A stretch of 64,000 nucleotides of DNA from a bacterium (GCA_965216315.1 CBDCFN010000015.1:423801-487800), one strand, 5' to 3'. Counted from the stretch's first letter, positions 1 to 64,000 are shown. Program-made: numbers and translations. The notes: a model not told the origin generated them from the letters alone.

Positions 1-2
1 TT

Positions 3-554
3 CACGAAATCGAGCTTCGTACAATTGACAACAAGCAACGGACTTTCATTATAGTCAAAAAAGAAAGACTTGTAAGCCTCCAAGACGTTTTCCAGGTATT
101 CGATTTTCAGTTTTTTTTCATAGGCGACTTTGCGTTGTTTGACGTGTTTTTTGAGCTGGTGCGCATCGGCCTCGAGGTAGATTACGAGGTCCGGTTTGGG
201 CAGGCCTTCGATCAGCTCGGTGTAAAGCTGCCGGTAGAGTTGGAGTTCGTCGTCTTCCAAGTTGAGTTCGGCAAAGACCCAATCTTTAAGAAAGGAATAG
301 TCGCTGATCGTAATGCCTTCCGACTCCGCTTCTCGCTGCAGGTGCTGCTGTTGCTGGTAGCGCGAGAGCAAGAACGCCAGTTGGGTTGAAAAGGCATAAC
401 GTTGGGGGTCTTCGTAAAAGCGTTGCAAGAAGGGGTTCTCGTCTGGTTGTTCGAGAAAGAGTCGGGCATCCAGGTCCGCGGCGAGGCGTTTGGCGAGGCT
501 GGTCTTGCCGGCCCCGATCGGGCCTTCGATTGCGATGTAGCGAGGTTGCGACAT
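3..554 (-). CDS. Deoxynucleoside kinase (dNK family), 3'-truncated by the window edge
   Basis: Not in the ORF track. Manual translation from ATG 554 gives MSQPRYIAIEGPIGAGKTSLAKRLA...ENPFLQRFY, the P-loop and ENPFL motifs of dNK. Confidence 0.88.
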   Translation of the reverse strand, partial: MSQPRYIAIEGPIGAGKTSLAKRLAADLDARLFLEQPDENPFLQRFYEDPQRYAFSTQLAFLLSRYQQQQHLQREAESEGITISDYSFLKDWVFAELNLEDDELQLYRQLYTELIEGLPKPDLVIYLEADAHQLKKHVKQRKVAYEKKLKIEYLENVLEAYKSFFFDYNESPLLVVNCTKLDFV

Positions 555-690
555 ATAGGATGGCTCTACCAGACCGAAGGGGCATTGTCTAAGAATTGCG
601 TAATATGCGACCAAATTGGTCATCTATTGCATTTCCCGCTATAATCTGGTTGACTCAGCGATTCAGGGCACAATGGAGAGGACTTGATAA

Positions 691-2802
691 GTGATTAGAA
701 ACACTCAGGAATTACAAGGGGCTTGGGCCAAACAAATCGAAGAATTTGAGCAGGCGGTCCAGGATTTTCTCGCTCAAAAGATCAGCGACGCCAAATTTCA
801 GCGCATGCGACTCCAGAATGGGGTCTATGGTCAACGCCAAGATGGTGTCCAGATGATCCGCATTAAGATTCCTTACGGGGGTCTCAGTGCCGAGCAATTT
901 GAACGCATCGCGGACGTCTGTGAAAAGTATTCTAAGGGCGTCGCCCACATCACGACCCGTCAGGATATTCAAATTCATTTTGTCCAAGTGACGAACGCGC
1001 CGGCTTTGATGCGCGATCTCGGCGAGGTTGGCATTACCACCCGCGAAGCCTGCGGCAATACCGTGCGTAATGTCACGGCCTGTCCCTATGCCGGCTGTGC
1101 CGCCGACGAGCCCTTTGATGTGACGCCTTATGCGCAGGCCTTTGCCTACCACATGCTCTGGAATCCGATTTGTCAGAACATGAGTCGCAAATTCAAAGTT
1201 GCCTTTGAAGGCTGCCATGAAGACCATGCGCGTATTCGTATCCATGACATTGGCTTGCAGGCCCGCATTCAAGACGGCAAACGCGGGTTTAAAGTCTATG
1301 TGGCGGGAAGCCTTGGTTCCTCCCCGATGACGGGGCATCTTTTTTATGAGTTTATGCCGGTGGAAGAGATGATTCCCTTTGCCGAGTCAATCTTACGCGT
1401 CTTTGATCGTTATGGGGAACGCAAGACCCGTTCAAAGGCGCGGATGAAATTTGTCGTCAAGACCTTGGGCTTTGAAAAGTTCAAGGAACTCGTCGACGCC
1501 GAGCGGGCTGCGCTCAAGGTGGACCCGGCTTGGAACGATTATCTCAAGACTATTTCAGATAGCGAGCAAAGCGAGCGAGAGGGGGAGGCTCGGCGAGGTC
1601 CCCTTGCCGAGGGGGCGACGCAAGCCCCTATAATCGCTGAGACGCCGGACTATCTTGAATGGAAGCAAAGCAACGTGCGCCCTCAGGGCCAGGACGGGTA
1701 CTCAATGGTCGATATTCGTTTACCACTCGGGGATATGGTGCCGGATCAAATGCGCCCGCTGGCCGGATTGTTGCGCCAATACGCTAATGGAAAGATACGG
1801 ATGACGATCGAACAAAACATGGTCGTGCGTTGGGTTCGCAACGAAGACCTGCCGTCATTCTATCAAGAGCTCAAAAAACTTAAGATGCATCATGCGGGTG
1901 TCGATTCCGTCTATGATATCCTCGCCTGCCCGGGCACGGATACCTGCCGTTTGGGCATTGCCGGATCACGTCCCTTGGCTTCGGTGCTCGAAGAACGACT
2001 CCAAGCTGAAAATGGAAAGATCTCCGAGCTGGCAAAAGACATCCACATCAAGATCTCCGGTTGCCCGAATTCGTGCGGCCAACATCATTTGGGTCAGATT
2101 GGTTTTCACGGGGCGGCCTTGCCGCAAAAGGGTCATGTTGTACCGGCCTTTCAACTTCATCTCGGTGGTGGGGCCACTCCGGATAAGACGACGATCGGTC
2201 AGATTGTCATGAAGATCCCTTCCAAAAACGTCCCGGAGGCGACGGTGCGTTTGATCACGCACTATGCGGAACAGCGCCGGGACGGCGAAGAATTTAACGC
2301 CTTTTATGCGCGCATCGGTCGCGAGGCGACGCAAGAACTTCTGCATGAATTCGAGCAAGTGAAGACACACGAAGAAGATCCTGAATTCTACGTCGATTGG
2401 GGGGACAAAGAAGAGTTTGGGTTGCAGAAAGGTGTCGTCGGCGAATGCGCGGGTTCCCCAGTCTCCGATGTTGTACCGGTACTGGCCGATGCGGAGGCCC
2501 CGCTCGAACAGGCGCGGGCCTTGTCGAAGCACGGCGAACATGATGCCGCCATGGCCAAGGCCTACGAAGCGATCGCCAAGGCCGCGGATGTCTTGCTCTA
2601 CACCAAGATGGTGCAGACCTTTAACTCTTTAGAGAGCATTCAGGAGTTTGATAATCATTTTGTGCGTACCGGGGAATTCAAAGAGCTCGACGGCTTTCGC
2701 GCGGATATGGACAGCTTGATTGCGGCCGCTCCGAGTGAGGCGAGTGCCCAGGCCTTGATTGAAAAGGCCGAGGCTGTCTTTGGCCACGTCAGAGCGAAAT
2801 AG
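691..2802 (+). CDS. Ferredoxin-dependent nitrite/sulfite reductase (NirA/Sir family) with a C-terminal helical extension
   Basis: GVYGQRQ, TTRQDIQ, ACGNTVRNV; siroheme/4Fe-4S cysteines ACPGTDTC and SGCPNSCG. Confidence 0.92.
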   Translation: MIRNTQELQGAWAKQIEEFEQAVQDFLAQKISDAKFQRMRLQNGVYGQRQDGVQMIRIKIPYGGLSAEQFERIADVCEKYSKGVAHITTRQDIQIHFVQVTNAPALMRDLGEVGITTREACGNTVRNVTACPYAGCAADEPFDVTPYAQAFAYHMLWNPICQNMSRKFKVAFEGCHEDHARIRIHDIGLQARIQDGKRGFKVYVAGSLGSSPMTGHLFYEFMPVEEMIPFAESILRVFDRYGERKTRSKARMKFVVKTLGFEKFKELVDAERAALKVDPAWNDYLKTISDSEQSEREGEARRGPLAEGATQAPIIAETPDYLEWKQSNVRPQGQDGYSMVDIRLPLGDMVPDQMRPLAGLLRQYANGKIRMTIEQNMVVRWVRNEDLPSFYQELKKLKMHHAGVDSVYDILACPGTDTCRLGIAGSRPLASVLEERLQAENGKISELAKDIHIKISGCPNSCGQHHLGQIGFHGAALPQKGHVVPAFQLHLGGGATPDKTTIGQIVMKIPSKNVPEATVRLITHYAEQRRDGEEFNAFYARIGREATQELLHEFEQVKTHEEDPEFYVDWGDKEEFGLQKGVVGECAGSPVSDVVPVLADAEAPLEQARALSKHGEHDAAMAKAYEAIAKAADVLLYTKMVQTFNSLESIQEFDNHFVRTGEFKELDGFRADMDSLIAAAPSEASAQALIEKAEAVFGHVRAK
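1560..1630 (+). repeat. 71-bp TA-bounded palindromic element inserted in-frame (copy 1)
   Basis: TAGCGAG...GAGCGAGAGGGGGAGGCTC-hairpin-GAGGGGGCGACGCAAGCCCCTA; matches the reverse complement of 17574-17644. Confidence 0.85.
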
Positions 2803-3258
2803 CTACGCGATCACCTTGAGCGACCGGATCTCCTGAAAATCTTGATCAAAGGTGACGAGGTGCACTTTTGGTACTTCCTTGAGAAATAGCAGTATCAAAA
2901 CGTCATGGAAATTAAAACGGCCCTGGTGACGTGTCATGGTAGTGATAATTGTCTTGTAGTGAGTGGGAATCAATTCGTAGAGGCAAAGGATCGGGTAATC
3001 GCTAATTGCGGCGCGGAATCGCTTGGTGAAATTGGCAAATTCGGCCTGCAGGCCTTTGGATTCGCAGCGTTTCGCAAAGACGCTCAAGACTTCGTTAATG
3101 ATGGCATCGCTAATAAAAAATTGGACTTCGACAGTTTGGATTTCCGTCAATAAATGAACGGCCCGTGCGTGATGGACATCGCGGGCGTCCAAGAGGGCGA
3201 CCAGAAAATTGGCATCCAGCAGATATTGCGGGAGCTTATTCGAAATACGCATCGGCAT
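2803..3258 (-). CDS. PIN-domain (VapC-like) toxin
   Basis: YLLDANFLVAL...HHARA...INEVL...FHDVLI...LVTFDQDF acidic PIN motifs; start overlaps the antitoxin 3' end (ATG 3258 or 3252). Confidence 0.85.
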   Translation of the reverse strand: MPMRISNKLPQYLLDANFLVALLDARDVHHARAVHLLTEIQTVEVQFFISDAIINEVLSVFAKRCESKGLQAEFANFTKRFRAAISDYPILCLYELIPTHYKTIITTMTRHQGRFNFHDVLILLFLKEVPKVHLVTFDQDFQEIRSLKVIA

Positions 3259-3472
3259 CTTCGACCGCATCGCCACCGAGGGAGACGATGCCAACCAGCT
3301 TCTTGAGATCTTGTTGGGGTGGCTGCTTGATCGGACGCACTGAGTCTTCTTTTTCCAAGAAATCGCGGATCAAGGCCATTACCAAGCCGGTCTTTTTGTA
3401 GCCTTGTTCCCGACAAACTTGGTCCAGTTTTTTCGCCAGTTCAGGCTCAAGTCGTAGGGTAAATGCGGACAT
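3236..3472 (-). CDS. RHH/CopG-family antitoxin
   Basis: MSAFTLRLEPELAKKLDQVC...KTGLVMALIRDFL ribbon-helix-helix pattern; directly upstream of the PIN gene; GAGGAG RBS. Confidence 0.8.
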   Translation of the reverse strand: MSAFTLRLEPELAKKLDQVCREQGYKKTGLVMALIRDFLEKEDSVRPIKQPPQQDLKKLVGIVSLGGDAVEDADAYFE

Positions 3473-3496
3473 GTCATTTATCTCCTCTGTACATTA

Positions 3497-3525
3497 ATGG
3501 TATCAAAAGGTATCATTTGATGCAA
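3497..3525 (-). promoter_or_regulatory. sigma70-like promoter of the RHH-PIN operon overlapped by a TGATACC direct repeat (putative operator)
   Basis: Minus strand TTGCAT-N17-TACCAT; TGATACC occurs twice in the spacer and -10. Confidence 0.6.
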
Positions 3526-3539
3526 GAAGGTTGCTTAAT

Positions 3540-3567
3540 AAAAAAGGCGGCCCTAAGGCCGCCCTTT
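3540..3567 (-). terminator. Intrinsic terminator after lacD
   Basis: GGCGGCC-TTAG-GGCCGCC hairpin followed by a T-run on the minus strand. Confidence 0.7.
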
Positions 3568-3582
3568 AATGCAAATCTTGAC

Positions 3583-3607
3583 GGGCGCAGCAAGCAGCGC
3601 CCCTACA
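3583..3607. repeat. REP-like palindrome (GTAG family)
   Basis: GGGCGCAGCAAGCAGCGCCCCTACA; near-identical at 25319-25343 and, inverted, at 46955-46979. Confidence 0.8.
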
Positions 3608-3612
3608 ATCAA

Positions 3613-4620
3613 CTATTCAACCTCAAACAAATCTTTCCAGGGCTTCGCGCCTTTTTCGAGGACGTCGTTGAGCATCTGGATATTCTGCACCCCGCGGTCT
3701 TGGAGCCAGGTTTCCAGTCCGGCTGCGCCTTCTTTACCGAAAATCGGAATGCCTTCTTTCCAGGTGGCTCGTCCGCAGAGCACGCCGTTGTAGGACACAC
3801 CCGCTTCACCCGCCAACTCGAGACTCTCGCGGAACTCCGCATCACTGACCCCGGCGGAGAGGTAGATGAAAGGCAGCTTGGTGGCACTCGCGGCCTCGCG
3901 GTAATGGGCGAGGGCGTCTTGCATTGAATATGCGACCTGGCCGGCAAAAGAGCGGCTTCCCTCGATGCACTTGACGTTGACCGGGATCTCCACCTTGAGG
4001 ACCGAGACGTGATACTTAGGGTCGGAATATTCCGCCATGCTTTTGGCGACAATCTCCGGTTTTTTCTTGGCGTATTCGACATCGGTCTTGGGGTCTTCAT
4101 CGTTGAGGCCGTAACCGACAAACTCCAAGAAGAAGGGCATGTCATGGGCATCACATTCTTCCCCGACCTTTTGGGTGAAGTCGTGTTTTTGCGCGTTGAT
4201 GCCGGCGTCTTCATCCGGGTGATAATAGATCAACAGTTTAATCGCGTCGGCGCCGGCTTCCACGGCTTGGGCGACGCTCCAGTTCTCTAAGAGTTGAGGC
4301 ATCTTGCCGGGGACGGCATTGTCATAACCGGTCTGTTCGTAGGCCAGGAGCAGGCCCGCGTTTTCGCTGCGCTGCTTGGCGGCTTCAAGGCCGTATTCAG
4401 GATCCAATAAAATGGCGCTGGCATAAGGGGTCAGGACTTTCGTGACCACCGTTTTGAATTCCGCCATCACTTCATCGGTGATTTCCGATGGCGTCAGCCC
4501 TCGCTCTTTGGCGATGGACTTTTTGAGTGAGCCGCGCTGATCCATGGCGGCGGCTGAGATATATCCCTTGTCGTGGCTCAATCTGAGCATGCGGTCGAAT
4601 TTCTTTTTACTGATCTTCAT
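3613..4620 (-). CDS. lacD: Tagatose-1,6-bisphosphate aldolase (class I, LacD family)
   Basis: AAMDQRGSL, AILLDPEYG, LLAYEQTGYD, LKVEIP, YLSAGVS, GVLCGRATW. Confidence 0.88.
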   Translation of the reverse strand: MKISKKKFDRMLRLSHDKGYISAAAMDQRGSLKKSIAKERGLTPSEITDEVMAEFKTVVTKVLTPYASAILLDPEYGLEAAKQRSENAGLLLAYEQTGYDNAVPGKMPQLLENWSVAQAVEAGADAIKLLIYYHPDEDAGINAQKHDFTQKVGEECDAHDMPFFLEFVGYGLNDEDPKTDVEYAKKKPEIVAKSMAEYSDPKYHVSVLKVEIPVNVKCIEGSRSFAGQVAYSMQDALAHYREAASATKLPFIYLSAGVSDAEFRESLELAGEAGVSYNGVLCGRATWKEGIPIFGKEGAAGLETWLQDRGVQNIQMLNDVLEKGAKPWKDLFEVE

Positions 4621-4638
4621 TGAGTGAATCCTCCTAAA

Positions 4639-5826
4639 TTAACTTAATGCTTCCTTCATTCTCTTTAAGCCTGCTTTGATGTTTTCCATCGAGGTGGCAT
4701 AGGAAAATCTGACATAACCCTCGGCCCCAAAACCGATCCCCGGAACGACGGCAATCTTGGCCTGGTCGAGTAAATAGTCGGCGAGTTCTGTTGAGGTACT
4801 AATTGTCTGGCCTCCAAACGCTTTTCCGAACAGGCCACTGACGTTGGGAAAGACGTAAAAGGCGCCTTGGGGGGTCGAACATGAGACGCCCTCAATCTCA
4901 TTGAGTCCCGCGACGATGACGTCGCGTCGCTTTTGAAACTCTGCGACCCAATCGTTGAGAAAATCTTGGGGGCCGTCGTAGGCGGCGACGCAGGCCCACT
5001 GGGTCGCCGTGGCGATATTGGTTGTGACCTGCCCCTGGAGTTTGGCGCAGGCCCGCATGATTTCGCGCGGTCCGGCGACAAAACCCATGCGCCAGCCCGT
5101 CATGGAATAACATTTACTGGCGCCGCTGCAGACGATGCTCCGCTCTTGCATGCCGGGTTGCTCAGCGATGCTGCTAAATTCAAACCCGTCGTAGATGATT
5201 TTTTCGTAGATATCGTCAGTTACGACCAGAACGTCGCGCTTTTTGAGGACCTCGGCGAGGGCCCCCAGTTCATCGCGGCTGTAAGCAGCACCTGTCGGAT
5301 TGGAAGGGGAGTTTAAAACAAAGTATTGCGTTTTTTCAGTGATGGCGGCGTCCAGTTGTTCGGGCGTGACCTTGAAACCGTTGCGGTCGGATGTCTCGAT
5401 GATGACCGGCTTGGCATCGTTGAGTTCAACTTGGGGTGGATAGCTCACCCAGTAAGGGGCTGGGATGATGACTTCGTCGCCCGCTTGCAAAAGGACCTGG
5501 GCTAAATTGTACAGGGAGTGTTTGCCCCCGCAGGACACAACGATCTGGTCCGGTTCGTACTTGAGGCCCTGATCCCGTTCCAACTTGTTGATGATTGCGG
5601 CCTTGAGTTCGGGGATGCCATCAGCGGCCGTGTACTTGGTTTTGCCGGCCTTGAGGGATTCGACGGCCGCGGCCTTAATATGTTCCGGCGTATCAAAATC
5701 CGGTTCACCGGCGCCAAAGCCAATCACATCAATACCATCCGCCTTCATTTGTTTGGCCTTGGTTGTGATGGCCACTGTCGGTGAGGGCTGGATGCGTCCG
5801 ATGCGTTCTGAGAGTCGGTAAGCCAT
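4639..5826 (-). CDS. aspC: PLP-dependent class I aminotransferase (aspartate aminotransferase)
   Basis: GAGEPDFDTP, NSPSNPTG, DDIYE, SKCYSMTGWRMG (PLP lysine). Confidence 0.88.
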   Translation of the reverse strand: MAYRLSERIGRIQPSPTVAITTKAKQMKADGIDVIGFGAGEPDFDTPEHIKAAAVESLKAGKTKYTAADGIPELKAAIINKLERDQGLKYEPDQIVVSCGGKHSLYNLAQVLLQAGDEVIIPAPYWVSYPPQVELNDAKPVIIETSDRNGFKVTPEQLDAAITEKTQYFVLNSPSNPTGAAYSRDELGALAEVLKKRDVLVVTDDIYEKIIYDGFEFSSIAEQPGMQERSIVCSGASKCYSMTGWRMGFVAGPREIMRACAKLQGQVTTNIATATQWACVAAYDGPQDFLNDWVAEFQKRRDVIVAGLNEIEGVSCSTPQGAFYVFPNVSGLFGKAFGGQTISTSTELADYLLDQAKIAVVPGIGFGAEGYVRFSYATSMENIKAGLKRMKEALS

Positions 5827-6311
5827 TACAGTAACTTTTCCTTTAAGCGTTTTTCGACCCGGGGATCCAACATGCCTTCACAGGACCCACCGTACTTGAC
5901 AATTTCTTTGATCAAGGTCGAACTCAAATGGGAATAGCGCGATTCCGTCATCATAAAAATCGTGTCGATCGAGTCATCGAGTTTGCGATTGGCATGCGCC
6001 ATTTGGAATTCGTATTCGTAGTCGCTCACGGTGCGCAAACCGCGGAGGATGGCATTGGCGTTACGTGATTTGGCATAATCGACCAAGAGCTTGTCCGTGA
6101 AGCTATCGATAATCACGCGATCGTTGTCACCCAAGAGTTCGCGGAGCAATCCCTCGCGTTCTTCCACAGTGAACACCGTCTGTTTGGTTGAATTGACGGC
6201 GATCGCGACGATGATCTGATCAAACAGCTCCAACCCGCGTTCCACGATATTCACGTGGCCGTGGGTGATCGGATCAAAGCTCCCCGGATAAATGGCAACA
6301 CTCGCGCTCAT
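5826..6311 (-). CDS. coaD: Phosphopantetheine adenylyltransferase
   Basis: YPGSFDPITHGH, RGLRTVSDYEYE, SSTLIKE. Confidence 0.96.
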   Translation of the reverse strand: MSASVAIYPGSFDPITHGHVNIVERGLELFDQIIVAIAVNSTKQTVFTVEEREGLLRELLGDNDRVIIDSFTDKLLVDYAKSRNANAILRGLRTVSDYEYEFQMAHANRKLDDSIDTIFMMTESRYSHLSSTLIKEIVKYGGSCEGMLDPRVEKRLKEKLL

Positions 6312-6367
6312 TGCGAATTGTGTCTACGATAGGGAAAGCGCGGCCGCAAGGGCTTTCTCCAAGCCGG

Positions 6368-6907
6368 CTATATCCTTTCCAAAAAGCTAATCAGGGTCTG
6401 TCCATAGGTCCGGGTTTCATCGACCTTAAAGTCGTCAGTCGCCTTAATGGGTTCGCGGGGGGAATGCTCGACGATGATGAGGCCATTATCCGCAAGAAGG
6501 GGGCCGAGCTCGTTGAGCGTCCTCATTACGAGCCCCTCGTCATAAGGTGGATCGACAAATATTAGGTCGAAGTTGACCCTTTTCTCTCCCAGCTTTTGGA
6601 GGGTTTGGTCAACGCTGAGTGGCACGATCTCGGCCTGGCTGGTAAAGTCGCAGGTCTCCAGATTCTTTTGCAAGGCGATGATGGCTTGACGGCTATTATC
6701 GACAAAAGTCGCATGACTTGCCCCGCGGGAGAGGGCCTCAATGCCGATGGCCCCGCAGCCGGCGAAGAGATCCAGAACAGTGCAACCGTTGATATCCCCC
6801 AGGATATTGAAGATAGCCTCTTTGACCTGGGCGAGAGCAGGGCGCGTGCCCGGCCCCTTGGGGGCGACGAGTTTGCGATTTTTTGCGGAGCCGGCAATAA
6901 CGCGCAT
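6368..6907 (-). CDS. rsmD: 16S rRNA m2G966 methyltransferase
   Basis: MRVIAGSAK, LDLFAGCG, EALSRGA, DPPY; conserved rsmD-coaD synteny. Confidence 0.93.
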   Translation of the reverse strand: MRVIAGSAKNRKLVAPKGPGTRPALAQVKEAIFNILGDINGCTVLDLFAGCGAIGIEALSRGASHATFVDNSRQAIIALQKNLETCDFTSQAEIVPLSVDQTLQKLGEKRVNFDLIFVDPPYDEGLVMRTLNELGPLLADNGLIIVEHSPREPIKATDDFKVDETRTYGQTLISFLERI

Positions 6908-7062
6908 ACTTAGTCGTAGTTTTTTTTATTTGCGAACGCAATCCCACTGCGTTGTGAACCGATAAGGCAACAAGTCTAGGGACTTGAACATTTTACATTC
7001 ATTTTACTTGTTTGGGGACCGCAGCGGGATTATATATCTAAGAATAACAAAGGAATAAAACC

Positions 7063-7653
7063 ATTATCAAACAATTCACAAAATACATCAGTGTTGTTGG
7101 CATCGCATTTTTTGTCCTCAATGGTTGCGGGAATACCTTTGGTCCGGAGCCATTGAATCCCAATTTCCCGAGTCTCGGTGATACCGGTATTGAGCCGTCG
7201 GCTTCGGTTGACATTAATAGCCAGGGCCAAGTGATCGATATTGCACCGAGTATCGAAGATAATGTTGCCACAGGAATTACGGACTTCAGCGGCGCGGTCG
7301 GAACGATTGCCGATCAAAGCGAGGAGAGCGTACTCTGCGTGATTCTCGACGGCGAAGGCGGCAATGTGGATCTCGCTGTCTGTGATGCGGAGAGCGCCAA
7401 TCGTGAGACGAGTTCGGCCGACAAGGTCTGTCCGGACACGATCGGCGCCAGCCATTGTGTCTCGGTCGTGGGCTCGCGGGAGCCTGATTTTTGCACGGTT
7501 ACGGGGGCGCGTGACTATGTTTTTTCCATCATCAATCGCACAGCCAGTGAAGTGAGGGCCGCCTACCAAGTCGTTGATGTGACGCTCCTGCCCAATCAAT
7601 CCTGCGAAGACCTTAATATTACTGAGGATTCTATAATTGCGGATACGCAGTAG
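7063..7653 (+). CDS. Cys-rich lipoprotein of unknown function, probable ATT start
   Basis: Frame is open upstream of the track's 7153 start and encodes IKQFTKYISVVGIAFFVLNG-C (lipobox-like); AAGGA lies 8 nt before ATT 7063. Confidence 0.6.
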   Translation: MIKQFTKYISVVGIAFFVLNGCGNTFGPEPLNPNFPSLGDTGIEPSASVDINSQGQVIDIAPSIEDNVATGITDFSGAVGTIADQSEESVLCVILDGEGGNVDLAVCDAESANRETSSADKVCPDTIGASHCVSVVGSREPDFCTVTGARDYVFSIINRTASEVRAAYQVVDVTLLPNQSCEDLNITEDSIIADTQ

Positions 7654-7677
7654 AGGCGCTTCGCGAAGCGCCTCTAC
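7650..7677. repeat. Perfect 28-bp GTAG-ended palindrome (REP-like)
   Basis: GTAGAGGCGCTTCG|CGAAGCGCCTCTAC overlapping the stop codon. Confidence 0.75.
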
Positions 7678-7718
7678 ATGCCTTGACAAGCGGATGAATA
7701 GCCACTAGACAGAGCCCC

Positions 7719-8543
7719 ATGAGACAGAAACCTTTATTTTTTGCGGGTTTGCTGCTGGCCGTGTTCTTGAGTCACGGTGTCCGAGCAGAAACAATTTATA
7801 AGACACGTTTCGACAAAATAATGCTCGTTCCGGTGGATAAGAGTATTACGCAAGGCGAGCCGGTGGATCATCCGGCGACCATCAGTGAGGCCAAGGTCTA
7901 CAATATGCTCGGCTCGTTGCGCTTCGATCGCCGCGCGCTTATTTTAAAAGATGTTGAGGACATTCGCCTCTTCGATCAACGTGGCCTCAAGCTGCTATCT
8001 CCTTACATTGCGCAGGCCTTGCAACAAGCGAATTCGGACCAGATGGTGCAATTCGTTTATATTAAGAAAGCACCTAAGTGGCGGGTCTTTCGCAATGATC
8101 GGCTCATCAGCGCCAAGCTCTATGTTAGAGGGGGCGAGATGTACATGCATTTCACTAAGCTGTACGCCAAGATCTTCGGCGATTATCAACGCCAAGGGAA
8201 AGAACAACGCTTCTTGCAAAAGGCCAAAGATGTCCGGGTCTCTCTAGCTCCCAAGCCGGGACAACGAACCCTCGAGTCGAAATTCGTTGCACTTAAAATA
8301 GACCATGATTTCAAGTCCGACTTAGCTGCGATTGCGGCCGAGGAAGAGGCTGCTAAGCAAGCCGCTGAAGAGGCTGAAAAGGTCAGAGGTGTCCCGGTGC
8401 CGGACTCCACCGCGTCGGTGCCGAAGGCTCCGGATCAGGAGTCTGAAAAACGATTGCAGACCCTCAAAGAGTTGCGGAAGAAAAAGTTGATCTCGGAGCG
8501 TGAATATCAGCAGAAGCGCAAAGAGATTATTGGTGAGATTTAA
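7719..8543 (+). CDS. Secreted protein with a C-terminal SHOCT domain
   Basis: Signal peptide (...HGVRA-E); C-terminal RLQTLKELRKKKLISEREYQQKRKEII. Confidence 0.75.
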   Translation: MRQKPLFFAGLLLAVFLSHGVRAETIYKTRFDKIMLVPVDKSITQGEPVDHPATISEAKVYNMLGSLRFDRRALILKDVEDIRLFDQRGLKLLSPYIAQALQQANSDQMVQFVYIKKAPKWRVFRNDRLISAKLYVRGGEMYMHFTKLYAKIFGDYQRQGKEQRFLQKAKDVRVSLAPKPGQRTLESKFVALKIDHDFKSDLAAIAAEEEAAKQAAEEAEKVRGVPVPDSTASVPKAPDQESEKRLQTLKELRKKKLISEREYQQKRKEIIGEI

Positions 8544-9664
8544 AGAATTTCAAACTCTTTGGAGATCTTGCTTAATATCTCGGCCCCGCCTCGTTTGACG
8601 AGTAGATCGTCTTCAATTCTTATCCCCCCGATCTCAGGATAGTAGAGTCCCGGCTCAACCGTGACCACCTGGCCCGCCAGCAATTTGTTTTTGAGGGCGC
8701 TGACCCGCGGGTATTCGTGAATATCGAGTCCGAGACCATGACCGGTCGAATGAATAAATCCTTGGAGGGAACCGTTCTTGCGGGTGGTCATGAAGCCGTG
8801 TTCTTCGAGGACACGGACCGCGGTGCGATGCACAGTGGACCCATCGACGTTGTGACGAACTTTTTTAGCGGCTGTGGCTTGGGCCTCGCGGACAGCCTGA
8901 TACATCTCTTTAAGCTTATCCGGTGCGCGACCCCGGCAGACAGAACGCGCGACGTCCGCGTGATAGCCGGTTTTTTCGCAGCGCGGAAATACATCCATCA
9001 CGATCGATTCGTGGGCGCGCAAGGGCCCGGATCCTTCGCAGTGGGGATCGGCCCCCTGCTTGCCACCGGCGACGATCGTGTGGCGACCGATATAACCTTG
9101 CTCCATGAGTTTGACGTTGATCACTTGTTTGAGCCGTTCACTGGTGAGGGGGCGATTTTGCCAATAGAGCCGCTTGTTTTTAATCTTTGATTTTTTCAAC
9201 GTCAGCTTGGCTTCGTTAATGGCCCGTTCCGTAGCACGTATCGCCTTGCGTATCGCTTCAACCTCGTCTTTGCGTTTGATGGAGCGCTTAGGAAAAAAAG
9301 GCTCGGGACCAATAGCAACCCGATAGCGTTTCCGACGCAGCCCTTCGGCATAGACGAGGTTGAAGTCGACGGGGACGATCAGCGATTGAATTTTGAGTTT
9401 CTTGAGGGCCGCGTCGACATAGTCGATAAAAGTTACACCCTTTTTTTTGCGCATGCCCTTTGCGAGTTCATTGTAAGAAATCACTCCGTGGACATTAGCT
9501 TCTTTCTTGGCCCGTGCGTATTCGAGGTCCGAGAGGACGAGGTACTTCCGCGCACCCTTCTGAATGAAAATGCAGGGGTCGGGGACGAAGAAGCCGGTGG
9601 CCCAGAGGAGGTTGGCGTCCGACTCGGAATCGGCAATGATGAGGCGGTTTTTAGCGACACCCAT
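8540..9664 (-). CDS. Xaa-Pro aminopeptidase (M24 family)
   Basis: DPH, MDVFP..GYHADVAR, HSTGHGLGLDIHE, TVEPGLY, GGIRIEDD. Confidence 0.92.
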   Translation of the reverse strand: MGVAKNRLIIADSESDANLLWATGFFVPDPCIFIQKGARKYLVLSDLEYARAKKEANVHGVISYNELAKGMRKKKGVTFIDYVDAALKKLKIQSLIVPVDFNLVYAEGLRRKRYRVAIGPEPFFPKRSIKRKDEVEAIRKAIRATERAINEAKLTLKKSKIKNKRLYWQNRPLTSERLKQVINVKLMEQGYIGRHTIVAGGKQGADPHCEGSGPLRAHESIVMDVFPRCEKTGYHADVARSVCRGRAPDKLKEMYQAVREAQATAAKKVRHNVDGSTVHRTAVRVLEEHGFMTTRKNGSLQGFIHSTGHGLGLDIHEYPRVSALKNKLLAGQVVTVEPGLYYPEIGGIRIEDDLLVKRGGAEILSKISKEFEIL

Positions 9665-9749
9665 AGCACTACCTTAATATATGGGGCCTCTGAGTGGAAG
9701 CATTCTCTGTTAGACAACAACTTCTGGCGCGCTGCGGCGATAAGGGGCC

Positions 9750-10601
9750 GTGATTATAGGGACCTCAAATATCGTGGCAAGGAGCGCTCTGCTGGCCAAT
9801 TCTGGTGCATTTTGCGCAGGTTCCCAGCTCGTGTTCGCGACGGAGAGTGGCTTTGTCGAGCATATGGCCGCGACAGTGGATCATTCGCCTTATCTCTCCA
9901 ACGGACCGCGCGAAGAATTGCGAGTCGTGATGGGCCGCAGCAATTCGGTTCGCGAGTTAGCCGACGCGACCTACCATGCCTTGCACCGCTCTTGGTTTGA
10001 GAGGATTGCGCAAACGGAAAGCGGCGCTGGCATTAGTCTGCGGACGCGTGATGTCTCGGTGCTCTTTGACCATACGGCGGGTGACCTCAAGTTTTTAAAC
10101 TTGGCAGCTAATCATCGCTTTCGCCTCAACGAGGCTACGTTGCGGGCGCAGTTGAGTTACGACCATCCTCAGGCCGACCAGGTTTTAGAGGTTACCTTTC
10201 AAGACGCGGGCCAGTTTGCGGCCTTGGTCCCCGTCTTTGAGAATCAACTCAACTCTTATATTTTATTGATGGATGTGAATAAGACCTGGGGGCCGAGCGG
10301 GATCTTTCTTAATTCGATCGCTGAAGATGAAAGTCAGGGTATCTTTCGGATTCCCACCCTCAGTCTATTCGAAGCGGGGATGCGCTGCATGTTGGGGAGT
10401 CGTTTTTCATTTTGTATTGCCGCAGGTGAAGTGACCCCAAACGATTATCGGTCGCTGTGGAATAGCAATGTGCGTCCCATCGGATTGCCGTTGGAAGCTC
10501 TTTATTTGCATGCGGCGGCAGGGCTTGTTGATCCCGTGACTTTTGCGGGTCATGATATCTACCATGCGATTCATAATTTTATTGATACGGAGTTACTATG
10601 A
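9750..10601 (+). CDS. Hypothetical protein (paralog of the next gene)
   Basis: 283-aa ORF; colinear similarity blocks with 10598-11389. Confidence 0.65.
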   Translation: MIIGTSNIVARSALLANSGAFCAGSQLVFATESGFVEHMAATVDHSPYLSNGPREELRVVMGRSNSVRELADATYHALHRSWFERIAQTESGAGISLRTRDVSVLFDHTAGDLKFLNLAANHRFRLNEATLRAQLSYDHPQADQVLEVTFQDAGQFAALVPVFENQLNSYILLMDVNKTWGPSGIFLNSIAEDESQGIFRIPTLSLFEAGMRCMLGSRFSFCIAAGEVTPNDYRSLWNSNVRPIGLPLEALYLHAAAGLVDPVTFAGHDIYHAIHNFIDTELL

Positions 10602-11389
10602 TACAACTAACGAGTCTGGGGTCGAATTTATGTCTGGCTGCGGCGTTGACGCCCCCCACTATTGCAAATTTGATCGGGCAATTAGAACGTGACTGTCGCG
10701 ACCAACTCATTGCGGATATTCCAACGACACCGCATCTTGACGACATGGGGCGCGCGACGTTGCAGGGCTTGGTCGATGCAGGCGCTTCGACGCGGCAGCT
10801 CGCGGATACGGCATGGTTTAATCTCTTTGCCGCTCGACACGAGCCGACCTGGTCCGGTGTGGAGAGTCTGTTTGCTCGGGAGCCGGGCCGAGTTTATGCA
10901 CGGGACGTGAATCCTGCGGACCTACGAGCAAACCTGAGCGCCAATCACTTTGCGGCGGACTTGGTAATGAATCTGAATTTTCCCGATGAAGCGGCGTTGG
11001 AAGAATTTTATTGGGGTGAGGCCACGTCTTTGCCTTATATCCGGTTGCAGCTTGGGTTTAGTTTATTGTTTCTAGAGACTCCGATTGATTTAGTTCACTT
11101 GGATGATCGGGATGAATTAATCATCCGCGTGCCATCGCTAACCCTCATTGAATCAGCGTTTCGTGCGCTCTGGCGTTCCGATTTTCAGCTCGTCATGACA
11201 CCCAACACGGTTGATGACGAGATCTACGCGCAGCTTAAGAGCGATCGCTATCATGCGATGGGTGTGAGTTTGCGGGATCAGTTCGTGGAAGATCGCGAGG
11301 CGGAGGTGTCACCGCTGGTCTTTATGGGACACGAACTGCTTGCCGTTGTACTCGATCCGCCGATGCCGGATCGAGCACTCGATATTTAA
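10598..11389 (+). CDS. Hypothetical protein (paralog of the previous gene)
   Basis: 263-aa ORF with ATGA overlap with the previous gene. Confidence 0.65.
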   Translation: MIQLTSLGSNLCLAAALTPPTIANLIGQLERDCRDQLIADIPTTPHLDDMGRATLQGLVDAGASTRQLADTAWFNLFAARHEPTWSGVESLFAREPGRVYARDVNPADLRANLSANHFAADLVMNLNFPDEAALEEFYWGEATSLPYIRLQLGFSLLFLETPIDLVHLDDRDELIIRVPSLTLIESAFRALWRSDFQLVMTPNTVDDEIYAQLKSDRYHAMGVSLRDQFVEDREAEVSPLVFMGHELLAVVLDPPMPDRALDI

Positions 11390-12357
11390 GTGGCATAAGG
11401 TCGATAGAGCTTGATGACTTCCGATTGATAGGCGACGCGTGCGTGAAGACCTTCCAACAACCGGAGTTCCACGGCAAACAAGGCCCGAATGAGATCGAAG
11501 CGCGCCGCCGGATCATGGTGTCGATAGACTTCATGTCCCCCCGTGATAATTTGCTCTCCGATCAGGCGGACAAACTCCTCGGATGCCCAGTTGTCCGCAC
11601 TCATCACCGGTGCGAACGTGCGCTGGCCCCACCAGCGCTGATCCCAGCCCCGACACTTCATGCCGCGATAGATATCGCTCCATAAGACGAGCCGGTAGAT
11701 TTTATGTCGCTGGAGGCGAGGGGCTTGTCGGTAGAGGGGCAGGGCGATGGTACAGCCATAATTGACGCCGGCTTGCTCGGCGAAGCCCCATTGCTGCTCG
11801 GCCGCGGCGGGAGAGCCCCCCTCGTGAAAGAGTTGAAAGAAAGTTTTCCAGCCGGCGCCCGCGTCCAGCTGCCGGATTGGTTCGGTGAGCTGGTAGCCGA
11901 TGGCTTCCTGCCCTTGATAGAGTCGGTAGCCGTCCTGAAAGGCCTGCAAGACGCCGGCATCAGCGATTGAGGACCACCCGCGAATATCTCGCAAATCCGG
12001 ATCGTTATCGAAGAAACGGAGGATGCCGAGAAAATTGGTGAACTTGTAGGTTGCCGACTCGGCCATAAACCAGTCGACCCAACGATAACGTTGCTGCATG
12101 TCGAGGGCGGCGAGGTCCGCAATACTCATTGCCAAGGCACGGTCACCGAGATCGATCGCGGGGTGCCAGAAGGCCGGATCGGGACTATCATCCCGTCCGT
12201 GAATAATGGCTTCGAAGCCGCGGAGTCTGGAGGCTTCGGCGGGCGCGGTGAGGCGCCGACCCATTCCCCCGCCCGAAAGGGTGAGTGAAGAAGTGATGCT
12301 TTGAGCCAGCCCGATTAACGGCGAGGCAAGCAGGTTGCCGACGTGACCAATGACCAT
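11386..12357 (-). CDS. Hypothetical protein
   Basis: Long ORF, Trp-rich; start ATG 12357 chosen because it lies 7 nt after a sigma28-like -10. Confidence 0.6.
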   Translation of the reverse strand: MVIGHVGNLLASPLIGLAQSITSSLTLSGGGMGRRLTAPAEASRLRGFEAIIHGRDDSPDPAFWHPAIDLGDRALAMSIADLAALDMQQRYRWVDWFMAESATYKFTNFLGILRFFDNDPDLRDIRGWSSIADAGVLQAFQDGYRLYQGQEAIGYQLTEPIRQLDAGAGWKTFFQLFHEGGSPAAAEQQWGFAEQAGVNYGCTIALPLYRQAPRLQRHKIYRLVLWSDIYRGMKCRGWDQRWWGQRTFAPVMSADNWASEEFVRLIGEQIITGGHEVYRHHDPAARFDLIRALFAVELRLLEGLHARVAYQSEVIKLYRPYAT

Positions 12358-12523
12358 AGCTTTCAAGTCGGCAACGATTTTGATTTGTTGCTAGCTATCC
12401 GATCACTCCGATAATCGAACCCGCCGTCCCAAAATCGGACGCATTGTGAAGGGAGAAACGCGCAAATCCGCGTAAATAGACGTCTCGGAGCTTGGCCCGC
12501 TTCTTGCACTTAGTAATGGAGCT

Positions 12524-12934
12524 ATGGGCAAGGACCGAGACATCAAACCGGGTAACGGACTGCTGGATTGGGGCACACGTGGGCGGCCGCTGCAACACGG
12601 ACCGATCTGGGGCCATCATTGCGGCCTCGCGTGGAAGAGTGCACGGCCGCCGACCGATAGTCTCGATGAGGCCTGCCAAAGACATGATGCGTGTTGGGAG
12701 AGTTGCAAAGAGGAGTCAAAGCAGACCCGTTGGCAGCGGATGCGCGATGGCCGCCTCCATGAACGCCCGTCCAAGCGGAAAGAGTGTCGTGAAGGCTGTG
12801 ATGATGCGATGGTCGAGGAGCTTAAAGACCTGCCGAAGGATCCGACCAAGTGGCCGGACCCGGTCCCAAAACGCTCGGCTCGGGCCGCGCGCCGTTACCT
12901 TGAGGCCGCGCGTCGCCTCTTCGAGTGGTTTTAG
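12524..12934 (+). CDS. Phospholipase A2-like protein
   Basis: WGHHCG (Ca-loop-like) and DSLDEACQRHDAC (catalytic His-Asp), later CD. Confidence 0.7.
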   Translation: MGKDRDIKPGNGLLDWGTRGRPLQHGPIWGHHCGLAWKSARPPTDSLDEACQRHDACWESCKEESKQTRWQRMRDGRLHERPSKRKECREGCDDAMVEELKDLPKDPTKWPDPVPKRSARAARRYLEAARRLFEWF

Positions 12935-13060
12935 CCAGAAATAAGCATTTTAGCATATTATAACTAATTGAAAATATTGAATAATATATTTATTGTATAA
13001 AAATAAGCAACTATGCTAAAATGGGGAGCGATAAAGATAGTAACGATAAAGGAATTTTCG

Positions 13061-13471
13061 ATGAACATGTCGCAGGCTCAAAAAGATCTGACAATTGATG
13101 ACCATGCGGCTCACGCCTTGGGCAAGGTGTTTTGGAATCTCGTCAAACACTGGCAGTTAGGTCCGAAGGATCAGGCCTTGATTCTGGGTGTGAAATACCA
13201 CGTCACAAAACTAAAGGAGTGGCAAAAGAAACAGATTATTCCCGAGGACCCCGACAAGTTTGCCCGTGTGGGTCACTTGGCCGGTATCCATAAGAATTTG
13301 CGCATTCTCTTTCCGTATAATCGCCGTGCGGTCTATGATTTTATGAAGACCAAACAGGATTTCTTATTCAACGGCAAGAGCCCACTTGAATTGATTCACG
13401 AGGGTGGACCGATGAATTCCTACAGTAACATCGCCGCGATCCGCCGGCGCCTCGATCAAATGCGCGTTTAA
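13061..13471 (+). CDS. Xre/MbcA/ParS-type antitoxin
   Basis: N-terminal HTH-like segment (QALILG); C-terminal FNGKSPLELI...RRRLD; directly upstream of a RES gene; AAGGA RBS before ATG 13061. Confidence 0.8.
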   Translation: MNMSQAQKDLTIDDHAAHALGKVFWNLVKHWQLGPKDQALILGVKYHVTKLKEWQKKQIIPEDPDKFARVGHLAGIHKNLRILFPYNRRAVYDFMKTKQDFLFNGKSPLELIHEGGPMNSYSNIAAIRRRLDQMRV

Positions 13472-14208
13472 TGGAACTCCCTCGCTTAAAGGCGACTCCC
13501 TATACAGGGCAGGTGTATCGTAACATTTTTACTTGTTCGCCAAGCCAGTATCTCTTGGACGATGTCTGTGCGGTGAAGGATTATGATTTGGTCGATGCTT
13601 TCATTCAAAATACTTCGGGCATCGATCACAACGAACCGCAAGTCAATCGGCCGTTCCAGTATGGCAACATTGAATCGGAAGAAATCCTCGCCGTCTTCAA
13701 GCGGGAGAACTGGGGTTATGGGCGTTTTGGAGACGGTAAGAGTTACGGGGTTTGGTATGGGGCGGAAGAAGAAGCGACCTCAGTCTGCGAGGCGAGTTGG
13801 ACCGCCTATCGGCTGGCTCAGGATAATATGAAGGGACATGGTGAAGTCTATACAACCGATCGCGCGATGTATCAGGCGCGGCTGTCATCCGAGTTAGCCG
13901 TTGATATCACGACGTCGAGGAAATACGCGAAGCCACTGCGTCATCCGACCGATTATGCTTTTTGTCAGGCCCTTGGCCAAGAGATGAATGCGGTAGGTCA
14001 TGAAATCTTACGAACGCACTCTGCCCGCAAGACAGACGGTATCTGCACACCGGTATTTGCCCCACAGGCAATCAAGCAGGTGACACGCAGCTATGATCTT
14101 AAGATCAACGTTTCGCCGGATGGATTCATTGGGATCAGCTCGGCTCATGAGGCGATGAACTTTTCGCTGTCGGCTGAGCAGTTGAGAGATCCCTATGGGC
14201 TACGGTGA
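13471..14208 (+). CDS. RES-domain toxin (NAD+ phosphorylase-like)
   Basis: VYR, GRFGDG..GVWYGA..E, DY..CQ..G, SAR motifs. Confidence 0.85.
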   Translation: MELPRLKATPYTGQVYRNIFTCSPSQYLLDDVCAVKDYDLVDAFIQNTSGIDHNEPQVNRPFQYGNIESEEILAVFKRENWGYGRFGDGKSYGVWYGAEEEATSVCEASWTAYRLAQDNMKGHGEVYTTDRAMYQARLSSELAVDITTSRKYAKPLRHPTDYAFCQALGQEMNAVGHEILRTHSARKTDGICTPVFAPQAIKQVTRSYDLKINVSPDGFIGISSAHEAMNFSLSAEQLRDPYGLR

Positions 14209-14274
14209 TAAATGCTGATGAAGTTGATTTCCTTTGATTGACACCCTTCCGTGGGTTCTTTACCTTACGCCCTT

Positions 14275-16932
14275 ATGTCGGAAGAATTGCCCAAAGTCTA
14301 TGAGCCCAAGGCCGTCGAAGAGGCCTGGATGGAGCGGTGGCTCCAGCAGAAACGTTACCATGCCGAGCCGAGCTCAGAGCGTCCCCCGTTCTGCATCGTC
14401 ATCCCGCCGCCTAACGTGACTGGGGTGCTTCACATGGGGCATGCCCTCAACAATACCCTTCAGGACATACTCTGTCGCTACAAACGAATGAAGGGCTTTA
14501 ACGTGCTCTGGATGCCAGGGACCGATCATGCCGGTATCGCGACCCAGAACGTCGTGGAGAAAAAGCTCGCGGCCGAAGGGCGCAACCGCCATGAACTCGG
14601 GCGCCAACTCTTTATCCGCGAGGTCTGGGACTGGAAGCAAAAACACGGCTCGCACATCGTCCATCAGTTACAGCGACTCGGGGCCTCCTGCGACTGGCAG
14701 CGCGAACGCTTCACGATGGATCGGGGTCTCTCGCAGGCCGTGAACGAGACCTTTGTGACCTTCTTTAAAAAGGGCCTGATCTATAGGGACCTTTACCTCA
14801 TCAACTGGTGCCCGCGCTGTCATACTGCTTTGTCTGATCTCGAGGTGGAACACGAACAGCAAAAGGGTCACCTCTGGCATTTGAAGTATCCCTATAAAGA
14901 TGGCAATGACGGCATTGTCGTTGCGACGACACGGCCCGAGACCATGCTCGGTGATACGGCGGTCGCCGTCCATCCGGACGATGAACGCTATAAAGACGTC
15001 ATTGGTAAAACGGTGATTCTGCCCCTGGTTGAAAGAGAGATACCGATCATCGCGGATCATCGGGTCGATCGCGAGTTCGGGAGCGGTGCGGTCAAGATCA
15101 CACCGGCCCATGACTTCAACGACTTTCTGATGGGCAACGAACACGGGCTTGATCGCGTCAATCTCTTCACCATCGAAGGGAAGATGAACGAGAACGCGGT
15201 TCATTATCAGGGTATCGATCGTTTTGAGTGTCGGCGCCGCATCGTCGACGAGTTGGAACAAAAAGGCATCCTCATCGAGACCGAAGATCACCTGTTAAGT
15301 GTCGGTCATTGTTATCGCTGCAAGACCGTGGTGGAGCCCTATCTCTCGGAGCAATGGTTCGTCAAAGCCGCGCCGCTCGCGGAGCGGGCACTCCAAGCCG
15401 TACGCGAGGGACGGACGACTTTTCATCCGGCCAATTGGACCAAGACTTACGAGCAGTGGATGGAGAATATTCAGCCCTGGTGTATCTCCCGCCAGATCTG
15501 GTGGGGTCATCAGATTCCCGCCTGGTACGGGCCGGATGGGCATACCTTCGTCGAGAAGACGGAAGAAGAGGCCAAACAGGCGGCGGCAAAATACTACGGC
15601 GAAGAGGTTGAACTCCGACGCGATGATGATGTGCTGGATACCTGGTTTTCTTCCGGCCTCTGGCCTTTCTCTACGCTCGGCTGGCCGAAACAGACCGAGG
15701 AGCTCGAGACCTTTTATCCGACGACGGTCCTCGTGACGGCCTTTGATATCATCTTCTTTTGGGTCGCGCGCATGATGATGATGGGCCTCGAGTTGCGCGA
15801 CGAGGTTCCCTTTAAGGATGTCTATATCCATGCCCTGGTTCGAGATGCCGAGGGCAAGAAAATGTCGAAGTCCAAGGGTAACGTCATCGATCCCTTGGAG
15901 ATCATGGACCGCTTTGGAACCGACGCCTTTCGCTTTACCCTGGCGGCGCTCGCGGCCCAGGGCCGGGACGTCAAGCTTTCCGAAGATGTCATTCAAGGTT
16001 ATCGTAACTTCTGCAACAAGATCTGGAACGCCACGCGTTTTGCGATGATGAACTTGAAAGGCTATCAGCCGGAAGACGGCAAGGATCCCTGGGAGAGTAA
16101 AAGCTCGTATGACTACTGGATCCGAGGCAAGTTACAGCAGACGCTCAAGACGGTCGAGGTGGCGATCGAAGAATATAAATTCGACGTCGCAGCGAAGTCT
16201 CTTTATCATTTTTTCTGGCATGATTTCTGCGATTGGTATCTTGAGTACAGCAAGGGCCAGCTTAACCAACAAACCTTGTATAGAGTGCTGGAAACGAGCT
16301 TGCGACTGTTGCATCCCTTTATGCCCTTTATTACCGAAGAGATCTGGCATCGTTTGACAGAGGCCGAGGAGACCGAGGATATCAATGCGCGGCCATTTCC
16401 GCGCTTCGACGAGATCTTGAGTGAGGCGGAAGCAGAGGCCCACGCCAAGGAGATCGCGATTGTCGAGCATCTCGTGACGCCCGTGATTGAACAAATCCGT
16501 TCGATACGCGGCGAGAATCAGATCCCACCGAAGGCGGAGATCACGACGATCATCTACGTGAAAGATGCGGCTCAACAGCAGCCGTTAAATACCTACGCCA
16601 ATGACATCAAACGCCTCACTGGAACCGTGGATCTCCAGGTGGATGGGACGATCCCGGAAGCGAAGGGCATGTCACGGGCGGTGATCTCGGAGGGCCTGCA
16701 GGTCTTCATCCCGCTCAAGGGCTTGATCGACTTTGCGGCCGAGCGGCAACGCTTGGAGAAAGAGATCGGCAAGCTCGAGGCGGAGCGGGATCGTTTGAGC
16801 AAGAAGTTGACCAACAAGAATTTTGTGGCGCGGGCGCCGGAAGAGGTGGTGGCGGCCGAGCAGGAAAAGTTGGCTGTCGCCCAAGGCAAGATCGAGCGCT
16901 TGCAAGAGGCGCACGACAATTTAGTAGAATGA
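14275..16932 (+). CDS. valS: Valine--tRNA ligase
   Basis: PPPNVTGVLHMGHA, KMSKS, C-terminal coiled coil with NFVARAP; start at MSEELPKVY. Confidence 0.97.
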   Translation: MSEELPKVYEPKAVEEAWMERWLQQKRYHAEPSSERPPFCIVIPPPNVTGVLHMGHALNNTLQDILCRYKRMKGFNVLWMPGTDHAGIATQNVVEKKLAAEGRNRHELGRQLFIREVWDWKQKHGSHIVHQLQRLGASCDWQRERFTMDRGLSQAVNETFVTFFKKGLIYRDLYLINWCPRCHTALSDLEVEHEQQKGHLWHLKYPYKDGNDGIVVATTRPETMLGDTAVAVHPDDERYKDVIGKTVILPLVEREIPIIADHRVDREFGSGAVKITPAHDFNDFLMGNEHGLDRVNLFTIEGKMNENAVHYQGIDRFECRRRIVDELEQKGILIETEDHLLSVGHCYRCKTVVEPYLSEQWFVKAAPLAERALQAVREGRTTFHPANWTKTYEQWMENIQPWCISRQIWWGHQIPAWYGPDGHTFVEKTEEEAKQAAAKYYGEEVELRRDDDVLDTWFSSGLWPFSTLGWPKQTEELETFYPTTVLVTAFDIIFFWVARMMMMGLELRDEVPFKDVYIHALVRDAEGKKMSKSKGNVIDPLEIMDRFGTDAFRFTLAALAAQGRDVKLSEDVIQGYRNFCNKIWNATRFAMMNLKGYQPEDGKDPWESKSSYDYWIRGKLQQTLKTVEVAIEEYKFDVAAKSLYHFFWHDFCDWYLEYSKGQLNQQTLYRVLETSLRLLHPFMPFITEEIWHRLTEAEETEDINARPFPRFDEILSEAEAEAHAKEIAIVEHLVTPVIEQIRSIRGENQIPPKAEITTIIYVKDAAQQQPLNTYANDIKRLTGTVDLQVDGTIPEAKGMSRAVISEGLQVFIPLKGLIDFAAERQRLEKEIGKLEAERDRLSKKLTNKNFVARAPEEVVAAEQEKLAVAQGKIERLQEAHDNLVE

Positions 16933-16942
16933 GTGCAAATTA

Positions 16943-17030
16943 AATCCCTCCTAACCTCCCTTTACAAAAGGGAGGGACTCAAGTGGTGATAGTTATCTCC
17001 CCCTTTGTAAAGGGGGACTAAGGGGGATTT
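16943..17030. repeat. Double-hairpin MITE-like element (family A, complete)
   Basis: AAATCCCTCCTAACCTCCCTTTACAAAAGGGAGGG...CTCCCCCTTTGTAAAGGGGGACTAAGGGGGATTT with imperfect terminal inverted repeats; partial copy at 33227-33293. Confidence 0.8.
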
Positions 17031-17053
17031 AATAGACCTAATATAGGCTCAAC

Positions 17054-17977
17054 ATGGATTCTATAGACCAATTAATTGAACTCGCTTTACAAGAAGACCT
17101 CGGCCCCGGTGACGTTACGACCGATGCGATCTTTGCCGACCAAGGCATCCAGGGCACCGCGCGCATCTACGCCAAGGAAGATCTGGTTCTCTCCGGCGTG
17201 GACGTGGCCCAACGGGTCTTTGCTAAAATTGATGATGCCCTTCAATGGGAAGGTCGAGCCGGTGAAGGCGCGGCTCTCAAGGCCGGTACGGACATCGCCT
17301 TGATTGAAGGTGCGGTGGCATCCTTGCTCAAGGCCGAACGTCTGGCCCTTAATTTTCTCCAACAACTCTCCGGCATTGCGAGCTACACCGCGCGTTTCGT
17401 CCGGGCGGTTCATGGCAGCGAGGTCAAACTGCGCGACACGCGCAAGACGATTCCGGGGCTGCGCTTGTTAAGCAAGCAGGCAACGGTCGCAGGGGGCGCG
17501 GAAAATCACCGCATGGGGCTCTACGATCAGTTCCTGATCAAAGACAACCACATCGATGCGGCGGGTTCGATCTTAGGGGCTAGCGTCGCCCCCTCCACCG
17601 GCAAAGCCGGTGGAGCCTCCCCCTCTCGCTCGGGTTCCTCGCTAAAAGCGGGAGGGTTGATTCAATACTGCGTTGAGTGTGCAAAAGCGCACAATAGTTC
17701 TTTAAAAATACAAGTCGAGGTCCGCAACGAGGACGAGGCTCAGGAGGCCGTCCAGGCTGGCGCGGACAGTTTGATCCTCGATAACATGACCTTCGAGGAG
17801 GCCGAGGCGATCGCAGCAAAATATCGGAATCAAGTCGAGCTCGAGGTCTCCGGCAACGTCACCCTCGTGACCGTGGCGCGCTGGGCCCGCACCGGTGTGC
17901 ACGCGATCTCGATCGGGTCCCTGACGCACTCCGCCCCGGCCGCAGATATCGCGATGGAAATTAAAGAGCGGACTTGA
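17054..17977 (+). CDS. nadC: Quinolinate phosphoribosyltransferase carrying an in-frame insertion
   Basis: EDLGPGDVT, DTRKTIPG, NHRMGLYD, LIKDNH, LILDN, SGNVT, THSA. Confidence 0.95.
   Translation: MDSIDQLIELALQEDLGPGDVTTDAIFADQGIQGTARIYAKEDLVLSGVDVAQRVFAKIDDALQWEGRAGEGAALKAGTDIALIEGAVASLLKAERLALNFLQQLSGIASYTARFVRAVHGSEVKLRDTRKTIPGLRLLSKQATVAGGAENHRMGLYDQFLIKDNHIDAAGSILGASVAPSTGKAGGASPSRSGSSLKAGGLIQYCVECAKAHNSSLKIQVEVRNEDEAQEAVQAGADSLILDNMTFEEAEAIAAKYRNQVELEVSGNVTLVTVARWARTGVHAISIGSLTHSAPAADIAMEIKERT
17574..17644 (-). repeat. 71-bp TA-bounded palindromic element inserted in-frame (copy 2)
   Basis: Reverse complement TAGCGAGGAACCCGAGCGAGAGGGGGAGGCTCCACCGGCTTTGCCGGTGGAGGGGGCGACGCTAGCCCCTA aligns without gaps to 1560-1630. 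Confidence 0.85.
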
Positions 17978-18010
17978 CCTGATATTAATGTACCTATATA
18001 ATAGGTACAT
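17974..18010 (+). promoter_or_regulatory. sigma70 promoter with an overlapping 10-bp inverted-repeat operator
   Basis: TTGACC-N17-TATAAT; ATGTACCTAT-ATA-ATAGGTACAT (17988-18010) covers the -10 and the start codon. Confidence 0.8.
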
Positions 18011-18386
18011 GTATGGATTGCTGGGCAGTCAGGCTAAAGCTAATATTATCCTGTACTTAGGTCTACGAGGCGCCAGTGCCGGACGGCACTTAGCGAAGCG
18101 ACTGAACTCCAGTCCCACCCCCATCTTTAAGGCGTTGCGACAGTTGGTCCGCGAAGGACTGGTCATCCAAACGGGATCGCCGCCCTGCTATGCGCTGAAC
18201 CCGCGCTATCGCTATTATGATGAGATCATTCGGATGATTTACAAGAGTGGGCCAACGCCTTACCTGCCGGACATTCCGGAGGAGAGACACGTTGATGCCG
18301 TGGGAGTTTATGAATTGCTGAGCGCACGCGGATCCAGCCGTTCGGTAAGCAAACTATCGGATACCTTAAGGGAGAAATATGCTTGA
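18009..18386 (+). CDS. Winged helix-turn-helix protein (putative antitoxin/autorepressor)
   Basis: GRHLAKRLNSSPTPIFKALRQLVREGLV HTH pattern; overlaps the next gene. Confidence 0.75.
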   Translation: MYGLLGSQAKANIILYLGLRGASAGRHLAKRLNSSPTPIFKALRQLVREGLVIQTGSPPCYALNPRYRYYDEIIRMIYKSGPTPYLPDIPEERHVDAVGVYELLSARGSSRSVSKLSDTLREKYA

Positions 18387-18861
18387 GGCCCTCTTACGCG
18401 TCGTAGAGCTGTTTAAAAAACATGAGATCGACTACTGTCTCGTCGGTGGGCTGGCTATGCTACTCCATAATGGCAGGGCGAATACGGTCGACATAGATTT
18501 TTATTTGCTTGTGAATAACCTGGACGTTGTGCGCAATCTATTCATCGAGCAGGGATGCGAGGTAAGAAACGCCGGCGAGAATCAACTCAAAACTAAAGTT
18601 GATAATGTTCCCATCGATCTACTCTTAGCCGACCATTACGTGGGAGCTGATGTGGTGACGCGCGCTGTTGAAAAACCCCTGGGGGAAAAGTTTGTGAGAG
18701 TCGCGACACCGGAAGATCTGATTATTCTAAAGACCTTAGCCGACCGTTCTATTGACCATCGTGATATTGCCGAATTACGTGAACTTTATGGGGAGCAACT
18801 CGACGAGATATATATTCAGCGCAAGCTTAAAAAACTCCACAAACATTTCAATGTCGACTAA
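18379..18861 (+). CDS. Nucleotidyltransferase (AbiEii/DUF6036-like)
   Basis: LVGGLAM...NTVDIDF and PEDLIILK..ADR..D..D motifs. Confidence 0.8.
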   Translation: MLEALLRVVELFKKHEIDYCLVGGLAMLLHNGRANTVDIDFYLLVNNLDVVRNLFIEQGCEVRNAGENQLKTKVDNVPIDLLLADHYVGADVVTRAVEKPLGEKFVRVATPEDLIILKTLADRSIDHRDIAELRELYGEQLDEIYIQRKLKKLHKHFNVD

Positions 18862-18873
18862 ACGCCATCGCCG

Positions 18874-18917
18874 CGCACTCGGCCTCGGCGGTGGATATCG
18901 CGATGGAAATAAAATAA
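18874..18917 (+). repeat. Diverged duplicate of the nadC 3' end
   Basis: Encodes HSASAVDIAMEIK* versus nadC HSAPAADIAMEIK (17925-17965). Confidence 0.85.
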
Positions 18918-18929
18918 AAGCAGTCTGAT

Positions 18930-19835
18930 TTAAGACGCGGATTTAACCGCGCGGGGGCCTTTGGACTCTTGGGCCTTTGCGGCCTTTTGTTTGTGCGTGC
19001 GGTCGATGAATTCCTTGCAGAGATTGGCGTAGTTGATCGTCCCGGTCGAGGAGCGATCGTAGTGAAAGATGGGGCGGCCTTCGAGTTGGGCCTTGTTGAG
19101 GGCCGTGTTGATCGCGATCTCCGTATTGAAGATCTGACCATTGAAGTATTTTTTCATATTCTCGCGAATCAAATCATTCATCTGCAGATTGCGTCCGTCG
19201 ACGCGCGTGAAAAGCACGCCGAGGATGTCGAGATCCGGATTGAGGCGGTCATTGATTTGGGCCAGCGTATCGATGAGGTCGCTGACGCCTTCGAAGGCCA
19301 AGACACTCATCTCGCAGGGAATGAGTACAAAACGCGCGGCGACGAGGGCATTGACCGTGAGGTTGCCCATCGAAGGCGGGCAATCGAAGATGATGTAGTC
19401 GTAATGGCTGCGCGCGGTGCGCAGGGCATTCTTTAAAATAAACTCTTTGCCGATTTTGGTCGCGAGGGAATTTTCCGCATCAACGAGACTGCGATCACCC
19501 GGAGTGAGATAGAAGTTATCGAGATCCGAACGAATCACACCATCGAGGATGTCGCCGCGCCGATCAACTAAGATAGTCGACAAGGGTGTGTACTCAATGC
19601 CTTCCGGAATGACCGCGCCGAGACTTTTTTCGACGTGACCTTGCGCATCGAGATCAATGACCAAGACTTTTTTGCCGTGCATCTCGGATAATGAAGTCCC
19701 GAGATTAACGGCGGTCGTTGTTTTGCCGACGCCGCCTTTTTGGCTGCAGACCGCAATGATCTCCGCGCTTTTCTTCCCGGGGTAATGACGTTCCGCCACT
19801 ACCATCTCTTTGAGACGATCTTTGAGTAGGGACAT
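18930..19835 (-). CDS. parA: ParA/Soj-family ATPase
   Basis: QKGGVGKTTT, IDLDAQG, FDCPPS; start chosen at MSLLKDRLK, though the track starts at 19874. Confidence 0.88.
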   Translation of the reverse strand: MSLLKDRLKEMVVAERHYPGKKSAEIIAVCSQKGGVGKTTTAVNLGTSLSEMHGKKVLVIDLDAQGHVEKSLGAVIPEGIEYTPLSTILVDRRGDILDGVIRSDLDNFYLTPGDRSLVDAENSLATKIGKEFILKNALRTARSHYDYIIFDCPPSMGNLTVNALVAARFVLIPCEMSVLAFEGVSDLIDTLAQINDRLNPDLDILGVLFTRVDGRNLQMNDLIRENMKKYFNGQIFNTEIAINTALNKAQLEGRPIFHYDRSSTGTINYANLCKEFIDRTHKQKAAKAQESKGPRAVKSAS

Positions 19836-19961
19836 GACCAGTTTGGAACTATCGAAAAACAAGTCGTGAGGCAAGATGAAAAGTGCCTGGAATCAACAAT
19901 TTATGACGCACTTGGCCATATCTTGACACCCTCTGAAATCCAGGGTTAATTAGCCGCCACT

Positions 19962-20726
19962 ATGGCTAAATCCGGCCACAACTTAAACCCTCGCACCGAG
20001 ACGATACTCTGCGCCCTCATCGAGTCTTACATGGCGAATGCGGGTCCCGTGGGGTCCGAGCGCCTGCGCCAACAGCATGGCCTGCCCTGGTCCTCGGCGA
20101 CGATACGCAATGAGCTCGCGGCGATGGAAAGCCAGGGGCTCTTGACGCACTCCCATACCAGTGCGGGTCGGACGCCGACGGCCGTGGGGATGCGCTATTA
20201 CGTAGACTTTCTGCTGGGGTCTGCCGAGGTGACCATGGTTACGCGCGATCGGGTCAATCAGGCCCTGGCTGCAGCGGGAGAGGATCCCCTCCAGCTCAGC
20301 CTTATCGTTTCGCAGTTGCTTTCGCGCCTATCGCACCATGTGTCCTTGGTGCAGGCTCTTCACGAAGGAAACAAAAACTGCGTGATCGCGGGCAAGGAAA
20401 ACTTTTTGGGCCAGCCCGAGTTTAGCGATTCGTTGAAATTGAAGGATTTTTTTCGAGTTTTAGAAGAACAAGATGTGCAGGACTGCATCTTCCGTTCGAC
20501 GCTGACGTCCGGTCCCGTTCATGTGTCGATTGGGTCTGAACATTTGCCGGAGTCCTATCGTGAACTTTTTGAAGATATTAGCTTGGTGACATCGGCCTTT
20601 GGAAGGAACGGAAGGACGACAGGGGCGATCGGTGTCATCGGTCCCAAGCGGATGGATTATCGCAAAATGATTCCCTTAGTCGACTATACGGCTCAAAGTG
20701 TCTGTCGTCTTCTGGCACAAAACTAA
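19962..20726 (+). CDS. hrcA: Heat-inducible transcription repressor (short form)
   Basis: PVGS, SSATIRNEL, HTSAGRTPT..G.RYYVD, IGVIGPKRMDY; upstream of grpE. Confidence 0.9.
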   Translation: MAKSGHNLNPRTETILCALIESYMANAGPVGSERLRQQHGLPWSSATIRNELAAMESQGLLTHSHTSAGRTPTAVGMRYYVDFLLGSAEVTMVTRDRVNQALAAAGEDPLQLSLIVSQLLSRLSHHVSLVQALHEGNKNCVIAGKENFLGQPEFSDSLKLKDFFRVLEEQDVQDCIFRSTLTSGPVHVSIGSEHLPESYRELFEDISLVTSAFGRNGRTTGAIGVIGPKRMDYRKMIPLVDYTAQSVCRLLAQN

Positions 20727-20742
20727 TCATAAGAAATACAGC

Positions 20743-21345
20743 ATGAGTAAAAAAACACGTCCAGAGACAGAATTTGAAGAGGATGATGAGGTGACGGAAA
20801 TCAGTCAAACTAAAAGACCTGCCGAAGCGAACGATTTAGAGTCGAGCATTGAAAAGGTCGAATCGGATATCAGTGATCTCGTGACGACTTTGGAAAAAGA
20901 AAGAGACGAGTTCAAAGATAAATTTTTGCGGACCTATGCGGATCTGGAAAACTTCCGGAAGCGTGTTTCCAAAGAAAAAGAAGAGTTGTTGAAATTTGGG
21001 AATGAGAAACTTCTCAAGGAGATATTATTTATTAAGGATAATTTGGATCGTGCTCTCAATCACAAAGATGATGCAGACCCAAAATCACTCATTGAAGGGC
21101 TGGAATTGATCCATCGCGAGTTTGATAAGCTGATGGGCCAAGTCAACGTTGAAGAAGTCGAAACGATCGGCAAACCGTTTGATCCTGAGAAGCATGAAGC
21201 CCTGGCAGAAGAAGAAAGTCAGCAAGCCCCCGGGACTATCTTGGCAGAATATCAAAAGGGTTATATTTATCATGGGCGTCTGCTGCGGCCGGCCCGCGTC
21301 GTGGTTGCAAAAGCGCCGGGCACTACACCCAACAAGGAGTCCTGA
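20743..21345 (+). CDS. grpE: Nucleotide exchange factor GrpE
   Basis: ADLENFRKR, DNLDRAL, FDPEKHEA, KGY...RLLRPARVVV. Confidence 0.95.
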   Translation: MSKKTRPETEFEEDDEVTEISQTKRPAEANDLESSIEKVESDISDLVTTLEKERDEFKDKFLRTYADLENFRKRVSKEKEELLKFGNEKLLKEILFIKDNLDRALNHKDDADPKSLIEGLELIHREFDKLMGQVNVEEVETIGKPFDPEKHEALAEEESQQAPGTILAEYQKGYIYHGRLLRPARVVVAKAPGTTPNKES

Positions 21346-23270
21346 TGCGACGACCACTAACATTTGCGGCGGTTTTTTTATTAGCCTTGTCTCTGAGTCA
21401 TTGCGGGGGAACGGGGACGACGAAGGTCGCCAAGCGCAAGGCTCAGTACGCGGCCCAAGTCACTCAAGAGATGCAGACGAGTTTTAAGAATGCCGATCGC
21501 TTTTATCGGAAAAAGGCGTTTACTAAGGCCCTGCCGCTTTTCAGCACGTTTGTGGATTCCTACCCTTACAATAAGCTAACGGACCGGGCTTTGTTGCGGA
21601 TAGGTCAGATTCACCTTCATCAGGGCCGTCCGAACGAAGCGGTTCGCCCTCTCAATCGAGCCGCGAAAGGGATCTATGATCCGGATACCACGCCGGAAGC
21701 GATCTATGCCTTGATGCTCGCGTATGAACGGTCGGGAAATCTTAAAGGGGCGTGGGATATCGTCAGTCGCATTAGTTGGCCCGCGACCCGGGCCAAGAGT
21801 CGTCTCAAGCTGGCCTCGTTCGGAATCAAGGTCGGCGAACAAGCGGGTCGCTCGACAGACGAATTGGCGCCGCTTTATCTGGAAATACTCGATGCCTACG
21901 TCATTCTGAGACAGCCACCACGCCCCGCACCCTCTTGGTTGATCGTTCATGGGGATGCGCTTCGTTGGGTCAAGCGCTGGGTCGAAACCGGTGAAACCTC
22001 TTCCAGTGAGCTTAAAAAATTAGTCGAACGCTTTACCGGCAAAACATCCGGTGGTTTTGTCCTGTATAAGCAGGCGCGCCAGGCCTATGCGGAAGGCAAG
22101 ACCGATCTCGCGCGCGACGCCTATGATCGTTACGTTCGTGGTTATCCCAAACATGAATATATCGCCGAGGCGCGGATACGACTGGCGGAGTTGGGTCGCA
22201 AGGTCGACAGTGATTATATTCCGGTGGGGGTTGTGCTGCCTTTTTCAGGTCGGTATGGACGTTACGGAAAAGCGGTCCTGCGAGGCATTGAATGTGGCGC
22301 CGGTATCTTAGATCCCTGTAATTCTGATCTGCCCATCCGACTCGTGATTCGCGATACTCAAAGTGATCCGCGCAAGGCGACCAAGGCCTTCAATGAGGCC
22401 GTGGCTTCCGAATATGTCATGGCGGTCATTGGCCCGTTGGCCAGCGTCGAAGTCGATGCCGTGGCGCGCCAAGCGGAGGTGCACCAAGTTCCCATCATTG
22501 CATTGACGCAGAAAAAAGACGTCACGGAGTCGGGACGCTACGTCTTCCGCAATTTTTTAACTATTGAAGATCAGGTGCAGACGGTTGTTAAAAAGATTTG
22601 CAGTTCGGAAGACCGTGAATTGGCCATCCTTTACCCTGATTCGTCGGGTGGCCGAACCTATAAACAGCTCTTTGAAGCAGGAATCACGGCCTGTGGGGGC
22701 ACATTGAAAGCCGCCCAAGCGTATCGTCCCAATGGCAGTAACTTTCAGGATGCGATTCGCGGCCTAAAGTTTGCGATCTCCAAACATGGTTTGGAAGGCG
22801 GTGTTGGTTTTGATGGCCTCTTTATTCCGGATAGTTACAAAAATCTTTCGCGTATTTTCCCTTTACTGTCTTTTCTCGATGTCAAAAATGTTCGGCTTTA
22901 TGGGACGGCCGGTTGGAACAATCAGAAACTCGTTAAAGAATTTCCTCAAATCATGGAGGGATCGATTTTTGTCGGTGGGTTTTATTCTGAATCGAGTGCC
23001 GGACCGACGCGTCGCTTTGCAAAGACCTATAATCAAGCTTATGGGCGCAAGCCGAGCTTTCTGGAGGCGTACGGATATGATTCGATGGAGTTGATCAAAA
23101 AGGCCGTGCGAAATCGACGGGGGAGTAAACGTCCGGAAGTTCGGGATGCCTTGTCGACAATGCGAAGTTTTCCTGGAGTGACGGGAGCCATCACGATCGA
23201 CCGCTTTGGAGATGCCAAACGACGCCTCTTCTTGCTGACGGTTGAGAATGGAAAGATCGACGAATTGTAG
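21345..23270 (+). CDS. Lipoprotein with TPR-like N-terminus and periplasmic-binding-protein C-terminus (LpoA/LppC-like)
   Basis: Lipobox LSH-C; TPR-like helices; VGVVLPFSG, VIGPL, EAYGYD, FPGVTG. Confidence 0.78.
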   Translation: MRRPLTFAAVFLLALSLSHCGGTGTTKVAKRKAQYAAQVTQEMQTSFKNADRFYRKKAFTKALPLFSTFVDSYPYNKLTDRALLRIGQIHLHQGRPNEAVRPLNRAAKGIYDPDTTPEAIYALMLAYERSGNLKGAWDIVSRISWPATRAKSRLKLASFGIKVGEQAGRSTDELAPLYLEILDAYVILRQPPRPAPSWLIVHGDALRWVKRWVETGETSSSELKKLVERFTGKTSGGFVLYKQARQAYAEGKTDLARDAYDRYVRGYPKHEYIAEARIRLAELGRKVDSDYIPVGVVLPFSGRYGRYGKAVLRGIECGAGILDPCNSDLPIRLVIRDTQSDPRKATKAFNEAVASEYVMAVIGPLASVEVDAVARQAEVHQVPIIALTQKKDVTESGRYVFRNFLTIEDQVQTVVKKICSSEDRELAILYPDSSGGRTYKQLFEAGITACGGTLKAAQAYRPNGSNFQDAIRGLKFAISKHGLEGGVGFDGLFIPDSYKNLSRIFPLLSFLDVKNVRLYGTAGWNNQKLVKEFPQIMEGSIFVGGFYSESSAGPTRRFAKTYNQAYGRKPSFLEAYGYDSMELIKKAVRNRRGSKRPEVRDALSTMRSFPGVTGAITIDRFGDAKRRLFLLTVENGKIDEL

Positions 23271-23283
23271 ACGTCGGTGATTC

Positions 23284-24234
23284 ATGAAAAAAACTATTAC
23301 GAGTCTCGGTGAGTTCGGAGTCATCCGCGAACTTTTGAGAGGCCTCCCTGCCTACGGCGTTGGCGACGACGCCACGGTATTGCCGCGGTTTAATAAACAA
23401 ACATTGGTGACGACAGATCTCTTGCAAGAAGGGGTTCATTTTGAACGCCGTTGGGCGTCTTGGGCGGACGTCGGGTTTAAGGCCCTGCAAGTGAATATGA
23501 GTGACATTGCGGCGATGGGCGGACGGCCCCAATACTATTGGCTGACCCTGTCTTTGCCCCGCAATTTTCTCGTTGCGGACCTGCGCCAATTGCGCGCCGG
23601 ACTCAAGCGCGCAGCGCGGCCGTACCAGCTTCGTTGCGCCGGCGGGGATACCAACCGGTCGAAGCAGGGTGTCTCCGTGGCAGTGACGCTGCTGGGCCAG
23701 GTGGGGAAATGCGTTGTCCCCCGTGATGGCGCGCGGGTGGGGGACGATATCTATGTGACGGGACAGCTTGGAGAAGCGGCATTAGGTTTGGCCATATTAT
23801 CGAAGCAGCGGCGAGTCGCACAAACCCAAGCGCGTTATGTTCGCCGCCAACTGCGACCGATGGCTCGGGTGAAAGCCGGTCAGGCCCTGGCCGCGCTCGG
23901 CGTCCACGCGATGATCGATGTCAGTGACGGACTTGGTGCAGACCTGGGACATGTTTTAGATGCTAGCGGTGTTGGTGCCCACCTTGATGCAGAAGTTCTG
24001 CGACCGAGCCCGACGTTTCGGCAACTCTGCCAACGACTGAAACGACCGTGGCAAGACTTTGTGTTGTGCGGCGGCGAGGACTATGAATTATTATTTTGTG
24101 CGCCGTCGCGACTGGCGGTGCGGATTCAAGGGTTAAGTCGGCGTTTGAAGCTCCCGATGACAAAAATCGGGCGCATCGTCCGAGCCGGACAATCCCAATT
24201 TTTCAAACAGGGTGGTTATGAGCATTTTAGCTAA
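23284..24234 (+). CDS. thiL: Thiamine-monophosphate kinase
   Basis: GEFGVI, GVGDDA, NMSDIAAMGG, GGDT, IDVSDGL, GGEDYEL. Confidence 0.95.
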   Translation: MKKTITSLGEFGVIRELLRGLPAYGVGDDATVLPRFNKQTLVTTDLLQEGVHFERRWASWADVGFKALQVNMSDIAAMGGRPQYYWLTLSLPRNFLVADLRQLRAGLKRAARPYQLRCAGGDTNRSKQGVSVAVTLLGQVGKCVVPRDGARVGDDIYVTGQLGEAALGLAILSKQRRVAQTQARYVRRQLRPMARVKAGQALAALGVHAMIDVSDGLGADLGHVLDASGVGAHLDAEVLRPSPTFRQLCQRLKRPWQDFVLCGGEDYELLFCAPSRLAVRIQGLSRRLKLPMTKIGRIVRAGQSQFFKQGGYEHFS

Positions 24235-25318
24235 AACATTGACCCTCAAGATCGAGCGCCTGGCCCACGGCGGTGAGGGCGTGGCACATCACGAAGGCAA
24301 GGCGATCTTTGTTCCCTTTGCCGTCCCCGGTGATACGCTCCGTGTTGAGATAGAAGTCGATAAGCCCCGTTATGCTCGGGGGCGTATTGATGAGATACTC
24401 GAGTCGTCGGCTGAACGGGTCGAACCACGCTGTCCCCTGTTTGGTCAGTGTGGGGGCTGTCAGTGGCAACATATCGATTATATGGCTCAGGTGCGCCACA
24501 AAGAAACCATCTTTCGCGAGACCTTAGAGCGCATCGGTCGCATCGAAGCGCCACCGCTGGAACCCATTATTGCGTCGGATCAGCCCTGGAACTATCGGCG
24601 TCGCATCCAATTAAAGAATGATAATGCGGGTAGCGTTGGTTTTTACGCCTACGGGAGCCATGACGTCGTGCCGATGAGTCACTGCGACATTTGTGACCCG
24701 CATCTCAATGAAGTCTTGGCTCAGGGTAAGGTTCCGGCCCGTGATCTCGAATTGAGTTGGAATGGGCAAGAAATCACATTGCGTTATGGGGAGCATCGCA
24801 GCTTTGAGCAGGCGCATCCCGGCCAGAATCAGCAGCTTGTGCAGACGGTCCGCGACTACGTGGCACCACGTTCGCACCAGCAAGTCTTGGAGCTTTATTG
24901 TGGCAATGGTAATTTCACGCGAGCGCTGGCACCCGAGCTTAAGCATATTTTCGCGATTGATGAAAATGCCGAGGCCATCGGACGGGCGGAACGCCGGATA
25001 CGGCGGCTCGGATGCAAGGGGGTTCATTTGCTGGTTGGCACGGCGACCTGGGGATTGAAGAAGGTGATCCGTGACCAACAAGCCATCGATACCCTCTTAA
25101 TCGATCCGCCTCGTGCCGGGGTGAAAGCCATCCTGAATCTCGTTGCGAAGCTCAATCCCCAGCGCATCGTCTATGTCTCCTGCGATCCCGCCTCCCTGGC
25201 CCGCGACCTCCGCTATCTCATCGAGCACGGTTACCGCCTCGCCCGCACCCGGCCCATTGATATGTTCCCGCAGACTTATCACATTGAATCAGTTACCGAA
25301 CTTGTACGTGCCGAGTAA
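24218..25318 (+). CDS. rlmD: TRAM-domain 23S rRNA m5U methyltransferase (RlmD/TrmA family)
   Basis: TRAM N-terminus, CPLFGQCGGC, ELYCGNG, DPPRAG, YVSCDP, DMFPQT.HIE. Confidence 0.85.
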   Translation: MSILAKTLTLKIERLAHGGEGVAHHEGKAIFVPFAVPGDTLRVEIEVDKPRYARGRIDEILESSAERVEPRCPLFGQCGGCQWQHIDYMAQVRHKETIFRETLERIGRIEAPPLEPIIASDQPWNYRRRIQLKNDNAGSVGFYAYGSHDVVPMSHCDICDPHLNEVLAQGKVPARDLELSWNGQEITLRYGEHRSFEQAHPGQNQQLVQTVRDYVAPRSHQQVLELYCGNGNFTRALAPELKHIFAIDENAEAIGRAERRIRRLGCKGVHLLVGTATWGLKKVIRDQQAIDTLLIDPPRAGVKAILNLVAKLNPQRIVYVSCDPASLARDLRYLIEHGYRLARTRPIDMFPQTYHIESVTELVRAE

Positions 25319-25343
25319 GGGCGCAGCAAGTAGCGCCCCTACA
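25319..25343. repeat. REP-like palindrome (GTAG family)
   Basis: GGGCGCAGCAAGTAGCGCCCCTACA immediately after the stop codon. Confidence 0.8.
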
Positions 25344-25825
25344 GGCATAATCGCTTAAAATATCAATATTTATAGGGATTTGACTTGGCGCGTCAGCCTG
25401 CCTCGCCGGCAAGGCAGGGAATTCCTCCTTGAAAGCCGCCCCTAAAAAGCTTACAGACATAAGGGTAGGCCTCGATCAGGAAGGCGGGGCCCTGGAGAAA
25501 ATATTTTTTTATCATAATTTAAAAAAAAGGATGCCCCAGGGTGGCACTTAAAAAATCTTTTCTAATGCGCGGGAGCGAACCCATTAATGGACCTCATAAG
25601 ACTCTCCTGACGCCAGGTAGCAATATGAGAGCAGACCTCACATTCATCGTACACTTGGAGATTTTGCTCTCTTAGGCCGAATTAAGAAAAGACCCACCCC
25701 TAGAAGTACAAGAGCATCCCACATTACAGGATGGTAGCGACTGTCGCCATTTCGTTTGCAGCTGCGGTGAATAGTCTGAAGTAGCCAGCCGACAGTGGTC
25801 GGCAGAGTCGTTAGCCTCTTAACAT

Positions 25826-28117
25826 ATGTCCAAACTGAATCTTGACCGTGACAAGATCCATTTGAGTCGCGAACTGGCCAAGCGGATTACCGAACGGGTG
25901 TGTCGAACAACAGAAAAATTTACAACGGAGTCGATAGAGCGGGCGAGCTTGCGCCTGCTTGGCATTGAGGATGCTTACGAGGGAATCCCGGTGGCCAATC
26001 TTATTTTGGAGTCTTTGCCTCCAGAGGCGCGATCCCAAGGGGTCTGCTACTGGTTTGGGCGGGGTCTCGCGACTCAAAGAACCAGCCCGATTGCGCTGGC
26101 CTTGCGTGTGGCCAGTGGCAAAATCAAATTAACCGAACTTCCTGAGGCGTCGCCTGAGGAGATCAAAAAGGCATTGGAACCGCTGGTACGGAAAAGCCTG
26201 GACAAGCTTCATCAGGCGGCCCTGCGCAAGAGCGATATGGAACGGCGTTGGCCGAATCGCACCCGGCCGCTTAAATACGTCAGTGTCGGCACAGGTGATA
26301 TCAAGCAAGATGTCGAGCAAGCCAAGGCAGTGGCCGCAGCCGGGGCTGATTGTATTGGCTTGATGCGTTCCTCCGGCCAAAGTTTGATGGAGGCGGTTCC
26401 CCAGGGCGAGACGGTTGACGGGAACCAGGGCACCTTGGTGACACAGGCTAATTTGCGGCTGATGCGTCAGGCCCTGGACGCGATCTCAGAAAAGTCGAAT
26501 CGATATGTCCGGTTTGTGACGACGGGTTCCGGATTGGCGATGCCGGAGTTTGCTGTCATGGCCTCACTGGAAAACGTTGATTTTCTTTTGAGCGATGCAT
26601 TGTATGGTATTTTATTTCGGGATATTAACAGCAAGAGAGCCTTTACCGACCAAGAATTTGCAAGGTTGGTTCTGGCTCATTCCGGCGTTATCATTAACAC
26701 CAGCGAAGATCAGTATCTCGCCTGTGCTGAATCTTACCGGGCCTTTCCTCAGGCCTTGGCTTCCTTGTTTTTGAATGAACAGTTTTCATTTCGAAGTCGT
26801 CTTAGGGAATGGCAGATGGGCTTTTCTCATGCCTATGAGATCGATCCGGAGATGGAAGATGGCTTTTTGTACGAAGTGGCGCAGGCCCAGATGGTACGGG
26901 AATGTTTTCCCAAGGCGCCGATAAAGTATAAGCCCCCAACCCGGCATAAGACGGGTGATATCTTTTATTCCCATCTCATGGACGGACTCTTTACGATGGT
27001 AGGCGCCATGACCCATCAAGATATCCAAGAGCTCGGTACGGCGACGGAAGCGGTTCATCATCCCCTGCTGATGGATAGGCATTGGTCTCTCAAGGCGGCT
27101 AATTATGTTCTTAATAATACGCGCAGTCTTGGAGATGAGATTCAGTGGTCTGCGAATGGTAAAGTTGTAAGGCGCGCACGAAGCGTTCTCGACGGGGCGT
27201 ATCGACTCCTCGAAAAAATAGAAAAAACCGGCGGCTTATTGAAAGGCGTCAGCAACGGCGTTTTTGCCAATGTGTCGCGTCATCCCGAAGAAGGCCTTGG
27301 CAAGGATGGGCTGATTGAAAAAGGCGCCGAGTATTACAATCCCATTTGGGAAGCGCTCTTAAAGCAAGACTTGGCCGATATCATGATCGCGCCGGCATCT
27401 CACCGACGTTATGCGAGCTATAAAACGGGTGGCGGCCGTTCAGATCGCGGCGGCCGATCGGATCGTGGTGGTCGTTCGGATCGCGGCGGCCGTTCCGACC
27501 GTGGCAGGCGCTCGGAACGCGGTGGACGCAACGACCGTGGCGGCCGCTCGGATCGGAGTGGGCGTTCGGATCGCGGAGCACGACAGGGCCAGTCACGCTC
27601 ATCCAATCAACGGCGTGGACGCGAACGCGAAGACGAAACGCGCAGTAATGAATCGCGGGGTCGTGGTTCGAGGGACCGTAATCGCCAGGATCGCAGCTCG
27701 CAGCGACGCGACCGTGAACGTCGCCCGGATCGGAAAGGAGAGGCTGCGGCCAGCACCAACGTAGCGGAGGAAAAACCGATAACTCCCGAACCTATTGTGG
27801 GAGAAGTCGAAGCAGTAACCGTGGCAGCGGTAGCGTCCGAGGTTCCCAATGAAACGACGGTAGCGACGGCAGACTATGGCGAAGAAATATCTGTAGAAGA
27901 ATTTGAGGAGTCTCCGGTAACAACGGAGGAAGACGAAGTTGAAGCGGGTGATGAAGAGTTAGATATTGATGTGGCCGTTAATGATGAAGAAGAGACAACA
28001 GTTAAATTAGCCTATAACCTCGATGACGTGGACGAAGCTCCCTATGAAGAAAGCGATGAAAGTGACGATGCGGAGGGAGAGGATAATGCTGAGGTTTATA
28101 GTGGGGAGGAGGAGTAA
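25826..28117 (+). CDS. kamD: Lysine 5,6-aminomutase alpha-subunit-like protein with a ~250-aa disordered C-terminal tail
   Basis: MSKLNLD, TTESIERASLRLLGI, SGLAMPE, DALYGILFRDIN, HAYEIDP, PIKYKPPTRHKTGDIF, TEAVHHP, YYNP. Confidence 0.85.
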   Translation: MSKLNLDRDKIHLSRELAKRITERVCRTTEKFTTESIERASLRLLGIEDAYEGIPVANLILESLPPEARSQGVCYWFGRGLATQRTSPIALALRVASGKIKLTELPEASPEEIKKALEPLVRKSLDKLHQAALRKSDMERRWPNRTRPLKYVSVGTGDIKQDVEQAKAVAAAGADCIGLMRSSGQSLMEAVPQGETVDGNQGTLVTQANLRLMRQALDAISEKSNRYVRFVTTGSGLAMPEFAVMASLENVDFLLSDALYGILFRDINSKRAFTDQEFARLVLAHSGVIINTSEDQYLACAESYRAFPQALASLFLNEQFSFRSRLREWQMGFSHAYEIDPEMEDGFLYEVAQAQMVRECFPKAPIKYKPPTRHKTGDIFYSHLMDGLFTMVGAMTHQDIQELGTATEAVHHPLLMDRHWSLKAANYVLNNTRSLGDEIQWSANGKVVRRARSVLDGAYRLLEKIEKTGGLLKGVSNGVFANVSRHPEEGLGKDGLIEKGAEYYNPIWEALLKQDLADIMIAPASHRRYASYKTGGGRSDRGGRSDRGGRSDRGGRSDRGRRSERGGRNDRGGRSDRSGRSDRGARQGQSRSSNQRRGREREDETRSNESRGRGSRDRNRQDRSSQRRDRERRPDRKGEAAASTNVAEEKPITPEPIVGEVEAVTVAAVASEVPNETTVATADYGEEISVEEFEESPVTTEEDEVEAGDEELDIDVAVNDEEETTVKLAYNLDDVDEAPYEESDESDDAEGEDNAEVYSGEEE
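27431..27574 (+). repeat. Eight tandem 18-bp coding repeats (GGRSDR)
   Basis: GGRSDR x4, GRRSER, GGRNDR, GGRSDR, SGRSDR with synonymous variation. Confidence 0.9.
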
Positions 28118-28120
28118 GTC

Positions 28121-28963
28121 ATGAGAGAGGCACACGAAAGAGAACTGAGGCCTTATGGCCATCATTTGGCGGATGGATTGGTGCAGTTATGCTTTACTCT
28201 CCCCGTGAAGTGCAATGCGGAGGCGCAACAGGCAGCCGTGGCCTACGCGCAAAAACTCGGAATTGTCGATAGCCGTGTGACCTGGATGGAGGCGATGGGC
28301 GAGGATTTCACGTATTTTATTCTTTATGGCAAGGCACAGCCGGTATTGAATCGCGCTGAACTAAAAGGTTTAGTTGGGGATTTGCCGCGAGTCGCTGAAA
28401 AACCGTGCGATGTCGACAAGGAGTTTCGCCAGCGCCTGGGAAGGCGTGCCGTCATTTTAACGTGCACGGATGGCATGGGAAGCGGCGAGATTGATTTTGA
28501 GGCGATGACGAGCCTCAAAGGGATTTCGGGCGAGATTGGCTTGGAGGGATATTCTACCTTCAGTGTGAAACGCTTTCGTGGTCCCGACAGTGTAGACGCG
28601 ATTGTTGACGCTGCCCAAAAATCGAAGGCGGACGCCTTGCTCGTGTGCGAACCAACACGTGGCTGGGGAAAGGGTGAAAAGGCCCTCAAGGATCTAGCCA
28701 AGAAAATATCAAAAAATAAGGACTTACCGGCATGGTTTGTCCTCGCGTGCTGGCGACGCGATCCCGCGCATGCGGGAGAAGGAGTTGCGGGTTACCAGTT
28801 GTCTTTTGGTCGCGGTATTCAGCCAAGTCGGGTTGCCGATCAGCTGGTTTCGGCTCTGGATAAAGGTGGCCTCGGGACTGGTGGCGGATCAAGTAGGAAT
28901 GAGCCACAAGAATCGTCTGGCAAGAAACGTCGTCTTTGGGGAATTCTTGGGCGGAATAAATAA
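28121..28963 (+). CDS. Degenerate lysine 5,6-aminomutase beta-subunit-like protein
   Basis: RPYG....DGLVQLCFTLPV, FTYFILYG (OAM/LAM dimerisation domain); SLKG..GE.GLEGY; no DxHxxG motif. Confidence 0.75.
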   Translation: MREAHERELRPYGHHLADGLVQLCFTLPVKCNAEAQQAAVAYAQKLGIVDSRVTWMEAMGEDFTYFILYGKAQPVLNRAELKGLVGDLPRVAEKPCDVDKEFRQRLGRRAVILTCTDGMGSGEIDFEAMTSLKGISGEIGLEGYSTFSVKRFRGPDSVDAIVDAAQKSKADALLVCEPTRGWGKGEKALKDLAKKISKNKDLPAWFVLACWRRDPAHAGEGVAGYQLSFGRGIQPSRVADQLVSALDKGGLGTGGGSSRNEPQESSGKKRRLWGILGRNK

Positions 28964-28971
28964 GGGACTTC

Positions 28972-29898
28972 ATGTCCGGTATTGGAGTCGTCCTCAATCC
29001 GCATTCAAAGCGTTATCGCAAGGCACCTGATCGCCTCGATCAGATGGCCTTTATTGTCGGTGAACGAGGACATTGTAAGGCGACGCAAGATCTTAAAGAT
29101 CTGGAAGCCGTTGCCCTCCAGTTTCGCGCCAAACAGATCGATATTCTTGCCCTCTCCGGTGGCGACGGAACCATTCATAATACATTGACGACTTTCATCA
29201 AAGTGTACGGTGATGAGCCGTTGCCCCGTATTTCTTTTTTGAGGGGAGGGACACTGAATACCATTGCGGCGTCATGCGGAATTTTTGGGAGTCCTGAGAA
29301 ATTGCTGATGAATTTGATTTACCATTATCATCAGGGGACGCCGTTTAAAGAAACGACGATTCGTTTAATGAAGGTCAATGACAGTTACGGCGTCATCTGG
29401 GGTTGCGGGGTGATCTTTCGGTTTATGGATGCTTATTATCAGAAAGGGGTCGGATCACCGAGTCATGCGGCTTGGACTTTAGCACGCTCCATCGGCTCCG
29501 CGCTGTTTAATATGCGGTTTGCGCGTGATATGTTCCGACGCTTTGACGGAGAAGTAACCATCGAAGGGAAGCCTTGGCCGTATAAGAATTATAGTGCGAT
29601 CTACGCGGGTTCGATTCGGCAACTGGGCCTGAATTTCAATGTATTTTACGGGATCGACGACGAGCATCCGTTTCATGGAATCGGCTTCTCGTTGCCGCCG
29701 CGCAATGTACTCCGCTATGTCCCCTACATGTTCAGGGGTAAATCGTCCGGTTGTCCCGATTTGCTCGAATCGGGTGCCACGCGCATGGTGGTTCGTCTCG
29801 GCGAGGCGCAGGCCTACACAATCGATGGCGACATGTACCCGCCTGCAGATTTTTTCGAAATCACGCCGGGGCCGAAACTTCAGGTGGTTATTCCGTGA
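28972..29898 (+). CDS. Diacylglycerol/sphingosine kinase-family protein
   Basis: VLNPHS, SGGDGT, RGGTLN.IA, YTIDGD. Confidence 0.85.
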   Translation: MSGIGVVLNPHSKRYRKAPDRLDQMAFIVGERGHCKATQDLKDLEAVALQFRAKQIDILALSGGDGTIHNTLTTFIKVYGDEPLPRISFLRGGTLNTIAASCGIFGSPEKLLMNLIYHYHQGTPFKETTIRLMKVNDSYGVIWGCGVIFRFMDAYYQKGVGSPSHAAWTLARSIGSALFNMRFARDMFRRFDGEVTIEGKPWPYKNYSAIYAGSIRQLGLNFNVFYGIDDEHPFHGIGFSLPPRNVLRYVPYMFRGKSSGCPDLLESGATRMVVRLGEAQAYTIDGDMYPPADFFEITPGPKLQVVIP

Positions 29899-29936
29899 GC
29901 TTCATGGCATTATGAGTCTCAAGAAGGAGACATACT

Positions 29937-30194
29937 TTGAAGATTTCTCAACGCCTGATTCAAGCCACGCTATTCACGCTTTTAATCATTCCGCTCGTTG
30001 GTGCCGATAGCTGCAGTAGTGCTGTCGAACGCGCCAACGATGACGAGGAAAAGACGGTCCCTTCGGCAGATGTTTCACCGGATACTATTGGTCATGCGGA
30101 TAAGATGCCTGTGTTGCCCGAAGGTGACGAGGGGGAAAAATTGCTGAAGAGCGGTGGTCCTGAGGTTATTTCGATTCCACCCTCAGGGGAGTAA
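29937..30194 (+). CDS. Small exported protein or lipoprotein
   Basis: AAGGAG RBS with TTG start; hydrophobic N-terminus followed by Cys. Confidence 0.55.
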   Translation: MKISQRLIQATLFTLLIIPLVGADSCSSAVERANDDEEKTVPSADVSPDTIGHADKMPVLPEGDEGEKLLKSGGPEVISIPPSGE

Positions 30195-30917
30195 GACCGC
30201 TGACGGAATGTCTTTTTCAGCCTGCTCATAGGCCGCCATTGTGCCTAGATCGCGCCAATACCCGTTATAGATAAATCCCTGTATTGCTTCGCCTGCTTCG
30301 ATAGCTGGGCGATAGGCCGCTTGAAAGATGCAAGAGAAGCCGTCCGGTAAACGTTCTAATAGTCTCGGATCGATAATGTGTAGCCCCGTGAACATCAGTG
30401 GATTTCCGTTTTTGCGGGCGTCGATCTCGGAGCTACTTGCTGTTGAGATGATGCGGGAGTTGTCATCGATGAAGAGGGCGGTCGGGCGTTCATCGGATCC
30501 GGATTGGATCGGATGAGGGCGCAAGACCATCGTTGCGAGCGCGCCGCTTTGCTGATGCGCTACCGTCACGGCACTCAGCTCGACTTCGCTCAAGATATCC
30601 GAATTGATCACCCAGAAACTCTCATTACCGACATGTTCTGCCATCTGCTTGATGCCACCGCCTGTGCCGAGGATTTCACGTTCTTCGGAATAGGTAATGG
30701 TGACGTCGAAGCGACTTCCATCGCCAAGTGTCTCTCGAATCTGATTGCCTAAATGATGTAGATTGATGATGAGATCCGTCAAGCCGTGTTTCTTGCAGAG
30801 GGCAATGGCATATTCAATCAACGGGTGGTCATTGAGGGGAATGAGGGCCTTAGGGATCGTATTAGTGAGTGGGCGCAGTCTAGTGCCTAGGCCCGCAGCG
30901 AGTATCATCGCTTTCAT
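30183..30917 (-). CDS. murU: NDP-sugar nucleotidyltransferase (MurU-like)
   Basis: MKAMILAAGLGTRLRPLT..PKAL, LGTGGG, WRDLGT; coupled to amgK. Confidence 0.8.
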   Translation of the reverse strand: MKAMILAAGLGTRLRPLTNTIPKALIPLNDHPLIEYAIALCKKHGLTDLIINLHHLGNQIRETLGDGSRFDVTITYSEEREILGTGGGIKQMAEHVGNESFWVINSDILSEVELSAVTVAHQQSGALATMVLRPHPIQSGSDERPTALFIDDNSRIISTASSSEIDARKNGNPLMFTGLHIIDPRLLERLPDGFSCIFQAAYRPAIEAGEAIQGFIYNGYWRDLGTMAAYEQAEKDIPSAVLLP

Positions 30918-31957
30918 GACTGCCACTCCGGTACATATTTCTTGAGCCGTTCATAAAACTCCTTTAGCTCCGTCTGCCGGAGCAGTGCTTCTTTAACATA
31001 ACCTAAAGTATCCCCGATATAGGGCATAAAATTGGGATTTCCTTTCTCCTGCGCAATAAAGACAAAGCGTCCCGCATCCTTGAGCTTGCGCTGAATCGTC
31101 ATCCAGTCGAACATGTGCGAAAATTGCTGACGGTCATATTGCTGGCCGTAGCGATCAGCCTGGAGATGGAGGAACTCATCAATCAATGATTCACGCAGCC
31201 GTCGATCGAGGACAATATAAGAATCGCGTAACAACGCAACAAGATCGTAGGTCACGGGACCGATCAAGGCATCTTGAAAATCGATCAACCAAAGCCTGTC
31301 ACTATGGATCATGAGATTGCGACTCTGATAGTCGCGATGCACGAAGACCTGCGGTTGTTGCAACACGGAGTCGACAATTTTAGCGGCGCTCGCGTCAAAG
31401 AAGGTTTTATCGTCAGTGTCGATCACCGTGTTCAGCCGTCTTTCAATTCCATATTCAAAAAAGTGATCCAGTTCCCATCTTAATAGTTTGTCATTAAAGT
31501 GGCGCTGGAAAGCGACGCAGTCACCAGGGTTATCGGTTTTGTTTTGGAGATCTACAAGCAGTGCGACAGCTTGTTTATAGAGCGAAACTTTTGCTTCAAG
31601 CGGCTTGCCCTTGATTTCATTCTCAAGCAAGCGGTCGCCTAAGTCTTGCAGTATGATAACCCCGTCGCGTTCCGAAGCCGCGACAATCGAGGCGACGGGA
31701 AAGTTCCTTGCCTGGAGGTAGCGCGTCACATTGAGGAATGGCAGCTCATCAATCGTAACATCACTATTACTGATTTCTTCACTAACACTCCATTTGCCTG
31801 CCGGTATGGCCATGACGACATAGCTGCGCCCGTCCGGTAAGCGGACTCGATGGTAGCTTCGGTACGATGCGTGGGCATGAAGCTCGACAAGTTCAAACTC
31901 ATTAGTGTCGAGCTTAAGATGAGCTTTTATTTTAGTTCTGAGTTGCGTGTCGTTCAT
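30914..31957 (-). CDS. amgK: Anomeric MurNAc/GlcNAc kinase (APH-like)
   Basis: HASYRSYHR, QDLGD, HRDYQSRNLM, IDFQDA..GP..YDLVALLRDSY, QRKLK. Confidence 0.82.
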   Translation of the reverse strand: MNDTQLRTKIKAHLKLDTNEFELVELHAHASYRSYHRVRLPDGRSYVVMAIPAGKWSVSEEISNSDVTIDELPFLNVTRYLQARNFPVASIVAASERDGVIILQDLGDRLLENEIKGKPLEAKVSLYKQAVALLVDLQNKTDNPGDCVAFQRHFNDKLLRWELDHFFEYGIERRLNTVIDTDDKTFFDASAAKIVDSVLQQPQVFVHRDYQSRNLMIHSDRLWLIDFQDALIGPVTYDLVALLRDSYIVLDRRLRESLIDEFLHLQADRYGQQYDRQQFSHMFDWMTIQRKLKDAGRFVFIAQEKGNPNFMPYIGDTLGYVKEALLRQTELKEFYERLKKYVPEWQS

Positions 31958-32322
31958 GGAGTTACAGTAAATATCATGTCTGCGTTGCTAGGTTCTTCGA
32001 GGACGGTTATGAGCAGGTTATGGCTCCCTGTCGCTGCATCGCTCGGGACGGTAAATGTTAATTCCTCCCTGCCGGGGACGATGTCATAACTTTCGGCAAG
32101 CACACTGGTGTCACCGAAGTGGATAATGTTTTCTTGCGGGACAATCGAATAACCCAGTCCGCTTACTGTTACGACCGTTCCTGTGCTGGCCGTATCCGGC
32201 TTAATTTCTAATACGAGCGGAAGCGAACCCGTTGGGACATTTGAGGAATCAACGGAAGTTTCCGTTCCACAACTGGCAAAAGACACCAGCAGGCTTAGGA
32301 GCAGGGCGAACGAACGTAACAT
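31954..32322 (-). CDS. IPT/TIG-domain lipoprotein
   Basis: Lipobox FAS-C; P...STGTVVTVSG.G and LTFTVP..A.TG Ig-like pattern. Confidence 0.7.
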   Translation of the reverse strand: MLRSFALLLSLLVSFASCGTETSVDSSNVPTGSLPLVLEIKPDTASTGTVVTVSGLGYSIVPQENIIHFGDTSVLAESYDIVPGREELTFTVPSDAATGSHNLLITVLEEPSNADMIFTVTP

Positions 32323-32359
32323 AGGGCTATGCTCTAACGCCTATAGGATTAATGTCAAT

Positions 32360-32953
32360 TCAATGATTCTCTTCATTGCCGCCGTGAGGGATGATGCCTT
32401 TCTTGTGGAGTAGACGGTGTGCCACTTGGTTGCCGGTTTCGAGCCAACTTTCATAAAGGCGGAGGAGATCCTGCTCGGAATGGATTTGGGTATGGGTGCT
32501 GACCTCGCTGAGTATCTGGACCCAATGTTTAAACTTGAGAGAGAGCTCCTGATAAAGGTCTTGCTCAGGTGGCCGGGTCACTAATGAGGAGATCGATCCA
32601 TAAGCGGTCCCGCCCATTTGGATGTAATAATCCAGGTCGACAAGTTTTCGGGTCAAGCTTTCCGGGAAGTAACCGGCAAAATAGAGGGCGATATCACCGA
32701 GACGGCGCAACAGGATGATGCGGGATTCGCGATCGGCTTCCATGGCGCGTTCCAACAACTTAAATAAGGCGTCTTCTTCAACGCGATTGTTGAGCTCCTG
32801 ATAGAGGCGTTCAGATTTGGCAAAACGAGAGAGGAGATGAACGAGATAGCACTCGGCCTCTGGCGTGGCATCGATGCACTGGTTTTCAATGGCATCGCGA
32901 ATTTGCCGATAAAAGAATTCTCGGACATCAGAGACTCGATTAATCGTATCCAT
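32360..32953 (-). CDS. Hypothetical protein
   Basis: 197-aa ORF with LRRLGD.ALY..GYF, DLDYYIQMG..AY and LLRLYE.WL.TG; function unknown. Confidence 0.7.
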   Translation of the reverse strand: MDTINRVSDVREFFYRQIRDAIENQCIDATPEAECYLVHLLSRFAKSERLYQELNNRVEEDALFKLLERAMEADRESRIILLRRLGDIALYFAGYFPESLTRKLVDLDYYIQMGGTAYGSISSLVTRPPEQDLYQELSLKFKHWVQILSEVSTHTQIHSEQDLLRLYESWLETGNQVAHRLLHKKGIIPHGGNEENH

Positions 32954-33087
32954 GAATCCTCGCTTTAGCTAATTCAGTATACCATTCTGCAATTTTGACC
33001 GGCAAAGACTTTATAGAGAGGGTCTGACGCATTGCGTTCCGAAAATTCTCGAAAGCAACTTTGGGCTAATTTCGACGATATAGCTAG

Positions 33088-33219
33088 CAACGGGGGGATT
33101 CCAGACGAGTTTAACAGAGTTTAGGATGGACAAGGGAAGAGGGGATTCAGTCCGTCCTATTTAATCCCCCATCTCCTCTTCCCACTTAAAACGCCGGTCC
33201 AAGGACCGGCGTTTTTTTT
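33088..33219 (+). ncRNA. Candidate structured small RNA
   Basis: sigma28-like motif at 33055-33081, nested complementary segments and an intrinsic terminator; no ORF. Confidence 0.5.
33188..33219. terminator. Intrinsic terminator (possibly bidirectional)
   Basis: AAAACGCCGGTCC-AA-GGACCGGCGTTTTTTTT. Confidence 0.8.
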
Positions 33220-33226
33220 GTAAATT

Positions 33227-33293
33227 AAATCCCTCCTAGCCTCCCTTTGCAAAGGGAGGGACTCAAATCTTGAGACCATTATCTCCCCCTTTC
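33227..33293. repeat. Double-hairpin element (family A, partial) overlapping the rlmE 3' end
   Basis: AAATCCCTCCTAGCCTCCCTTTGCAAAGGGAGGGACTCAA...TTATCTCCCCCTTT matches 16943-17007. Confidence 0.78.
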
Positions 33294-33910
33294 GCGCCTC
33301 TATATCTTAGCGCCACAAAATAGACCTCATTTGAAGTCTGGCGTGTGGCTTCCGGCGTGAATTCCTGGACCTGTGTGAAGGATTGTTTGAGCTCCTTCTT
33401 GATCACGGCGGCGTCTTCACTGGGGAAGACCTTGGCGACGAAGTGACCCCCGTTCTTGAGGAGCTGCCGGGCGATCACAAGGGCCTGGCGGACGAGCTCC
33501 GCGGAGCGGGCTTGGTCCTGGAACTTGATCCCCGTCGTGGCGGGGGCCATATCCGTAAGGACCACATCAGCTGCGGGGCAGCGGGCCTGAATGGCCGTAA
33601 TCGTGCTTTTTTCTAAGATATCGGCTTCGATAGCCTCAAAATTGGGTTTCTGGAGTCCCGTTATGGGCTGGAGATCAATGGCGAGGACAAAGCCCGCTTT
33701 GCCAACCTTATTAAGGGCGACCTGCGACCAGCCGCCGGGTGCGGCCCCGAGGTCAACCACCGTCTGCCCTGCTTTAAGGAGGTGGTACTTCGCGTCGATG
33801 CCTTGGAGCTTAAAGGCCGCCCGGGATTTAAAGCCGGCGGCCTTAGCGGCGTGATAGTAGCGATCTTTGGGTTCAAACTTGCCACTCGGACCTTTTTTTC
33901 GCGGGGGCAT
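33263..33910 (-). CDS. rlmE: 23S rRNA Um2552 methyltransferase
   Basis: SRAAFKL, DLGAAPGGWSQ, TDMAP.TTG, AKVF, P.ATR..S.EVY. Confidence 0.95.
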   Translation of the reverse strand: MPPRKKGPSGKFEPKDRYYHAAKAAGFKSRAAFKLQGIDAKYHLLKAGQTVVDLGAAPGGWSQVALNKVGKAGFVLAIDLQPITGLQKPNFEAIEADILEKSTITAIQARCPAADVVLTDMAPATTGIKFQDQARSAELVRQALVIARQLLKNGGHFVAKVFPSEDAAVIKKELKQSFTQVQEFTPEATRQTSNEVYFVALRYRGAKGGDNGLKI

Positions 33911-34294
33911 AGCTTCAACTAAGTAATATTGCTTGTAAAATCAAGCAGTTAAGCATATTCGAGATTTTTTCAATTTTTGCGAAAAAAGTACGCAACAATC
34001 TTAGGGCCCCACCGATAAGACTAATTGGAAGCTCTCGCTATTTTTAGTGGGGCGTGAGAGGGCAAATAGCCCTCTAAATGGGGAGCCCAGACCCCGAAAT
34101 TAGAGGGCGGGCCAACAGGAATCCGGCGGAATCAGACTCTGCCAGCCCTGAATGACCAAAAAGGAAGGTCAAAAAAATCCACTTAAATCAATTAATTAAA
34201 AGTTTTTTCAGGGAACACGAAACTCGAACTTCCCACTCTGCCGATAATTGGAACGGTAGTTGCATGTAATATTTGGCAGAGAAGGAGATAGAAA

Positions 34295-34642
34295 ATGTCA
34301 GCAGTAGGAAACAACGTAGTCGATATCAGAACTCACTACAACACGATCATAGATCGCGCGCTTCAGCAGGGCGATATTGATCAGAGTCAGGCCGCTGTAC
34401 TTCACAGCATGGTGGAGCGTGGTGATTACCAGCAGGCGGCCCAACGCCTCCGCGAACTAGCCCCTCAAGGGAGTTCAATTCTTACCGCACGTCGTTCCGA
34501 ATTCTTCGGTGGCGACCCACGGGTTAACGAAACGTTGTCGGCGCTTGAGTCGACCCCGATGGAAGAATTGGCGGCGACGCGGCACACCTTTGTGGCTGGA
34601 GCCGAAGTGTTCGCACGGAGCGGAGAAGGGAGCGTAGCCTAA
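34295..34642 (+). CDS. Hypothetical protein
   Basis: Strong AAGGAG RBS; stop overlaps the next start. Confidence 0.65.
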   Translation: MSAVGNNVVDIRTHYNTIIDRALQQGDIDQSQAAVLHSMVERGDYQQAAQRLRELAPQGSSILTARRSEFFGGDPRVNETLSALESTPMEELAATRHTFVAGAEVFARSGEGSVA

Positions 34643-34959
34643 TGACGACAGAAGAGATTATCAAAAAGTTTCCCCGGTTTGCTTTTTTAAAGAGCCCGCG
34701 TTTCCAGGCCCTGCCGCGTGAAAAGCAGGAGTTTTACCTGGAATGCGTCGAAGATGCCCTCTTTTGGGTGGATCTCGACAAAGCCGACCATCCGGATGAT
34801 GGCTTCAAGTTCCTTGCGGCGACGATCGGGATGGAACGGGCCCAGCAAGAGGCCAAGGACCGTGAATTGACCGGTAAGGAGCGCGAAGAATTCCTTCAGC
34901 CGCACCAGGACCTGTTCACGCAGTTCAACCCCTACTCGGGGCGCACGAACGATCGCTAA
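34642..34959 (+). CDS. Hypothetical protein
   Basis: TAATG coupling to the previous gene; followed by a terminator. Confidence 0.65.
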   Translation: MTTEEIIKKFPRFAFLKSPRFQALPREKQEFYLECVEDALFWVDLDKADHPDDGFKFLAATIGMERAQQEAKDRELTGKEREEFLQPHQDLFTQFNPYSGRTNDR

Positions 34960-34986
34960 GTCCATTTTTCTATCTCAACTTTTCCG

Positions 34987-35028
34987 AAGGCCCGGAACTC
35001 TCTTAGGGAGGTTCCGGGCTTTTGTTTT
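34987..35028 (+). terminator. Intrinsic terminator
   Basis: GCCCGGAACT...GGTTCCGGGC followed by TTTTGTTTTT. Confidence 0.75.
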
Positions 35029-35273
35029 TCCATGCTCCCCTTTGACAATGCCCCATCTGGTAAAGAGCCGAGGGATAAAATTAGCAACAATTAGCCGAAT
35101 CTGCCGAGAATAATAATAAGTAAGGATTTGATATCTTTACCGAAATTGCCCTTGGGGAATGGCAATTCTCAGCCGTGCCCGACAATGTTTATCCGGACAT
35201 GGCTGGTGGGATCTAGGAATGACATAGCCCAGAGGTTCTTTGAGGGAAGAACCTTCAATTGAGAGTAAAAATA

Positions 35274-35346
<73 letters not shown>

Positions 35347-35684
35347 CCGCTATCTTAAGCGGATGCGTACGGATATGACGCATGCTCTTGTCTGTCAATC
35401 AGAACCCACCAAATTTAGAAGCCGCGATTATCATTGCGGATTCGAGTTAGGACTAAAAAAGCTGCAGACAGTGCTTTGACTCAACGTGTTATCTGTGGTA
35501 TAAGCCCGCTTCGATTCTTGGGAACATTTTTGGGCAGTTCTTGGGGCGAGTGTTGAAGCGAGCCAGCTCAATCGAGCTGAAAAACATTAGAAATGGCGCC
35601 TTTAGCGGGACTAGGGGAAACCGGTCTAGGATAAGTTGCAACACGGTCTAGAGACTGGACGGGACGAGAGAATTTGAGGAGGGA

Positions 35685-36185
35685 ATGATGATAGAACAGG
35701 TATTCAAAGAAGGTGATAAGGCTGTTTATCCTGCCCATGGGGTCGGGGAAGTTCAGGCTATAGAGACTCGCAATATCGCGGGTAATGAGCATAAGTTCTA
35801 TATTCTGAAGATTCTCGACAACGGGATGACGGTCATGGTGCCGACGGCCAATGTGAAGTCGGTGGGCCTTCGTGAAATTATCGATGGCGATGAAGTCGAA
35901 CGCGTCTATGAAATCCTGCGGGAACGCGACATCACGGTCGACAATCAGACATGGAACCGCCGTTATCGGGAGTACATGGACAAGATTAAGACGGGTTCGG
36001 TCTATGAAATCGCCGAAGTCCTGCGCGACCTTTCCATGTTGAAGTATGTCAAAGAACTCTCTTTTGGTGAGCGGAAGATGTTGGATACGGCCAAGAACCT
36101 GCTCGTGAAAGAGCTGGCTATTGCGGAAGTGACGACCGAGGAAGACATCCTCCAGAAGATCCGTGATATCTTCAACAGCAACTAG
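35685..36185 (+). CDS. carD: CarD/CdnL-family RNA polymerase-binding regulator
   Basis: FKEGDKAVYPAHGVG, TWNRRYR, LSFGERKM; upstream of ispD-ispF. Confidence 0.92.
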   Translation: MMIEQVFKEGDKAVYPAHGVGEVQAIETRNIAGNEHKFYILKILDNGMTVMVPTANVKSVGLREIIDGDEVERVYEILRERDITVDNQTWNRRYREYMDKIKTGSVYEIAEVLRDLSMLKYVKELSFGERKMLDTAKNLLVKELAIAEVTTEEDILQKIRDIFNSN

Positions 36186-36205
36186 TCGAAAACAGATTCT
36201 GATTT

Positions 36206-36242
36206 CAAGCCCCTTCCTGGCAACGGGAAGGGGCTTTTTTTA
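36206..36242 (+). terminator. Intrinsic terminator
   Basis: AAGCCCCTTCC...GGAAGGGGCTT followed by a T-run. Confidence 0.8.
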
Positions 36243-36296
36243 TGCAATCTTACCACCTCTTGCGTCCGCTGCCCCGTTCGACTAGGTTGTTTCTCA

Positions 36297-36992
36297 ATGG
36301 ACTATAAGACCATTGCTATCATCGTTGCCGGCGGTTCGGGTAAACGCTTTGGGGCCGAGCAGCCCAAGCAATTTCTTCCCATCCAAGGCGATCCCATGTT
36401 GCTTTGGACCTTGCGGGTGTTTCAGGAAAGCGCCGGCATCGATGCCGTTTGCTGTGCGGTTCCGGCCGAACACGTCAAAGTGCTGGAGCAGTGGAAGGCC
36501 GACAAGGGGCTGTCGAAGCTCCAGTGGATTATTGCCGGGGGGCAAGAGCGACAAGATTCAATGATCAAGGGATTCAAGGCGATCCCCAGCTGTGAAATCG
36601 TGCTGGTCCACGATGGGGCGCGCCCCTTGGTGACGGCGGAGGTGATTGATCGTGTTATCGCCGGCGCCGTGGAGAAAGGGGGCGCGGTGCCCGGACTCAA
36701 GGTTCAAGAGACTTTAAAAAAGGTGGCTTCCGGAGGCTATGTGTTGACGACGGTCGATCGCAGCGAATACGCGACCATACAGACACCCCAGGGGTTTCGT
36801 TACACGATCCTCGCCGAGGCCATTCAGGAGGCGCAGGCCGATTCTTTTTACGGGACGGATGAGGCGATGTTGATCGAACGGATGGGTTTTCCCGTCTGTA
36901 TGGTTGATGGCAGCCGGGAAAATATCAAGGTGACAACCCCTCAAGATATGAAGTTGGCGGAGACGATTATCCAGCGCCGGAGTGGCGGCTAA
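36297..36992 (+). CDS. ispD: MEP cytidylyltransferase
   Basis: [42 protein letters not shown]. Confidence 0.95.
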
Positions 36993-36993
36993 G

Positions 36994-37461
36994 ATGCGTA
37001 TCGGTCAGGGATATGATGTGCATCGCTTTGAAGCGGGGCGCAAGTTGATCATCGGGGGCGTGGAGATTCCCTTTGAGAAGGGTTTGGCCGGTCATTCGGA
37101 TGCGGATGTCCTCTGTCATGCGATCGCCGATGCCCTGCTGGGGGCGGCGGGCTTAGGAGATATCGGTCAGCATTTTCCCGACAGCGACCCCCAATTCAAA
37201 GGTCACGATTCGCTCGAATTTCTCGCGATTATCCGGACCAAGTTGCAAGCGGCAGGCTATACCGTAGGAAATATTGATGCGACGATCATTTGCCAGCGTC
37301 CCCGCCTAGCGACCCATATGCCGGCGATGTACGAAAAGATCAGTCAGGCCCTCCAGATCGGTCCTGACCGGCTCAATATCAAGGCCACGACAGAGGAAGG
37401 CTTGGGGTTTACCGGCCGTGAAGAAGGGATTGCAGCTTCGGCTATTGCCTTGTTAGAATGA
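36994..37461 (+). CDS. ispF: MECDP synthase
   Basis: [38 protein letters not shown]. Confidence 0.96.
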
Positions 37462-37468
37462 CGCCTTC

Positions 37469-38893
37469 ATGCCGCTCCGTATCTACAATTCATTAAATCA
37501 GGCCAAGGAGGAATTCTCGCCGCTCGAACGTGGTAAGGTTCGCATGTATGTCTGCGGAGTGACGGTCTATGATGACTGTCACCTCGGTCATGCGCGTGCT
37601 GCTGTCGTTTTTGATGTGATTTATCGTTATCTCAAATATCTCGGGTATGAGGTGACGTATATTCGCAACTTTACCGACATCGATGACAAGATTATCAAGA
37701 AGGCGCAAGAGACCGGCGAAGATTGGAAGGCGCTGACGCAGCGCTATATTCAATCGTACAAAGATGTCATGGCCCGGCTGGGCGTTGAAGAACCGAGTGC
37801 CGAGCCGCTGGCCACCAACCATATCGACGATATGCTCGACCTAATCAAACGGCTGGAGCAGAACGGTCTGGCTTATGAAGCAGGTGGGGATGTCTTTTAT
37901 TCGGTGCGCAAGCTCAGTGACTACGGCAAGCTTTCACACAAAAAAATCGACGAACTCGATGTGGGGGCCCGTATCGGCGTCGATGAACGCAAGGCGGATC
38001 CGTTGGATTTCGTCCTTTGGAAGGCGGCTAAACCGGGAGAGCCGCAATGGGCTTCGCCTTGGGGCGAGGGCCGGCCGGGCTGGCATATCGAATGCAGTGC
38101 CATGAGTATGAAATATCTCGGGGACTCCTTTGATATCCATGGGGGCGGGCGGGATCTCATCTTCCCGCATCATGAAAATGAAATCGCCCAGTCCGAAGGG
38201 GCCACGGGAAAACCGTTTGCGCGTTATTGGATCCATAACGGTTTTGTGAACATCAATGCGGAAAAAATGAGTAAGTCGTTGGGGAATATTCGGTCGATTC
38301 CGGCTATTCTGGAACAATGGGACCCTGAAGTTGTACGCTATTTTCTTTTGTCAGCCAATTATGGGTCTCCATTAGACTTTACCGACAAAGCTATGGAAGA
38401 CGCCGAGTCATCTTTGACGCGTTTTTATGAGATGTTGGTGCGGCTTGGTGATTCGCCGTCAGGTGCGGATGCAATCTCCATTGATTGGAAACAAATCATG
38501 GAAAACGGCATGAACGACGATTTTAATTCGCCGGCCGTTATTGGCGGTGTTTTTGAGGCCGTGCGTGAGATCAATCGCCAACTCGATGCCGGTAAGCAAT
38601 TTTCAAGCGATGCGAGAACCGAATTTAGTCAGGGGGTCCAGCTGGTCCATGAAGTCCTTGGGGTTTTTGGCTCAGATCCCGTCGACTTTTTGGCGCGACG
38701 CAAAAAAATGAAATCAGAGCAGGCGGGCATTAGTGAGGAAGATGTTTTGAAATTGATTGATGAACGTATTGCGGCACGTTCTTCCAAGGACTGGAAACGG
38801 GCGGACGAGATACGAGATCAGCTGGACGAACTCAACGTAAGGATCAAAGACAACCCTGATGGGACGACGTCCTGGTCGTTTGAGTCGCGGTAG
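37469..38893 (+). CDS. cysS: Cysteine--tRNA ligase
   Basis: CGVTVYD..HLGHAR, GRPGWHIECSAM, FPHHENE, KMSKSLGN. Confidence 0.97.
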   Translation: MPLRIYNSLNQAKEEFSPLERGKVRMYVCGVTVYDDCHLGHARAAVVFDVIYRYLKYLGYEVTYIRNFTDIDDKIIKKAQETGEDWKALTQRYIQSYKDVMARLGVEEPSAEPLATNHIDDMLDLIKRLEQNGLAYEAGGDVFYSVRKLSDYGKLSHKKIDELDVGARIGVDERKADPLDFVLWKAAKPGEPQWASPWGEGRPGWHIECSAMSMKYLGDSFDIHGGGRDLIFPHHENEIAQSEGATGKPFARYWIHNGFVNINAEKMSKSLGNIRSIPAILEQWDPEVVRYFLLSANYGSPLDFTDKAMEDAESSLTRFYEMLVRLGDSPSGADAISIDWKQIMENGMNDDFNSPAVIGGVFEAVREINRQLDAGKQFSSDARTEFSQGVQLVHEVLGVFGSDPVDFLARRKKMKSEQAGISEEDVLKLIDERIAARSSKDWKRADEIRDQLDELNVRIKDNPDGTTSWSFESR

Positions 38894-38898
38894 TCGCC

Positions 38899-39228
38899 GT
38901 GACGAGAAAACACATCCAAATCATCGCTTCTCTGCTCTGTCCAGCGGGTAGTGGGGCCGACGCGGCGGATTTCTTTAAAGACCTGTTCAAAACCATTCCC
39001 TTTATGATGGCCGTGGGGCTGCGGTTACTGTTTTGGGTCTTTTGGTGGGCCCCACTCTTTACGATTTGGCGTTTGCGTACGGTTCGTTATCTCAGTGAGG
39101 TTGATCGTGAACGTTATTTTGCCTGGTGGGAGTATCATCGCTGGTACTTTGTCCGCGAGGGTTACAATTCTCTCAAGGTCTTATCCTTGGTTGCACGCAT
39201 CGGCCGTGAATGGGAGCTCAAGCGATGA
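38899..39228 (+). CDS. Small hypothetical protein coupled to a GMC oxidoreductase
   Basis: ATGA overlap with the next gene; hydrophobic, aromatic-rich. Confidence 0.6.
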   Translation: MTRKHIQIIASLLCPAGSGADAADFFKDLFKTIPFMMAVGLRLLFWVFWWAPLFTIWRLRTVRYLSEVDRERYFAWWEYHRWYFVREGYNSLKVLSLVARIGREWELKR

Positions 39229-40673
39229 AGACGCATTACACTGATGTTGTCGTGATCGGAAGCGGTGCGGGTGGGGCGGTGGTGGCACATCGTCTCGTCG
39301 AGGCGGGTTATAGCGTCACCCTTTTGGAGGCGGGGGCTTATGTAAAGACGGCCGAGTACTCGACGGATTTTTGGGCGACGATGAAAAATTTGTTCTGGGA
39401 CAATGGCTTTCAGTACGCGCCCGGCCGTCCGACGATTCCATTCCTCCAAGGGTGTGCCGTCGGCGGGACCACCGTGATCAACTCCGCGATCTCCTGGGAT
39501 TTGCCACGTGAGGTGCATGAGCAGTGGAGGCGGACGGAGGCCTTTGACATCGATTATGAAGACATTGCTACGGAACAACGGCGCCTGCGCCAAGACCTGA
39601 ATATTCGGCCGGTCGATCCGCAGATAGCCGGAGAGAATAATAATATTATGGCGCGTGCCGCGCAAAAGCTTGGTTGGAAGGGCAACGTCGTCGACCGTAA
39701 TGAGCGCAACTGCCAGGGATCGGGGCGATGCTTGTTAGGCTGCCCGCATGGGGCCAAGTTGAGCATGGATGTGAGTTATGTTCCTTGGGCCTTGGACAAG
39801 GGCATGGAACTGATACCGAACTGCAAGGCGGAGCGGCTATTGATTGAAAAAGGACGTGTGGTTGGGGTGATTGCCAAAGAGAAAAAGCGTTTGTGCATCA
39901 AGGCCAAGCGTGTCGTGGTGGCGGCCGGTGTGATTCAGTCGCCGCTCATTTTGCAGCGCAGCCGGGTCCCCGACCCGGCCCGGTTGATTGGGACCCACTT
40001 GATGTCTCACCCCGGGGTTTCAGTTGTCGGTCTCTATGACGAGGCTGTCAATCTATGGAAAGGCGCGACGCAGGGCTATGAGGTGATGGAGTTTCACGGC
40101 GAGGGACTTAAGCTGGAATCTTTAGGGATCAGTCCGTCCTTATTTGGTTTGCGCCTGCCGGGTGCCGGCAAAAAATTAGGCGAGTTGTTGGAAAAGCGGG
40201 CGCACATGACCTTGTGGGCCTGTCCCGCCCGTGCCAAGAGTCTGGGATCCGTCAAGACAGGGCGGCCAATCTCCCCGATCCGCTATAATTTTATTCAAGA
40301 AGACCTCGATACTTTTCTAAAAGGGATACGTTTGCTTGGTCAGTTGATGTTTGCCGGCGGGGCCCGAGAGGTTTATCCTGGCATCGTGGGGCGCCCGGAT
40401 GTCGTGCGGAGTGTTGAAGAACTCAATGAAGTGACCAGTGCTTCCTTTCGCGGCGAAGCGATTCATCCCGTGGCGACCCATTTGTTTGGCACCTGTCGCC
40501 TCTCCGCCGATCCCGGACGCGGGGTCGTTAATCAGAACTTCGAATCGCATCACGTCAAGGGTCTCTATGTTGCAGACGGATCGGTGTTTCCTTCCAACAC
40601 CGGTGTCAATCCACAGCTGGCCATCATGGCCTTGGCCGGTGTGGCTGCGCAGCGGATTGCGACATCGTTGTGA
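39225..40673 (+). CDS. GMC-family FAD oxidoreductase
   Basis: VIGSGAGG, VGGTTVINS, CQGSGRCLLGC, HLFGTCR, ADGSVFP..GVNP. Confidence 0.9.
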   Translation: MKTHYTDVVVIGSGAGGAVVAHRLVEAGYSVTLLEAGAYVKTAEYSTDFWATMKNLFWDNGFQYAPGRPTIPFLQGCAVGGTTVINSAISWDLPREVHEQWRRTEAFDIDYEDIATEQRRLRQDLNIRPVDPQIAGENNNIMARAAQKLGWKGNVVDRNERNCQGSGRCLLGCPHGAKLSMDVSYVPWALDKGMELIPNCKAERLLIEKGRVVGVIAKEKKRLCIKAKRVVVAAGVIQSPLILQRSRVPDPARLIGTHLMSHPGVSVVGLYDEAVNLWKGATQGYEVMEFHGEGLKLESLGISPSLFGLRLPGAGKKLGELLEKRAHMTLWACPARAKSLGSVKTGRPISPIRYNFIQEDLDTFLKGIRLLGQLMFAGGAREVYPGIVGRPDVVRSVEELNEVTSASFRGEAIHPVATHLFGTCRLSADPGRGVVNQNFESHHVKGLYVADGSVFPSNTGVNPQLAIMALAGVAAQRIATSL

Positions 40674-40718
40674 AGGCAAATATTTGCTAGCAACTCAGTA
40701 GCTTCATCTCGTCGATAA

Positions 40719-40767
40719 GACCTCCCTCTGGCACCTCCTTAAGTAAGAAGGAGGGGATAAGGAGTGA
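40719..40767. repeat. Degenerate hairpin element left of DUF559
   Basis: GACCTCCCTCTGGCACCTCCTT-AAGTAAG-AAGGAGGGG resembles the first half of 41134-41222. Confidence 0.65.
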
Positions 40768-40771
40768 CATT

Positions 40772-41146
40772 TTGCAGCAGCGTGTACGGATTGGTTTTCG
40801 ATCATTAATTTCGAGACGTCGTAAACTTAGAAAAGAGCAGACGCCTACTGAGTTAGTCCTGTGGAAATATTTAAGAGCGAAGCGATTCAAAGGGATTAAG
40901 TTTCGCAGACAACATGGGATTGGACCTTATATCGTTGATTTCTGCGCTCCTCGTCTGCGTATTGTAATTGAAGTTGATGGGGATATCCATGCACTCCCAC
41001 AACAGAGAGAATACGATAAGGTAAGACAAGAGGAACTTGAGTCTCTCGGTTATCAAGTGCTTCGATATTCTAACAGTGACGTGTGGATGAATTTGGAATC
41101 AGTTCTAGACGATATTTTGAGACACATTTTGAAGACCTCCCCCTAG
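40772..41146 (+). CDS. DUF559 (Vsr-like) endonuclease-domain protein
   Basis: LRKEQTPTELVLW..LR, KFRRQH.IGPYIVDF, IEVDG..H, GYQVLRY.N; visibly more AT-rich than neighbours. Confidence 0.92.
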   Translation: MQQRVRIGFRSLISRRRKLRKEQTPTELVLWKYLRAKRFKGIKFRRQHGIGPYIVDFCAPRLRIVIEVDGDIHALPQQREYDKVRQEELESLGYQVLRYSNSDVWMNLESVLDDILRHILKTSP

Positions 41147-41222
41147 CCCCCTCCTTCTTAAGGAGGGGGGAGGAAAACGGTGACTCCCTCTCCTTGCTAA
41201 GGAGAGGGTGGGGGAGAGGTCC
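41134..41222. repeat. Double-hairpin MITE-like element (family B)
   Basis: GACCTCCCCCTAGCCCCCTCCTTCTTAAGGAGGGGGG...ACTCCCTCTCCTTGCTAAGGAGAGGGTGGGGAGAGGTCC; near-identical arms at 62729-62812. Confidence 0.85.
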
Positions 41223-43016
41223 TTAATCAATAGCAATCGGTCCGCAGTATTCCCAGTAACAGCCGTAGTTCGGGACTTCAAAGCCGGGGAAGAGCTCGCC
41301 GAAGAGCTCGTCGCTTAGATCATCGAACGAGTTAGCCTTGAGGCCCGCTTCCGAGATTGTGTAGAGCGCGTTACCGATGTCTAGCGAGCGGCGCATGCGT
41401 GGAGAGAATTCGGTGTCCTCAGTGATCAGGTCATCGTGTGTGACCTGTGCAAGCGAAGTAAAGCCGCTGGGTCCGACCTTGTAGACCGCCATATAGGATT
41501 TGGACCACTGATACTGAATCGGAATGGACAGCACCCCGCGGTCTTCAAAGAAGGAGAAGGCGCGGTGTTCGCGTTGGGCCTCCGATGAATCGGATTCCTC
41601 GATCGTGATTTGCTCTATCAAAGTCGGTTGGCTCAGACTCGAGATATCAAAGAGACTCAAGATCACCCGGCCCCAAAACTCTTGTTCCGAGCCGATGGAA
41701 ATCAACAGATCTCCCCACACATGGATATGGGTCGGAAAACCCGGGACATCCAGTTCGCCTAGTATCGTCGGGTTGGCGGGATCGCTAAGATCGATAGTGA
41801 TCAGGGGGTCCTTCGTGACGAAAGTGGTGACGTAGGCTGTATCTTGAATCAAGCGCGCGGCGGTAATCGATTCACCGGGTGCGATCGCATCGGTTTGTCC
41901 GACTTGTTTGAATCCGTTGTTGACGTCGAACAAGGTCAGGTAGTTACGATTGTCGTCGGCGCCGAAGGTCGAACGGTTGGTTGTCGTCGCGATGCGGAAA
42001 TGGCCCTTGTACTCATCCATCGAAAACTGATTGACGAACTGACCCGGAACCGAACCGTTCGCGCGGGGAATGACTCCGTGCTGCGGGTTCGCGATATGAA
42101 ACGCGAAGATCTCCGTCTCGTCGCCGTTGTAGGAATAGTTGGACAGGTAAAGATAATCGGGTGAGGCCGTGAACTGCGACCAGTCGCCGCCAAACACGGT
42201 GATCGGTTTGGGCAACTCCCCTAATTGAGCTAGATCCAACTTGTCGACCTGCCAGGCGGTGACACTATAAAAATAAGGTTCATCGAGTATGGACTCCGGG
42301 GCATAGGAGCGTTGGCATTCGTCTTTATCGTCTGAAAATTCCTCGATATCCCCCGTATAGACCCACTGGCGCGTGACTAGGTATATCGTGTTGTCGACCT
42401 TGCGGGAGTCCGAATAGGATCCGGTAAGGGCATAGCTTTCCAGTAGGTCCGGTTTCTTTGCATCAGTAACGTCATAAACGCGGACCTGCGTCGCGCCCGG
42501 TACCTCGGAGAGCGCATTGGTTGCGATCGGGCCATAGTAGTTTGGGTTCCCGACGATAGCAACGCGCAGCCCGTCTACAAAGAGCTCGACCGGGGTGAGA
42601 TTTAATTCGGTGCGGGAGAGCAGAGACGTTGATGCTGGTGCGCTGACATCATAGATCAACAGCCCGAGTTGATGACTCAAGATATAGAGCCGATTGCCGA
42701 CATGCTTGACGATGTCGGCCTGTTCGACGCGGGCACTCGAACTCCCTTCATCGCTAGCGGCTTCCGGGGCACCGAGGTCGGCACCGTCGCCGGAACCGCC
42801 ACTGCTGTTGACGTCATCGGCGAAAACCGTATCGGAGGAATTACTTGCGGCCTCGCCGAAGAAGGCAACGATTTCGTTGCAGTCTTTGAATTGCCGCAGG
42901 GCGGAGAGCGGAACCGGGGGTGTCGGGTCATTCGTGCCGGTTGCGCTCTCCTCGCAGCCTGTGGTTATACAAGCGGTGGTGATGAGACAGATGATAAGTG
43001 GAAAAAGTTTTTTCAT
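41223..43016 (-). CDS. Secreted beta-propeller-domain lipoprotein
   Basis: Lipobox ITG-C; EQADIVK, SDSRKVD, NQFSMDEY.G.FRIATT, DPL..IDLSDP..P..LGELDVPGF. Confidence 0.85.
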   Translation of the reverse strand: MKKLFPLIICLITTACITTGCEESATGTNDPTPPVPLSALRQFKDCNEIVAFFGEAASNSSDTVFADDVNSSGGSGDGADLGAPEAASDEGSSSARVEQADIVKHVGNRLYILSHQLGLLIYDVSAPASTSLLSRTELNLTPVELFVDGLRVAIVGNPNYYGPIATNALSEVPGATQVRVYDVTDAKKPDLLESYALTGSYSDSRKVDNTIYLVTRQWVYTGDIEEFSDDKDECQRSYAPESILDEPYFYSVTAWQVDKLDLAQLGELPKPITVFGGDWSQFTASPDYLYLSNYSYNGDETEIFAFHIANPQHGVIPRANGSVPGQFVNQFSMDEYKGHFRIATTTNRSTFGADDNRNYLTLFDVNNGFKQVGQTDAIAPGESITAARLIQDTAYVTTFVTKDPLITIDLSDPANPTILGELDVPGFPTHIHVWGDLLISIGSEQEFWGRVILSLFDISSLSQPTLIEQITIEESDSSEAQREHRAFSFFEDRGVLSIPIQYQWSKSYMAVYKVGPSGFTSLAQVTHDDLITEDTEFSPRMRRSLDIGNALYTISEAGLKANSFDDLSDELFGELFPGFEVPNYGCYWEYCGPIAID

Positions 43017-43117
43017 GGGATCCTCCTTGTTCTCTGACTTGATCTAAGCACTCTATCGCAGGGCAATCCAGAAAAGTCCTTTATTTTCAAGTATTTGTGT
43101 ATTCTGTAGAATACACC

Positions 43118-43711
43118 TTACGGGCACGCGAGATCGCCGTCCGCGGCCGCTTCGGGAACGATGACAAATATTTCGGTGCAGCTATCCGGTAGGATGTCGG
43201 CGACTTGGCTGAAATCATCGACGTTGATACTGTTGGTAATAACGGAACAGTCGATAGCATCAATGTCTGCCTTGCACGTGGCAAAGCCCTCTGAATCGGT
43301 CAGGGCCGTGCCGTTACGCAGCTCATTTTGAAGCTGGTCGGCGGTGAAGTCGAAGCCCGCCGGACCGACAATGGCAGCGATCGGATCGCCTTCGCTATCG
43401 GTGAGCCTATCGATACAGTGCAGCGTGCCGATCGAATTATCACAGAGAAAAATGTTAAGACAGAGGCGTTCGACTAATTCGTTGTAATCGGTTTCTTCCT
43501 CGGCCAGTCCCGTGCCTTGACTCTTGAAGCCGAGCACAAGACCCGGGCAATCGGATGAGGCATCGACGCCGCTGCCGTCTTCAGCGTCCGGTTCATCACT
43601 GGGAACTCCGGGGAGGCTGGGGTTGCCGGTTTCCGTGCCATGGCCGCAGGCAGGAAAGATCGCGGCGATGATTCCCAGTACGATGAAAAATTTCAGGAGA
43701 CCTTGGGCCAT
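43118..43711 (-). CDS. Cys-rich lipoprotein with a GTETGNP motif
   Basis: Lipobox FPA-C followed by GHGTETGNP; overlaps the TIGR02147 gene. Confidence 0.72.
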   Translation of the reverse strand: MAQGLLKFFIVLGIIAAIFPACGHGTETGNPSLPGVPSDEPDAEDGSGVDASSDCPGLVLGFKSQGTGLAEEETDYNELVERLCLNIFLCDNSIGTLHCIDRLTDSEGDPIAAIVGPAGFDFTADQLQNELRNGTALTDSEGFATCKADIDAIDCSVITNSINVDDFSQVADILPDSCTEIFVIVPEAAADGDLACP

Positions 43712-44532
43712 GGGACCTCCGTGAGATTAAAAATCTGAAAGTTGAGCTGATAAACGGCATCGGCCTTGCCGTCTTCGGATAAGAGGACATTGAGCTCCCG
43801 CCTGAATTCCTGAATACGCCGCTTGGCTTCTTGAAATTTCTCCTGCGAAACCGCGATGGTGATAGCGGAAATGTCACGCTTGTCATGTGCCGTAAGCTCG
43901 ATCGACTCGGCGGCACGTCGGAGCATGGATCGATGAAAGTTGGCCACTGCGAGTGACTGGACCTCGCGCGCCGTGGCGATGTTGCGTTCTGCCTGGACGA
44001 GTTTACCTTTGCTATTTTTTTTGACGAAACCGAGTTTTAATAAGAGTTCAATCGCCTCTTTGGCTTCTTTGACGGTGATTCTGGGATGTAGAGTTTTCGC
44101 AATCCATTCGGGATCGTTCTCAAAATCCGGTAATAAGATGAGTTCACGAATGGCCGCGTAGTACCAACGCGAATAGTATTCGAATTGAGATTTTTCTATT
44201 TCACTGATTTCGCGATAGCGTTTGGAAGTAGCAAGTTTCTTATACCACTTATTGCGCTCCTGATCCGTCTTGGCCTGGTTAAAGTGGACGAGGTGTTTAA
44301 AGAAACGACCTTCTTCACGGTCGAGACGTAGCCCTTTGATAAAGCGCTCGATGCCGTCATCACTGAGATTGCGTTTGCCGTCCATGACCAATTGGAGAAA
44401 GTTGGGTGAGCTAAAACCCGCCTGACGAGAGAAGGCCCGGTAGGAAAAGGCAGAGCCCTTGGATTCTTTCTTGGCCCGATAGTAATCCTTGAGGTAGTGT
44501 CGGTAATCGAGATACTTGAAGATCTGGGGCAT
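43693..44532 (-). CDS. TIGR02147-family protein (HTH + DUF4423-like)
   Basis: IFKYLDYRHYL, FSYRAFSRQAGFSSPNFL..V..GKRNL, WYYAAIREL, RDISAIT, VYQLNFQIF. Confidence 0.88.
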   Translation of the reverse strand: MPQIFKYLDYRHYLKDYYRAKKESKGSAFSYRAFSRQAGFSSPNFLQLVMDGKRNLSDDGIERFIKGLRLDREEGRFFKHLVHFNQAKTDQERNKWYKKLATSKRYREISEIEKSQFEYYSRWYYAAIRELILLPDFENDPEWIAKTLHPRITVKEAKEAIELLLKLGFVKKNSKGKLVQAERNIATAREVQSLAVANFHRSMLRRAAESIELTAHDKRDISAITIAVSQEKFQEAKRRIQEFRRELNVLLSEDGKADAVYQLNFQIFNLTEVPWPKVS

Positions 44533-44705
44533 AATTCTATTCTCGACCGAAACGTCGGCCGAGTCCATAGAAAAGTTGCTTCTTATTTTAATTATAGAAT
44601 ACTAAAAATAACAAATATTGTAATAATATTAGTATGTTATTCTAAATATATAGATATAAAAAAATATGAATAGAATACACCAAAAAGCATCCAATGGGAG
44701 GAACT

Positions 44706-45128
44706 ATGCGCACAATAGCGATTCTATCAACCGTCCTGATGACCCTCGTCGCCGTCAGTGCTTGGGGGGCCGCTAAGATGGTTACCAATCCGAGTGGGTT
44801 AAAATATGTCGATGAAAAGGTCGGAACCGGAGCGGAGGCCAAGACCGGTAAAAGTGTTGTTGTTCACTATACCGGCTGGCTCAATCAAGCCGGCAAGAAG
44901 GGCAGCAAGTTCGATAGCTCGGTCGATCGTGGCAAAAAATTCACCTTTCCGCTGGGTGCCGGACGCGTGATCCGTGGTTGGGATGAAGGCGTTGCGGGCA
45001 TGAAGATAGGTGGGAAACGAACGCTCTATATCCCGTCCAAGATGGCCTACGGAGAACGCGGTGCAGGAGCGGCGATTCCGCCGAATGCCGACCTTATTTT
45101 CGACGTCGAGTTGTTTGAAGTAAACTGA
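44706..45128 (+). CDS. FKBP-type peptidyl-prolyl isomerase with a signal peptide
   Basis: VHYTGWL, FDSSVDR, VIRGWDEG, AYGERG, IPPNA.LIFDVEL; GGAGG RBS before ATG 44706. Confidence 0.93.
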   Translation: MRTIAILSTVLMTLVAVSAWGAAKMVTNPSGLKYVDEKVGTGAEAKTGKSVVVHYTGWLNQAGKKGSKFDSSVDRGKKFTFPLGAGRVIRGWDEGVAGMKIGGKRTLYIPSKMAYGERGAGAAIPPNADLIFDVELFEVN

Positions 45129-47132
45129 TTGTTTAAACTCGTTTCCAATTTTAAGCCCCAAGGCGACCAGCCCGAGGCCATTCGGCAGCTGGTCGCCGGG
45201 GTTCGTGACGGTGTGAAGAACCAGACCCTGCTCGGGGTGACGGGTTCGGGGAAGACCTTTACGATTGCTAATCTCATCGCTCAGGTTCAAAAGCCGACCC
45301 TCATCCTGGCGCCGAATAAGACCCTGGCGGCGCAACTCTATTCGGAGTTTAGGTCTTTGTTTCCGGAAAATGCTGTCGAGTACTTTGTCAGTTATTATGA
45401 CTACTATCAGCCAGAAGCCTATGTTCCGGAACGGGATCTCTTTATCGAAAAAGACAGTGCCATCAACGACGAGATCGATAAACTGCGTCACGCCGCGACA
45501 CGGGCGCTGCTCGAACGCAACGATGTCATCATTGTTTCTTCGGTTTCCTGCATCTATGGACTCGGGTCGCCGGAGGCCTATCATGGCATGCTTGTCTTTG
45601 TCGAAAAGGGCCAAGAAATCGATCGCAACAAGGTCCTCTTGGATCTGACCAAGATCCAATATCAGCGCAATGATATCGATTTTCATCGCGGGACCTTTCG
45701 TGTTCGCGGCGATACGGTGGAAGTTTTTCCCGCCCACGAAGATGAGCAGGCCATTCGTATCGAGTTTTTCGGTGATGAGATTGAGTCGATCTCGGCGATT
45801 GATCCGTTGCGTGGGTCTCGCCTTGCCGAGTTAGAAAAAATAGCCATCTATCCGGCGAGCCACTTTGTGACCTGGGAAGAGCAAAGTAAGAAGGCCATTG
45901 TGACGGTGGCTGAGGAATTGAAAGAACGGCTCGAACAGTTGCGAAGCCTTGGCAAGGCCGTCGAAGCACAGCGGTTGGAGCAACGGACCAATTATGACCT
46001 CGAGCTCTTAGAACAGATTGGTTTTTGTAAGGGAATCGAGAACTACTCGCGGCACCTGACCGGCCGCGCCCCCGGCGAACCGCCGCCGACTTTGTTAGAT
46101 TATTATCCCGATGATTGGCTGATGGTGATCGATGAGAGCCACATCAGTGTGGCCCAGGTCGGTGGGATGTATAAAGGCGACCGCGCACGCAAAGAGAATC
46201 TCGTGGAATACGGATTTCGGTTGCCTTCGGCCCTTGATAATCGGCCCCTGCGTTTTGATGAATTTGAAAAGCTCCTCAATCAAGTTATCTACGTCTCGGC
46301 GACGCCGGCGGATTATGAGTTAGAGCAATCCGGGGGTGTCGTCGTTGAACAATTGATACGGCCCACAGGGTTGATTGATCCGGAGGTTGAGGTACGACCG
46401 GTCACAAATCAAGTCGATGATCTCTTAGAGGAAATTCGCCAACGGGTCCAATGCGAAGAACGCGTATTGGTGACCACACTGACCAAGCGCATGTCCGAGG
46501 ACCTGACTCAGTATTATGAAGAGGTCGGGGTACGGGTGCGTTATCTGCATTCGGATATCGATACGCTGGAGCGGGTGGAGATACTCCGTGATCTCAGACT
46601 GGGTAAATTTGACGTGTTGATCGGCATTAATCTGCTGCGCGAGGGGCTTGATCTGCCCGAGGTCTCACTCGTGGCCATACTCGATGCGGACAAAGAGGGT
46701 TTTCTGCGGTCGACACGCTCGCTCATTCAAACAACCGGGCGCGCGGCCCGCAATGTCAACGGCAAGGTCATCATGTACGCGGATAAGGTGACCGATTCAA
46801 TGCGCCAGGCGATTGACGAAACGAATCGACGCCGGGGTATTCAGGAGACTTTTAATCAGGCGCACGGGATCACGCCGGCGACGGTGAAGAAAAATATTGC
46901 GGATCCGATCCATGCGCCGGGGTCGGAAGATTACTTTACGGTCGATACAGAGGATGTAGGGGCGTCGCTTGCTGCGCCCATTCCGTTGACCGATATTCCC
47001 AAGGAAGTGACTCGCCTCACCACAGAAATGAAAGCGGCGGCCAAGGACCTGGACTTTGAAAAGGCGGCAGAATTGCGGGATCGGGTAAAAGAGTTGCAGG
47101 AGATGGAATTACGATTAGGGGTCAGAGTCTAA
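45129..47132 (+). CDS. uvrB: Excinuclease ABC subunit B
   Basis: [29 protein letters not shown]-terminal UVR domain. Confidence 0.97.
46955..46979. repeat. REP-like palindrome inside uvrB (encodes VGASLAAP)
   Basis: TGTAGGGGCGTCGCTTGCTGCGCCC is the inverted copy of 3583-3607. Confidence 0.78.
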
Positions 47133-48407
47133 TTACGCCACCGGTATCGGCGGGAGCCCACGGATTTCGTGCAGAGGGGTAAGCCGGCGTGACGGCCGAT
47201 GGGGGACAGTACGGTGCCGCGAGCGGGAAGCCCGTCGTGGACGCGGTCGTCGATTCAGGATTTTAATATCATGCGGCGTTTCTCCGGCTTCAAAGGCGGC
47301 CTTTAATTTATCGAGAAAGCTTTGCGCCACGGAACATGCACGAATCTTATATTGTATTCTCTCTAAGTCATTGTACCGCAGTGCAAGCCCATAACGGACG
47401 GCCTGAAGGAGTATCTTGGCTTCTTGTTCGCCATGAGGATGCATGTAATTGCTCTGGTCGAATTTTAATTCGATGGCACGGTCGCGATCCCCGACCGAGA
47501 CGGCGACGTCGACTCGAATCTGATTATGGTTGCGATACGTATAACGCCTCTCCAAATCAAGCTCACGAATGACGCCATTGCGAAGATAAACCGATTCGTT
47601 TTCCGTCAGCGTCTCCCAGTCGTAGATGTATTGGTGATCGAGTCGAATATGAGTGGCATCCGTACGCTGGGCCTGCCACAAGGCCTCGGTTTGTTCCATG
47701 ATCGTGGAACGGACGCGACTGACATCACCTAAATATTTTTCATCTCGATCATCAGGAATGAAGCTGCTGCCGTAGTTTTCGATGCGATAATTGAACAGTT
47801 CGAGGGCGGTTTCTAAGATGAACTCCACGCGGCCGAGTCGATCTTTGTGAACGGGGTTGAGTAAGAAGTCGGCCATGTAACGGTAAGAGACTTCACCGTC
47901 TACCATGAGCACATAAATGGCGATGTGGGCGCGTGTCGAGAGATCATCTAGTATGGCCAGAATCTTGCGAAATTCGCGGCGGCCGGTCTTGCCGCGATTA
48001 TGGGTCACACGCTCTAATTGCTTCAGGACGTATTGCTCCATTCGTGTGTTTGAAGGTCGTTCCGTTAACGCATGAAGTTGAGCGGCGTAACTATTGATCG
48101 TGAGCTTCTGGACCGTATCCGCGGTATTCACGAGACTTCTCAATTGAGTCGCCATGCGTTGAATATCGGCAGTCGTGACAGAACGCTGCTGGGCAAGCGA
48201 GATATCTTCCGAAGGATTTCCGAGGAGGGCGTCGACCGCGGCGATCTGGGCCGGATCATGCAGGCTGGGAGCAAACAGTTCTTGCAGCGACATCGGCATC
48301 ATGTGGGTCGTTGCCGCTATGGCGGATGCTGATGAAAATAACGATACACTGGTCGAACCGAGCATAGCGGTCTGATTATCGGTGGCCACTGAGGGTGGTT
48401 GTGACAA
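47133..48407 (-). CDS. Hypothetical protein with a possible C-terminal PD-(D/E)XK nuclease fold
   Basis: RVDVAV...AIELK followed by QAVRY; start uncertain. Confidence 0.55.
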   Translation of the reverse strand: MSQPPSVATDNQTAMLGSTSVSLFSSASAIAATTHMMPMSLQELFAPSLHDPAQIAAVDALLGNPSEDISLAQQRSVTTADIQRMATQLRSLVNTADTVQKLTINSYAAQLHALTERPSNTRMEQYVLKQLERVTHNRGKTGRREFRKILAILDDLSTRAHIAIYVLMVDGEVSYRYMADFLLNPVHKDRLGRVEFILETALELFNYRIENYGSSFIPDDRDEKYLGDVSRVRSTIMEQTEALWQAQRTDATHIRLDHQYIYDWETLTENESVYLRNGVIRELDLERRYTYRNHNQIRVDVAVSVGDRDRAIELKFDQSNYMHPHGEQEAKILLQAVRYGLALRYNDLERIQYKIRACSVAQSFLDKLKAAFEAGETPHDIKILNRRPRPRRASRSRHRTVPHRPSRRLTPLHEIRGLPPIPVA

Positions 48408-48491
48408 TCCGTTTGCGAAAATTATTTATCGATTACTCGGGTATACAGATAGACATAGCGTAGCCAGGCGGAATTCTGCTAGATTTTGCGT

Positions 48492-50399
48492 ATGCAGCCG
48501 CCAGAGCAAGTTAAGGACTTTCCGAGCGTTCCCGGTATCTATCGGATGTTGAATGCCCGGGGCACGATACTCTACATCGGCAAGGCGAAGGACCTAAAGA
48601 AACGGGTGCAATCTTACTGGACGCGCGCGGCGAAGGACCGCTACCAGGTGGAGCTTCTATTGAAGCAGGTCAAAGATGTCGACTGCATCGTGACCGATAC
48701 GGAGAAAGAGGCCCTGCTCCTTGAGCGGACGCTGATACGCAAACATAAACCCAAATACAACATTGAGCTCCGTGACGACAAGAGCTACCCCAGCCTCAAA
48801 TTATCGATTCAGCACGATTACCCGCGTATCTATTACACGCGCGATATCAAATCGGATGGGGGACTTTATTATGGACCTTACTCGTCCGCCTTTGCCTGCC
48901 GCCAAGTCGTTGACTACATCGAGCGGTATTTTTTGCTGCGCACCTGCAGTGATCGTGAGCTTAAATCAAGGAAGCGCCCCTGTATCCAGTATCAGATCGG
49001 CCGTTGCTCTGCGCCCTGTGTCGATTACATCTCCAAAGCGGCTTATCAGGAGATTGTTGCTCAGATAAAACTCCTTCTCGAAGGGCGCAGTGACAAGTTG
49101 CGGGGACTGATGGAGGCGAAAATGGCGGAAGCGAGTGATGAGCAACGTTATGAAGAAGCGGCTCGTTACCGCGATCTGTTGCGTGATCTGGATAAGACGA
49201 TGGAACAGCAGAAGATGGTCTCGCATCAGGGCGAAGAAAGAGACTTCGTCGGTCTTTATCGGGAAGGGGAGTCGGGAATGATTGCGGTCCTGATGATACG
49301 CGCTGGTAAAGTCAGTGATACGCACTGGTTTCCCTTTAAGAAATTGGTCGAGGATGAAGACGTTATCGAGTCTTTCCTGACTCAATACTACAGCGAACAC
49401 CGCTATATTCCCCCCGAGGTCTACGTCCAACTGGATTTGCCCGGGCGGGCGGCTTTGATGGAGTATCTCAGCGACGAGGCCGGGCGGAAGGTTCGCCTCT
49501 TTTGTCCCAAGAAAGGGGACAAGCGCGACCTGCTGAGCCTCGCGATGCGCAATGCGGGAGAGGCCTTTAAACGCCGCAGCGACCGTGCTAAAGACCGCGA
49601 GGCGGCGCTCGAGTATTTGCAACAGCGCCTTGGCCTCGAGAAACTCCCGCGCCGGATGGAGTGCTTTGATATTTCTAATATCCAGGGCAAACAGCCGGTG
49701 GGTTCGATGGTGCGCTTCAAGGACGGCGAACCGGACAAGTCATACTATCGGCGCTTCAAGATAAAAACACTCCCAGAAGAACCGAACGACTACGCGATGA
49801 TGTATGAGGTCTTGTCGCGGCGGTTTCGTAAGGCCGTCTCAAGTGAGACCACACGAGACGGGTGGCGCGAGGAGACCTTGGCACCGACCGTTAAGTCGCA
49901 GGGCAAGGTCTCCGACAGCGACAGGACCCGTCCAGAGACTAACAAATGGATATTGCCCGACCTCATCGTCATCGACGGCGGCAAGGGTCAGCTCAACATC
50001 GCCAAGAAGGTCCTCGAAGAACTCGATATCCTCAACGTCGATCTCTGCTCGCTCGCCAAGCCGCAGGAAGGCGAGGATAGGGATAAAGTGTTTATTCCAG
50101 GTCGCTCCAATCCGATTTTGTTACCGAAGAATTCCTCCAGTCTCCACTTGCTGATGCGCCTGCGCGATGAGGCCCATCGCTTCGCGATCACCTTTCACAA
50201 ACAGTTGCGCGGTAAGCAGCTACAGGCCTCGGAATTGGATAAAATCCCCGGCATCGGGGACGCCAAGAAGAAGGCCTTGCTCAAGCATTTCGGGAGTTTG
50301 AAGCGCGTCAAGTTGGCGAGTGTCGCCCAATTGGCCGAGGTCAAGGGGGTGACACGAGAACTCGCAGAACAAGTCCATAGGACGCTGAAGCAGGGCTAA
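48492..50399 (+). CDS. uvrC: Excinuclease ABC subunit C
   Basis: GIY...YIGKAKDL, PKYNI.LRDDKSYP, ECFDISN, IDGGKGQL, RDEAHRFA, HhH tail. Confidence 0.96.
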   Translation: MQPPEQVKDFPSVPGIYRMLNARGTILYIGKAKDLKKRVQSYWTRAAKDRYQVELLLKQVKDVDCIVTDTEKEALLLERTLIRKHKPKYNIELRDDKSYPSLKLSIQHDYPRIYYTRDIKSDGGLYYGPYSSAFACRQVVDYIERYFLLRTCSDRELKSRKRPCIQYQIGRCSAPCVDYISKAAYQEIVAQIKLLLEGRSDKLRGLMEAKMAEASDEQRYEEAARYRDLLRDLDKTMEQQKMVSHQGEERDFVGLYREGESGMIAVLMIRAGKVSDTHWFPFKKLVEDEDVIESFLTQYYSEHRYIPPEVYVQLDLPGRAALMEYLSDEAGRKVRLFCPKKGDKRDLLSLAMRNAGEAFKRRSDRAKDREAALEYLQQRLGLEKLPRRMECFDISNIQGKQPVGSMVRFKDGEPDKSYYRRFKIKTLPEEPNDYAMMYEVLSRRFRKAVSSETTRDGWREETLAPTVKSQGKVSDSDRTRPETNKWILPDLIVIDGGKGQLNIAKKVLEELDILNVDLCSLAKPQEGEDRDKVFIPGRSNPILLPKNSSSLHLLMRLRDEAHRFAITFHKQLRGKQLQASELDKIPGIGDAKKKALLKHFGSLKRVKLASVAQLAEVKGVTRELAEQVHRTLKQG

Positions 50400-50471
50400 A
50401 ATCTTTTATTTCGATCTACAGCAGCGGAGTGTTACACTACCCAGGTAGACATTATTGATCAGCATGCTGAT

Positions 50472-50576
50472 CGGTTCATGAAACGGCAAACCCATCGTGA
50501 GGTGGGGACGCAAAGCCACTGGGCCCGTGAGAGAGGCGAAGCCGTCATCTCACAGGCTGGCAGGGCTGCCAAGGAA
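50472..50576 (+). ncRNA. Cyclic di-GMP-I (GEMM) riboswitch
   Basis: GGCAAACCCATC-GTGA-GGTGGGGACGCAAAGCC...GGCAGGGCTGCC matches the class I consensus; lies in the 5' UTR of 50667. Confidence 0.85.
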
Positions 50577-50666
50577 GGCGATCGAGCCAATGCCTTTGAT
50601 TGCGCGTCCGCGCTCCCTCTTATGGGCTTGCCACTGCAAAATTTGCCTAGGCGGTAAGGAGGGAAG

Positions 50667-51248
50667 TTGAAAATGTATACAAAGATGAAAAAGGTTGTCG
50701 TTTCGGTTGTCGCTGGGATTGTTTGTGTTGTGATGCTGAATGTAGGGACGACGAAAGATGCGGATGCACAGGAGGTAGCGGATTATGCATTACTTGCCGG
50801 ATATATTTCGTTGGTAGCGCTTATCAATACGACCGAGTTGGGCAGGAATGTTTGCCCTGCCTATCAGGGGATGTCGAACGCAGTTGAAGCCATCCCAGGC
50901 CATGCTGAAGACGCCGAAATGGCCAATGCCGATGGAGATGATTCTGGAGAAGTAGCGGGAACTTCTGCGGCCATGGGCGCAGCGGATGCTTATATGGCGA
51001 CGTCGCAATCATGCGAGGGTGACTCGGCGGATGAGGCGCGCACGGCGATGCAGGCTGCTTCGGAGGTCCTACTTGATTTAAGGAGTCAGGCGATCGCGCG
51101 ATTGAGCCAAAATAGCTGTGGTAATGAAGTCGTTGATAGCGGAGAGCTGTGTGACTACACGGCGGACCCCCTAACCTGGAACTGTCCTCCGGATACGTTG
51201 ATCTGTACGATCAATTGTGAGTGCCAGGGTGGCATTATAGTTGAGTAA
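50667..51248 (+). CDS. Exported protein with a Flp-pilin-like segment and a Myxococcus-type Cys-rich repeat
   Basis: Hydrophobic N-terminus; DADAQEVADYALLAGYISLVAL; CGNEVVDSGELCD. Confidence 0.65.
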   Translation: MKMYTKMKKVVVSVVAGIVCVVMLNVGTTKDADAQEVADYALLAGYISLVALINTTELGRNVCPAYQGMSNAVEAIPGHAEDAEMANADGDDSGEVAGTSAAMGAADAYMATSQSCEGDSADEARTAMQAASEVLLDLRSQAIARLSQNSCGNEVVDSGELCDYTADPLTWNCPPDTLICTINCECQGGIIVE

Positions 51249-51470
51249 TAGATTTTTGCTGATTGTATGCTTGTGAGAGGCGAGGCCTCCGACAATAGCT
51301 TGCACTTGCAAAACGGATATGTGATTCCTTGGGTCGATGGGGGAGTTTTGACACTGGAGACCTTACGAGATGAGGTGCGCCGAGTGATCATGGAGCCGTA
51401 GATCGCTATCCAATCCCCTAGACAGTGAGATTGACGAAGATTGACGAATAAGTTGAAATAGCTGTAAGTC

Positions 51471-51487
51471 TTGGCACAAGCTTTGCT
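51471..51487 (+). promoter_or_regulatory. sigma54 (-24/-12) promoter
   Basis: TTGGCAC-AAGCT-TTGCT, an exact TGGCAC-N5-TTGCW match. Confidence 0.72.
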
Positions 51488-51512
51488 TCTATTTGGGGGT
51501 AGGAGGAAGTCT

Positions 51513-51788
51513 ATGGAAAGCAAGTCGGGCTTAACATCGGAGGATTTGTTACAGACCGTCTCAGATCTCATGGAGGCGGGAAGCGGCTTTGATACCAACC
51601 AACCGGTCGTGCTCTCCTGCGGGGGCATTCAGCTCAAAGGCCGTAAAATACCGAAAAATATGGCCTCTTGGCAGACCCAGCTCTATCTGCCCAAGCAAGA
51701 GCGAGCCCGGATCCGGACCTTCCGCATCAAGGGGGAATCCACCAAGCGCTCCCTCCAGCGTATTCTCAACCTCGAATCCCTCAATTAA
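51513..51788 (+). CDS. Hypothetical protein
   Basis: AGGAGG RBS before ATG 51513; downstream of the sigma54 motif. Confidence 0.6.
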   Translation: MESKSGLTSEDLLQTVSDLMEAGSGFDTNQPVVLSCGGIQLKGRKIPKNMASWQTQLYLPKQERARIRTFRIKGESTKRSLQRILNLESLN

Positions 51789-51970
51789 AGCGCTCATTTT
51801 GGTGTCGGATCTCCAACTCAAAAGTGGGGTCCACAGTCATTAAATTGACGCCTCAATGGGCATCAAACTTCGCAACTTTTTCAAATTATTGCAGATAATA
51901 GAGTCCGTCCGCGTAGCGCGTGGTGTAGGAAGTCTAATCTCGAATTTGGTGCGAGATTGGTGAAGATGAG

Positions 51971-52981
51971 TTGATAGCTAGCTTCTCGAACATGGCGAAT
52001 CTGACGCTCGGTCAATCCGCGCTCGTCCTGGCCTCCGTTTCTAATCATTTAATCGAACCGCATCTCGAAGCCAACTTTGATCAGTTTGATCATTACGCGG
52101 CCATCACACGTTCAGCCAATTTTCGTAAAGCTCTCACGGCTTTGGGATCGGTGCGAGAGCTGTGCCATCAAAACGTTCCTGAAGACGATGTCGATTTAGA
52201 GTTGGATCGGAGTGTGCTCCTGCTATGGCGGACTGCCGTTCATGATGTTGCCACACTTCCAGCGCCGGAGCGCATCTTGCTCGCATCAGCGTTGAATACG
52301 GTGGGGCGTTTGACCTTGGGACAACGCGAAGACGGGATGACGCGGGATCGCTTGGTACAGCTTTATATGGCGGCGGCAACTTTTCTGAGTGTTGAAGAGG
52401 AACGCGCGGTTGAAGTGGATGGCGCCACGTTGTTTGCGGAAGACTGTTTATTATCCGGAATTTTAATTTCCGCGCTCGGACGGCTTGATCGCGATGCTTT
52501 GCTGCCAAGGCACCGTCAACCGATTGTCGCGTTGATGTATCGAATGGGGATTGTAAATTTGATCAAAAATCTGCCGCTGCACGGGTTTCACCTGCGCCAT
52601 CTCTCCCATGCTACCCAAGCTCTCTTTGGCATTGACGTCGATCGTATCAATGAGTTTCTCTCACTAGCGTCTACCAGTTATCTTCGCGAGGCAATCGACT
52701 GGGATGGGGTCCGGGGCTTTCAGCAGTATGTGATCCCCGCGCTGCTCGATTCGATGTGCGTCGATGAAGGTTATGGTGTGCTACAAGAAGGGGTTCGGAC
52801 GTTTCCGGAGGATTTTACCTTGCGACGCATGCAACAAATCGTCGGGCCGCGGTGCCCAGAAAAAGTTGATCTCACGCTTGTGTTGAGCTTACTTGAGATG
52901 TGCGGGAGTTGCGACCGACCACTATCCCGCAGCACGCCGCACATCGCGGATTTTCTGCGGCAAGCTGGCCTCGGAGCTTAG
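51971..52981 (+). CDS. Hypothetical alpha-helical protein
   Basis: 336-aa ORF preceded by a sigma28-like motif at 51872-51898. Confidence 0.6.
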   Translation: MIASFSNMANLTLGQSALVLASVSNHLIEPHLEANFDQFDHYAAITRSANFRKALTALGSVRELCHQNVPEDDVDLELDRSVLLLWRTAVHDVATLPAPERILLASALNTVGRLTLGQREDGMTRDRLVQLYMAAATFLSVEEERAVEVDGATLFAEDCLLSGILISALGRLDRDALLPRHRQPIVALMYRMGIVNLIKNLPLHGFHLRHLSHATQALFGIDVDRINEFLSLASTSYLREAIDWDGVRGFQQYVIPALLDSMCVDEGYGVLQEGVRTFPEDFTLRRMQQIVGPRCPEKVDLTLVLSLLEMCGSCDRPLSRSTPHIADFLRQAGLGA

Positions 52982-55900
52982 ATACCACGGGCGTGGCGGG
53001 ATGCGAGGACGACATTGCCCCGGCTTCTTAGCGCTATGTCTGAAAGATCCAGTTCTAACACACTATCTCGAAATGTTGCTTCCAAAGCAGTTCTGAGCCC
53101 GTCCAAGCGTGTACGGCCAGCGGGATTTTCACCGTAATATTCCGGATAGCGTTGACGCGCCTCACGGACGACGGCATCGATCAATTGCGAGCGACGTTGC
53201 TGAAAACGTGAGACCGGTGCGGGCGCGGCTTCAGCAGCGGGTGCCGGAGCCGGCGCAGGAACAGCCTGGGCCGCTGGAGCGGATTGAGGCTGACGTTGCG
53301 GCATTCTAATATTGCGAGTCCCTTGTGGTGCTGCTTCAGCAGCAGGTGCCGGAGTGGGCGCAGCCTCTACTACAGGTGCAGGTGCTGCTTGAGCCGGAGC
53401 TGGCGCGGCCTCTGCAGCGGGCGCGGCAGCCGGTTGCTGCGGTGCGGGTTGAGGGCGCCGCCTTGGCATTCTAATATTGCGGGTCCCAGGCTGGGAGCTT
53501 TCTGCGGCGGCCGCGGGAGCCGCTGGTGCGGGGCGCGAAGCCGGTGTATACGTCAGCGTTGGTGCCGGAGCCGGTTCGCCGAGCATTTGATGGACCGTGG
53601 TACGGCCGGAGACGGTATCGATGATCTGGTTCGCACTGAGGGCGGAGAGATCCAGACTATTGAAACGCGCACGGCGCGCCATTTCATAAATCGTGTCGCG
53701 GGCGCGGGTACAATCCGTGATCCAGGAACCGCGGCGTTGACCGGCGAGGTGTTGCCAACGTGACATCAGGCGTCTGACCAGTTGGGTGCGCGCTGCCCCC
53801 GTGATGCTATTGCCCAGCTGGGCATCGATCATGTTCAGCAAATCATTGGCGCGGGCGCGCATGAGGCCGTTGAGCGTGTCCCCGTTGAGGGTCGGCCGGC
53901 CACTTCTGGCTCGGATGATTGGTCGTCCTGCCTGCGGGCGCAGATTTTGAGTGACCCAGTCGTTGCCGAAGACGCTCGACAGTTCAGACGCCCCCCAGAG
54001 GTGACGGCCTTCGATCCCGACGAGATGATTCGCCAAGGCGAGTTGATCGGCGCGCGGGAGTCGGCTGACGGCCTCGGTCATTTGGGTATGGGTCTCGAAT
54101 TGTTCTCCGCTGCCGCGGCGTGCGAACCAGTCCGTCACATCACGGAATTGACGTGGCGTCAATTCGAGGACGCGCGCCGCCTGCGGGCGAAAGCTTGCTT
54201 CCGGACTATAGCCGAAGGCAAATCCTTCAACGCGGGGACGGTTGGATGCACGCCCGTCGACCGCAAAGCGGACGGCGATATGCTGGTTATTTAAGGTCAG
54301 CGAATCCGAGGCGGTGTGGAGTCGTGCGATCTGGTAGAGTGCGCCTTGAATGCGTTCGCCACCCTCGACGATTGCGCGACCCGCGGGGGTGTCGGCGACG
54401 AAGACGGTCGCGACGAAACGGCCGCTAGAGGTCTCTTCCATGCGGACGCCGCGCAGCTGCAGACAACCCTCAAAGTGCGGCCATGTGCTTTCGTTGAGAC
54501 CATTGAGTAACGTTTCATAGACACGGGCCTCATGGGCGGGCATGACCGCACGAAAGCGCTCAATGTAACGGTCACGAATCGGTTGCATCATGCGATCACG
54601 TACAGCTTGTGCCTGAGGGGTGTCTTCAGTTGGAAAATCGGAACGTTCCGTAAGTTGATTAAGTTCCATGAGGGCCTCCATCATAATCGGATGGGCCTGG
54701 ACGTCGCGCATCCGGCTGGCGGTCAGGTCGAGGTTGTCGGCCGCCCGAATGATGAAGAGCAGGGGATGATTCGTTTCACTGGCACTCATGTAGCCGGAGC
54801 GAACGAAGGTACGCGCGATACTCTCAATGTGGGCTTCGCTCATACGAGGATAGCGTGTGCGAAGCCTTGCGCGACAATCTTCAACGATCGCCTCCGCAAC
54901 TCGGCGGTTGAGGTCGCGCTCACTCAAATTCGGGTGTTGCTGACGGAGTGCGCGACGACGGGCTGCCCTATTGGTATCATAGGGTTCCATCAATGAAATG
55001 ATGTCGAGAACGTCACTATGGCTGAGGTTATAGTGTGCTCTCACGTCATCCGGAAAGCGCAACTTATCGGCGCCATGGCGTTCAATGGCGAGAAAGGCTT
55101 CGTTAAACTGGGCATCGGTTGCCTCGATGCCGAAGACGTCGCGCAAGTGTTGGGCAAAGTCCGCTTGAAAGAGTTCACCGCTGCGAATCGCGTGAATGCC
55201 CTTGCTTTCGCCGGGACGGAGACGGCCGTAACCGATGTCGTGCAACAGGGCGACGATCTGGACCATGGTCCGGGCCTGGGCTTCGCTGCCGTATTGTGCC
55301 GTGAGTTGGCGGCGAAGAGCCGGCGAGCTATCAAAGACCTGTTCGGAGAGGCGCATGACTTGGAGCGTGTGGGGCCAGTCATGGGGCGTATAGGGTAACA
55401 GCGTATCCTGAACGTCCTGCTGGACGATGGCCTCGAAGAGGTCGTTGACGAAGCGCTCGATTGCCGGGCGGTTTTGCTCGCCGCGGAGGCGAATCAGGCT
55501 GTCGGTGAAGTTTTGACGGAACTCGAGGATGCGAGGATACAGGTCGGCGCGTCTTAATAAATCGGACGTCGTCCACGGGAAATGTTCATGACGAGCGGCA
55601 TCGATGCCGAAGAGGCGAAGCAAGCGCGTTCCGGCTTCCGTATGCGTCGTCTGATTAAACTCATGAATCGCAAGTGAAGCGAGGGCCCGTTGGCGCACGG
55701 CCGGTTCTGAAATCTGCATGATCGCATCGACGTGCTGGGCGGGATTCTCCCCGGTAAAGTGATGGAGTAGGCCTTCTCGATTGAGGGTGGTGAAAATTCC
55801 TTCGGGGCCAGTGGCCAGGACTTCCAGGATGTGGCCGTCGACCGAGCGCAAGAAGCGGGCGGCGTTGCCATCAGGTGTCCGGGCGGCGAGATCAAGCAGC

Positions 55901-58900
55901 GCGGAGATATTGTTCCGGGTATTCGGTTGCGCTGCGGCCTCGGCCAAGCGAGCGCGCTGACTCGGATTGAGTGATTCCACAAAATCGAGGACCGCGAGAT
56001 TGCCGGAAAGACGAATACCCTGTTGAGGAGATTCGATACCACTGGTCAGTGCATTAACGATGGACTGCAGTGCTTCGGGAAGATCCGCAATCCGTTGCTC
56101 GCGCGTGCGCGCCGCGGGCGTTTCACCGTTTTGCGCTTGCTGACGCGCCTGTTCGAGGCGTGCAAGTTCGGCCGGGCTAGCCATGCGTTCGCCGTTGCCG
56201 GTGGCCTCCGGACGCGCTGTTTCCGAGCCGCGGCGCCCCTCTTGCATGCGGCCATGGTACTCGCTCGTCCGGTTCCAAATCGTCTGCCACAATTCATTAT
56301 GATAACGATCGGCCCAGTCCGCACGGCCTTCCCACCCGTTGAGGATGCGATTGACTTCGATGTCAAAACGATTTTGTGAGACCTCACGGCCGTGGAGGCG
56401 AAGTCGAGCAATATCTTCGGCCGCGATGCGCATCTGCTCTTGTTGTGGGGTCTCGCGAGCGGCCCGGGTCGATCTCATGCTGCGCATTGCGCCCATGCCG
56501 GCTTCGATGGCGCCAAACTGCAAGGCGCCGACGAAGAGACGTACACCCAGAGGTTGGGTATTTTCCGGGGCCCAACCGATGGCATGATTAATATCTTCCG
56601 AGCCAACCATCGCGGAGACACCTGCAATAAAGCGCATGACGGGATGATTGCGGAACGGCATCGTGGCCAAGGTAATCGCGGCAAAAGTCGTCGTCGAATT
56701 ACGGGCGCCGACAAACATCTCTTCTCCGCTCATCTGCTCTCGTCCGGTCAGTCCGCGATACACGCCGGTCAGTCCGAAATTCACTGCGTTAAAAGTCGCG
56801 ACGTTGGCAGCGAAACTACCGGCGCCGGCCAGGATGGCACCGGTGACGCTTGCACCGACGCGGGCGATAATGGCGCCATAGGCGAGCTCGGCGGCGAGTC
56901 CGGCGGTGAAGAGCGAGGCGAGTAGGATCAAACCACCCTCGACAGAAAAGGTATGATCAATGACCTGTGCAAAACCTTGTTGGTAGGGCATCAAGTCGCG
57001 GGTATCACTGATCTGTCCGCCCAGCGTATTGGTGCCGCTCAAGTGATGTTGGATATTGTAAAAATCAGACAGTTCGGCCCGGTGATTGACGATGCGGCTG
57101 ATACTCGTGAACATATCGGGCAACTCGACGAAGTTACCCGCGGCACGGCTGTTTTGGATGGAGGCCAAAATAGAATGGATTGTCGGGGTGACACGTCCAT
57201 CCAACGAATCGTCACGGATCATTTCGCGAGAGACGCGCAAGAGGCGTTGGGCGCGCACGAAGGGCGCGTCGAGACGATCGCAACTCATCAGGGCATCAAC
57301 CGTCGAGCGGCTGATCGACCAGCTACCTATATTGCGATAAAAACGACGCACGGTTTCCGGCTCGGATTCGCGAATATGAGCAATAGCGTCCTGTGTCGTC
57401 GTTGCATCCCCGTCGTCGAGTACGGTCTGAATGCGGGTTAAGAATTGGTGCATGAAGCGGCGTTCTCGTTGGCGCTGCGCGACCGTTGCGCTCCGATGAT
57501 TCAATCCGATAGCGGTTCCGATCTGCCCGACGATAGAGCCGTCAAAATCTTCGTCATCTTGGGCCTCGTTGATCAAGCCTTCGTATTGACCGTCGATGAG
57601 TTGACCGAGCCAGTGAATAGTCATGGCCGTACGGCGGTTGGTAGAGCGGCCCGTGCGAGCCTCTTGAATGGCGGTCACGCGCGTCGCCAGTTGTTGCCAC
57701 GTGCCGTGGACCTGGTTGAGCAGGTCGGCATTGGCCGATTCAAGGTTCATAAAAGCATCGTGCCGAAGGCGGGCTTCTTCGGTATTGCCATAGCTGAGTG
57801 CACTCATGTAGCGGGTGTAAGTCGTGACATCGGTCCGGTTCTGTGCTTCTCCGAAGCGGCGCATCTCGCTGAGTATGTTTCGAAAGATGCGGCCGGTGCG
57901 AGACTCGATGGAACGCCCTTCAGTAGCGGCATCCAGTGCATTCGGAATGGCGTCGGAATAAAGCGCGGCTGCCTGGCGATACCAGGTAATGCGATCACCG
58001 ACGCTTAGATCCTCATCGCTGCGAATCGCGGTCAAGAGCTGTCGAGTCGCGGCTTCGGCGGCGCTTTCATCACCGATTTGACGGTAGGCTTGGATGACGA
58101 AGGCATAGGCACCACGTCGGGTCTCGGCCGTCGGCATCTGGCTGATGCGGCCTGCTAAATTACTAATGACCTGACGCATTTCTTGTGTGGCGGCCGCGGC
58201 CTGGTTGTGGTCGCCGAGTTCGGCATAAATCGTGCGGGCTTGGCTCAGGAGTTGAAGGCGTTGCGGAATCGTGCGGGTCTGACCGGCCTGGGTGACAAAG
58301 CCTTGGGCCTGAGTACGCAATCCATTGATTAATGAGGTTGCGCGCTGAGTATCGCCGAGGCGCGCATATTGCTGCGCGACTTGGTGGGTCACGCGAATGC
58401 GGGTTGCAAAAGGAACGTTCTCGTTGTTGGCGGCCGTGAGCGAATTATTCAGGACGCGACGGACGTCGGTGGTGTAGTCATGTCCCTCGACGGTCGTCGT
58501 GCTGAGGCTTTGATACAGGGCTCCGGCCTGGCCGAGTAGGGCAAGTCGTTGAGTGGGGTTGGTTGCCTCGCGCGCCCGGGTTTCCAGGTTGTAGGCGTCG
58601 CTGTGGAGATCATCGGTTGCATATTGTACGGGTTCCTCAAAACCACCGAGGGTGGCTTGGGCGGCGCGTAGCAGATTAAATTTAAGATGGCGGAGGGCGA
58701 TCTGTTGGTTGGGATCACTCGTATCGTTGATCTGTGAGTCGAGCATGCTGGCAAAGTCAGTTGCTAGATTGCGGAGGTTGCCGGAAACGCGTTCGGTCGT
58801 ATTCGTCTCCCGGGCGATATCTAAGATCTGAGTTAGGTGGGCGGCGCGCGCCGTCAGGGCGACGTCGCTGGTCGCGAGGGCATCGGCCCATTGGCTGAGG

Positions 58901-60468
58901 GCGATTTCAAGGTGCCATTCATCGAGAGCTACCTGATTTTCGACACGGGCGCTATCGGTATCGCTTGGATGGAGGGTTAATTCCCGATAGATTTGAGCGA
59001 GGACCTGGCAGCCGCGAATGCGGTCACTGCTGCGGTGGCTCCCAAAGAGGCCCCGTTCGGTCTCGTAGGAGACATAGCGTAAACGACTGTGCCAGTCATG
59101 AATTTCTGATTGAGTCGCTTCGGAACTGGTAAAAATAACGCGTGATTGCAGGGCGACTTCGTTGCGTCGGATAGGTGATAGTTCGTTGCCGGCGAGGAGC
59201 GTGCCCATGGTCCTGCGAAGTTGGCGGACGAGAGGGAGTCCCGAATCACGCACGATCAAGCCCACGGCCAAATTGACCCGGGCGCGTTCGTCCGCCGAGC
59301 TATGCGGTGGGAGCGTTTCATTGATCGCGGCAAAGGTGCGATTGACCAGGGCATTATCCCGCAGCGCGACAAAATGACTCAGACACTCCATCAGCGCGGC
59401 ACGACGGCGCATGGGATCGGTGACTTCCAAGGCGTGGGTCAAGGCTTCGCTGGCCTCACGATGGGCGCGGCCATAGGCGATCAGGCCACTGGCGGAAAAA
59501 TAAGAGGTGCTCAAACGGTCGCCGTCATCGATGACACGATCAATCAGTGCGAGTGACGCATCTAATTCCGTGGATGAAGTTATTAATGGAGAGAGATAAT
59601 CCTGCATCTCATCGCGGATCTGACGCATTTGTGAAACGGCATGTTCTTGATCTCTTCCTTCCGATCCATTGCGAATCACGAGCCAGCCACGCAGCATTTC
59701 CGCGCGGTGATCGACTTGATCCCGTGAGCTGAGCGTATTGTTTGGCAGTTGGCCGATAAGGGCCCGCCAGCGACCGAGATCGATTCTTAAGTCATCCGTA
59801 TCGCCGAGTTCACGACTTATCCGGGCGGCCCGGCGGGCGCTGTCGACTTGAAAAGTATTGGTCGGATCCGTGGAGACCGAGGCGGCGCCAGCGTAATTTT
59901 GACGGAGGGCCGCGCGGATTTGGCGCATTTGGCCTTGAAAAGCTCGATGGGCTTGTTCGAATTCCGAGACGTCTTGGCCTTGCGCGCGGCGGAAGGCGAT
60001 GGTGGTACGGTAAAAGCGATTGATCCGGCGAAGGTCACGAATCAGGTGATCGGGATTCGTATCTTCAGTGATGCGGTTTGTCAGCTGAGTGCATTGTTGC
60101 GTCAGTGTGCGGAGTAAGGCACGTGCGCGGGTCGGATTCGAGCGACGCACCTGACGAAATTCCCGCAGGTTGGCGTCAAACGAGCGGCGCAGTTCAGCGA
60201 GTCCCTCGGGAGTCGTGTTTCCACCGGCGGCGGCCGGTTCCGGACGGACCAGAGCGGGTACATTGAAATAGGCTGCATTGCCCAGGGCCTGCATCGCATC
60301 ACGCGATTCCTGCAGCGACGTCTGCGTCGCGGTCTGGGTCTGGGCCGCTTCGGTCGGGGTCTCCGGTGGCGTTAAGTTGAGCGTAAAAACGGGGTTGCCG
60401 TCACCGCCGGCAGCGGGGACAATGCTCGGTCGGGGTCGCTCAGTTGTAATACTATCTGGTGGTGGCAT
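52978..60468 (-). CDS. Giant 2496-aa protein: helical repeats, hydrophobic helices, HD phosphohydrolase domain, Pro/Ala-rich tail
   Basis: Uninterrupted ORF with AGAGGA RBS; PHDWPH...ALLHDIGYG...H...AIERH...AADNLD. Confidence 0.8.
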   Translation of the reverse strand: MPPPDSITTERPRPSIVPAAGGDGNPVFTLNLTPPETPTEAAQTQTATQTSLQESRDAMQALGNAAYFNVPALVRPEPAAAGGNTTPEGLAELRRSFDANLREFRQVRRSNPTRARALLRTLTQQCTQLTNRITEDTNPDHLIRDLRRINRFYRTTIAFRRAQGQDVSEFEQAHRAFQGQMRQIRAALRQNYAGAASVSTDPTNTFQVDSARRAARISRELGDTDDLRIDLGRWRALIGQLPNNTLSSRDQVDHRAEMLRGWLVIRNGSEGRDQEHAVSQMRQIRDEMQDYLSPLITSSTELDASLALIDRVIDDGDRLSTSYFSASGLIAYGRAHREASEALTHALEVTDPMRRRAALMECLSHFVALRDNALVNRTFAAINETLPPHSSADERARVNLAVGLIVRDSGLPLVRQLRRTMGTLLAGNELSPIRRNEVALQSRVIFTSSEATQSEIHDWHSRLRYVSYETERGLFGSHRSSDRIRGCQVLAQIYRELTLHPSDTDSARVENQVALDEWHLEIALSQWADALATSDVALTARAAHLTQILDIARETNTTERVSGNLRNLATDFASMLDSQINDTSDPNQQIALRHLKFNLLRAAQATLGGFEEPVQYATDDLHSDAYNLETRAREATNPTQRLALLGQAGALYQSLSTTTVEGHDYTTDVRRVLNNSLTAANNENVPFATRIRVTHQVAQQYARLGDTQRATSLINGLRTQAQGFVTQAGQTRTIPQRLQLLSQARTIYAELGDHNQAAAATQEMRQVISNLAGRISQMPTAETRRGAYAFVIQAYRQIGDESAAEAATRQLLTAIRSDEDLSVGDRITWYRQAAALYSDAIPNALDAATEGRSIESRTGRIFRNILSEMRRFGEAQNRTDVTTYTRYMSALSYGNTEEARLRHDAFMNLESANADLLNQVHGTWQQLATRVTAIQEARTGRSTNRRTAMTIHWLGQLIDGQYEGLINEAQDDEDFDGSIVGQIGTAIGLNHRSATVAQRQRERRFMHQFLTRIQTVLDDGDATTTQDAIAHIRESEPETVRRFYRNIGSWSISRSTVDALMSCDRLDAPFVRAQRLLRVSREMIRDDSLDGRVTPTIHSILASIQNSRAAGNFVELPDMFTSISRIVNHRAELSDFYNIQHHLSGTNTLGGQISDTRDLMPYQQGFAQVIDHTFSVEGGLILLASLFTAGLAAELAYGAIIARVGASVTGAILAGAGSFAANVATFNAVNFGLTGVYRGLTGREQMSGEEMFVGARNSTTTFAAITLATMPFRNHPVMRFIAGVSAMVGSEDINHAIGWAPENTQPLGVRLFVGALQFGAIEAGMGAMRSMRSTRAARETPQQEQMRIAAEDIARLRLHGREVSQNRFDIEVNRILNGWEGRADWADRYHNELWQTIWNRTSEYHGRMQEGRRGSETARPEATGNGERMASPAELARLEQARQQAQNGETPAARTREQRIADLPEALQSIVNALTSGIESPQQGIRLSGNLAVLDFVESLNPSQRARLAEAAAQPNTRNNISALLDLAARTPDGNAARFLRSVDGHILEVLATGPEGIFTTLNREGLLHHFTGENPAQHVDAIMQISEPAVRQRALASLAIHEFNQTTHTEAGTRLLRLFGIDAARHEHFPWTTSDLLRRADLYPRILEFRQNFTDSLIRLRGEQNRPAIERFVNDLFEAIVQQDVQDTLLPYTPHDWPHTLQVMRLSEQVFDSSPALRRQLTAQYGSEAQARTMVQIVALLHDIGYGRLRPGESKGIHAIRSGELFQADFAQHLRDVFGIEATDAQFNEAFLAIERHGADKLRFPDDVRAHYNLSHSDVLDIISLMEPYDTNRAARRRALRQQHPNLSERDLNRRVAEAIVEDCRARLRTRYPRMSEAHIESIARTFVRSGYMSASETNHPLLFIIRAADNLDLTASRMRDVQAHPIMMEALMELNQLTERSDFPTEDTPQAQAVRDRMMQPIRDRYIERFRAVMPAHEARVYETLLNGLNESTWPHFEGCLQLRGVRMEETSSGRFVATVFVADTPAGRAIVEGGERIQGALYQIARLHTASDSLTLNNQHIAVRFAVDGRASNRPRVEGFAFGYSPEASFRPQAARVLELTPRQFRDVTDWFARRGSGEQFETHTQMTEAVSRLPRADQLALANHLVGIEGRHLWGASELSSVFGNDWVTQNLRPQAGRPIIRARSGRPTLNGDTLNGLMRARANDLLNMIDAQLGNSITGAARTQLVRRLMSRWQHLAGQRRGSWITDCTRARDTIYEMARRARFNSLDLSALSANQIIDTVSGRTTVHQMLGEPAPAPTLTYTPASRPAPAAPAAAAESSQPGTRNIRMPRRRPQPAPQQPAAAPAAEAAPAPAQAAPAPVVEAAPTPAPAAEAAPQGTRNIRMPQRQPQSAPAAQAVPAPAPAPAAEAAPAPVSRFQQRRSQLIDAVVREARQRYPEYYGENPAGRTRLDGLRTALEATFRDSVLELDLSDIALRSRGNVVLASRHARGI

Positions 60469-60585
60469 ATTTCGTCCTCTATTAAGGACGCAAGGAGGGC
60501 TGAATTTCCGAGTAACGAGTTGCGCATATCCCCCATGCGTCGTTCAAGCTGGTGTTCCCGCACTGAGAACACACACTCTCTATAG

Positions 60586-60602
60586 AGCAAAGGCTGTGCC
60601 AA
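60586..60602 (-). promoter_or_regulatory. sigma54 (-24/-12) promoter of the giant gene
   Basis: Minus strand TTGGCAC-AGCCT-TTGCT. Confidence 0.72.
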
Positions 60603-60746
60603 AATGGGCTGTTCAACGCTTAGGGAAACAACCTATTGAAATTATAAGATAATTTAGAATTGGTGACTCGAGAATTGCCTTAAAGATAGGCAGAGTGTGA
60701 ACGTCATTTGTTCACGTTCACACTGAAAATGTGAACAAATTGATGC

Positions 60747-61670
60747 CTAGATCTCGTAGCGATCCAACCACTCGGCGTATTTCTTCTCTTCTCCCGCGAG
60801 GATGCGGAAGTAGATATCTTGAACTTTTTTGGTGATCGGGCCCGGCTCGCCGGTGCCGATCTGGCGCTTGTCGACCTCACGGATCGGGGTGATCTCCGCG
60901 GCCGTGCCGGTCATGAAGAGTTCATCGGCGGTATAGACCTCGTCGCGCGTGAAGAGGTCTTCACGGACTTCATAGCCCTCGTCTTTGAGGAGCGTTATCA
61001 CCGCGTCACGGGTGATGCCCTCCAAGACGGAATGAGAAAGCGGTGGTGTCTTGACGATGCCGTTCGTAACAAGAAAGATATTTTCGCCCGTGCCTTCGAC
61101 GACAAAACCGTGCGGGTCCATTAGCAGGGCTTCTTCGTAGCCGCAGTCCAAGGCCTCGCGTTTGGCGAGGATGGAGTTGACGTAGTTGGCCACGGTCTTG
61201 GCCTTGGAGAGGTTCACGTTGACGTGATGACGCGTGTAACTCGAGACCTTGCAGCGGATGCCGTGTTTGAGACCTTCTTCGCCGAGATAGGTTCCCCACG
61301 GCCACGCGACGATAGTCGTCCGCGTTGGATTGTTGGCCTGGAGTCCCATCTCGCCATCCCCGACAAAGACAAGGGGGCGGATGTAGGCGTGTTTGAGACC
61401 GTTTATTTTTAACAGCTCGCGGGTGGCCTTCATCAGGTCTTCGGCTGTGTGATCAAACTTGATGGCCATGATATGGGCGGAACGTACGAGGCGATCCATG
61501 TGTTCGCGATGACGGAAGATGGCCGAGCCGCCGTCTTTCAGTTCATAAGCGCGGATGCCCTCGAAGACGCCCATTCCATAGTGCAGCGTATGCGTGAGCA
61601 CGTGGACGTTCGCGTCGTCCCAATCAACGAATTTTCCATCCAACCAAATCTTTTTTTGTTTCTCAACCAC
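60747..61670 (-). CDS. ilvE: Branched-chain amino acid aminotransferase
   Basis: HTLHYGMGVFEGIR, YIRP, EGTGENIF, LEGITR, GTAAEITP. Confidence 0.95.
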   Translation of the reverse strand: MVEKQKKIWLDGKFVDWDDANVHVLTHTLHYGMGVFEGIRAYELKDGGSAIFRHREHMDRLVRSAHIMAIKFDHTAEDLMKATRELLKINGLKHAYIRPLVFVGDGEMGLQANNPTRTTIVAWPWGTYLGEEGLKHGIRCKVSSYTRHHVNVNLSKAKTVANYVNSILAKREALDCGYEEALLMDPHGFVVEGTGENIFLVTNGIVKTPPLSHSVLEGITRDAVITLLKDEGYEVREDLFTRDEVYTADELFMTGTAAEITPIREVDKRQIGTGEPGPITKKVQDIYFRILAGEEKKYAEWLDRYEI

Positions 61671-62712
61671 GTTGAAAAATCTCCTCTATCGCCTCTCCGT
61701 AAGGAGCTCGCAGTATACCACGCTCGGTGATAATTGCCGCCACCAATTCGTTGGGGGTTGCGTCAAAAGCGGGATTCCTGACGGTGATACCTTCCGGCGC
61801 GACGGCCTGTCTATAAAAATTAGTGACCTCTTCGCGGGGCCGCTCCTCGATGGGGATCTGCTCACCATTCGGGGTCTCACGGTCGATCGTTGAGAGCGGG
61901 GCGGCGACATAGAAGGGAATGCCATGCTCTTTGGCGAGTATCGCGACGTTGTAGGTTCCGATTTTATTCGCGATGTCCCCATTGGCGGCGATACGATCGG
62001 CGCCGACGATGACGCAGTCGATTTTTTTCTGCCGCATGAAATAGGCCGCCATATTATCGGTGATCAGGGTGACCGGCACGTTGTTTTTTTGCAGCTCCCA
62101 TGCGGTCAGCCGGGCGCCTTGGAGAAAGGGGCGGGTTTCGTCGGCGAAGACGCTGATGTTTTTGCCCGCTTCGACGGCCGAATAGATGACACCGAGGGCC
62201 GTGCCATGTCCGGCGGTGGCAAGCGCGCCGGCATTGCAATGGGTCAAGACCGTCTGGCCATCTTCCAGTAAACTTGCTCCGTGAGCCCCCATCTGTTGAT
62301 TGATGGCGACGTCTTCCGCGAGGATATTCTGGGCCTCTTGGAGGAGGCGTGCCTGCAACTCAGCCAGCGGCAGGTCTTGTTGGGCCGCGAGGACGGCCTT
62401 CATGCGGTCGAGCCCCCATTTTAAATTGATGGCAGTGGGTCGCGTCGAAAACAGCACATCGCAGGCGGTTTCGATGTCGCTTTGTAGCTCCTCAAAACTC
62501 TTAGCCTTGGATTCACGCGCGGCGAGCGCGACGCCAAAGGCGGCGGTGACCCCAATCGCCGGGGCGCCACGGACCACCATGTCTTTGATTGCCGCGGCGA
62601 CTTCTCGATAGGTCGAGTAGGAGAGATACTTTTCCTCCTGCGGGAGAATGCGTTGGTCGATTAAATAGAGTTGGTCGTTTTTCCATTCGATCGTGTTGAA
62701 ATTTAAAGTCAT
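61663..62712 (-). CDS. mtnA: Methylthioribose-1-phosphate isomerase
   Basis: DQRILP, VRGAPAIG, THCNAGALAT, DETRPFLQGARLTAWEL, GADRIAANGD.ANKIGTY. Confidence 0.95.
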   Translation of the reverse strand: MTLNFNTIEWKNDQLYLIDQRILPQEEKYLSYSTYREVAAAIKDMVVRGAPAIGVTAAFGVALAARESKAKSFEELQSDIETACDVLFSTRPTAINLKWGLDRMKAVLAAQQDLPLAELQARLLQEAQNILAEDVAINQQMGAHGASLLEDGQTVLTHCNAGALATAGHGTALGVIYSAVEAGKNISVFADETRPFLQGARLTAWELQKNNVPVTLITDNMAAYFMRQKKIDCVIVGADRIAANGDIANKIGTYNVAILAKEHGIPFYVAAPLSTIDRETPNGEQIPIEERPREEVTNFYRQAVAPEGITVRNPAFDATPNELVAAIITERGILRAPYGEAIEEIFQRG

Positions 62713-62728
62713 TGCGTAGTCCTTAATT

Positions 62729-62812
62729 GACCTCCCCCTAACCCCCTCCTTCGTAAGGAGGGGGGAATTGCTACTCCCTCTCCTTGCTAAGGAGAGGGCT
62801 GGGGAGAGGTCC
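62729..62812. repeat. Double-hairpin MITE-like element (family B, stand-alone copy)
   Basis: Arms near-identical to 41134-41222; TAATT present on both flanks. Confidence 0.85.
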
Positions 62813-63999
62813 TAATTGAGTTTCTTCCTTAACAATTCATTAGCCAACTTCGGATTTGCCTGCCCCTTCGTTTGCTTCATCACCTGCCCCACAAAAAACC
62901 CGATCAGCCCTTGATTTCCACCTTTATATTTTTCCACCTCTTTGGGATGGTCGGCAAGTATCTGGTCGATGATAGGCTCAAGCGTCTCACTGTCGGAAAC
63001 CTGAACCAAGCCTTCTGTTTCAACAATCTTGGCGGGTTCCTCTCCTGATTCAAAAGCCTTACTAAAGACCTCTTTCGCTATCTTGCCGCTGATACTGCCA
63101 TTGTCGATCAGCTCTAGCAACTGAGCTAGGTGTTGCGGCGTTAGTTTTGCTTCGCTGATCTCAATGCCCGCTTGGTTGAGCTCGCGTAAGAGTTCACTGA
63201 GTATCCAGTTGCCGGCTTTCTTGGGGTTGGCACCGGCCCTGATCGTGGCTTCAAAAAAATCAGCGAGTTCGCGCGACTGGGTCAAGGTATCGGCGTCCGT
63301 TTCACTCAGCTCATAGGTTTCCATAAAGCGTTGGGCCTTGGCCCCTTGCAGCTCGGGCAAGGAGGCGGCGATCTCATTGACCCAGGTCGGTGCGACGTTG
63401 AGACTTAAGAGGTCAGGGTCCGGAAAATAGCGGTAGTCGTTGGCCTCTTCTTTGCTGCGCATCGACTTAGTCAATCCTTTGTCGGCGTCCCACAAACGCG
63501 TTTCTTGCACGACTTCACCTCCGGACTCAATGACATCTTGCTGTCGGGCGACCTCGTAGTTAATCGCTTTTTCAACGTTCTTGAAAGAGTTAATGTTTTT
63601 GAGCTCAGCACGGGTTCCAAATTGCTCTTGGCCCACGGGCCGTATCGACACATTTGCGTCGCAACGCATGCTGCCTTCTTCCATGTTGCCATCACAGATG
63701 TCCAAGTAGCGTACGATGTTGCGGATTTGTTTGATGTAGGCGACGGCCTCCTCGGCCGAACGCATGTCGGGTTCGCTGACAATCTCGACTAAAGGAGTGC
63801 AGGCGCGATTGAGATCAACCCAGCTTGCACCAGAAGTGCGGGTTTGCGGATGTTCGTGCAAGAGTTTGCCTGCATCCTCTTCCATGTGAATGCGGGTGAT
63901 GCCAATACGTTTCGTTCCGGCCGCGGTATGAATATCGATATGTCCCTGTTCGCACAGAGGAAGTTCATACTGAGAGATCTGGTAACCTTTGGGCAGATC
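62812..63999 (-). CDS. gatB: Asp/Glu-tRNA amidotransferase subunit B, 5'-truncated by the window edge
   Basis: DLPKGYQISQ, HMEEDAGK, DLNRAC.PLVEIVSEP, RSKEEANDYRYFPDPDL, GFFVGQVMK. Confidence 0.96.
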   Translation of the reverse strand, partial: DLPKGYQISQYELPLCEQGHIDIHTAAGTKRIGITRIHMEEDAGKLLHEHPQTRTSGASWVDLNRACTPLVEIVSEPDMRSAEEAVAYIKQIRNIVRYLDICDGNMEEGSMRCDANVSIRPVGQEQFGTRAELKNINSFKNVEKAINYEVARQQDVIESGGEVVQETRLWDADKGLTKSMRSKEEANDYRYFPDPDLLSLNVAPTWVNEIAASLPELQGAKAQRFMETYELSETDADTLTQSRELADFFEATIRAGANPKKAGNWILSELLRELNQAGIEISEAKLTPQHLAQLLELIDNGSISGKIAKEVFSKAFESGEEPAKIVETEGLVQVSDSETLEPIIDQILADHPKEVEKYKGGNQGLIGFFVGQVMKQTKGQANPKLANELLRKKLN

Positions 64000-64000
64000 G

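Follow-up and report, generated by a model that had tools for sequence, protein, structure and literature searches.

A candidate pseudoenzyme derived from lysine 5,6-aminomutase, conserved after the loss of its cobalamin-ligand motif

In the 64,000-nucleotide stretch of bacterial DNA analysed here (the window), two adjacent genes, kamD* and kamE*, encode proteins resembling the alpha and beta subunits of lysine 5,6-aminomutase, and our main conclusion, to which we assign a probability of roughly 0.55, is that the pair has been retained as a pseudoenzyme for a non-catalytic role that its bifunctional ancestors already had. The genes would be the remnant of a lysine-fermentation operon, kdd-kamA-kamD-kamE-kal-kce, ancestral in the phylum, whose four other pathway genes are gone from the window's family, and in KamE* none of the sequence hallmarks of base-off/His-on cobalamin binding is left. 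Both proteins still adopt the predicted KamD and KamE folds and evolve under purifying selection, most likely as a heteromer, and it is on these grounds that they may be taken to act as a pseudoenzyme. A second, non-enzymatic job is probable because the B12 site and the pathway have been lost, the pair has been conserved and the pattern is repeated in relatives; canonical tailed enzymes would already have had such a role besides catalysis, and only that role would have survived the loss of lysine fermentation. It was presumably structural or regulatory, relying on the conserved clamp, the oligomerisation parts and the tails, which are charged or basic-hydrophobic and would attach to a polyanionic surface, either a membrane or nucleic acid, and a link to the co-oriented DgkB/YegS-like kinase downstream is possible.

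Table 1. Coordinates of the features discussed, counted from the first letter of the window.
Feature	Position	Strand	Description and basis
507-bp spacer	25319..25825	.	between rlmD-like methyltransferase and kamD*; kdd/kamA occupy this position in canonical relatives
kamD* ORF	25826..28117	+	763 aa, KamD-like alpha subunit: TIM barrel and 254-aa tail
KamD* TIM-barrel domain	25826..27352	+	aa 1-509; PF09043
KamD* disordered tail	27353..28117	+	aa 510-763 plus stop; clade motif, Arg-rich block, acidic block
Eight tandem 18-nt/6-aa repeats	27431..27574	+	GGRSDR and variants, aa 536-583; TRF, protein regex
kamE* ORF	28121..28963	+	280 aa, KamE-like beta subunit
KamE* domains	28121..28963	+	dimerisation domain aa 9-81, degenerate Rossmann (ex-B12) aa ~108-249, tail aa 250-280; PF16554, AF2, Foldseek
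Former DxHxxG cobalamin-ligand site	28478..28495	+	now G-S-G-E-I-D, aa 120-125; alignment to 1xrs_B, 8t0v_C
Lys133	28517..28519	+	counterpart of PLP-binding Lys144-beta; 1xrs_B alignment, K144 opposite K133
Trp211-Arg212	28751..28756	+	replaces Gly-Gly of the B12-binding fold; alignment to 1xrs_B
C-terminal basic-hydrophobic motif	28922..28960	+	KKRRLWGILGRNK; 10/10 full-length clade members
DAGK-like ORF	28972..29898	+	308 aa, DgkB/YegS-like soluble kinase; DAGK_cat, GGDGT motif

The three genes are tightly packed, with 3 nt between kamD* and kamE* and 8 nt between kamE* and the DAGK-like gene, and, as a preliminary description of this DNA had claimed, no lysine-fermentation genes are adjacent, since kamA, kdd, kce, kal, kamB and kamC are not among the neighbours. 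No relic of kamA or kdd was detected in the 507-bp spacer when relatives' proteins were searched by tblastn against window positions 24000-31000, where the best match reached only E 0.39 and the weak matches all fell outside the spacer. Rfam yielded no element, riboswitches included, at the kamD*-kamE* locus, and a promoter and terminator scan of 25200-30300 gave a site count not above that of shuffles. Elsewhere in the window, Rfam yields only one tRNA and one c-di-GMP-I riboswitch.

The same picture extends to the whole genome (G000; 98.3% complete), which has a single PF09043 match and hence no second intact kamDE, no match to LAM_C, and no kamA, kdd or kal at E<=1e-3 by tblastn; queries for alternative lysine catabolism (LAT, P6C-dehydrogenase, acyl-CoA dehydrogenase) returned only generic matches of 30-35%. 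One BKACE, at 35-37% identity, lies beyond the window, ~37 kb upstream of kamD*. The genome also encodes a PduO-type adenosyltransferase (205 bits) and eight B12-binding-domain proteins, and the organism therefore appears to make or use AdoCbl, with B12 employed elsewhere in the genome.

In KamE* the only Pfam match is to the N-terminal dimerisation domain (PF16554, 76.5 bits), the NCBIfam beta equivalog NF052385 scores 117.1 bits against a cut-off of 280, and the B12-binding domain PF02310, matched by all 13 canonical KamE of the phylum that were examined, finds no match at kamE* in a genome-wide search that places eight other proteins above cut-off. The AF2 model (pLDDT 81.8) nonetheless brings up the KamE chains 9q1a_B, 8t0v_D and 1xrs_B at the top of a Foldseek search, and on this predicted structure KamE* retains the Rossmann fold. 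Since certain corrinoid proteins hold cobalamin without any histidine ligand, a missing motif is not in itself proof that B12 binding has been lost. In the characterized enzyme, His133-beta within DxHxxG is the lower axial ligand of a base-off/His-on cobalamin, as set out in section 4.2 of PMC3958899, and D131, H133 and G136 of 1xrs_B (DAHTVG) align with G120, G122 and D125 of KamE* (DGMGSGEIDFEAMTSLKG). Because H133 faces G122 and K144 faces K133, the histidine is absent and the lysine present, exactly as had first been read from the DNA. DxHxxG occurs in 78 of 80 genome loci and in none of the 11 clade members, and the lysine is found in 8/11 of the clade, with Glu or Gln in the other three. 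Likewise, C-G-G of 1xrs_B (220-222) aligns with C210-W211-R212, and W211 is near-invariant in the clade where canonical relatives have GGPR. It is thus very unlikely, judging from these alignments, that KamD*/KamE* work as a base-off/His-on AdoCbl aminomutase.

The barrel of KamD* is matched by PF09043 over residues 4-509 at 579.5 bits, has 8t0v_A, 9q1a_C and 1xrs_A as its top PDB matches (E 1e-136 to 1e-129), and scores 580.5 bits with NCBIfam Lys_5_6_mutase (NF052384), under its cut-off of 600. The alpha-subunit contacts to PLP listed in section 4.1 of PMC3958899 are Arg184, Gly187-Ser189, Tyr236, Ser238, Tyr263, Arg268 and Asn299, and KamD* retains 9 of 11 listed PLP/active-site residues, the changes being Tyr236 to Thr and Asn299 to Gln. 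Equivalents of Arg184, Gly187-Gln188-Ser189, Tyr263, Arg268 and Glu341 occur in 6/6 clade alphas, leaving the phosphate site whole, and that of Ser238 in 5/6 (Ala in P0015). Ligand binding or even catalysis is possible because the clade alphas keep these 9/11 residues and the window keeps Lys133, and one could therefore propose that the pair is still an enzyme, either a barrel that keeps PLP for non-radical chemistry, with lysine or some similar diamine as substrate, or a remodelled Rossmann domain to which a cobamide, or else a different cofactor, binds in a new, His-off fashion. The retained Rossmann fold and an organism that makes or uses AdoCbl fit this proposal, which we nevertheless consider unlikely, since the two replaced residues are PLP contacts in the sections of PMC3958899 cited here, 37 of the 144 columns that are >=95% conserved among 115 canonical KamD differ in KamD*, the PLP lysine is lost in those three clade members, the change from GG to WR would, to judge from the motif, place bulky side chains in the nucleotide tail pocket, there are no pathway neighbours, and parallel lineages whose PLP site is completely lost have been kept as well.

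The intact PLP site and Lys133 of the window would also suit a ligand-gated switch or sensor, in which the PLP-Lys133 bond locks the Rossmann domain on the barrel until lysine or beta-lysine releases it and thereby alters how the tails or a partner behave. In 5,6-LAM and OAM, transaldimination is established to set off a large movement of domains between open and closed states (PMC3958899, PMC4256349, PMC12429584), and in two other families of the phylum (f3 and f4) a KamD-like gene lies beside L-lysine 6-transaminase and piperideine-6-carboxylate dehydrogenase. Such gating is, however, hard to reconcile with the clade members that miss the lysine, with more degenerate KamD-like proteins that have no PLP site, and with a host genome in which the queries used found no lysine-catabolic genes, and it strikes us as rather improbable.

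KamE* has 10 relatives at 43-75% identity (nine full-length ones at 43-60%), all from MAGs and all His-less, and the 11 clade sequences align with 44 invariant columns. In comparisons with two relatives, the alpha core shows a nonsynonymous divergence (dN) of 0.14-0.29 and the beta core one of 0.33-0.51, and only dN and a bound on the ratio can be obtained because dS is saturated or undefined in every comparison; tail alignments are unreliable. Read within that limit, the values (0.14-0.51 overall) indicate purifying selection. In the beta tree, which like the alpha tree is a quick search, the stem of the clade measures 1.04 substitutions per site and is followed by ordinary branch lengths. 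That AdoCbl aminomutase function has been lost while purifying selection continues is well supported. A decaying, functionless relic that has not yet been disrupted could account for the missing pathway, for a beta subunit evolving faster (beta/alpha divergence ratio 1.43; 91 canonical pairs give about 1.1) and for the truncated KamE of the relatives G023 and G001; we hold it to be highly improbable, given frames that are intact in three genera of the window's family and in some 10 additional metagenomic sequences of 43-60% identity, a dN of 0.14-0.51 beside saturated dS, the conservation of both a clade-specific linear motif and a C-terminal motif, and the clean removal of four neighbouring pathway genes while kamD* and kamE* stayed. 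The pseudoenzyme reading, which the preliminary description had also reached, fits because the pair is nevertheless conserved after losing its cofactor motifs and its pathway neighbours.

The long tail of KamD* is as first described (~250 aa, GGRSDR-type repeats, an Arg-rich and an acidic block): it measures 254 aa and contains the clade-specific motif PAS[HR]RR[YF] (IAPASHRRYASYK, aa ~521-533), eight hexapeptide repeats (by regex on the protein, five exact GGRSDR and three variants; by TRF on 27431-27576, period 18, 8.1 copies, 69% matches), an Arg-rich block at aa 536-660 with charges of +38/-23 and an acidic block at aa 661-763 with +1/-41. The Arg-rich tail is not a product of chance, because among the 2547 ORFs called in the genome a comparable Arg-rich low-complexity stretch occurs in just one. 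The C-terminus of KamE* ends in ...GGLGTGGGSSRNEPQESSGKKRRLWGILGRNK, and the relative G023 carries a related basic-hydrophobic motif, KRSLWNIFGRK. The motif is conserved, but the amphipathic helix of MinD type to which it had been likened finds no statistical support: the hydrophobic moments, 0.40-0.64, are reached or exceeded by 11-52% of shuffles, and AF2 leaves residues 255-280 unstructured (pLDDT below 50) with no helix.

Neither tail is an invention of the degenerate pair. The window's family (f1) forms a clade nested within the canonical enzymes of families f14-f17 (99*), whose KamE also carry a basic-hydrophobic C-terminal motif; DAHTVG-bearing canonical KamE from sister families have C-terminal tails of the KKGRSLFGWLGGGG type or reading KKRRRRGRRGGRRHRK; and canonical KamD in complete operons have Arg-rich tails, including (GRGRGNDRDR)n. 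In thirteen canonical loci the gene order is kdd-kamA-kamD-kamE(-kal-kce)-DAGK-like, and the window's own flanks recur there, a tRNA_U5-meth_tr/RlmD-like methyltransferase upstream and MurU/AmgK-like genes downstream, at two loci each. The earlier proposal that the tails were gained together with the loss of B12 binding, as part of the pseudoenzyme reading, has to be dropped, since canonical KamDE of the same phylum are already tailed in complete operons, and the tails are older than the loss of the B12 site.

Across 93 genomes of the phylum, a small one made up of MAGs of the former 'Deltaproteobacteria', the same kind of erosion recurs. LAM_C is absent from 38/93, yet 28 of these 38 kamA-less genomes keep a KamD-like match (27/28 under 600 bits), and all 22 loci that were read hold an intact KamD-like ORF (402-695 aa, mostly 450-580), which at 19 loci stands directly before the DAGK-like gene or is parted from it only by a KamE remnant. 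On the quick-search alpha tree the label 'degenerate' changes six times, at least five of them forced by starred branches, which suggests that degeneration arose independently at least five times. In the genome G010, one contig carries a canonical kamB/C-like-kamD-kamE set and another carries kamA-kamD*(247 bits)-kamE*(without B12 domain)-DAGK-like, two contigs whose pairing could be a binning artefact (2% contamination).

The kinase-like gene that the preliminary description placed downstream is indeed there: it matches DAGK_cat (PF00781) at 39.2 bits (cut-off 23.6), has G63-G64-D65-G66-T67 invariant across 31 sequences, and gives an AF2 model (pLDDT 87.2) whose Foldseek matches 4wer, 2qv7, 2p1r and 3vzd stand at E ~1e-16 and TM 0.65-0.72. 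It is no special partner of the degenerate form alone, being part of the phylum's core (88/93 genomes, and 63/63 of the high-quality ones, with or without KamD). Dependence of the kinase on KamD was rejected on this count, which includes G026, where even the family HMM finds no KamD-like ORF at E<=10 and other genes occupy the kinase's upstream side; two G026 genes, used as further queries for alternative lysine catabolism in G000, found no matches. Outside the phylum, no DAGK-like gene was seen near kamE at 78 loci, mostly of Actinomycetes. The adjacency of kamD* and the kinase may be plain conserved synteny, and it is a long shot that in this phylum KamD, be it a working aminomutase or a dead shell, moonlights as a partner or regulatory subunit of the kinase, with tails that carry the complex to an anionic surface such as the membrane, and that in the window's family the PLP-competent, B12-less KamD*/KamE* would form a lysine- or amine-gated conformational switch coupling amino-acid status to lipid phosphorylation.

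To our knowledge, B12/PLP radical aminomutases have been studied only as catalysts, and a full-text literature search, judged by title and the start of the abstract, found no non-catalytic derivative described. The phylum would offer a graded natural series, from active and tailed, through B12-less with an intact PLP site (the window) and a one-domain beta, to an alpha shell only, in which every stage has its ORF intact and, in most loci read, keeps to one chromosomal position, with one genome holding both an active and a dead copy. This series makes other roles of the aminomutase scaffold directly testable, and kamD*-kamE* would show cleanly how a moonlighting enzyme can turn into a pseudoenzyme. 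It also carries a warning for annotation, as 'lysine 5,6-aminomutase' labels in these MAGs need not mean lysine fermentation.

Set beside known systems, the pair shares with the structurally characterized KamD/KamE (PDB 1XRS, 8T0V, 9Q1A) the two-gene alpha/beta arrangement, a beta subunit of dimerisation and Rossmann domains, most PLP contacts and the PLP lysine, with strong local alignments of the barrel to 8t0v_A over residues 2-515 (458 bits), but differs in having no DxHxxG, GG or PF02310 match, in its replaced Tyr236 and Asn299, in scoring under both NCBIfam cut-offs, in having no kam operon neighbours, and in its added tails, which measure 254 aa (charged) on alpha and 31 aa on beta. The neighbouring putative kinase resembles the DgkB/YegS soluble lipid kinases in DAGK_cat, GGDGT and a fold of two domains (TM 0.65-0.72 with 4wer, 2qv7 and 2p1r), while scoring far below the NCBIfam YegS/BmrU cut-off (32.9 vs 118.65). 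MinD and FtsA have a short C-terminal basic and hydrophobic membrane-targeting motif after a flexible linker, as the KamE* tail does, but the hydrophobic moment of the latter does not exceed that of shuffles and no helix is predicted for it. The C-terminal scaffold of RNase E likewise combines Arg-rich and acidic blocks in one long disordered tail, a likeness to KamD* in composition only and without sequence relation, and KamD* has in KamE* a partner with a possible membrane motif. Closer to home, the KamD-like proteins of families f2, f3, f4, f10, f13 and f19 are also intact ORFs before the same kinase in kamA-less genomes, several with basic C-terminal tails, but they have lost nearly all PLP residues and their KamE is one-domain or absent; the window's pair is the least degenerate stage. 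A further likeness is to the canonical tailed KamDE of the phylum (loci L123-L138), which lie between the same neighbours, an rlmD-like gene on the upstream side and the DAGK-like and MurU/AmgK-like genes on the downstream side, and have an Arg-rich alpha tail and a basic-hydrophobic or polybasic beta tail, and which, unlike the window, keep DAHTVG, the lysine and PF02310, score 715-776 bits with PF09043 and sit in full lysine-fermentation operons.

The lysine 5,6-aminomutase-like pair kamD*-kamE* (proteins KamD* and KamE*) has lost its B12 signature and its lysine-fermentation pathway, and the pair itself is conserved. Both products stay under the NCBIfam equivalog cut-offs (KamD*, 580.5 bits against 600; KamE*, 117.1 against 280), and every sequence string quoted in the preliminary description is present in the translation. 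The three genes in question are co-directional, kamD* and kamE* lying 3 nt apart, and the DAG-kinase-like gene said to follow kamE* is indeed a DAGK_cat ORF (hereafter the kinase) beginning 8 nt downstream. The order rlmD, kamD*-kamE*, kinase, with MurU and AmgK on the opposite strand, is the frame of the phylum's canonical loci (those with the ligand motif DAHTVG) minus kdd, kamA, kal and kce; no kamA or kdd relic was found within the 507-bp spacer upstream of kamD*, nor any Rfam element at the kamD*-kamE* locus.

Features of the kamD*-kamE* locus and of the rest of the window
Feature	Position	Strand	Description
kamD* ORF (alpha)	25826..28117	+	763 aa; Lys-AminoMut_A PF09043, 579.5 bits, residues 4-509
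KamD* tandem repeat	27431-27576	+	TRF period 18, 8.1 copies
kamE* ORF (beta)	28121..28963	+	280 aa; Pfam match OAM_dimer PF16554 only, 76.5 bits, residues 9-81
Kinase ORF	28972..29898	+	308 aa; DAGK_cat, 39.2 bits
PIN-domain protein (separate)	2806-3294	-	
152-aa ORF, then RES-domain protein	13013-14205	+	possible Xre-RES type toxin-antitoxin pair
c-di-GMP-I riboswitch	50475-50573	+	60.8 bits; ~90 nt upstream of the 193-aa ORF
ORF	50667-51245	+	193 aa; without Pfam match
ORF	52981-60468	-	2496 aa; no Pfam families at E<=1e-6

The longer KamE-type B12 signature reads DxHxxG...SxL...GG. When KamE* is aligned to solved KamE chains, T-D131-A-H133-T-V-G136 of 1xrs_B stands opposite M-G120-S-G122-E-I-D125, K144 opposite K133, C-G-G opposite C210-W211-R212 and V-S-Q-T opposite V-C-E-P, which bears out the earlier reading that the His ligand is gone (H133 to G122) and the Lys kept (K144 to K133). 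In 5,6-aminomutase (PMC3958899) cobalt is coordinated through His133-beta, and the residue in imine linkage with PLP is Lys144-beta. The AF2 model of KamE* (pLDDT 81.8; 11-row alignment) retains both domains, leaves residues 255-280 unstructured, and has the KamE chains 9q1a_B, 8t0v_D and 1xrs_B as top Foldseek matches (E 1e-17 to 1e-13), followed by the B12 domains of methylmalonyl-CoA mutase and glutamate mutase. KamD*, mapped onto 1xrs_A, retains equivalents of Arg184, Gly187-Gln188-Ser189, Ser238, Tyr263, Arg268, Asp298 and Glu341, with Tyr236 replaced by Thr and Asn299 by Gln; of 144 columns at least 95% conserved among 115 canonical KamD, seven clade sequences keep 107 and change 37.

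The proposed check for a second intact kamDE in the window's genome (G000; 2.96 Mb, 98.3% complete) returned a single PF09043 and a single KamE-like match, and the remark that no lysine-fermentation genes adjoin the pair extends genome-wide, kamA, kdd and kal being missing by tblastn at E<=1e-3. The genome has no LAM_C match; CobA/BtuR was not found, a PduO-type adenosyltransferase is encoded, and eight proteins exceed the PF02310 cut-off, KamE* not among them. The single BKACE (C15:412629-413462; 35-37% identity to relatives' Kce) may belong to a pathway other than lysine fermentation. This sole gene of its family (297.7 bits) lies in the region just upstream of the window (spanning C15:403333-414962; loci L085, L086, L141), a few kb from two 500-530-aa proteins bearing B12-binding domains.

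A word-indexed search returned ten relatives of KamE* at 43-75% identity (all relatives are MAGs), and in the resulting 11-sequence clade alignment DxHxxG occurs in none, the PLP Lys position is K in eight and E or Q in three (P0005, P0010, P0011), W211 is near-invariant, and all 10 full-length sequences carry a C-terminal [KR]3-4-x-hydrophobic-G-hydrophobic-G-R/K. At one genome per species, DxHxxG...K is present in 78/80 loci, and the other two (L002, L003), from 'Deltaproteobacteria'/'Pseudomonadota' MAGs, have the window's gene order. Exhaustive HMMER over 1.84 billion representatives put five clade members at 244-466 bits and the next match at 172 bits; 24 more rows of at least 200 aa are without a D-x-H-x-x-G string, some with a His in a variant motif. 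Because His-less KamE-like proteins exist outside the clade (P0136, P0148, P0152, P0142, P0161, P0206, P0144, P0182; e.g. DAYALAMD), two of them with KSLWRWFG- or KVWQFFKG-type tails, ligand loss is not clade-specific. Between the window and two relatives only, with dS saturated or undefined, dN is 0.14/0.29 for the alpha core, 0.33/0.51 for the beta core, 0.25/0.30 for the kinase and 0.54-0.90 for the tails; the beta:alpha divergence ratio against G024, a genome of the window's family f1, is 1.43, and that of canonical pairs (n=91) about 1.1.

The phylum sample comprises 93 genomes of a single class, 63 with a KamE-like match, and scores >380 bits with the clade profile are confined to f1 (G000, G024, G025). 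KamE was pinpointed by pattern in 16/30 loci: three (f1) without DAHTVG, 12 with it, and one with no motif reading. A Pfam survey of 117 longest-ORF calls from 13 canonical loci, with minus-strand references displaced by one codon at either end, found kamA (LAM_C plus Radical_SAM) immediately 5' of kamD (715-776 bits with PF09043) and a PF02310 match in KamE in all 13, a BKACE gene in six, a downstream DAGK_cat gene in eight, an upstream tRNA_U5-meth_tr-type (RlmD-like) methyltransferase in two (L124, L133; TRAM match in neither) and downstream MurU/AmgK-like genes in two (L128, L135). NCBIfam identifies Kdd at their -3 position (197.8; cut-off 200) and Kal in the small gene at +1 (157.5; cut-off 160). 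In quick tree searches the f1 clade nests with canonical f14-f17 in a 99 clade for alpha (support 100, stem 0.55) and with canonical phylum KamE in a 98 clade for beta (support 100, stem 1.04).

Canonical KamD and KamE of the phylum are already tailed, which dates the tails to before B12 signature and pathway were lost; the proposal that they were gained with ligand loss does not hold. Canonical KamE ends in KKGRSLFGWLGGGGEDS, KKRRPLLGWLGGGGEDS, KKSSLLGWFGGGSEGV, SSKKRGLLSWFGN or PKRLSLFGWLSGGGKGS in f14-f17 and in KKRRRRGRRGGRRHRK-type endings in f5, and in canonical KamD of f8 (ORF up to 933 aa), f9, f14-f17 and f18 the tail is Arg-rich and about 35 to 290 aa long, with (GRGRGNDRDR)n repeats in one protein. 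That of L133 (G032; aa ~520-802) is ~290 aa long, with (GRGRGNDRDR)-type repeats and the ending GRRRGRRGGRGRGRRGGRGPRPP; an active-looking enzyme thus bears a still longer RG-rich tail. The (GGRSDR)8 described for KamD* is there as eight 6-aa repeats (aa 536-583), exact in five only; charges are +38/-23 over aa 536-660 and +1/-41 over aa 661-763, and such an Arg-rich low-complexity stretch occurs in one of 2547 called ORFs in G000. Two features are novel to the f1 clade. One is the long acidic block, which is clearly seen in the window and in G025, P0012, P0014 and P0017, whereas that of P0013, P0015 and P0016 is mixed. The other is the motif [IA]PAS[HR]RR[YF] directly after the barrel, present in the window, in G025 and in a further 5 of the 120 alpha homologues listed.

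Keeping the shell is an outcome that arose repeatedly in this phylum. PF09043 matches occur in 83/93 genomes (61/63 high-quality) and LAM_C in 55/93, the latter missing throughout f1, f2, f3, f4, f7, f10, f13 and f19; 28 of the 38 LAM_C-less genomes keep a KamD-like match (27 below 600 bits), and the other ten are mostly incomplete (60-90%), save G026 (98%), at whose locus no ORF matched the family HMM at E<=10. Reading of 22 loci, again by longest-ORF calls, showed an unbroken KamD-like ORF in each (402-695 aa), several with basic C-terminal tails, and in 19 it abuts the 5' side of the kinase gene or is parted from it by a KamE remnant alone. G023 (f2) has a tail-less KamD-like protein of 488 aa and a KamE-like one covering profile positions 96-278 only, C-terminal KRSLWNIFGRK still present, and G001 (f3) a KamE N-domain of 156 aa with a polybasic end; outside f1 the PLP residues of degenerate KamD-likes are nearly all lost. 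On the quick alpha tree (51 rows) the degenerate label changes six times, at least five of them forced by branches with SH-aLRT >=95, G074 falling within canonical f18, G063 within f16, and G083 and G086 with f20 and f22. G010 (99% complete, 2% contamination) has two kam sets on separate contigs, one (C16, L165, and C44, L162, being the two loci) with kamB/kamC-like genes scoring below cut-offs, canonical kamD (770 bits) and kamE with PF02310, the other with kamA, a 247-bit kamD*, a kamE* matching OAM_dimer alone, and the kinase; if both contigs are of one organism, this is a natural separation of canonical and degenerate forms.

We infer that KamD(E) of the phylum has a second role independent of catalysis, for which the candidates are tail-mediated tethering to a surface, a partnership with the kinase and the sensing of amines, and the window's pair, its PLP phosphate site still intact, probably represents the earliest stage of pseudoenzyme conversion. 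The kinase is present in 88/93 genomes (63/63 high-quality) and is therefore a core gene whose adjacency by itself is no proof of partnership with KamD; in other phyla, none of 78 loci has a DAGK-like gene at up to 8 kb from kamE, and look-alike kinases are mostly labelled Myxococcota. Families f3 and f4 have, next to their degenerate KamD-like gene, L-lysine 6-transaminase (659.5; cut-off 520.8) and piperideine-6-carboxylate dehydrogenase (780-802; cut-off 730), so a different lysine-catabolic route takes the place of the fermentation genes and the locus is still linked to lysine catabolism in some lineages; no such link was found in G000. An acyl-CoA dehydrogenase gene also flanks the f3 and f4 KamD-like gene at L143 (G001, 261-4422) and L146 (G007, 3197-4741). 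Among known systems, the kinase (mean column identity 55% over 31 sequences, GGDGT invariant) is predicted to resemble DgkB, YegS and SphK1, from its modelled fold (pLDDT 87.2, TM 0.65-0.72) and DAGK_cat match, and KamE* differs from 5,6-aminomutase 1XRS in being without DxHxxG and GG while keeping K133, the equivalent of the PLP Lys.

Follow-up and report, generated by a model that had tools for sequence, protein, structure and literature searches.

Within the window analysed here, a 64,000-nucleotide stretch of bacterial DNA, a small gene of the DUF559 family lies between two convergent genes and is bracketed by hairpin-forming repeats that also occur without it. Do gene and repeats form a single element and, if so, which enzyme acts on the repeats?

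A DUF559 cassette inserted between convergent genes

The gene is the only ORF within the cassette defined in Table 1; the ORF is intact, and its last residues, LKTSP, are encoded together with its stop codon inside the right-hand repeat. The 124-aa product scores 122.6 bits against PF04480, for which the gathering cut-off is 20.6, and 90 bits against the NCBIfam model PRK09767 ('DUF559 domain-containing protein'), which is under that model's cut-off. A genome-wide search found no other DUF559 copy in the 2.96-Mb genome (G000). GC content is 41.4% in the core of the gene and 45.7% in the cassette as a whole, compared with 53.6% in the window and 55-57% in the convergent neighbours, of which one encodes a GMC oxidoreductase and the other a beta-propeller protein. 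In another genome of the same family (G001), the two orthologues are convergent, overlap by 4 bp and have neither a DUF559 gene nor a hairpin between them, and this empty orthologous site shows that the cassette is an insertion. At the window locus itself, four runs from one study contained only the filled form and no empty joint, in contigs that miss rare empty alleles. The 8-nt direct repeat ACATTTTG could mark a junction or a duplicated target, or could have arisen by chance, and no consistent equivalent of it was seen at other loci.

Table 1. Features of the DUF559 locus and of the gene-less element, numbered from the first nucleotide of the window
Feature	Position	Strand	Description
Inserted cassette, 549 bp	40674-41222	.	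From the GMC-oxidoreductase stop codon (40671-40673) to the beta-propeller stop codon (41223-41225)
Left degenerate unit	40719-40769	+	Direct reading; 68% identity to the reference unit; fold z -0.5
8-nt direct repeat ACATTTTG, copy 1	40767-40774	+	5' edge of the gene segment
DUF559 nuclease gene, 124 codons	40772-41146	+	YcjD family, Vsr-fold PD-(D/E)XK; PF04480 E 8e-36
8-nt direct repeat ACATTTTG, copy 2	41124-41131	+	2 nt upstream of the right element
Right element, 89 bp	41134-41222	+	Units A then B, inverted; three-way-junction fold, z -3.7
Solo gene-less A-spacer-B element	62729-62812	+	Between gatB and mtnA; ~86% identity to the right element

The left unit consists of a C-rich arm, GACCTCCCTC (40719-40728), a hairpin, CACCTCCTT/AAGGAGGGG (40732-40756), and a purine arm, ATAAGGAGTGAC, whose AAGGAG (40759-40764) lies 7 nt upstream of the TTG start and, by its position, could be used as the ribosome-binding site of the DUF559 gene. 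Unit A, with which the right element begins, has the C-arm GACCTCCCCC, then TAG and the hairpin CCCCCTCCTT/AAGGAGGGGG; a spacer leads to unit B, made up of the hairpin CCCTCTCCTT/AAGGAGAGGG and the G-arm GGGGGAGAGGTCC. The DUF559 stop codon (TAG, 41144-41146) thus lies within the right element, the far end of which adjoins the beta-propeller stop codon. The solo element has TAATT on either side, its last C is overlapped by the gatB stop (CTA, 62812-62814), mtnA starts at 62710-62712, and in its alignment with the right element gaps are confined to the central spacer. Both elements fold as a three-way junction of an outer stem and two hairpins, with z-scores for the solo element of -5.0 on one strand and -5.2 on the other (against 200 shuffles, Watson-Crick folding only). 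A search of Rfam with the right element returned only sub-threshold microRNA look-alikes, none near the gathering score.

Across the window's genome, 21 copies of the core hairpin form 18 clusters, whereas the reversed-pattern control gave 0. Eleven of the clusters are gene-less pairs of one CCCTCCCCTT-type and one CCCCTCCTT-type unit, with similar T-rich spacers of 6-9 nt. With a more generic definition there are 87 hairpins in about six families, as against one nuclease gene; 27 of these lie at most 45 nt from the stop of an ORF of at least 200 aa, positions that make up 5% of the genome, and 26 lie in ORF interiors, which make up 76%. The earlier note, made from the sequence of the window, had described the AT-richer gene between convergent genes, the degenerate hairpin on its left, the 89-bp double hairpin holding its stop, the near-identical gene-less copy flanked by TAATT, and copies abutting stop codons, and each of these descriptions holds; it had also suggested looking for empty sites, of which the G001 site is one.

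Architecture of the repeat units

The general unit, ~33-37 nt in length, combines a pyrimidine arm, a short loop and the purine arm that pairs with the first with a third arm that is a mirror image of the stem arm beside it; two such units, inverted relative to each other, form a dyad-symmetric element. A direct reading of one window unit gives GACCTCCCCC TAA CCCCCTCCTT CGT AAGGAGGGGG. The third arm is present in 87 of 145 distinct hairpins, where it is a mirror in 64, a direct copy in 9 and tied between the two in 14. G-quadruplex formation was considered as the common denominator; it suits the GGGGAGAGGG-TCA-GGGTGAGGGG family found in relatives but not the window's own family, and the mirror-arm rule was therefore adopted instead.

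BoxC/PIT/TM intrastrand-triplex repeats are abundant, occur in hundreds of bacterial genomes and are conserved across phyla; to our knowledge, they have been without a partner ('orphaned') since the 1990s. Judged by sequence, the architecture of our units is that of these motifs: in class II, a C-arm is joined by the G-arm that pairs with it and by another G-arm that mirrors the second, and class III is the complement read from the opposite strand; the copies, of ~35 nt, are dispersed and numerous and include inverted pairs in which the two units differ in type. The published TM_ECO consensus, CCCTCNCCCN3-6GGGNGAGGGN3GGGNGAGGG (PMC4666352), is matched by the X-family units of relatives (CCCCTCTCCCC..GGGGAGAGGG TCA GGGTGAGGGG), including units at their DUF559 loci (e.g. 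L009), and by the unit at E. coli ycjD. The window units, with CCCCTCCTT/AAGGAGGGG stems and GACCTCCCC or GGGGAGAGGTC arms, depart from it, and even a looser TM stem pattern, CCTCTCCCN{3,8}GGGAGAGG, has only 2 matches in the window's genome; the window units are a sister family of the same design.

The repeats had been described as a family, and the available text of that description names no partner enzyme (PMC4666352). The same text (Holder et al. 2015), as far as available, reports no mobility gene near TMs, states that transposase or integrase remnants were never found close to them, and does not contain the word 'endonuclease'. Within that text, in vitro triplex data concern TM_ECO only, and a TM_ECO triplex was undetected in vivo. 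What departs from the published picture is that a DUF559 gene is a recurrent neighbour, E. coli ycjD included.

In E. coli K-12, ycjD is the sole PF04480 match, and 168 bp separate its stop codon from a TM_ECO copy downstream, one of 23 in that genome. A fabI-ycjD-sapF query was at least 80% covered at one place in 3343 of 5426 E. coli genomes. Among the matches listed, those under 80% (H26-H39) match the fabI end only, and one of them, from an ST131 strain, has an efflux operon in the place of ycjD. Other short matching places remain in the strains under 80%, and the single one listed (H40) covers the TM copy; the repeats are thus kept in E. coli lineages that lack ycjD.

Association of DUF559 genes with the repeats across genomes

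In 40 related genomes, 26 of 30 DUF559 loci had an inverted-repeat flank score higher than any of the 56 displaced controls. Eighty further loci were fetched from Chloroflexota, Cyanobacteria, Patescibacteria, Pseudomonadota, Bacteroidota, Nitrospirota, Elusimicrobiota and others, and 51 of the 72 that could be evaluated exceeded all 128 displaced controls; this sample comprises the closest relatives of the window protein (42-67% identity), so distant DUF559 clades lie outside it. Perfect hairpins of at least 8 bp were present within 250 bp at 27 of the 30 loci in relatives and at 37 of 69 in the diverse set, as against 10 of 146 displaced windows and none of 19 Y1_Tnp loci. Strict triplex-type units gave 17 of 29 and 37 of 69 loci, respectively, versus 10 of 192 displaced windows, and flanked the gene on both sides at 9 relatives' and 17 diverse loci but at none of the displaced windows. 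Repeat density at DUF559 flanks was 3.7 per kb, compared with ~0.085 per kb outside ORF interiors in the window's genome. The nuclease-repeat pairing is therefore general, across many phyla. Orientation around the gene is not fixed: it is canonical for 20 of 26 scored units in relatives and by 30 to 24 in the diverse set, and the window copy, with a degenerate unit, the gene and then A and B, is non-canonical. A chance origin of the repeats and of their pairing was considered and rejected on the reversed-pattern controls (0), the displaced windows and the shuffled folds.

Counts of hairpins of the two patterns point the same way, with a median of 14 in the 22 relatives that carry DUF559 (1 has none) and of 2 in the 18 that do not (8 have none; Mann-Whitney p 0.0005, with kin not independent). 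With the same dependence among kin, they correlate with DUF559 copy number at rho 0.60, as against 0.33 with Y1 copy number.

RAYT systems have a single-copy gene flanked by inverted short hairpin repeats that are dispersed in large excess, REPIN doublets are common, and REP copies are mostly extragenic, at 3' ends. The present system resembles them in its single gene bracketed by inverted units dispersed in excess, in its doublets and in its extragenic copies at 3' ends. It differs in that the enzyme is a PD-(D/E)XK Vsr-fold nuclease instead of an HUH Y1 transposase, and in that the units have a mirrored third arm in place of a GTAG head. Could the hairpins nonetheless be ordinary REPs moved by the genome's Y1 transposase, with DUF559 incidental? 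The window's genome does contain one Y1_Tnp-like gene (C16:1213549-1213878, 31 bits), and Y1 genes are present in 36 of 41 relatives. However, the flanks of that gene lack the hairpins, and none of the 19 evaluable Y1 loci in relatives has any such hairpin within 600 bp. Seven Y1-bearing relatives have neither hairpin pattern, while two genomes without a Y1 gene have 14 (G008) and 8 (G040) hairpins, and a separate GTAG-tagged REP family, with 34 copies in the window's genome, is the more natural Y1 partner. We therefore rejected Y1/RAYT as the partner of the hairpins; this explanation, already largely refuted, is extremely improbable.

The earlier note had asked whether the repeats would be enriched near DUF559 genes over background in a survey across genomes, whether nuclease and repeat subfamilies share a history, and whether a transposase elsewhere carries the same ends; the survey bore out the first, the second is borne out below, and no such transposase emerged among the Y1 loci. 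Its central proposal, a REP/RAYT-like system with a Vsr-like nuclease as partner, is upheld as regards a gene bracketed by dispersed repeats, whereas action of the nuclease on the repeats is put forward conditionally below.

Co-divergence, deletion derivatives and a model for spread

Flank similarity climbs with protein identity: the score, 17 at baseline, is 34 for proteins that are 65-80% identical, and the observed rho was reached in 0 of 300 permutations. Within one genome (G022), three DUF559 clades each have their own hairpin family. Nuclease and flanks thus co-diverge.

These data bear on the idea that the units spread or arise by other means (such as replication slippage, non-B DNA recombination or another enzyme) and that pair centres are hot spots in which small selfish genes settle, with DUF559 using the repeats as a safe harbour but not mobilising them. 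Units do occur in genomes without any DUF559 match (32 hairpins in G019, 15 in G018 and 11 in G026), as in the ycjD-less E. coli lineages, and several hairpin families accompany one nuclease gene in the window's genome. Insertions nested at palindrome centres would also suit this idea: at L117, the loop of one hairpin is occupied by an unrelated element that has terminal inverted repeats and a duplication of 9 bp, and L005 has, beyond its units, palindromes and a direct repeat of 18 bp. TM loci are, moreover, described as prone to rearrangement in the available part of PMC4666352. It leaves unexplained, however, why one gene family sits at the centres across many phyla when 0 of 19 Y1 loci have hairpins, why nuclease clades and unit families pair within G022, and why unit counts track DUF559 copy number, and we consider it unlikely.

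G022 also contains 3 full-length copies, one of them frameshifted, and 4 internally deleted copies that keep the terminal repeat units, two of which have an identical deletion at different loci. With its terminal inverted repeats and internal-deletion derivatives, the cassette resembles TIR transposons and MITEs; no consistent target-site duplication was found among the loci, only isolated direct repeats (8 nt in the window, 18 nt at L005). Only 1 short-spaced unit pair (spacer at most 30 nt) was seen in G022, so the pair form of the window's genome is not general. In some genomes, the cassette is nested within a further pair of outer inverted repeats, and another agent could therefore move it. 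Of two same-genus comparisons, G004 with G019 is syntenic on one flank only, which fixes the right boundary of the G004 element alone, and at the G039 site G018 gave no DNA match whatever.

The deletion series would also be expected if the units were parts of an expression cassette, an upstream ribosome-binding arm and a downstream stabilising or insulating hairpin, with solo copies as decay debris and the nuclease serving restriction, defence or very-short-patch repair. At many loci, a purine arm does precede the start codon by 5-10 nt, as AAGGAG precedes TTG in the window, and DUF559-type domains occur within defence proteins (weak Hhe and mREase_II matches). Caulobacter VsrA, which has a DUF559 domain inside it, causes DNA damage when a cytosine methylase is absent, and very-short-patch repair is its proposed role (PMC12907096, in the part available). 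An in-frame insertion in a methylase might also be cited: the cassette is present in 10 of 120 M-S methylase homologues among the matches listed, always in frame and at one site, as a plain insertion with repeat-encoded linkers. Against this stands the excess of units over genes, which is 10- to 60-fold (150 vs 9 in G022, 120 vs 2 in G037). The 11 gene-less pairs in the window's genome look copied after deletion, because their short spacers are similar, rather than decayed eleven times, and single 33-nt units lie in frame within a housekeeping HemW-like gene. PIT motifs have neither promoter nor terminator activity, according to earlier work cited in the accessible part of PMC4666352. Finally, no cytosine-5 methyltransferase gene adjoins the window gene, its neighbours being those named above. 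We regard this explanation as decidedly improbable.

The reading that we prefer, with about even confidence, is that the DUF559 gene and its flanking units are one inserted selfish cassette, probably homing-like, with non-autonomous relatives. The recurrent in-frame insertion at one methylase site speaks for this reading as well. The catalytic residues of the nuclease are intact, D56, E67, D69 and H73 being invariant among 28 homologues. By sequence, the protein matches 3hrl (E 1.5e-18), and its predicted structure (pLDDT 88) matches the fold of 3hrl (E 1e-6, TM 0.82), the I-Bth0305I catalytic domain (3r3p chains, ranks 2-3, E 4e-5) and Vsr (E 6e-3). DUF559/YcjD is among the commonest small nuclease families of 'unknown function', and we know of no strand-transfer activity in Vsr-fold proteins. 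In the cassette reading, the gene would occupy the centre of a dyad-symmetric unit pair, which the nuclease would recognise by sequence or as an extruded hairpin or triplex structure and would cut at or near the central spacer. Its closest characterised structural relative, the homing endonuclease I-Bth0305I, is described in the available text as a homodimer with a 14-bp pseudopalindromic core site (PMC3239194). After such a cut, a copy that carries the gene would be the repair template, and the gene would spread in this way. Pairs without the gene, and single units, would have arisen by internal deletion or would be targets, multiplying non-autonomously as REPs do beside RAYT genes, and the start-adjacent purine arm would double as a Shine-Dalgarno sequence. 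Against this reading stand the units in genomes without a DUF559 match, the six or so hairpin families beside one nuclease gene and the variable orientation of units around the gene; the 11 'empty' pairs in the window's genome also coexist with an apparently intact nuclease gene, which is odd for an active homing enzyme.

The predicted Vsr-like catalytic fold, for which this EDxHD homing endonuclease is the second-best match, is one likeness; others are presence or absence at fixed sites and a gene central in pseudopalindromic sequence. Unlike I-Bth0305I, the window gene is free-standing between repeats, outside any group I intron or intein (Rfam found no self-splicing intron at the gene), its product is much smaller and lacks extra DNA-binding domains, and its putative target is a multicopy repeat as opposed to a conserved host gene. 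E. coli Vsr and Caulobacter VsrA share the fold and catalytic residues, but the DUF559 gene has no adjacent cytosine methylase and is patchy, multicopy and cassette-like, with decaying copies.

If the nuclease does act on the repeats, the cassette would represent a second kind of system, beside REP/RAYT, that joins a repeat to a domesticated enzyme; here the enzyme would have a restriction-like fold and might recognise non-B DNA. We propose more tentatively, and on balance lean against, the wider view that BoxC/PIT/TM repeats all belong to one pan-bacterial selfish element, as its ends, as its targets and as its non-autonomous progeny. The DUF559 enzyme of that element would recognise folded hairpin, triplex or three-way-junction DNA in preference to plain duplex sequence and would drive both its own homing and the instability reported for TM loci. 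Two long-standing orphans, the BoxC/TM repeats and DUF559/YcjD, would then account for each other; the pairing in any case gives the BoxC repeats a candidate partner enzyme. We found no paper linking DUF559 to the repeats in a search of the openly accessible literature, to which the original BoxC and PIT reports do not belong.

Rickettsia palindromic elements are short palindromic repeats that lie in frame within protein-coding genes, and we know of no nuclease gene associated with them. Triplex-type units likewise occur in frame, although sequence and taxa differ. The unit arms are all-pyrimidine or all-purine and therefore contain no stop codon in any frame, so that units, and even whole cassettes, can sit in frame within genes; translated repeat arms would account for the proline/serine/glycine-rich tails and in-frame inserts of some annotated proteins.

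A DUF559 cassette inserted between convergent genes

The window covers C15:423801-487800 of the source genome (2.96 Mb, 98% complete). Its DUF559 gene, the only copy found in a genome-wide search, has a core GC content of 41.4% compared with 53.6% for the window. In a genome of the same family (G001), orthologues of both neighbours converge with a 4-bp overlap, and neither DUF559 nor a hairpin is present at this orthologous site. The 549 bp at 40674-41222 are therefore extra DNA in the source genome and constitute an inserted cassette. In contigs assembled from four runs of a single sequencing study, the filled form alone is seen, a sample that is uninformative on rare alleles.

Mismatches between the right element of the cassette and its gene-less copy are mostly confined to the central spacer, and both elements are predicted to fold as two hairpins inside an outer stem (z -3.7 to -5.2); the left unit showed no folding gain over shuffled sequences (z -0.5). 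With the right, left and gene-less elements located and folded, the observation of the earlier note, that a DUF559 gene sits between hairpin elements also found alone, is borne out in all its parts by sequence, annotation and folding. At many DUF559 loci the purine arm adjoining the start codon resembles a Shine-Dalgarno sequence; for the gene of the window this arm reads AAGGAG, followed by 7 nt and the TTG start. We regard it as unlikely that the units are relics or an expression module of the DUF559 cassette.

Features of the DUF559 cassette, related repeats and compared loci (bare coordinates are window positions)
Feature	Position	Strand	Remarks
GMC-oxidoreductase gene, neighbour of DUF559 gene	end at 40673		ORF call and annotation
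Left unit	40719-40769		weak copy of one unit
DUF559 gene	40772-41146	+	PF04480, E 8e-36
Right element	41134-41222		89 bp; first bases GACCTCCCCC; contains TAG of DUF559 gene
Beta-propeller gene, convergent neighbour	stop 41223-41225		ORF call and annotation
Gene-less copy of right element	62729-62812		gatB/mtnA intergenic; ~86% identity to right element
Second triplex-type family, two units	16934-16971, 33219-33256		AAATCCCTCC TAA/TAG CCTCCCTTT loop AAAGGGAGG
Classical REP-like family, separate	3583-3607, 7654-7678, 25319-25343		palindrome GGGCGCAGCAAGCAGCGCCC then CTAC (GTAG on other strand)
Y1_Tnp-like gene	source genome, C16:1213549-1213878		single in source genome
HemW-like radical-SAM gene	source genome, C16:2209603-2210847 (L148:104-1348)		stop codon from third unit
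Fused M-S N6-adenine methylase with DUF559	L033:4960-7908 (G014:C28)		982 aa; insert after methylase motif I
ycjD	E. coli K-12, 1351407-1351760	minus	sole PF04480 match in K-12
TM consensus match, one of 23	E. coli K-12, 1351205-1351239	same as ycjD	168 bp past ycjD stop, before fabI

Each unit has two pyrimidine arms, separated by a 3-nt spacer, and then, after a loop of 3 nt, the complementary purine arm, as in GACCTCCCCC-TAA-CCCCCTCCTT-CGT-AAGGAGGGGG. We call this order, pyrimidine arm first, orientation A, and its reverse complement, hairpin then purine arm, orientation B. The outer arm is a mirror image of the stem arm and not a direct copy: among the 87 of 145 distinct hairpins at DUF559 loci with a recognisable third arm, the mirror arrangement fitted better in 64 and the direct copy in 9, with 14 ties. 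Being made up wholly of pyrimidines or wholly of purines, the arms are free of stops in any frame, and the 3-nt spacer, often TAA, TAG or TGA, gives a stop to ORFs running in. Two 33-nt units lie in frame within the HemW-like gene, where they fall in loops that differ from one orthologue to another.

The window's hairpin family forms 18 clusters in the source genome, of which 11 are B-spacer-A pairs with T-rich spacers of 6-9 nt and two unit types each, 2 are the window's A-spacer-B elements and 5 take other forms. A generic scan recovered 87 pyrimidine/purine hairpins from about six families; 27 are no more than 45 nt away from a long-ORF stop, sequence amounting to 5% of the genome, and 26 lie inside ORF interiors, which amount to 76%. 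Stems starting CCTCCCTT, which belong to the second triplex-type family of the window, number 15, and no cognate DUF559 gene for this family is present in the source genome.

DUF559 genes and their units across genomes

We compared 40 genomes of the same class as the source genome. DUF559 is patchy: 23 of 41 genomes (source included) have it, and the number of matches per genome ranges from 1 to 9, some of them broken. At 26 of 30 loci in these relatives, the inverted repeat in the flanking 180 nt, upstream and downstream, scored above all 56 displaced controls; the sequence of the repeats is lineage-specific and their design common. In a diverse set of 80 DUF559 loci from named genomes of many phyla, 72 of which were evaluable, the flank score exceeded all 128 displaced controls at 51. 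A perfect hairpin was found within 250 bp of DUF559 at 27/30 loci in relatives and 37/69 in the diverse set, compared with 10/146 displaced windows and 0/19 Y1-transposase loci, and strict triplex-type units at 17/29 and 37/69 loci, respectively, compared with 10/192 displaced windows and, again, 0/19 Y1 loci. Hairpin density was 3.7 per kb in DUF559 flanks versus about 0.085 per kb outside ORF interiors of the source genome (61 hairpins over 24% of 2.96 Mb).

DUF559 and the units also co-occur at the level of genomes. Combined counts for two hairpin patterns had a median of 14 in relatives with DUF559 (n=22; one with zero) and of 2 in those where DUF559 was not found (n=18; eight with zero), a difference whose significance is overstated by the Mann-Whitney p of 0.0005, since the genomes are kin. 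Hairpin count correlated with DUF559 copy number (rho 0.60) and with Y1 copy number (rho 0.33). Exceptions, with hairpins but no DUF559 match, were G019 (32), G018 (15) and G026 (11). The unit nearest the gene in relatives was B upstream or A downstream in 20 of 26 scored units, and both polarities occur in the diverse set (30 to 24); the common rule is an inverted unit pair with the DUF559 gene at its centre of dyad symmetry.

The gene and its repeats behave like a single entity that evolves and decays as a whole. Flanks of loci in different genomes become more alike with rising DUF559 protein identity, the mean score being 17 for identities under 55%, 34 for those of 65-80% and 111 for those over 80%, and the correlation was matched by none of 300 label permutations. 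One relative, G022, has three DUF559 clades, and the hairpin family differs from clade to clade; for one of these families there are three full-length copies (one frameshifted) and four with internal deletions whose terminal repeat units are retained, an identical deletion being present in two of the four at different loci.

Further structures were seen around some cassettes. Outer inverted repeats (about CTTCGCGTCATCGAGTGGGTAAA) surround the cassette at L009, L117 and L119 (G022), L019 (G040) and L016 (G039), those at L019 being flanked by a 12-nt direct repeat, CAACTTATTTTG; no paired organisation of this motif exists in the source genome. A palindrome, AAAAGTGCACTTTT (or ..GTGGAC..), lies outside the units at cassette ends of L005 (G004:C9) and of L026, L115, L118 and L120 (G022). 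An 18-nt direct repeat, AGTTGATCATAAACAACT, marks either end of L005, and homology with G019, of the same genus, begins exactly at the boundary so marked. At L117 (G022:C33), the loop of the downstream hairpin contains a small, unrelated element that has terminal inverted repeats (CATAGGTATCTACACATC) and shows a 9-bp duplication (CTCAAGGGG); since this element itself includes a unit pair, lacking a gene, from a different family, the insertions are nested.

Relation to BoxC/TM repeats and ycjD

The mirror-arm design led us to a motif already in print, and the window's repeat is a known orphan, BoxC/TM. As reviewed by Holder et al. 2015 (PMC4666352), this three-block motif was named BoxC in the 1990s, PIT elements in 2000 and also TM_ECO, with the consensus CCCTCNCCCN3-6GGGNGAGGGN3GGGNGAGGG; it has 23 copies in K-12 and is present in over 260 genomes. 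According to that paper, inverted TM pairs always bring two unit types together, the triplex formed in vitro (CD, NMR) and was not detected by in vivo footprinting, and rearrangement between strains affects TM loci more than it does control sites; its authors saw no remnants of transposases or integrases beside these repeats, and its text lacks the word 'endonuclease'. In several relatives, the units at DUF559 loci match the published consensus, whereas the window's own family falls outside it and shares the design.

In E. coli K-12, a degenerate unit overlaps the ycjD stop. A fragment of about 70 nt repeating the ycjD 3' end lies just before the BoxC/TM copy (L156 3860-3790, minus), pointing to a second cassette once present here or to partial duplication. 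BoxC was first noticed beside envM/fabI. A fabI-ycjD-sapF query was at least 80% covered in 3343 of 5426 complete E. coli genomes; matches listed below 80% cover comprised the fabI end only, and one ST131 strain among those listed carries an RND efflux operon in place of ycjD. A paper on this locus (PMC12817139) reports that this operon (eef) was lost at least twice, with ycjD in its place.

Our literature search found no paper naming BoxC or an intrastrand triplex together with ycjD or DUF559, and no DUF559-mentioning paper it found treats flanking repeats; a systematic DUF559-BoxC/TM pairing appears to be absent from print. One study lists an excess of DUF559 genes at predicted targets of inversion (odds ratio 14.3; PMC9881135), which fits genes framed by inverted repeats. 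The pairing gives the repeat a candidate partner nuclease and is directly testable in K-12.

The nuclease, a candidate mechanism and further insertions and repeats

The catalytic residues of the nuclease are intact, D56, E67, D69 and H73 being invariant in 28 DUF559 homologues. A sequence search against solved structures returned 3hrl alone, a Neisseria DUF559 protein of unknown function, and the confident predicted model of the window protein (pLDDT 88) matched 3hrl (E 1e-6), the I-Bth0305I catalytic domain (E 4e-5) and E. coli Vsr (E 6e-3), in that order. I-Bth0305I is described as a homodimeric homing endonuclease with a footprint of about 60 bp, whose specificity is highest for a pseudopalindrome of 14 bp with the cut at its centre (PMC3239194).

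We infer that the nuclease could recognise the dyad-symmetric pair of units, or a structure extruded from it, and cut near the centre; recombinational repair would copy the gene-bearing form, and gene-less pairs and single units would multiply as non-autonomous relatives. We give this scheme an even chance. Its main rival, clearly less probable, is that unit pairs owe their spread to something else and the gene does no more than settle in them; in favour of it are units present without DUF559, several unit families beside one DUF559 gene in the source genome, insertions nesting at palindrome centres and the outer inverted repeats around cassettes in G022, G040 and G004.

DUF559 also occurs within fused M-S N6-methylases, in 10 of the 120 homologues listed, always in frame and at one common site (10/10), with A-gene-B polarity. 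Linkers such as PSPPTPLPGGEG and SPxGRGxGGEG are translated repeat arms, and uninserted homologues read DAKGNS at this site. Because the ten homologues share the site and come from different organisms, the insert may be a domesticated nuclease domain.

The REP/RAYT analogy proposed in the earlier note for DUF559 and its repeats was apt; that the hairpins are themselves a REP/RAYT system is highly improbable. The separate REP-like GGGCGCAGCAAGCAGCGCCC family has 34 copies in the source genome (at most 4 mismatches), none within 3 kb of the Y1_Tnp-like gene. The 3' end of that gene is duplicated, over about 70 nt, some 360 bp downstream (L002, C16:1212900-1213330 of the source genome).
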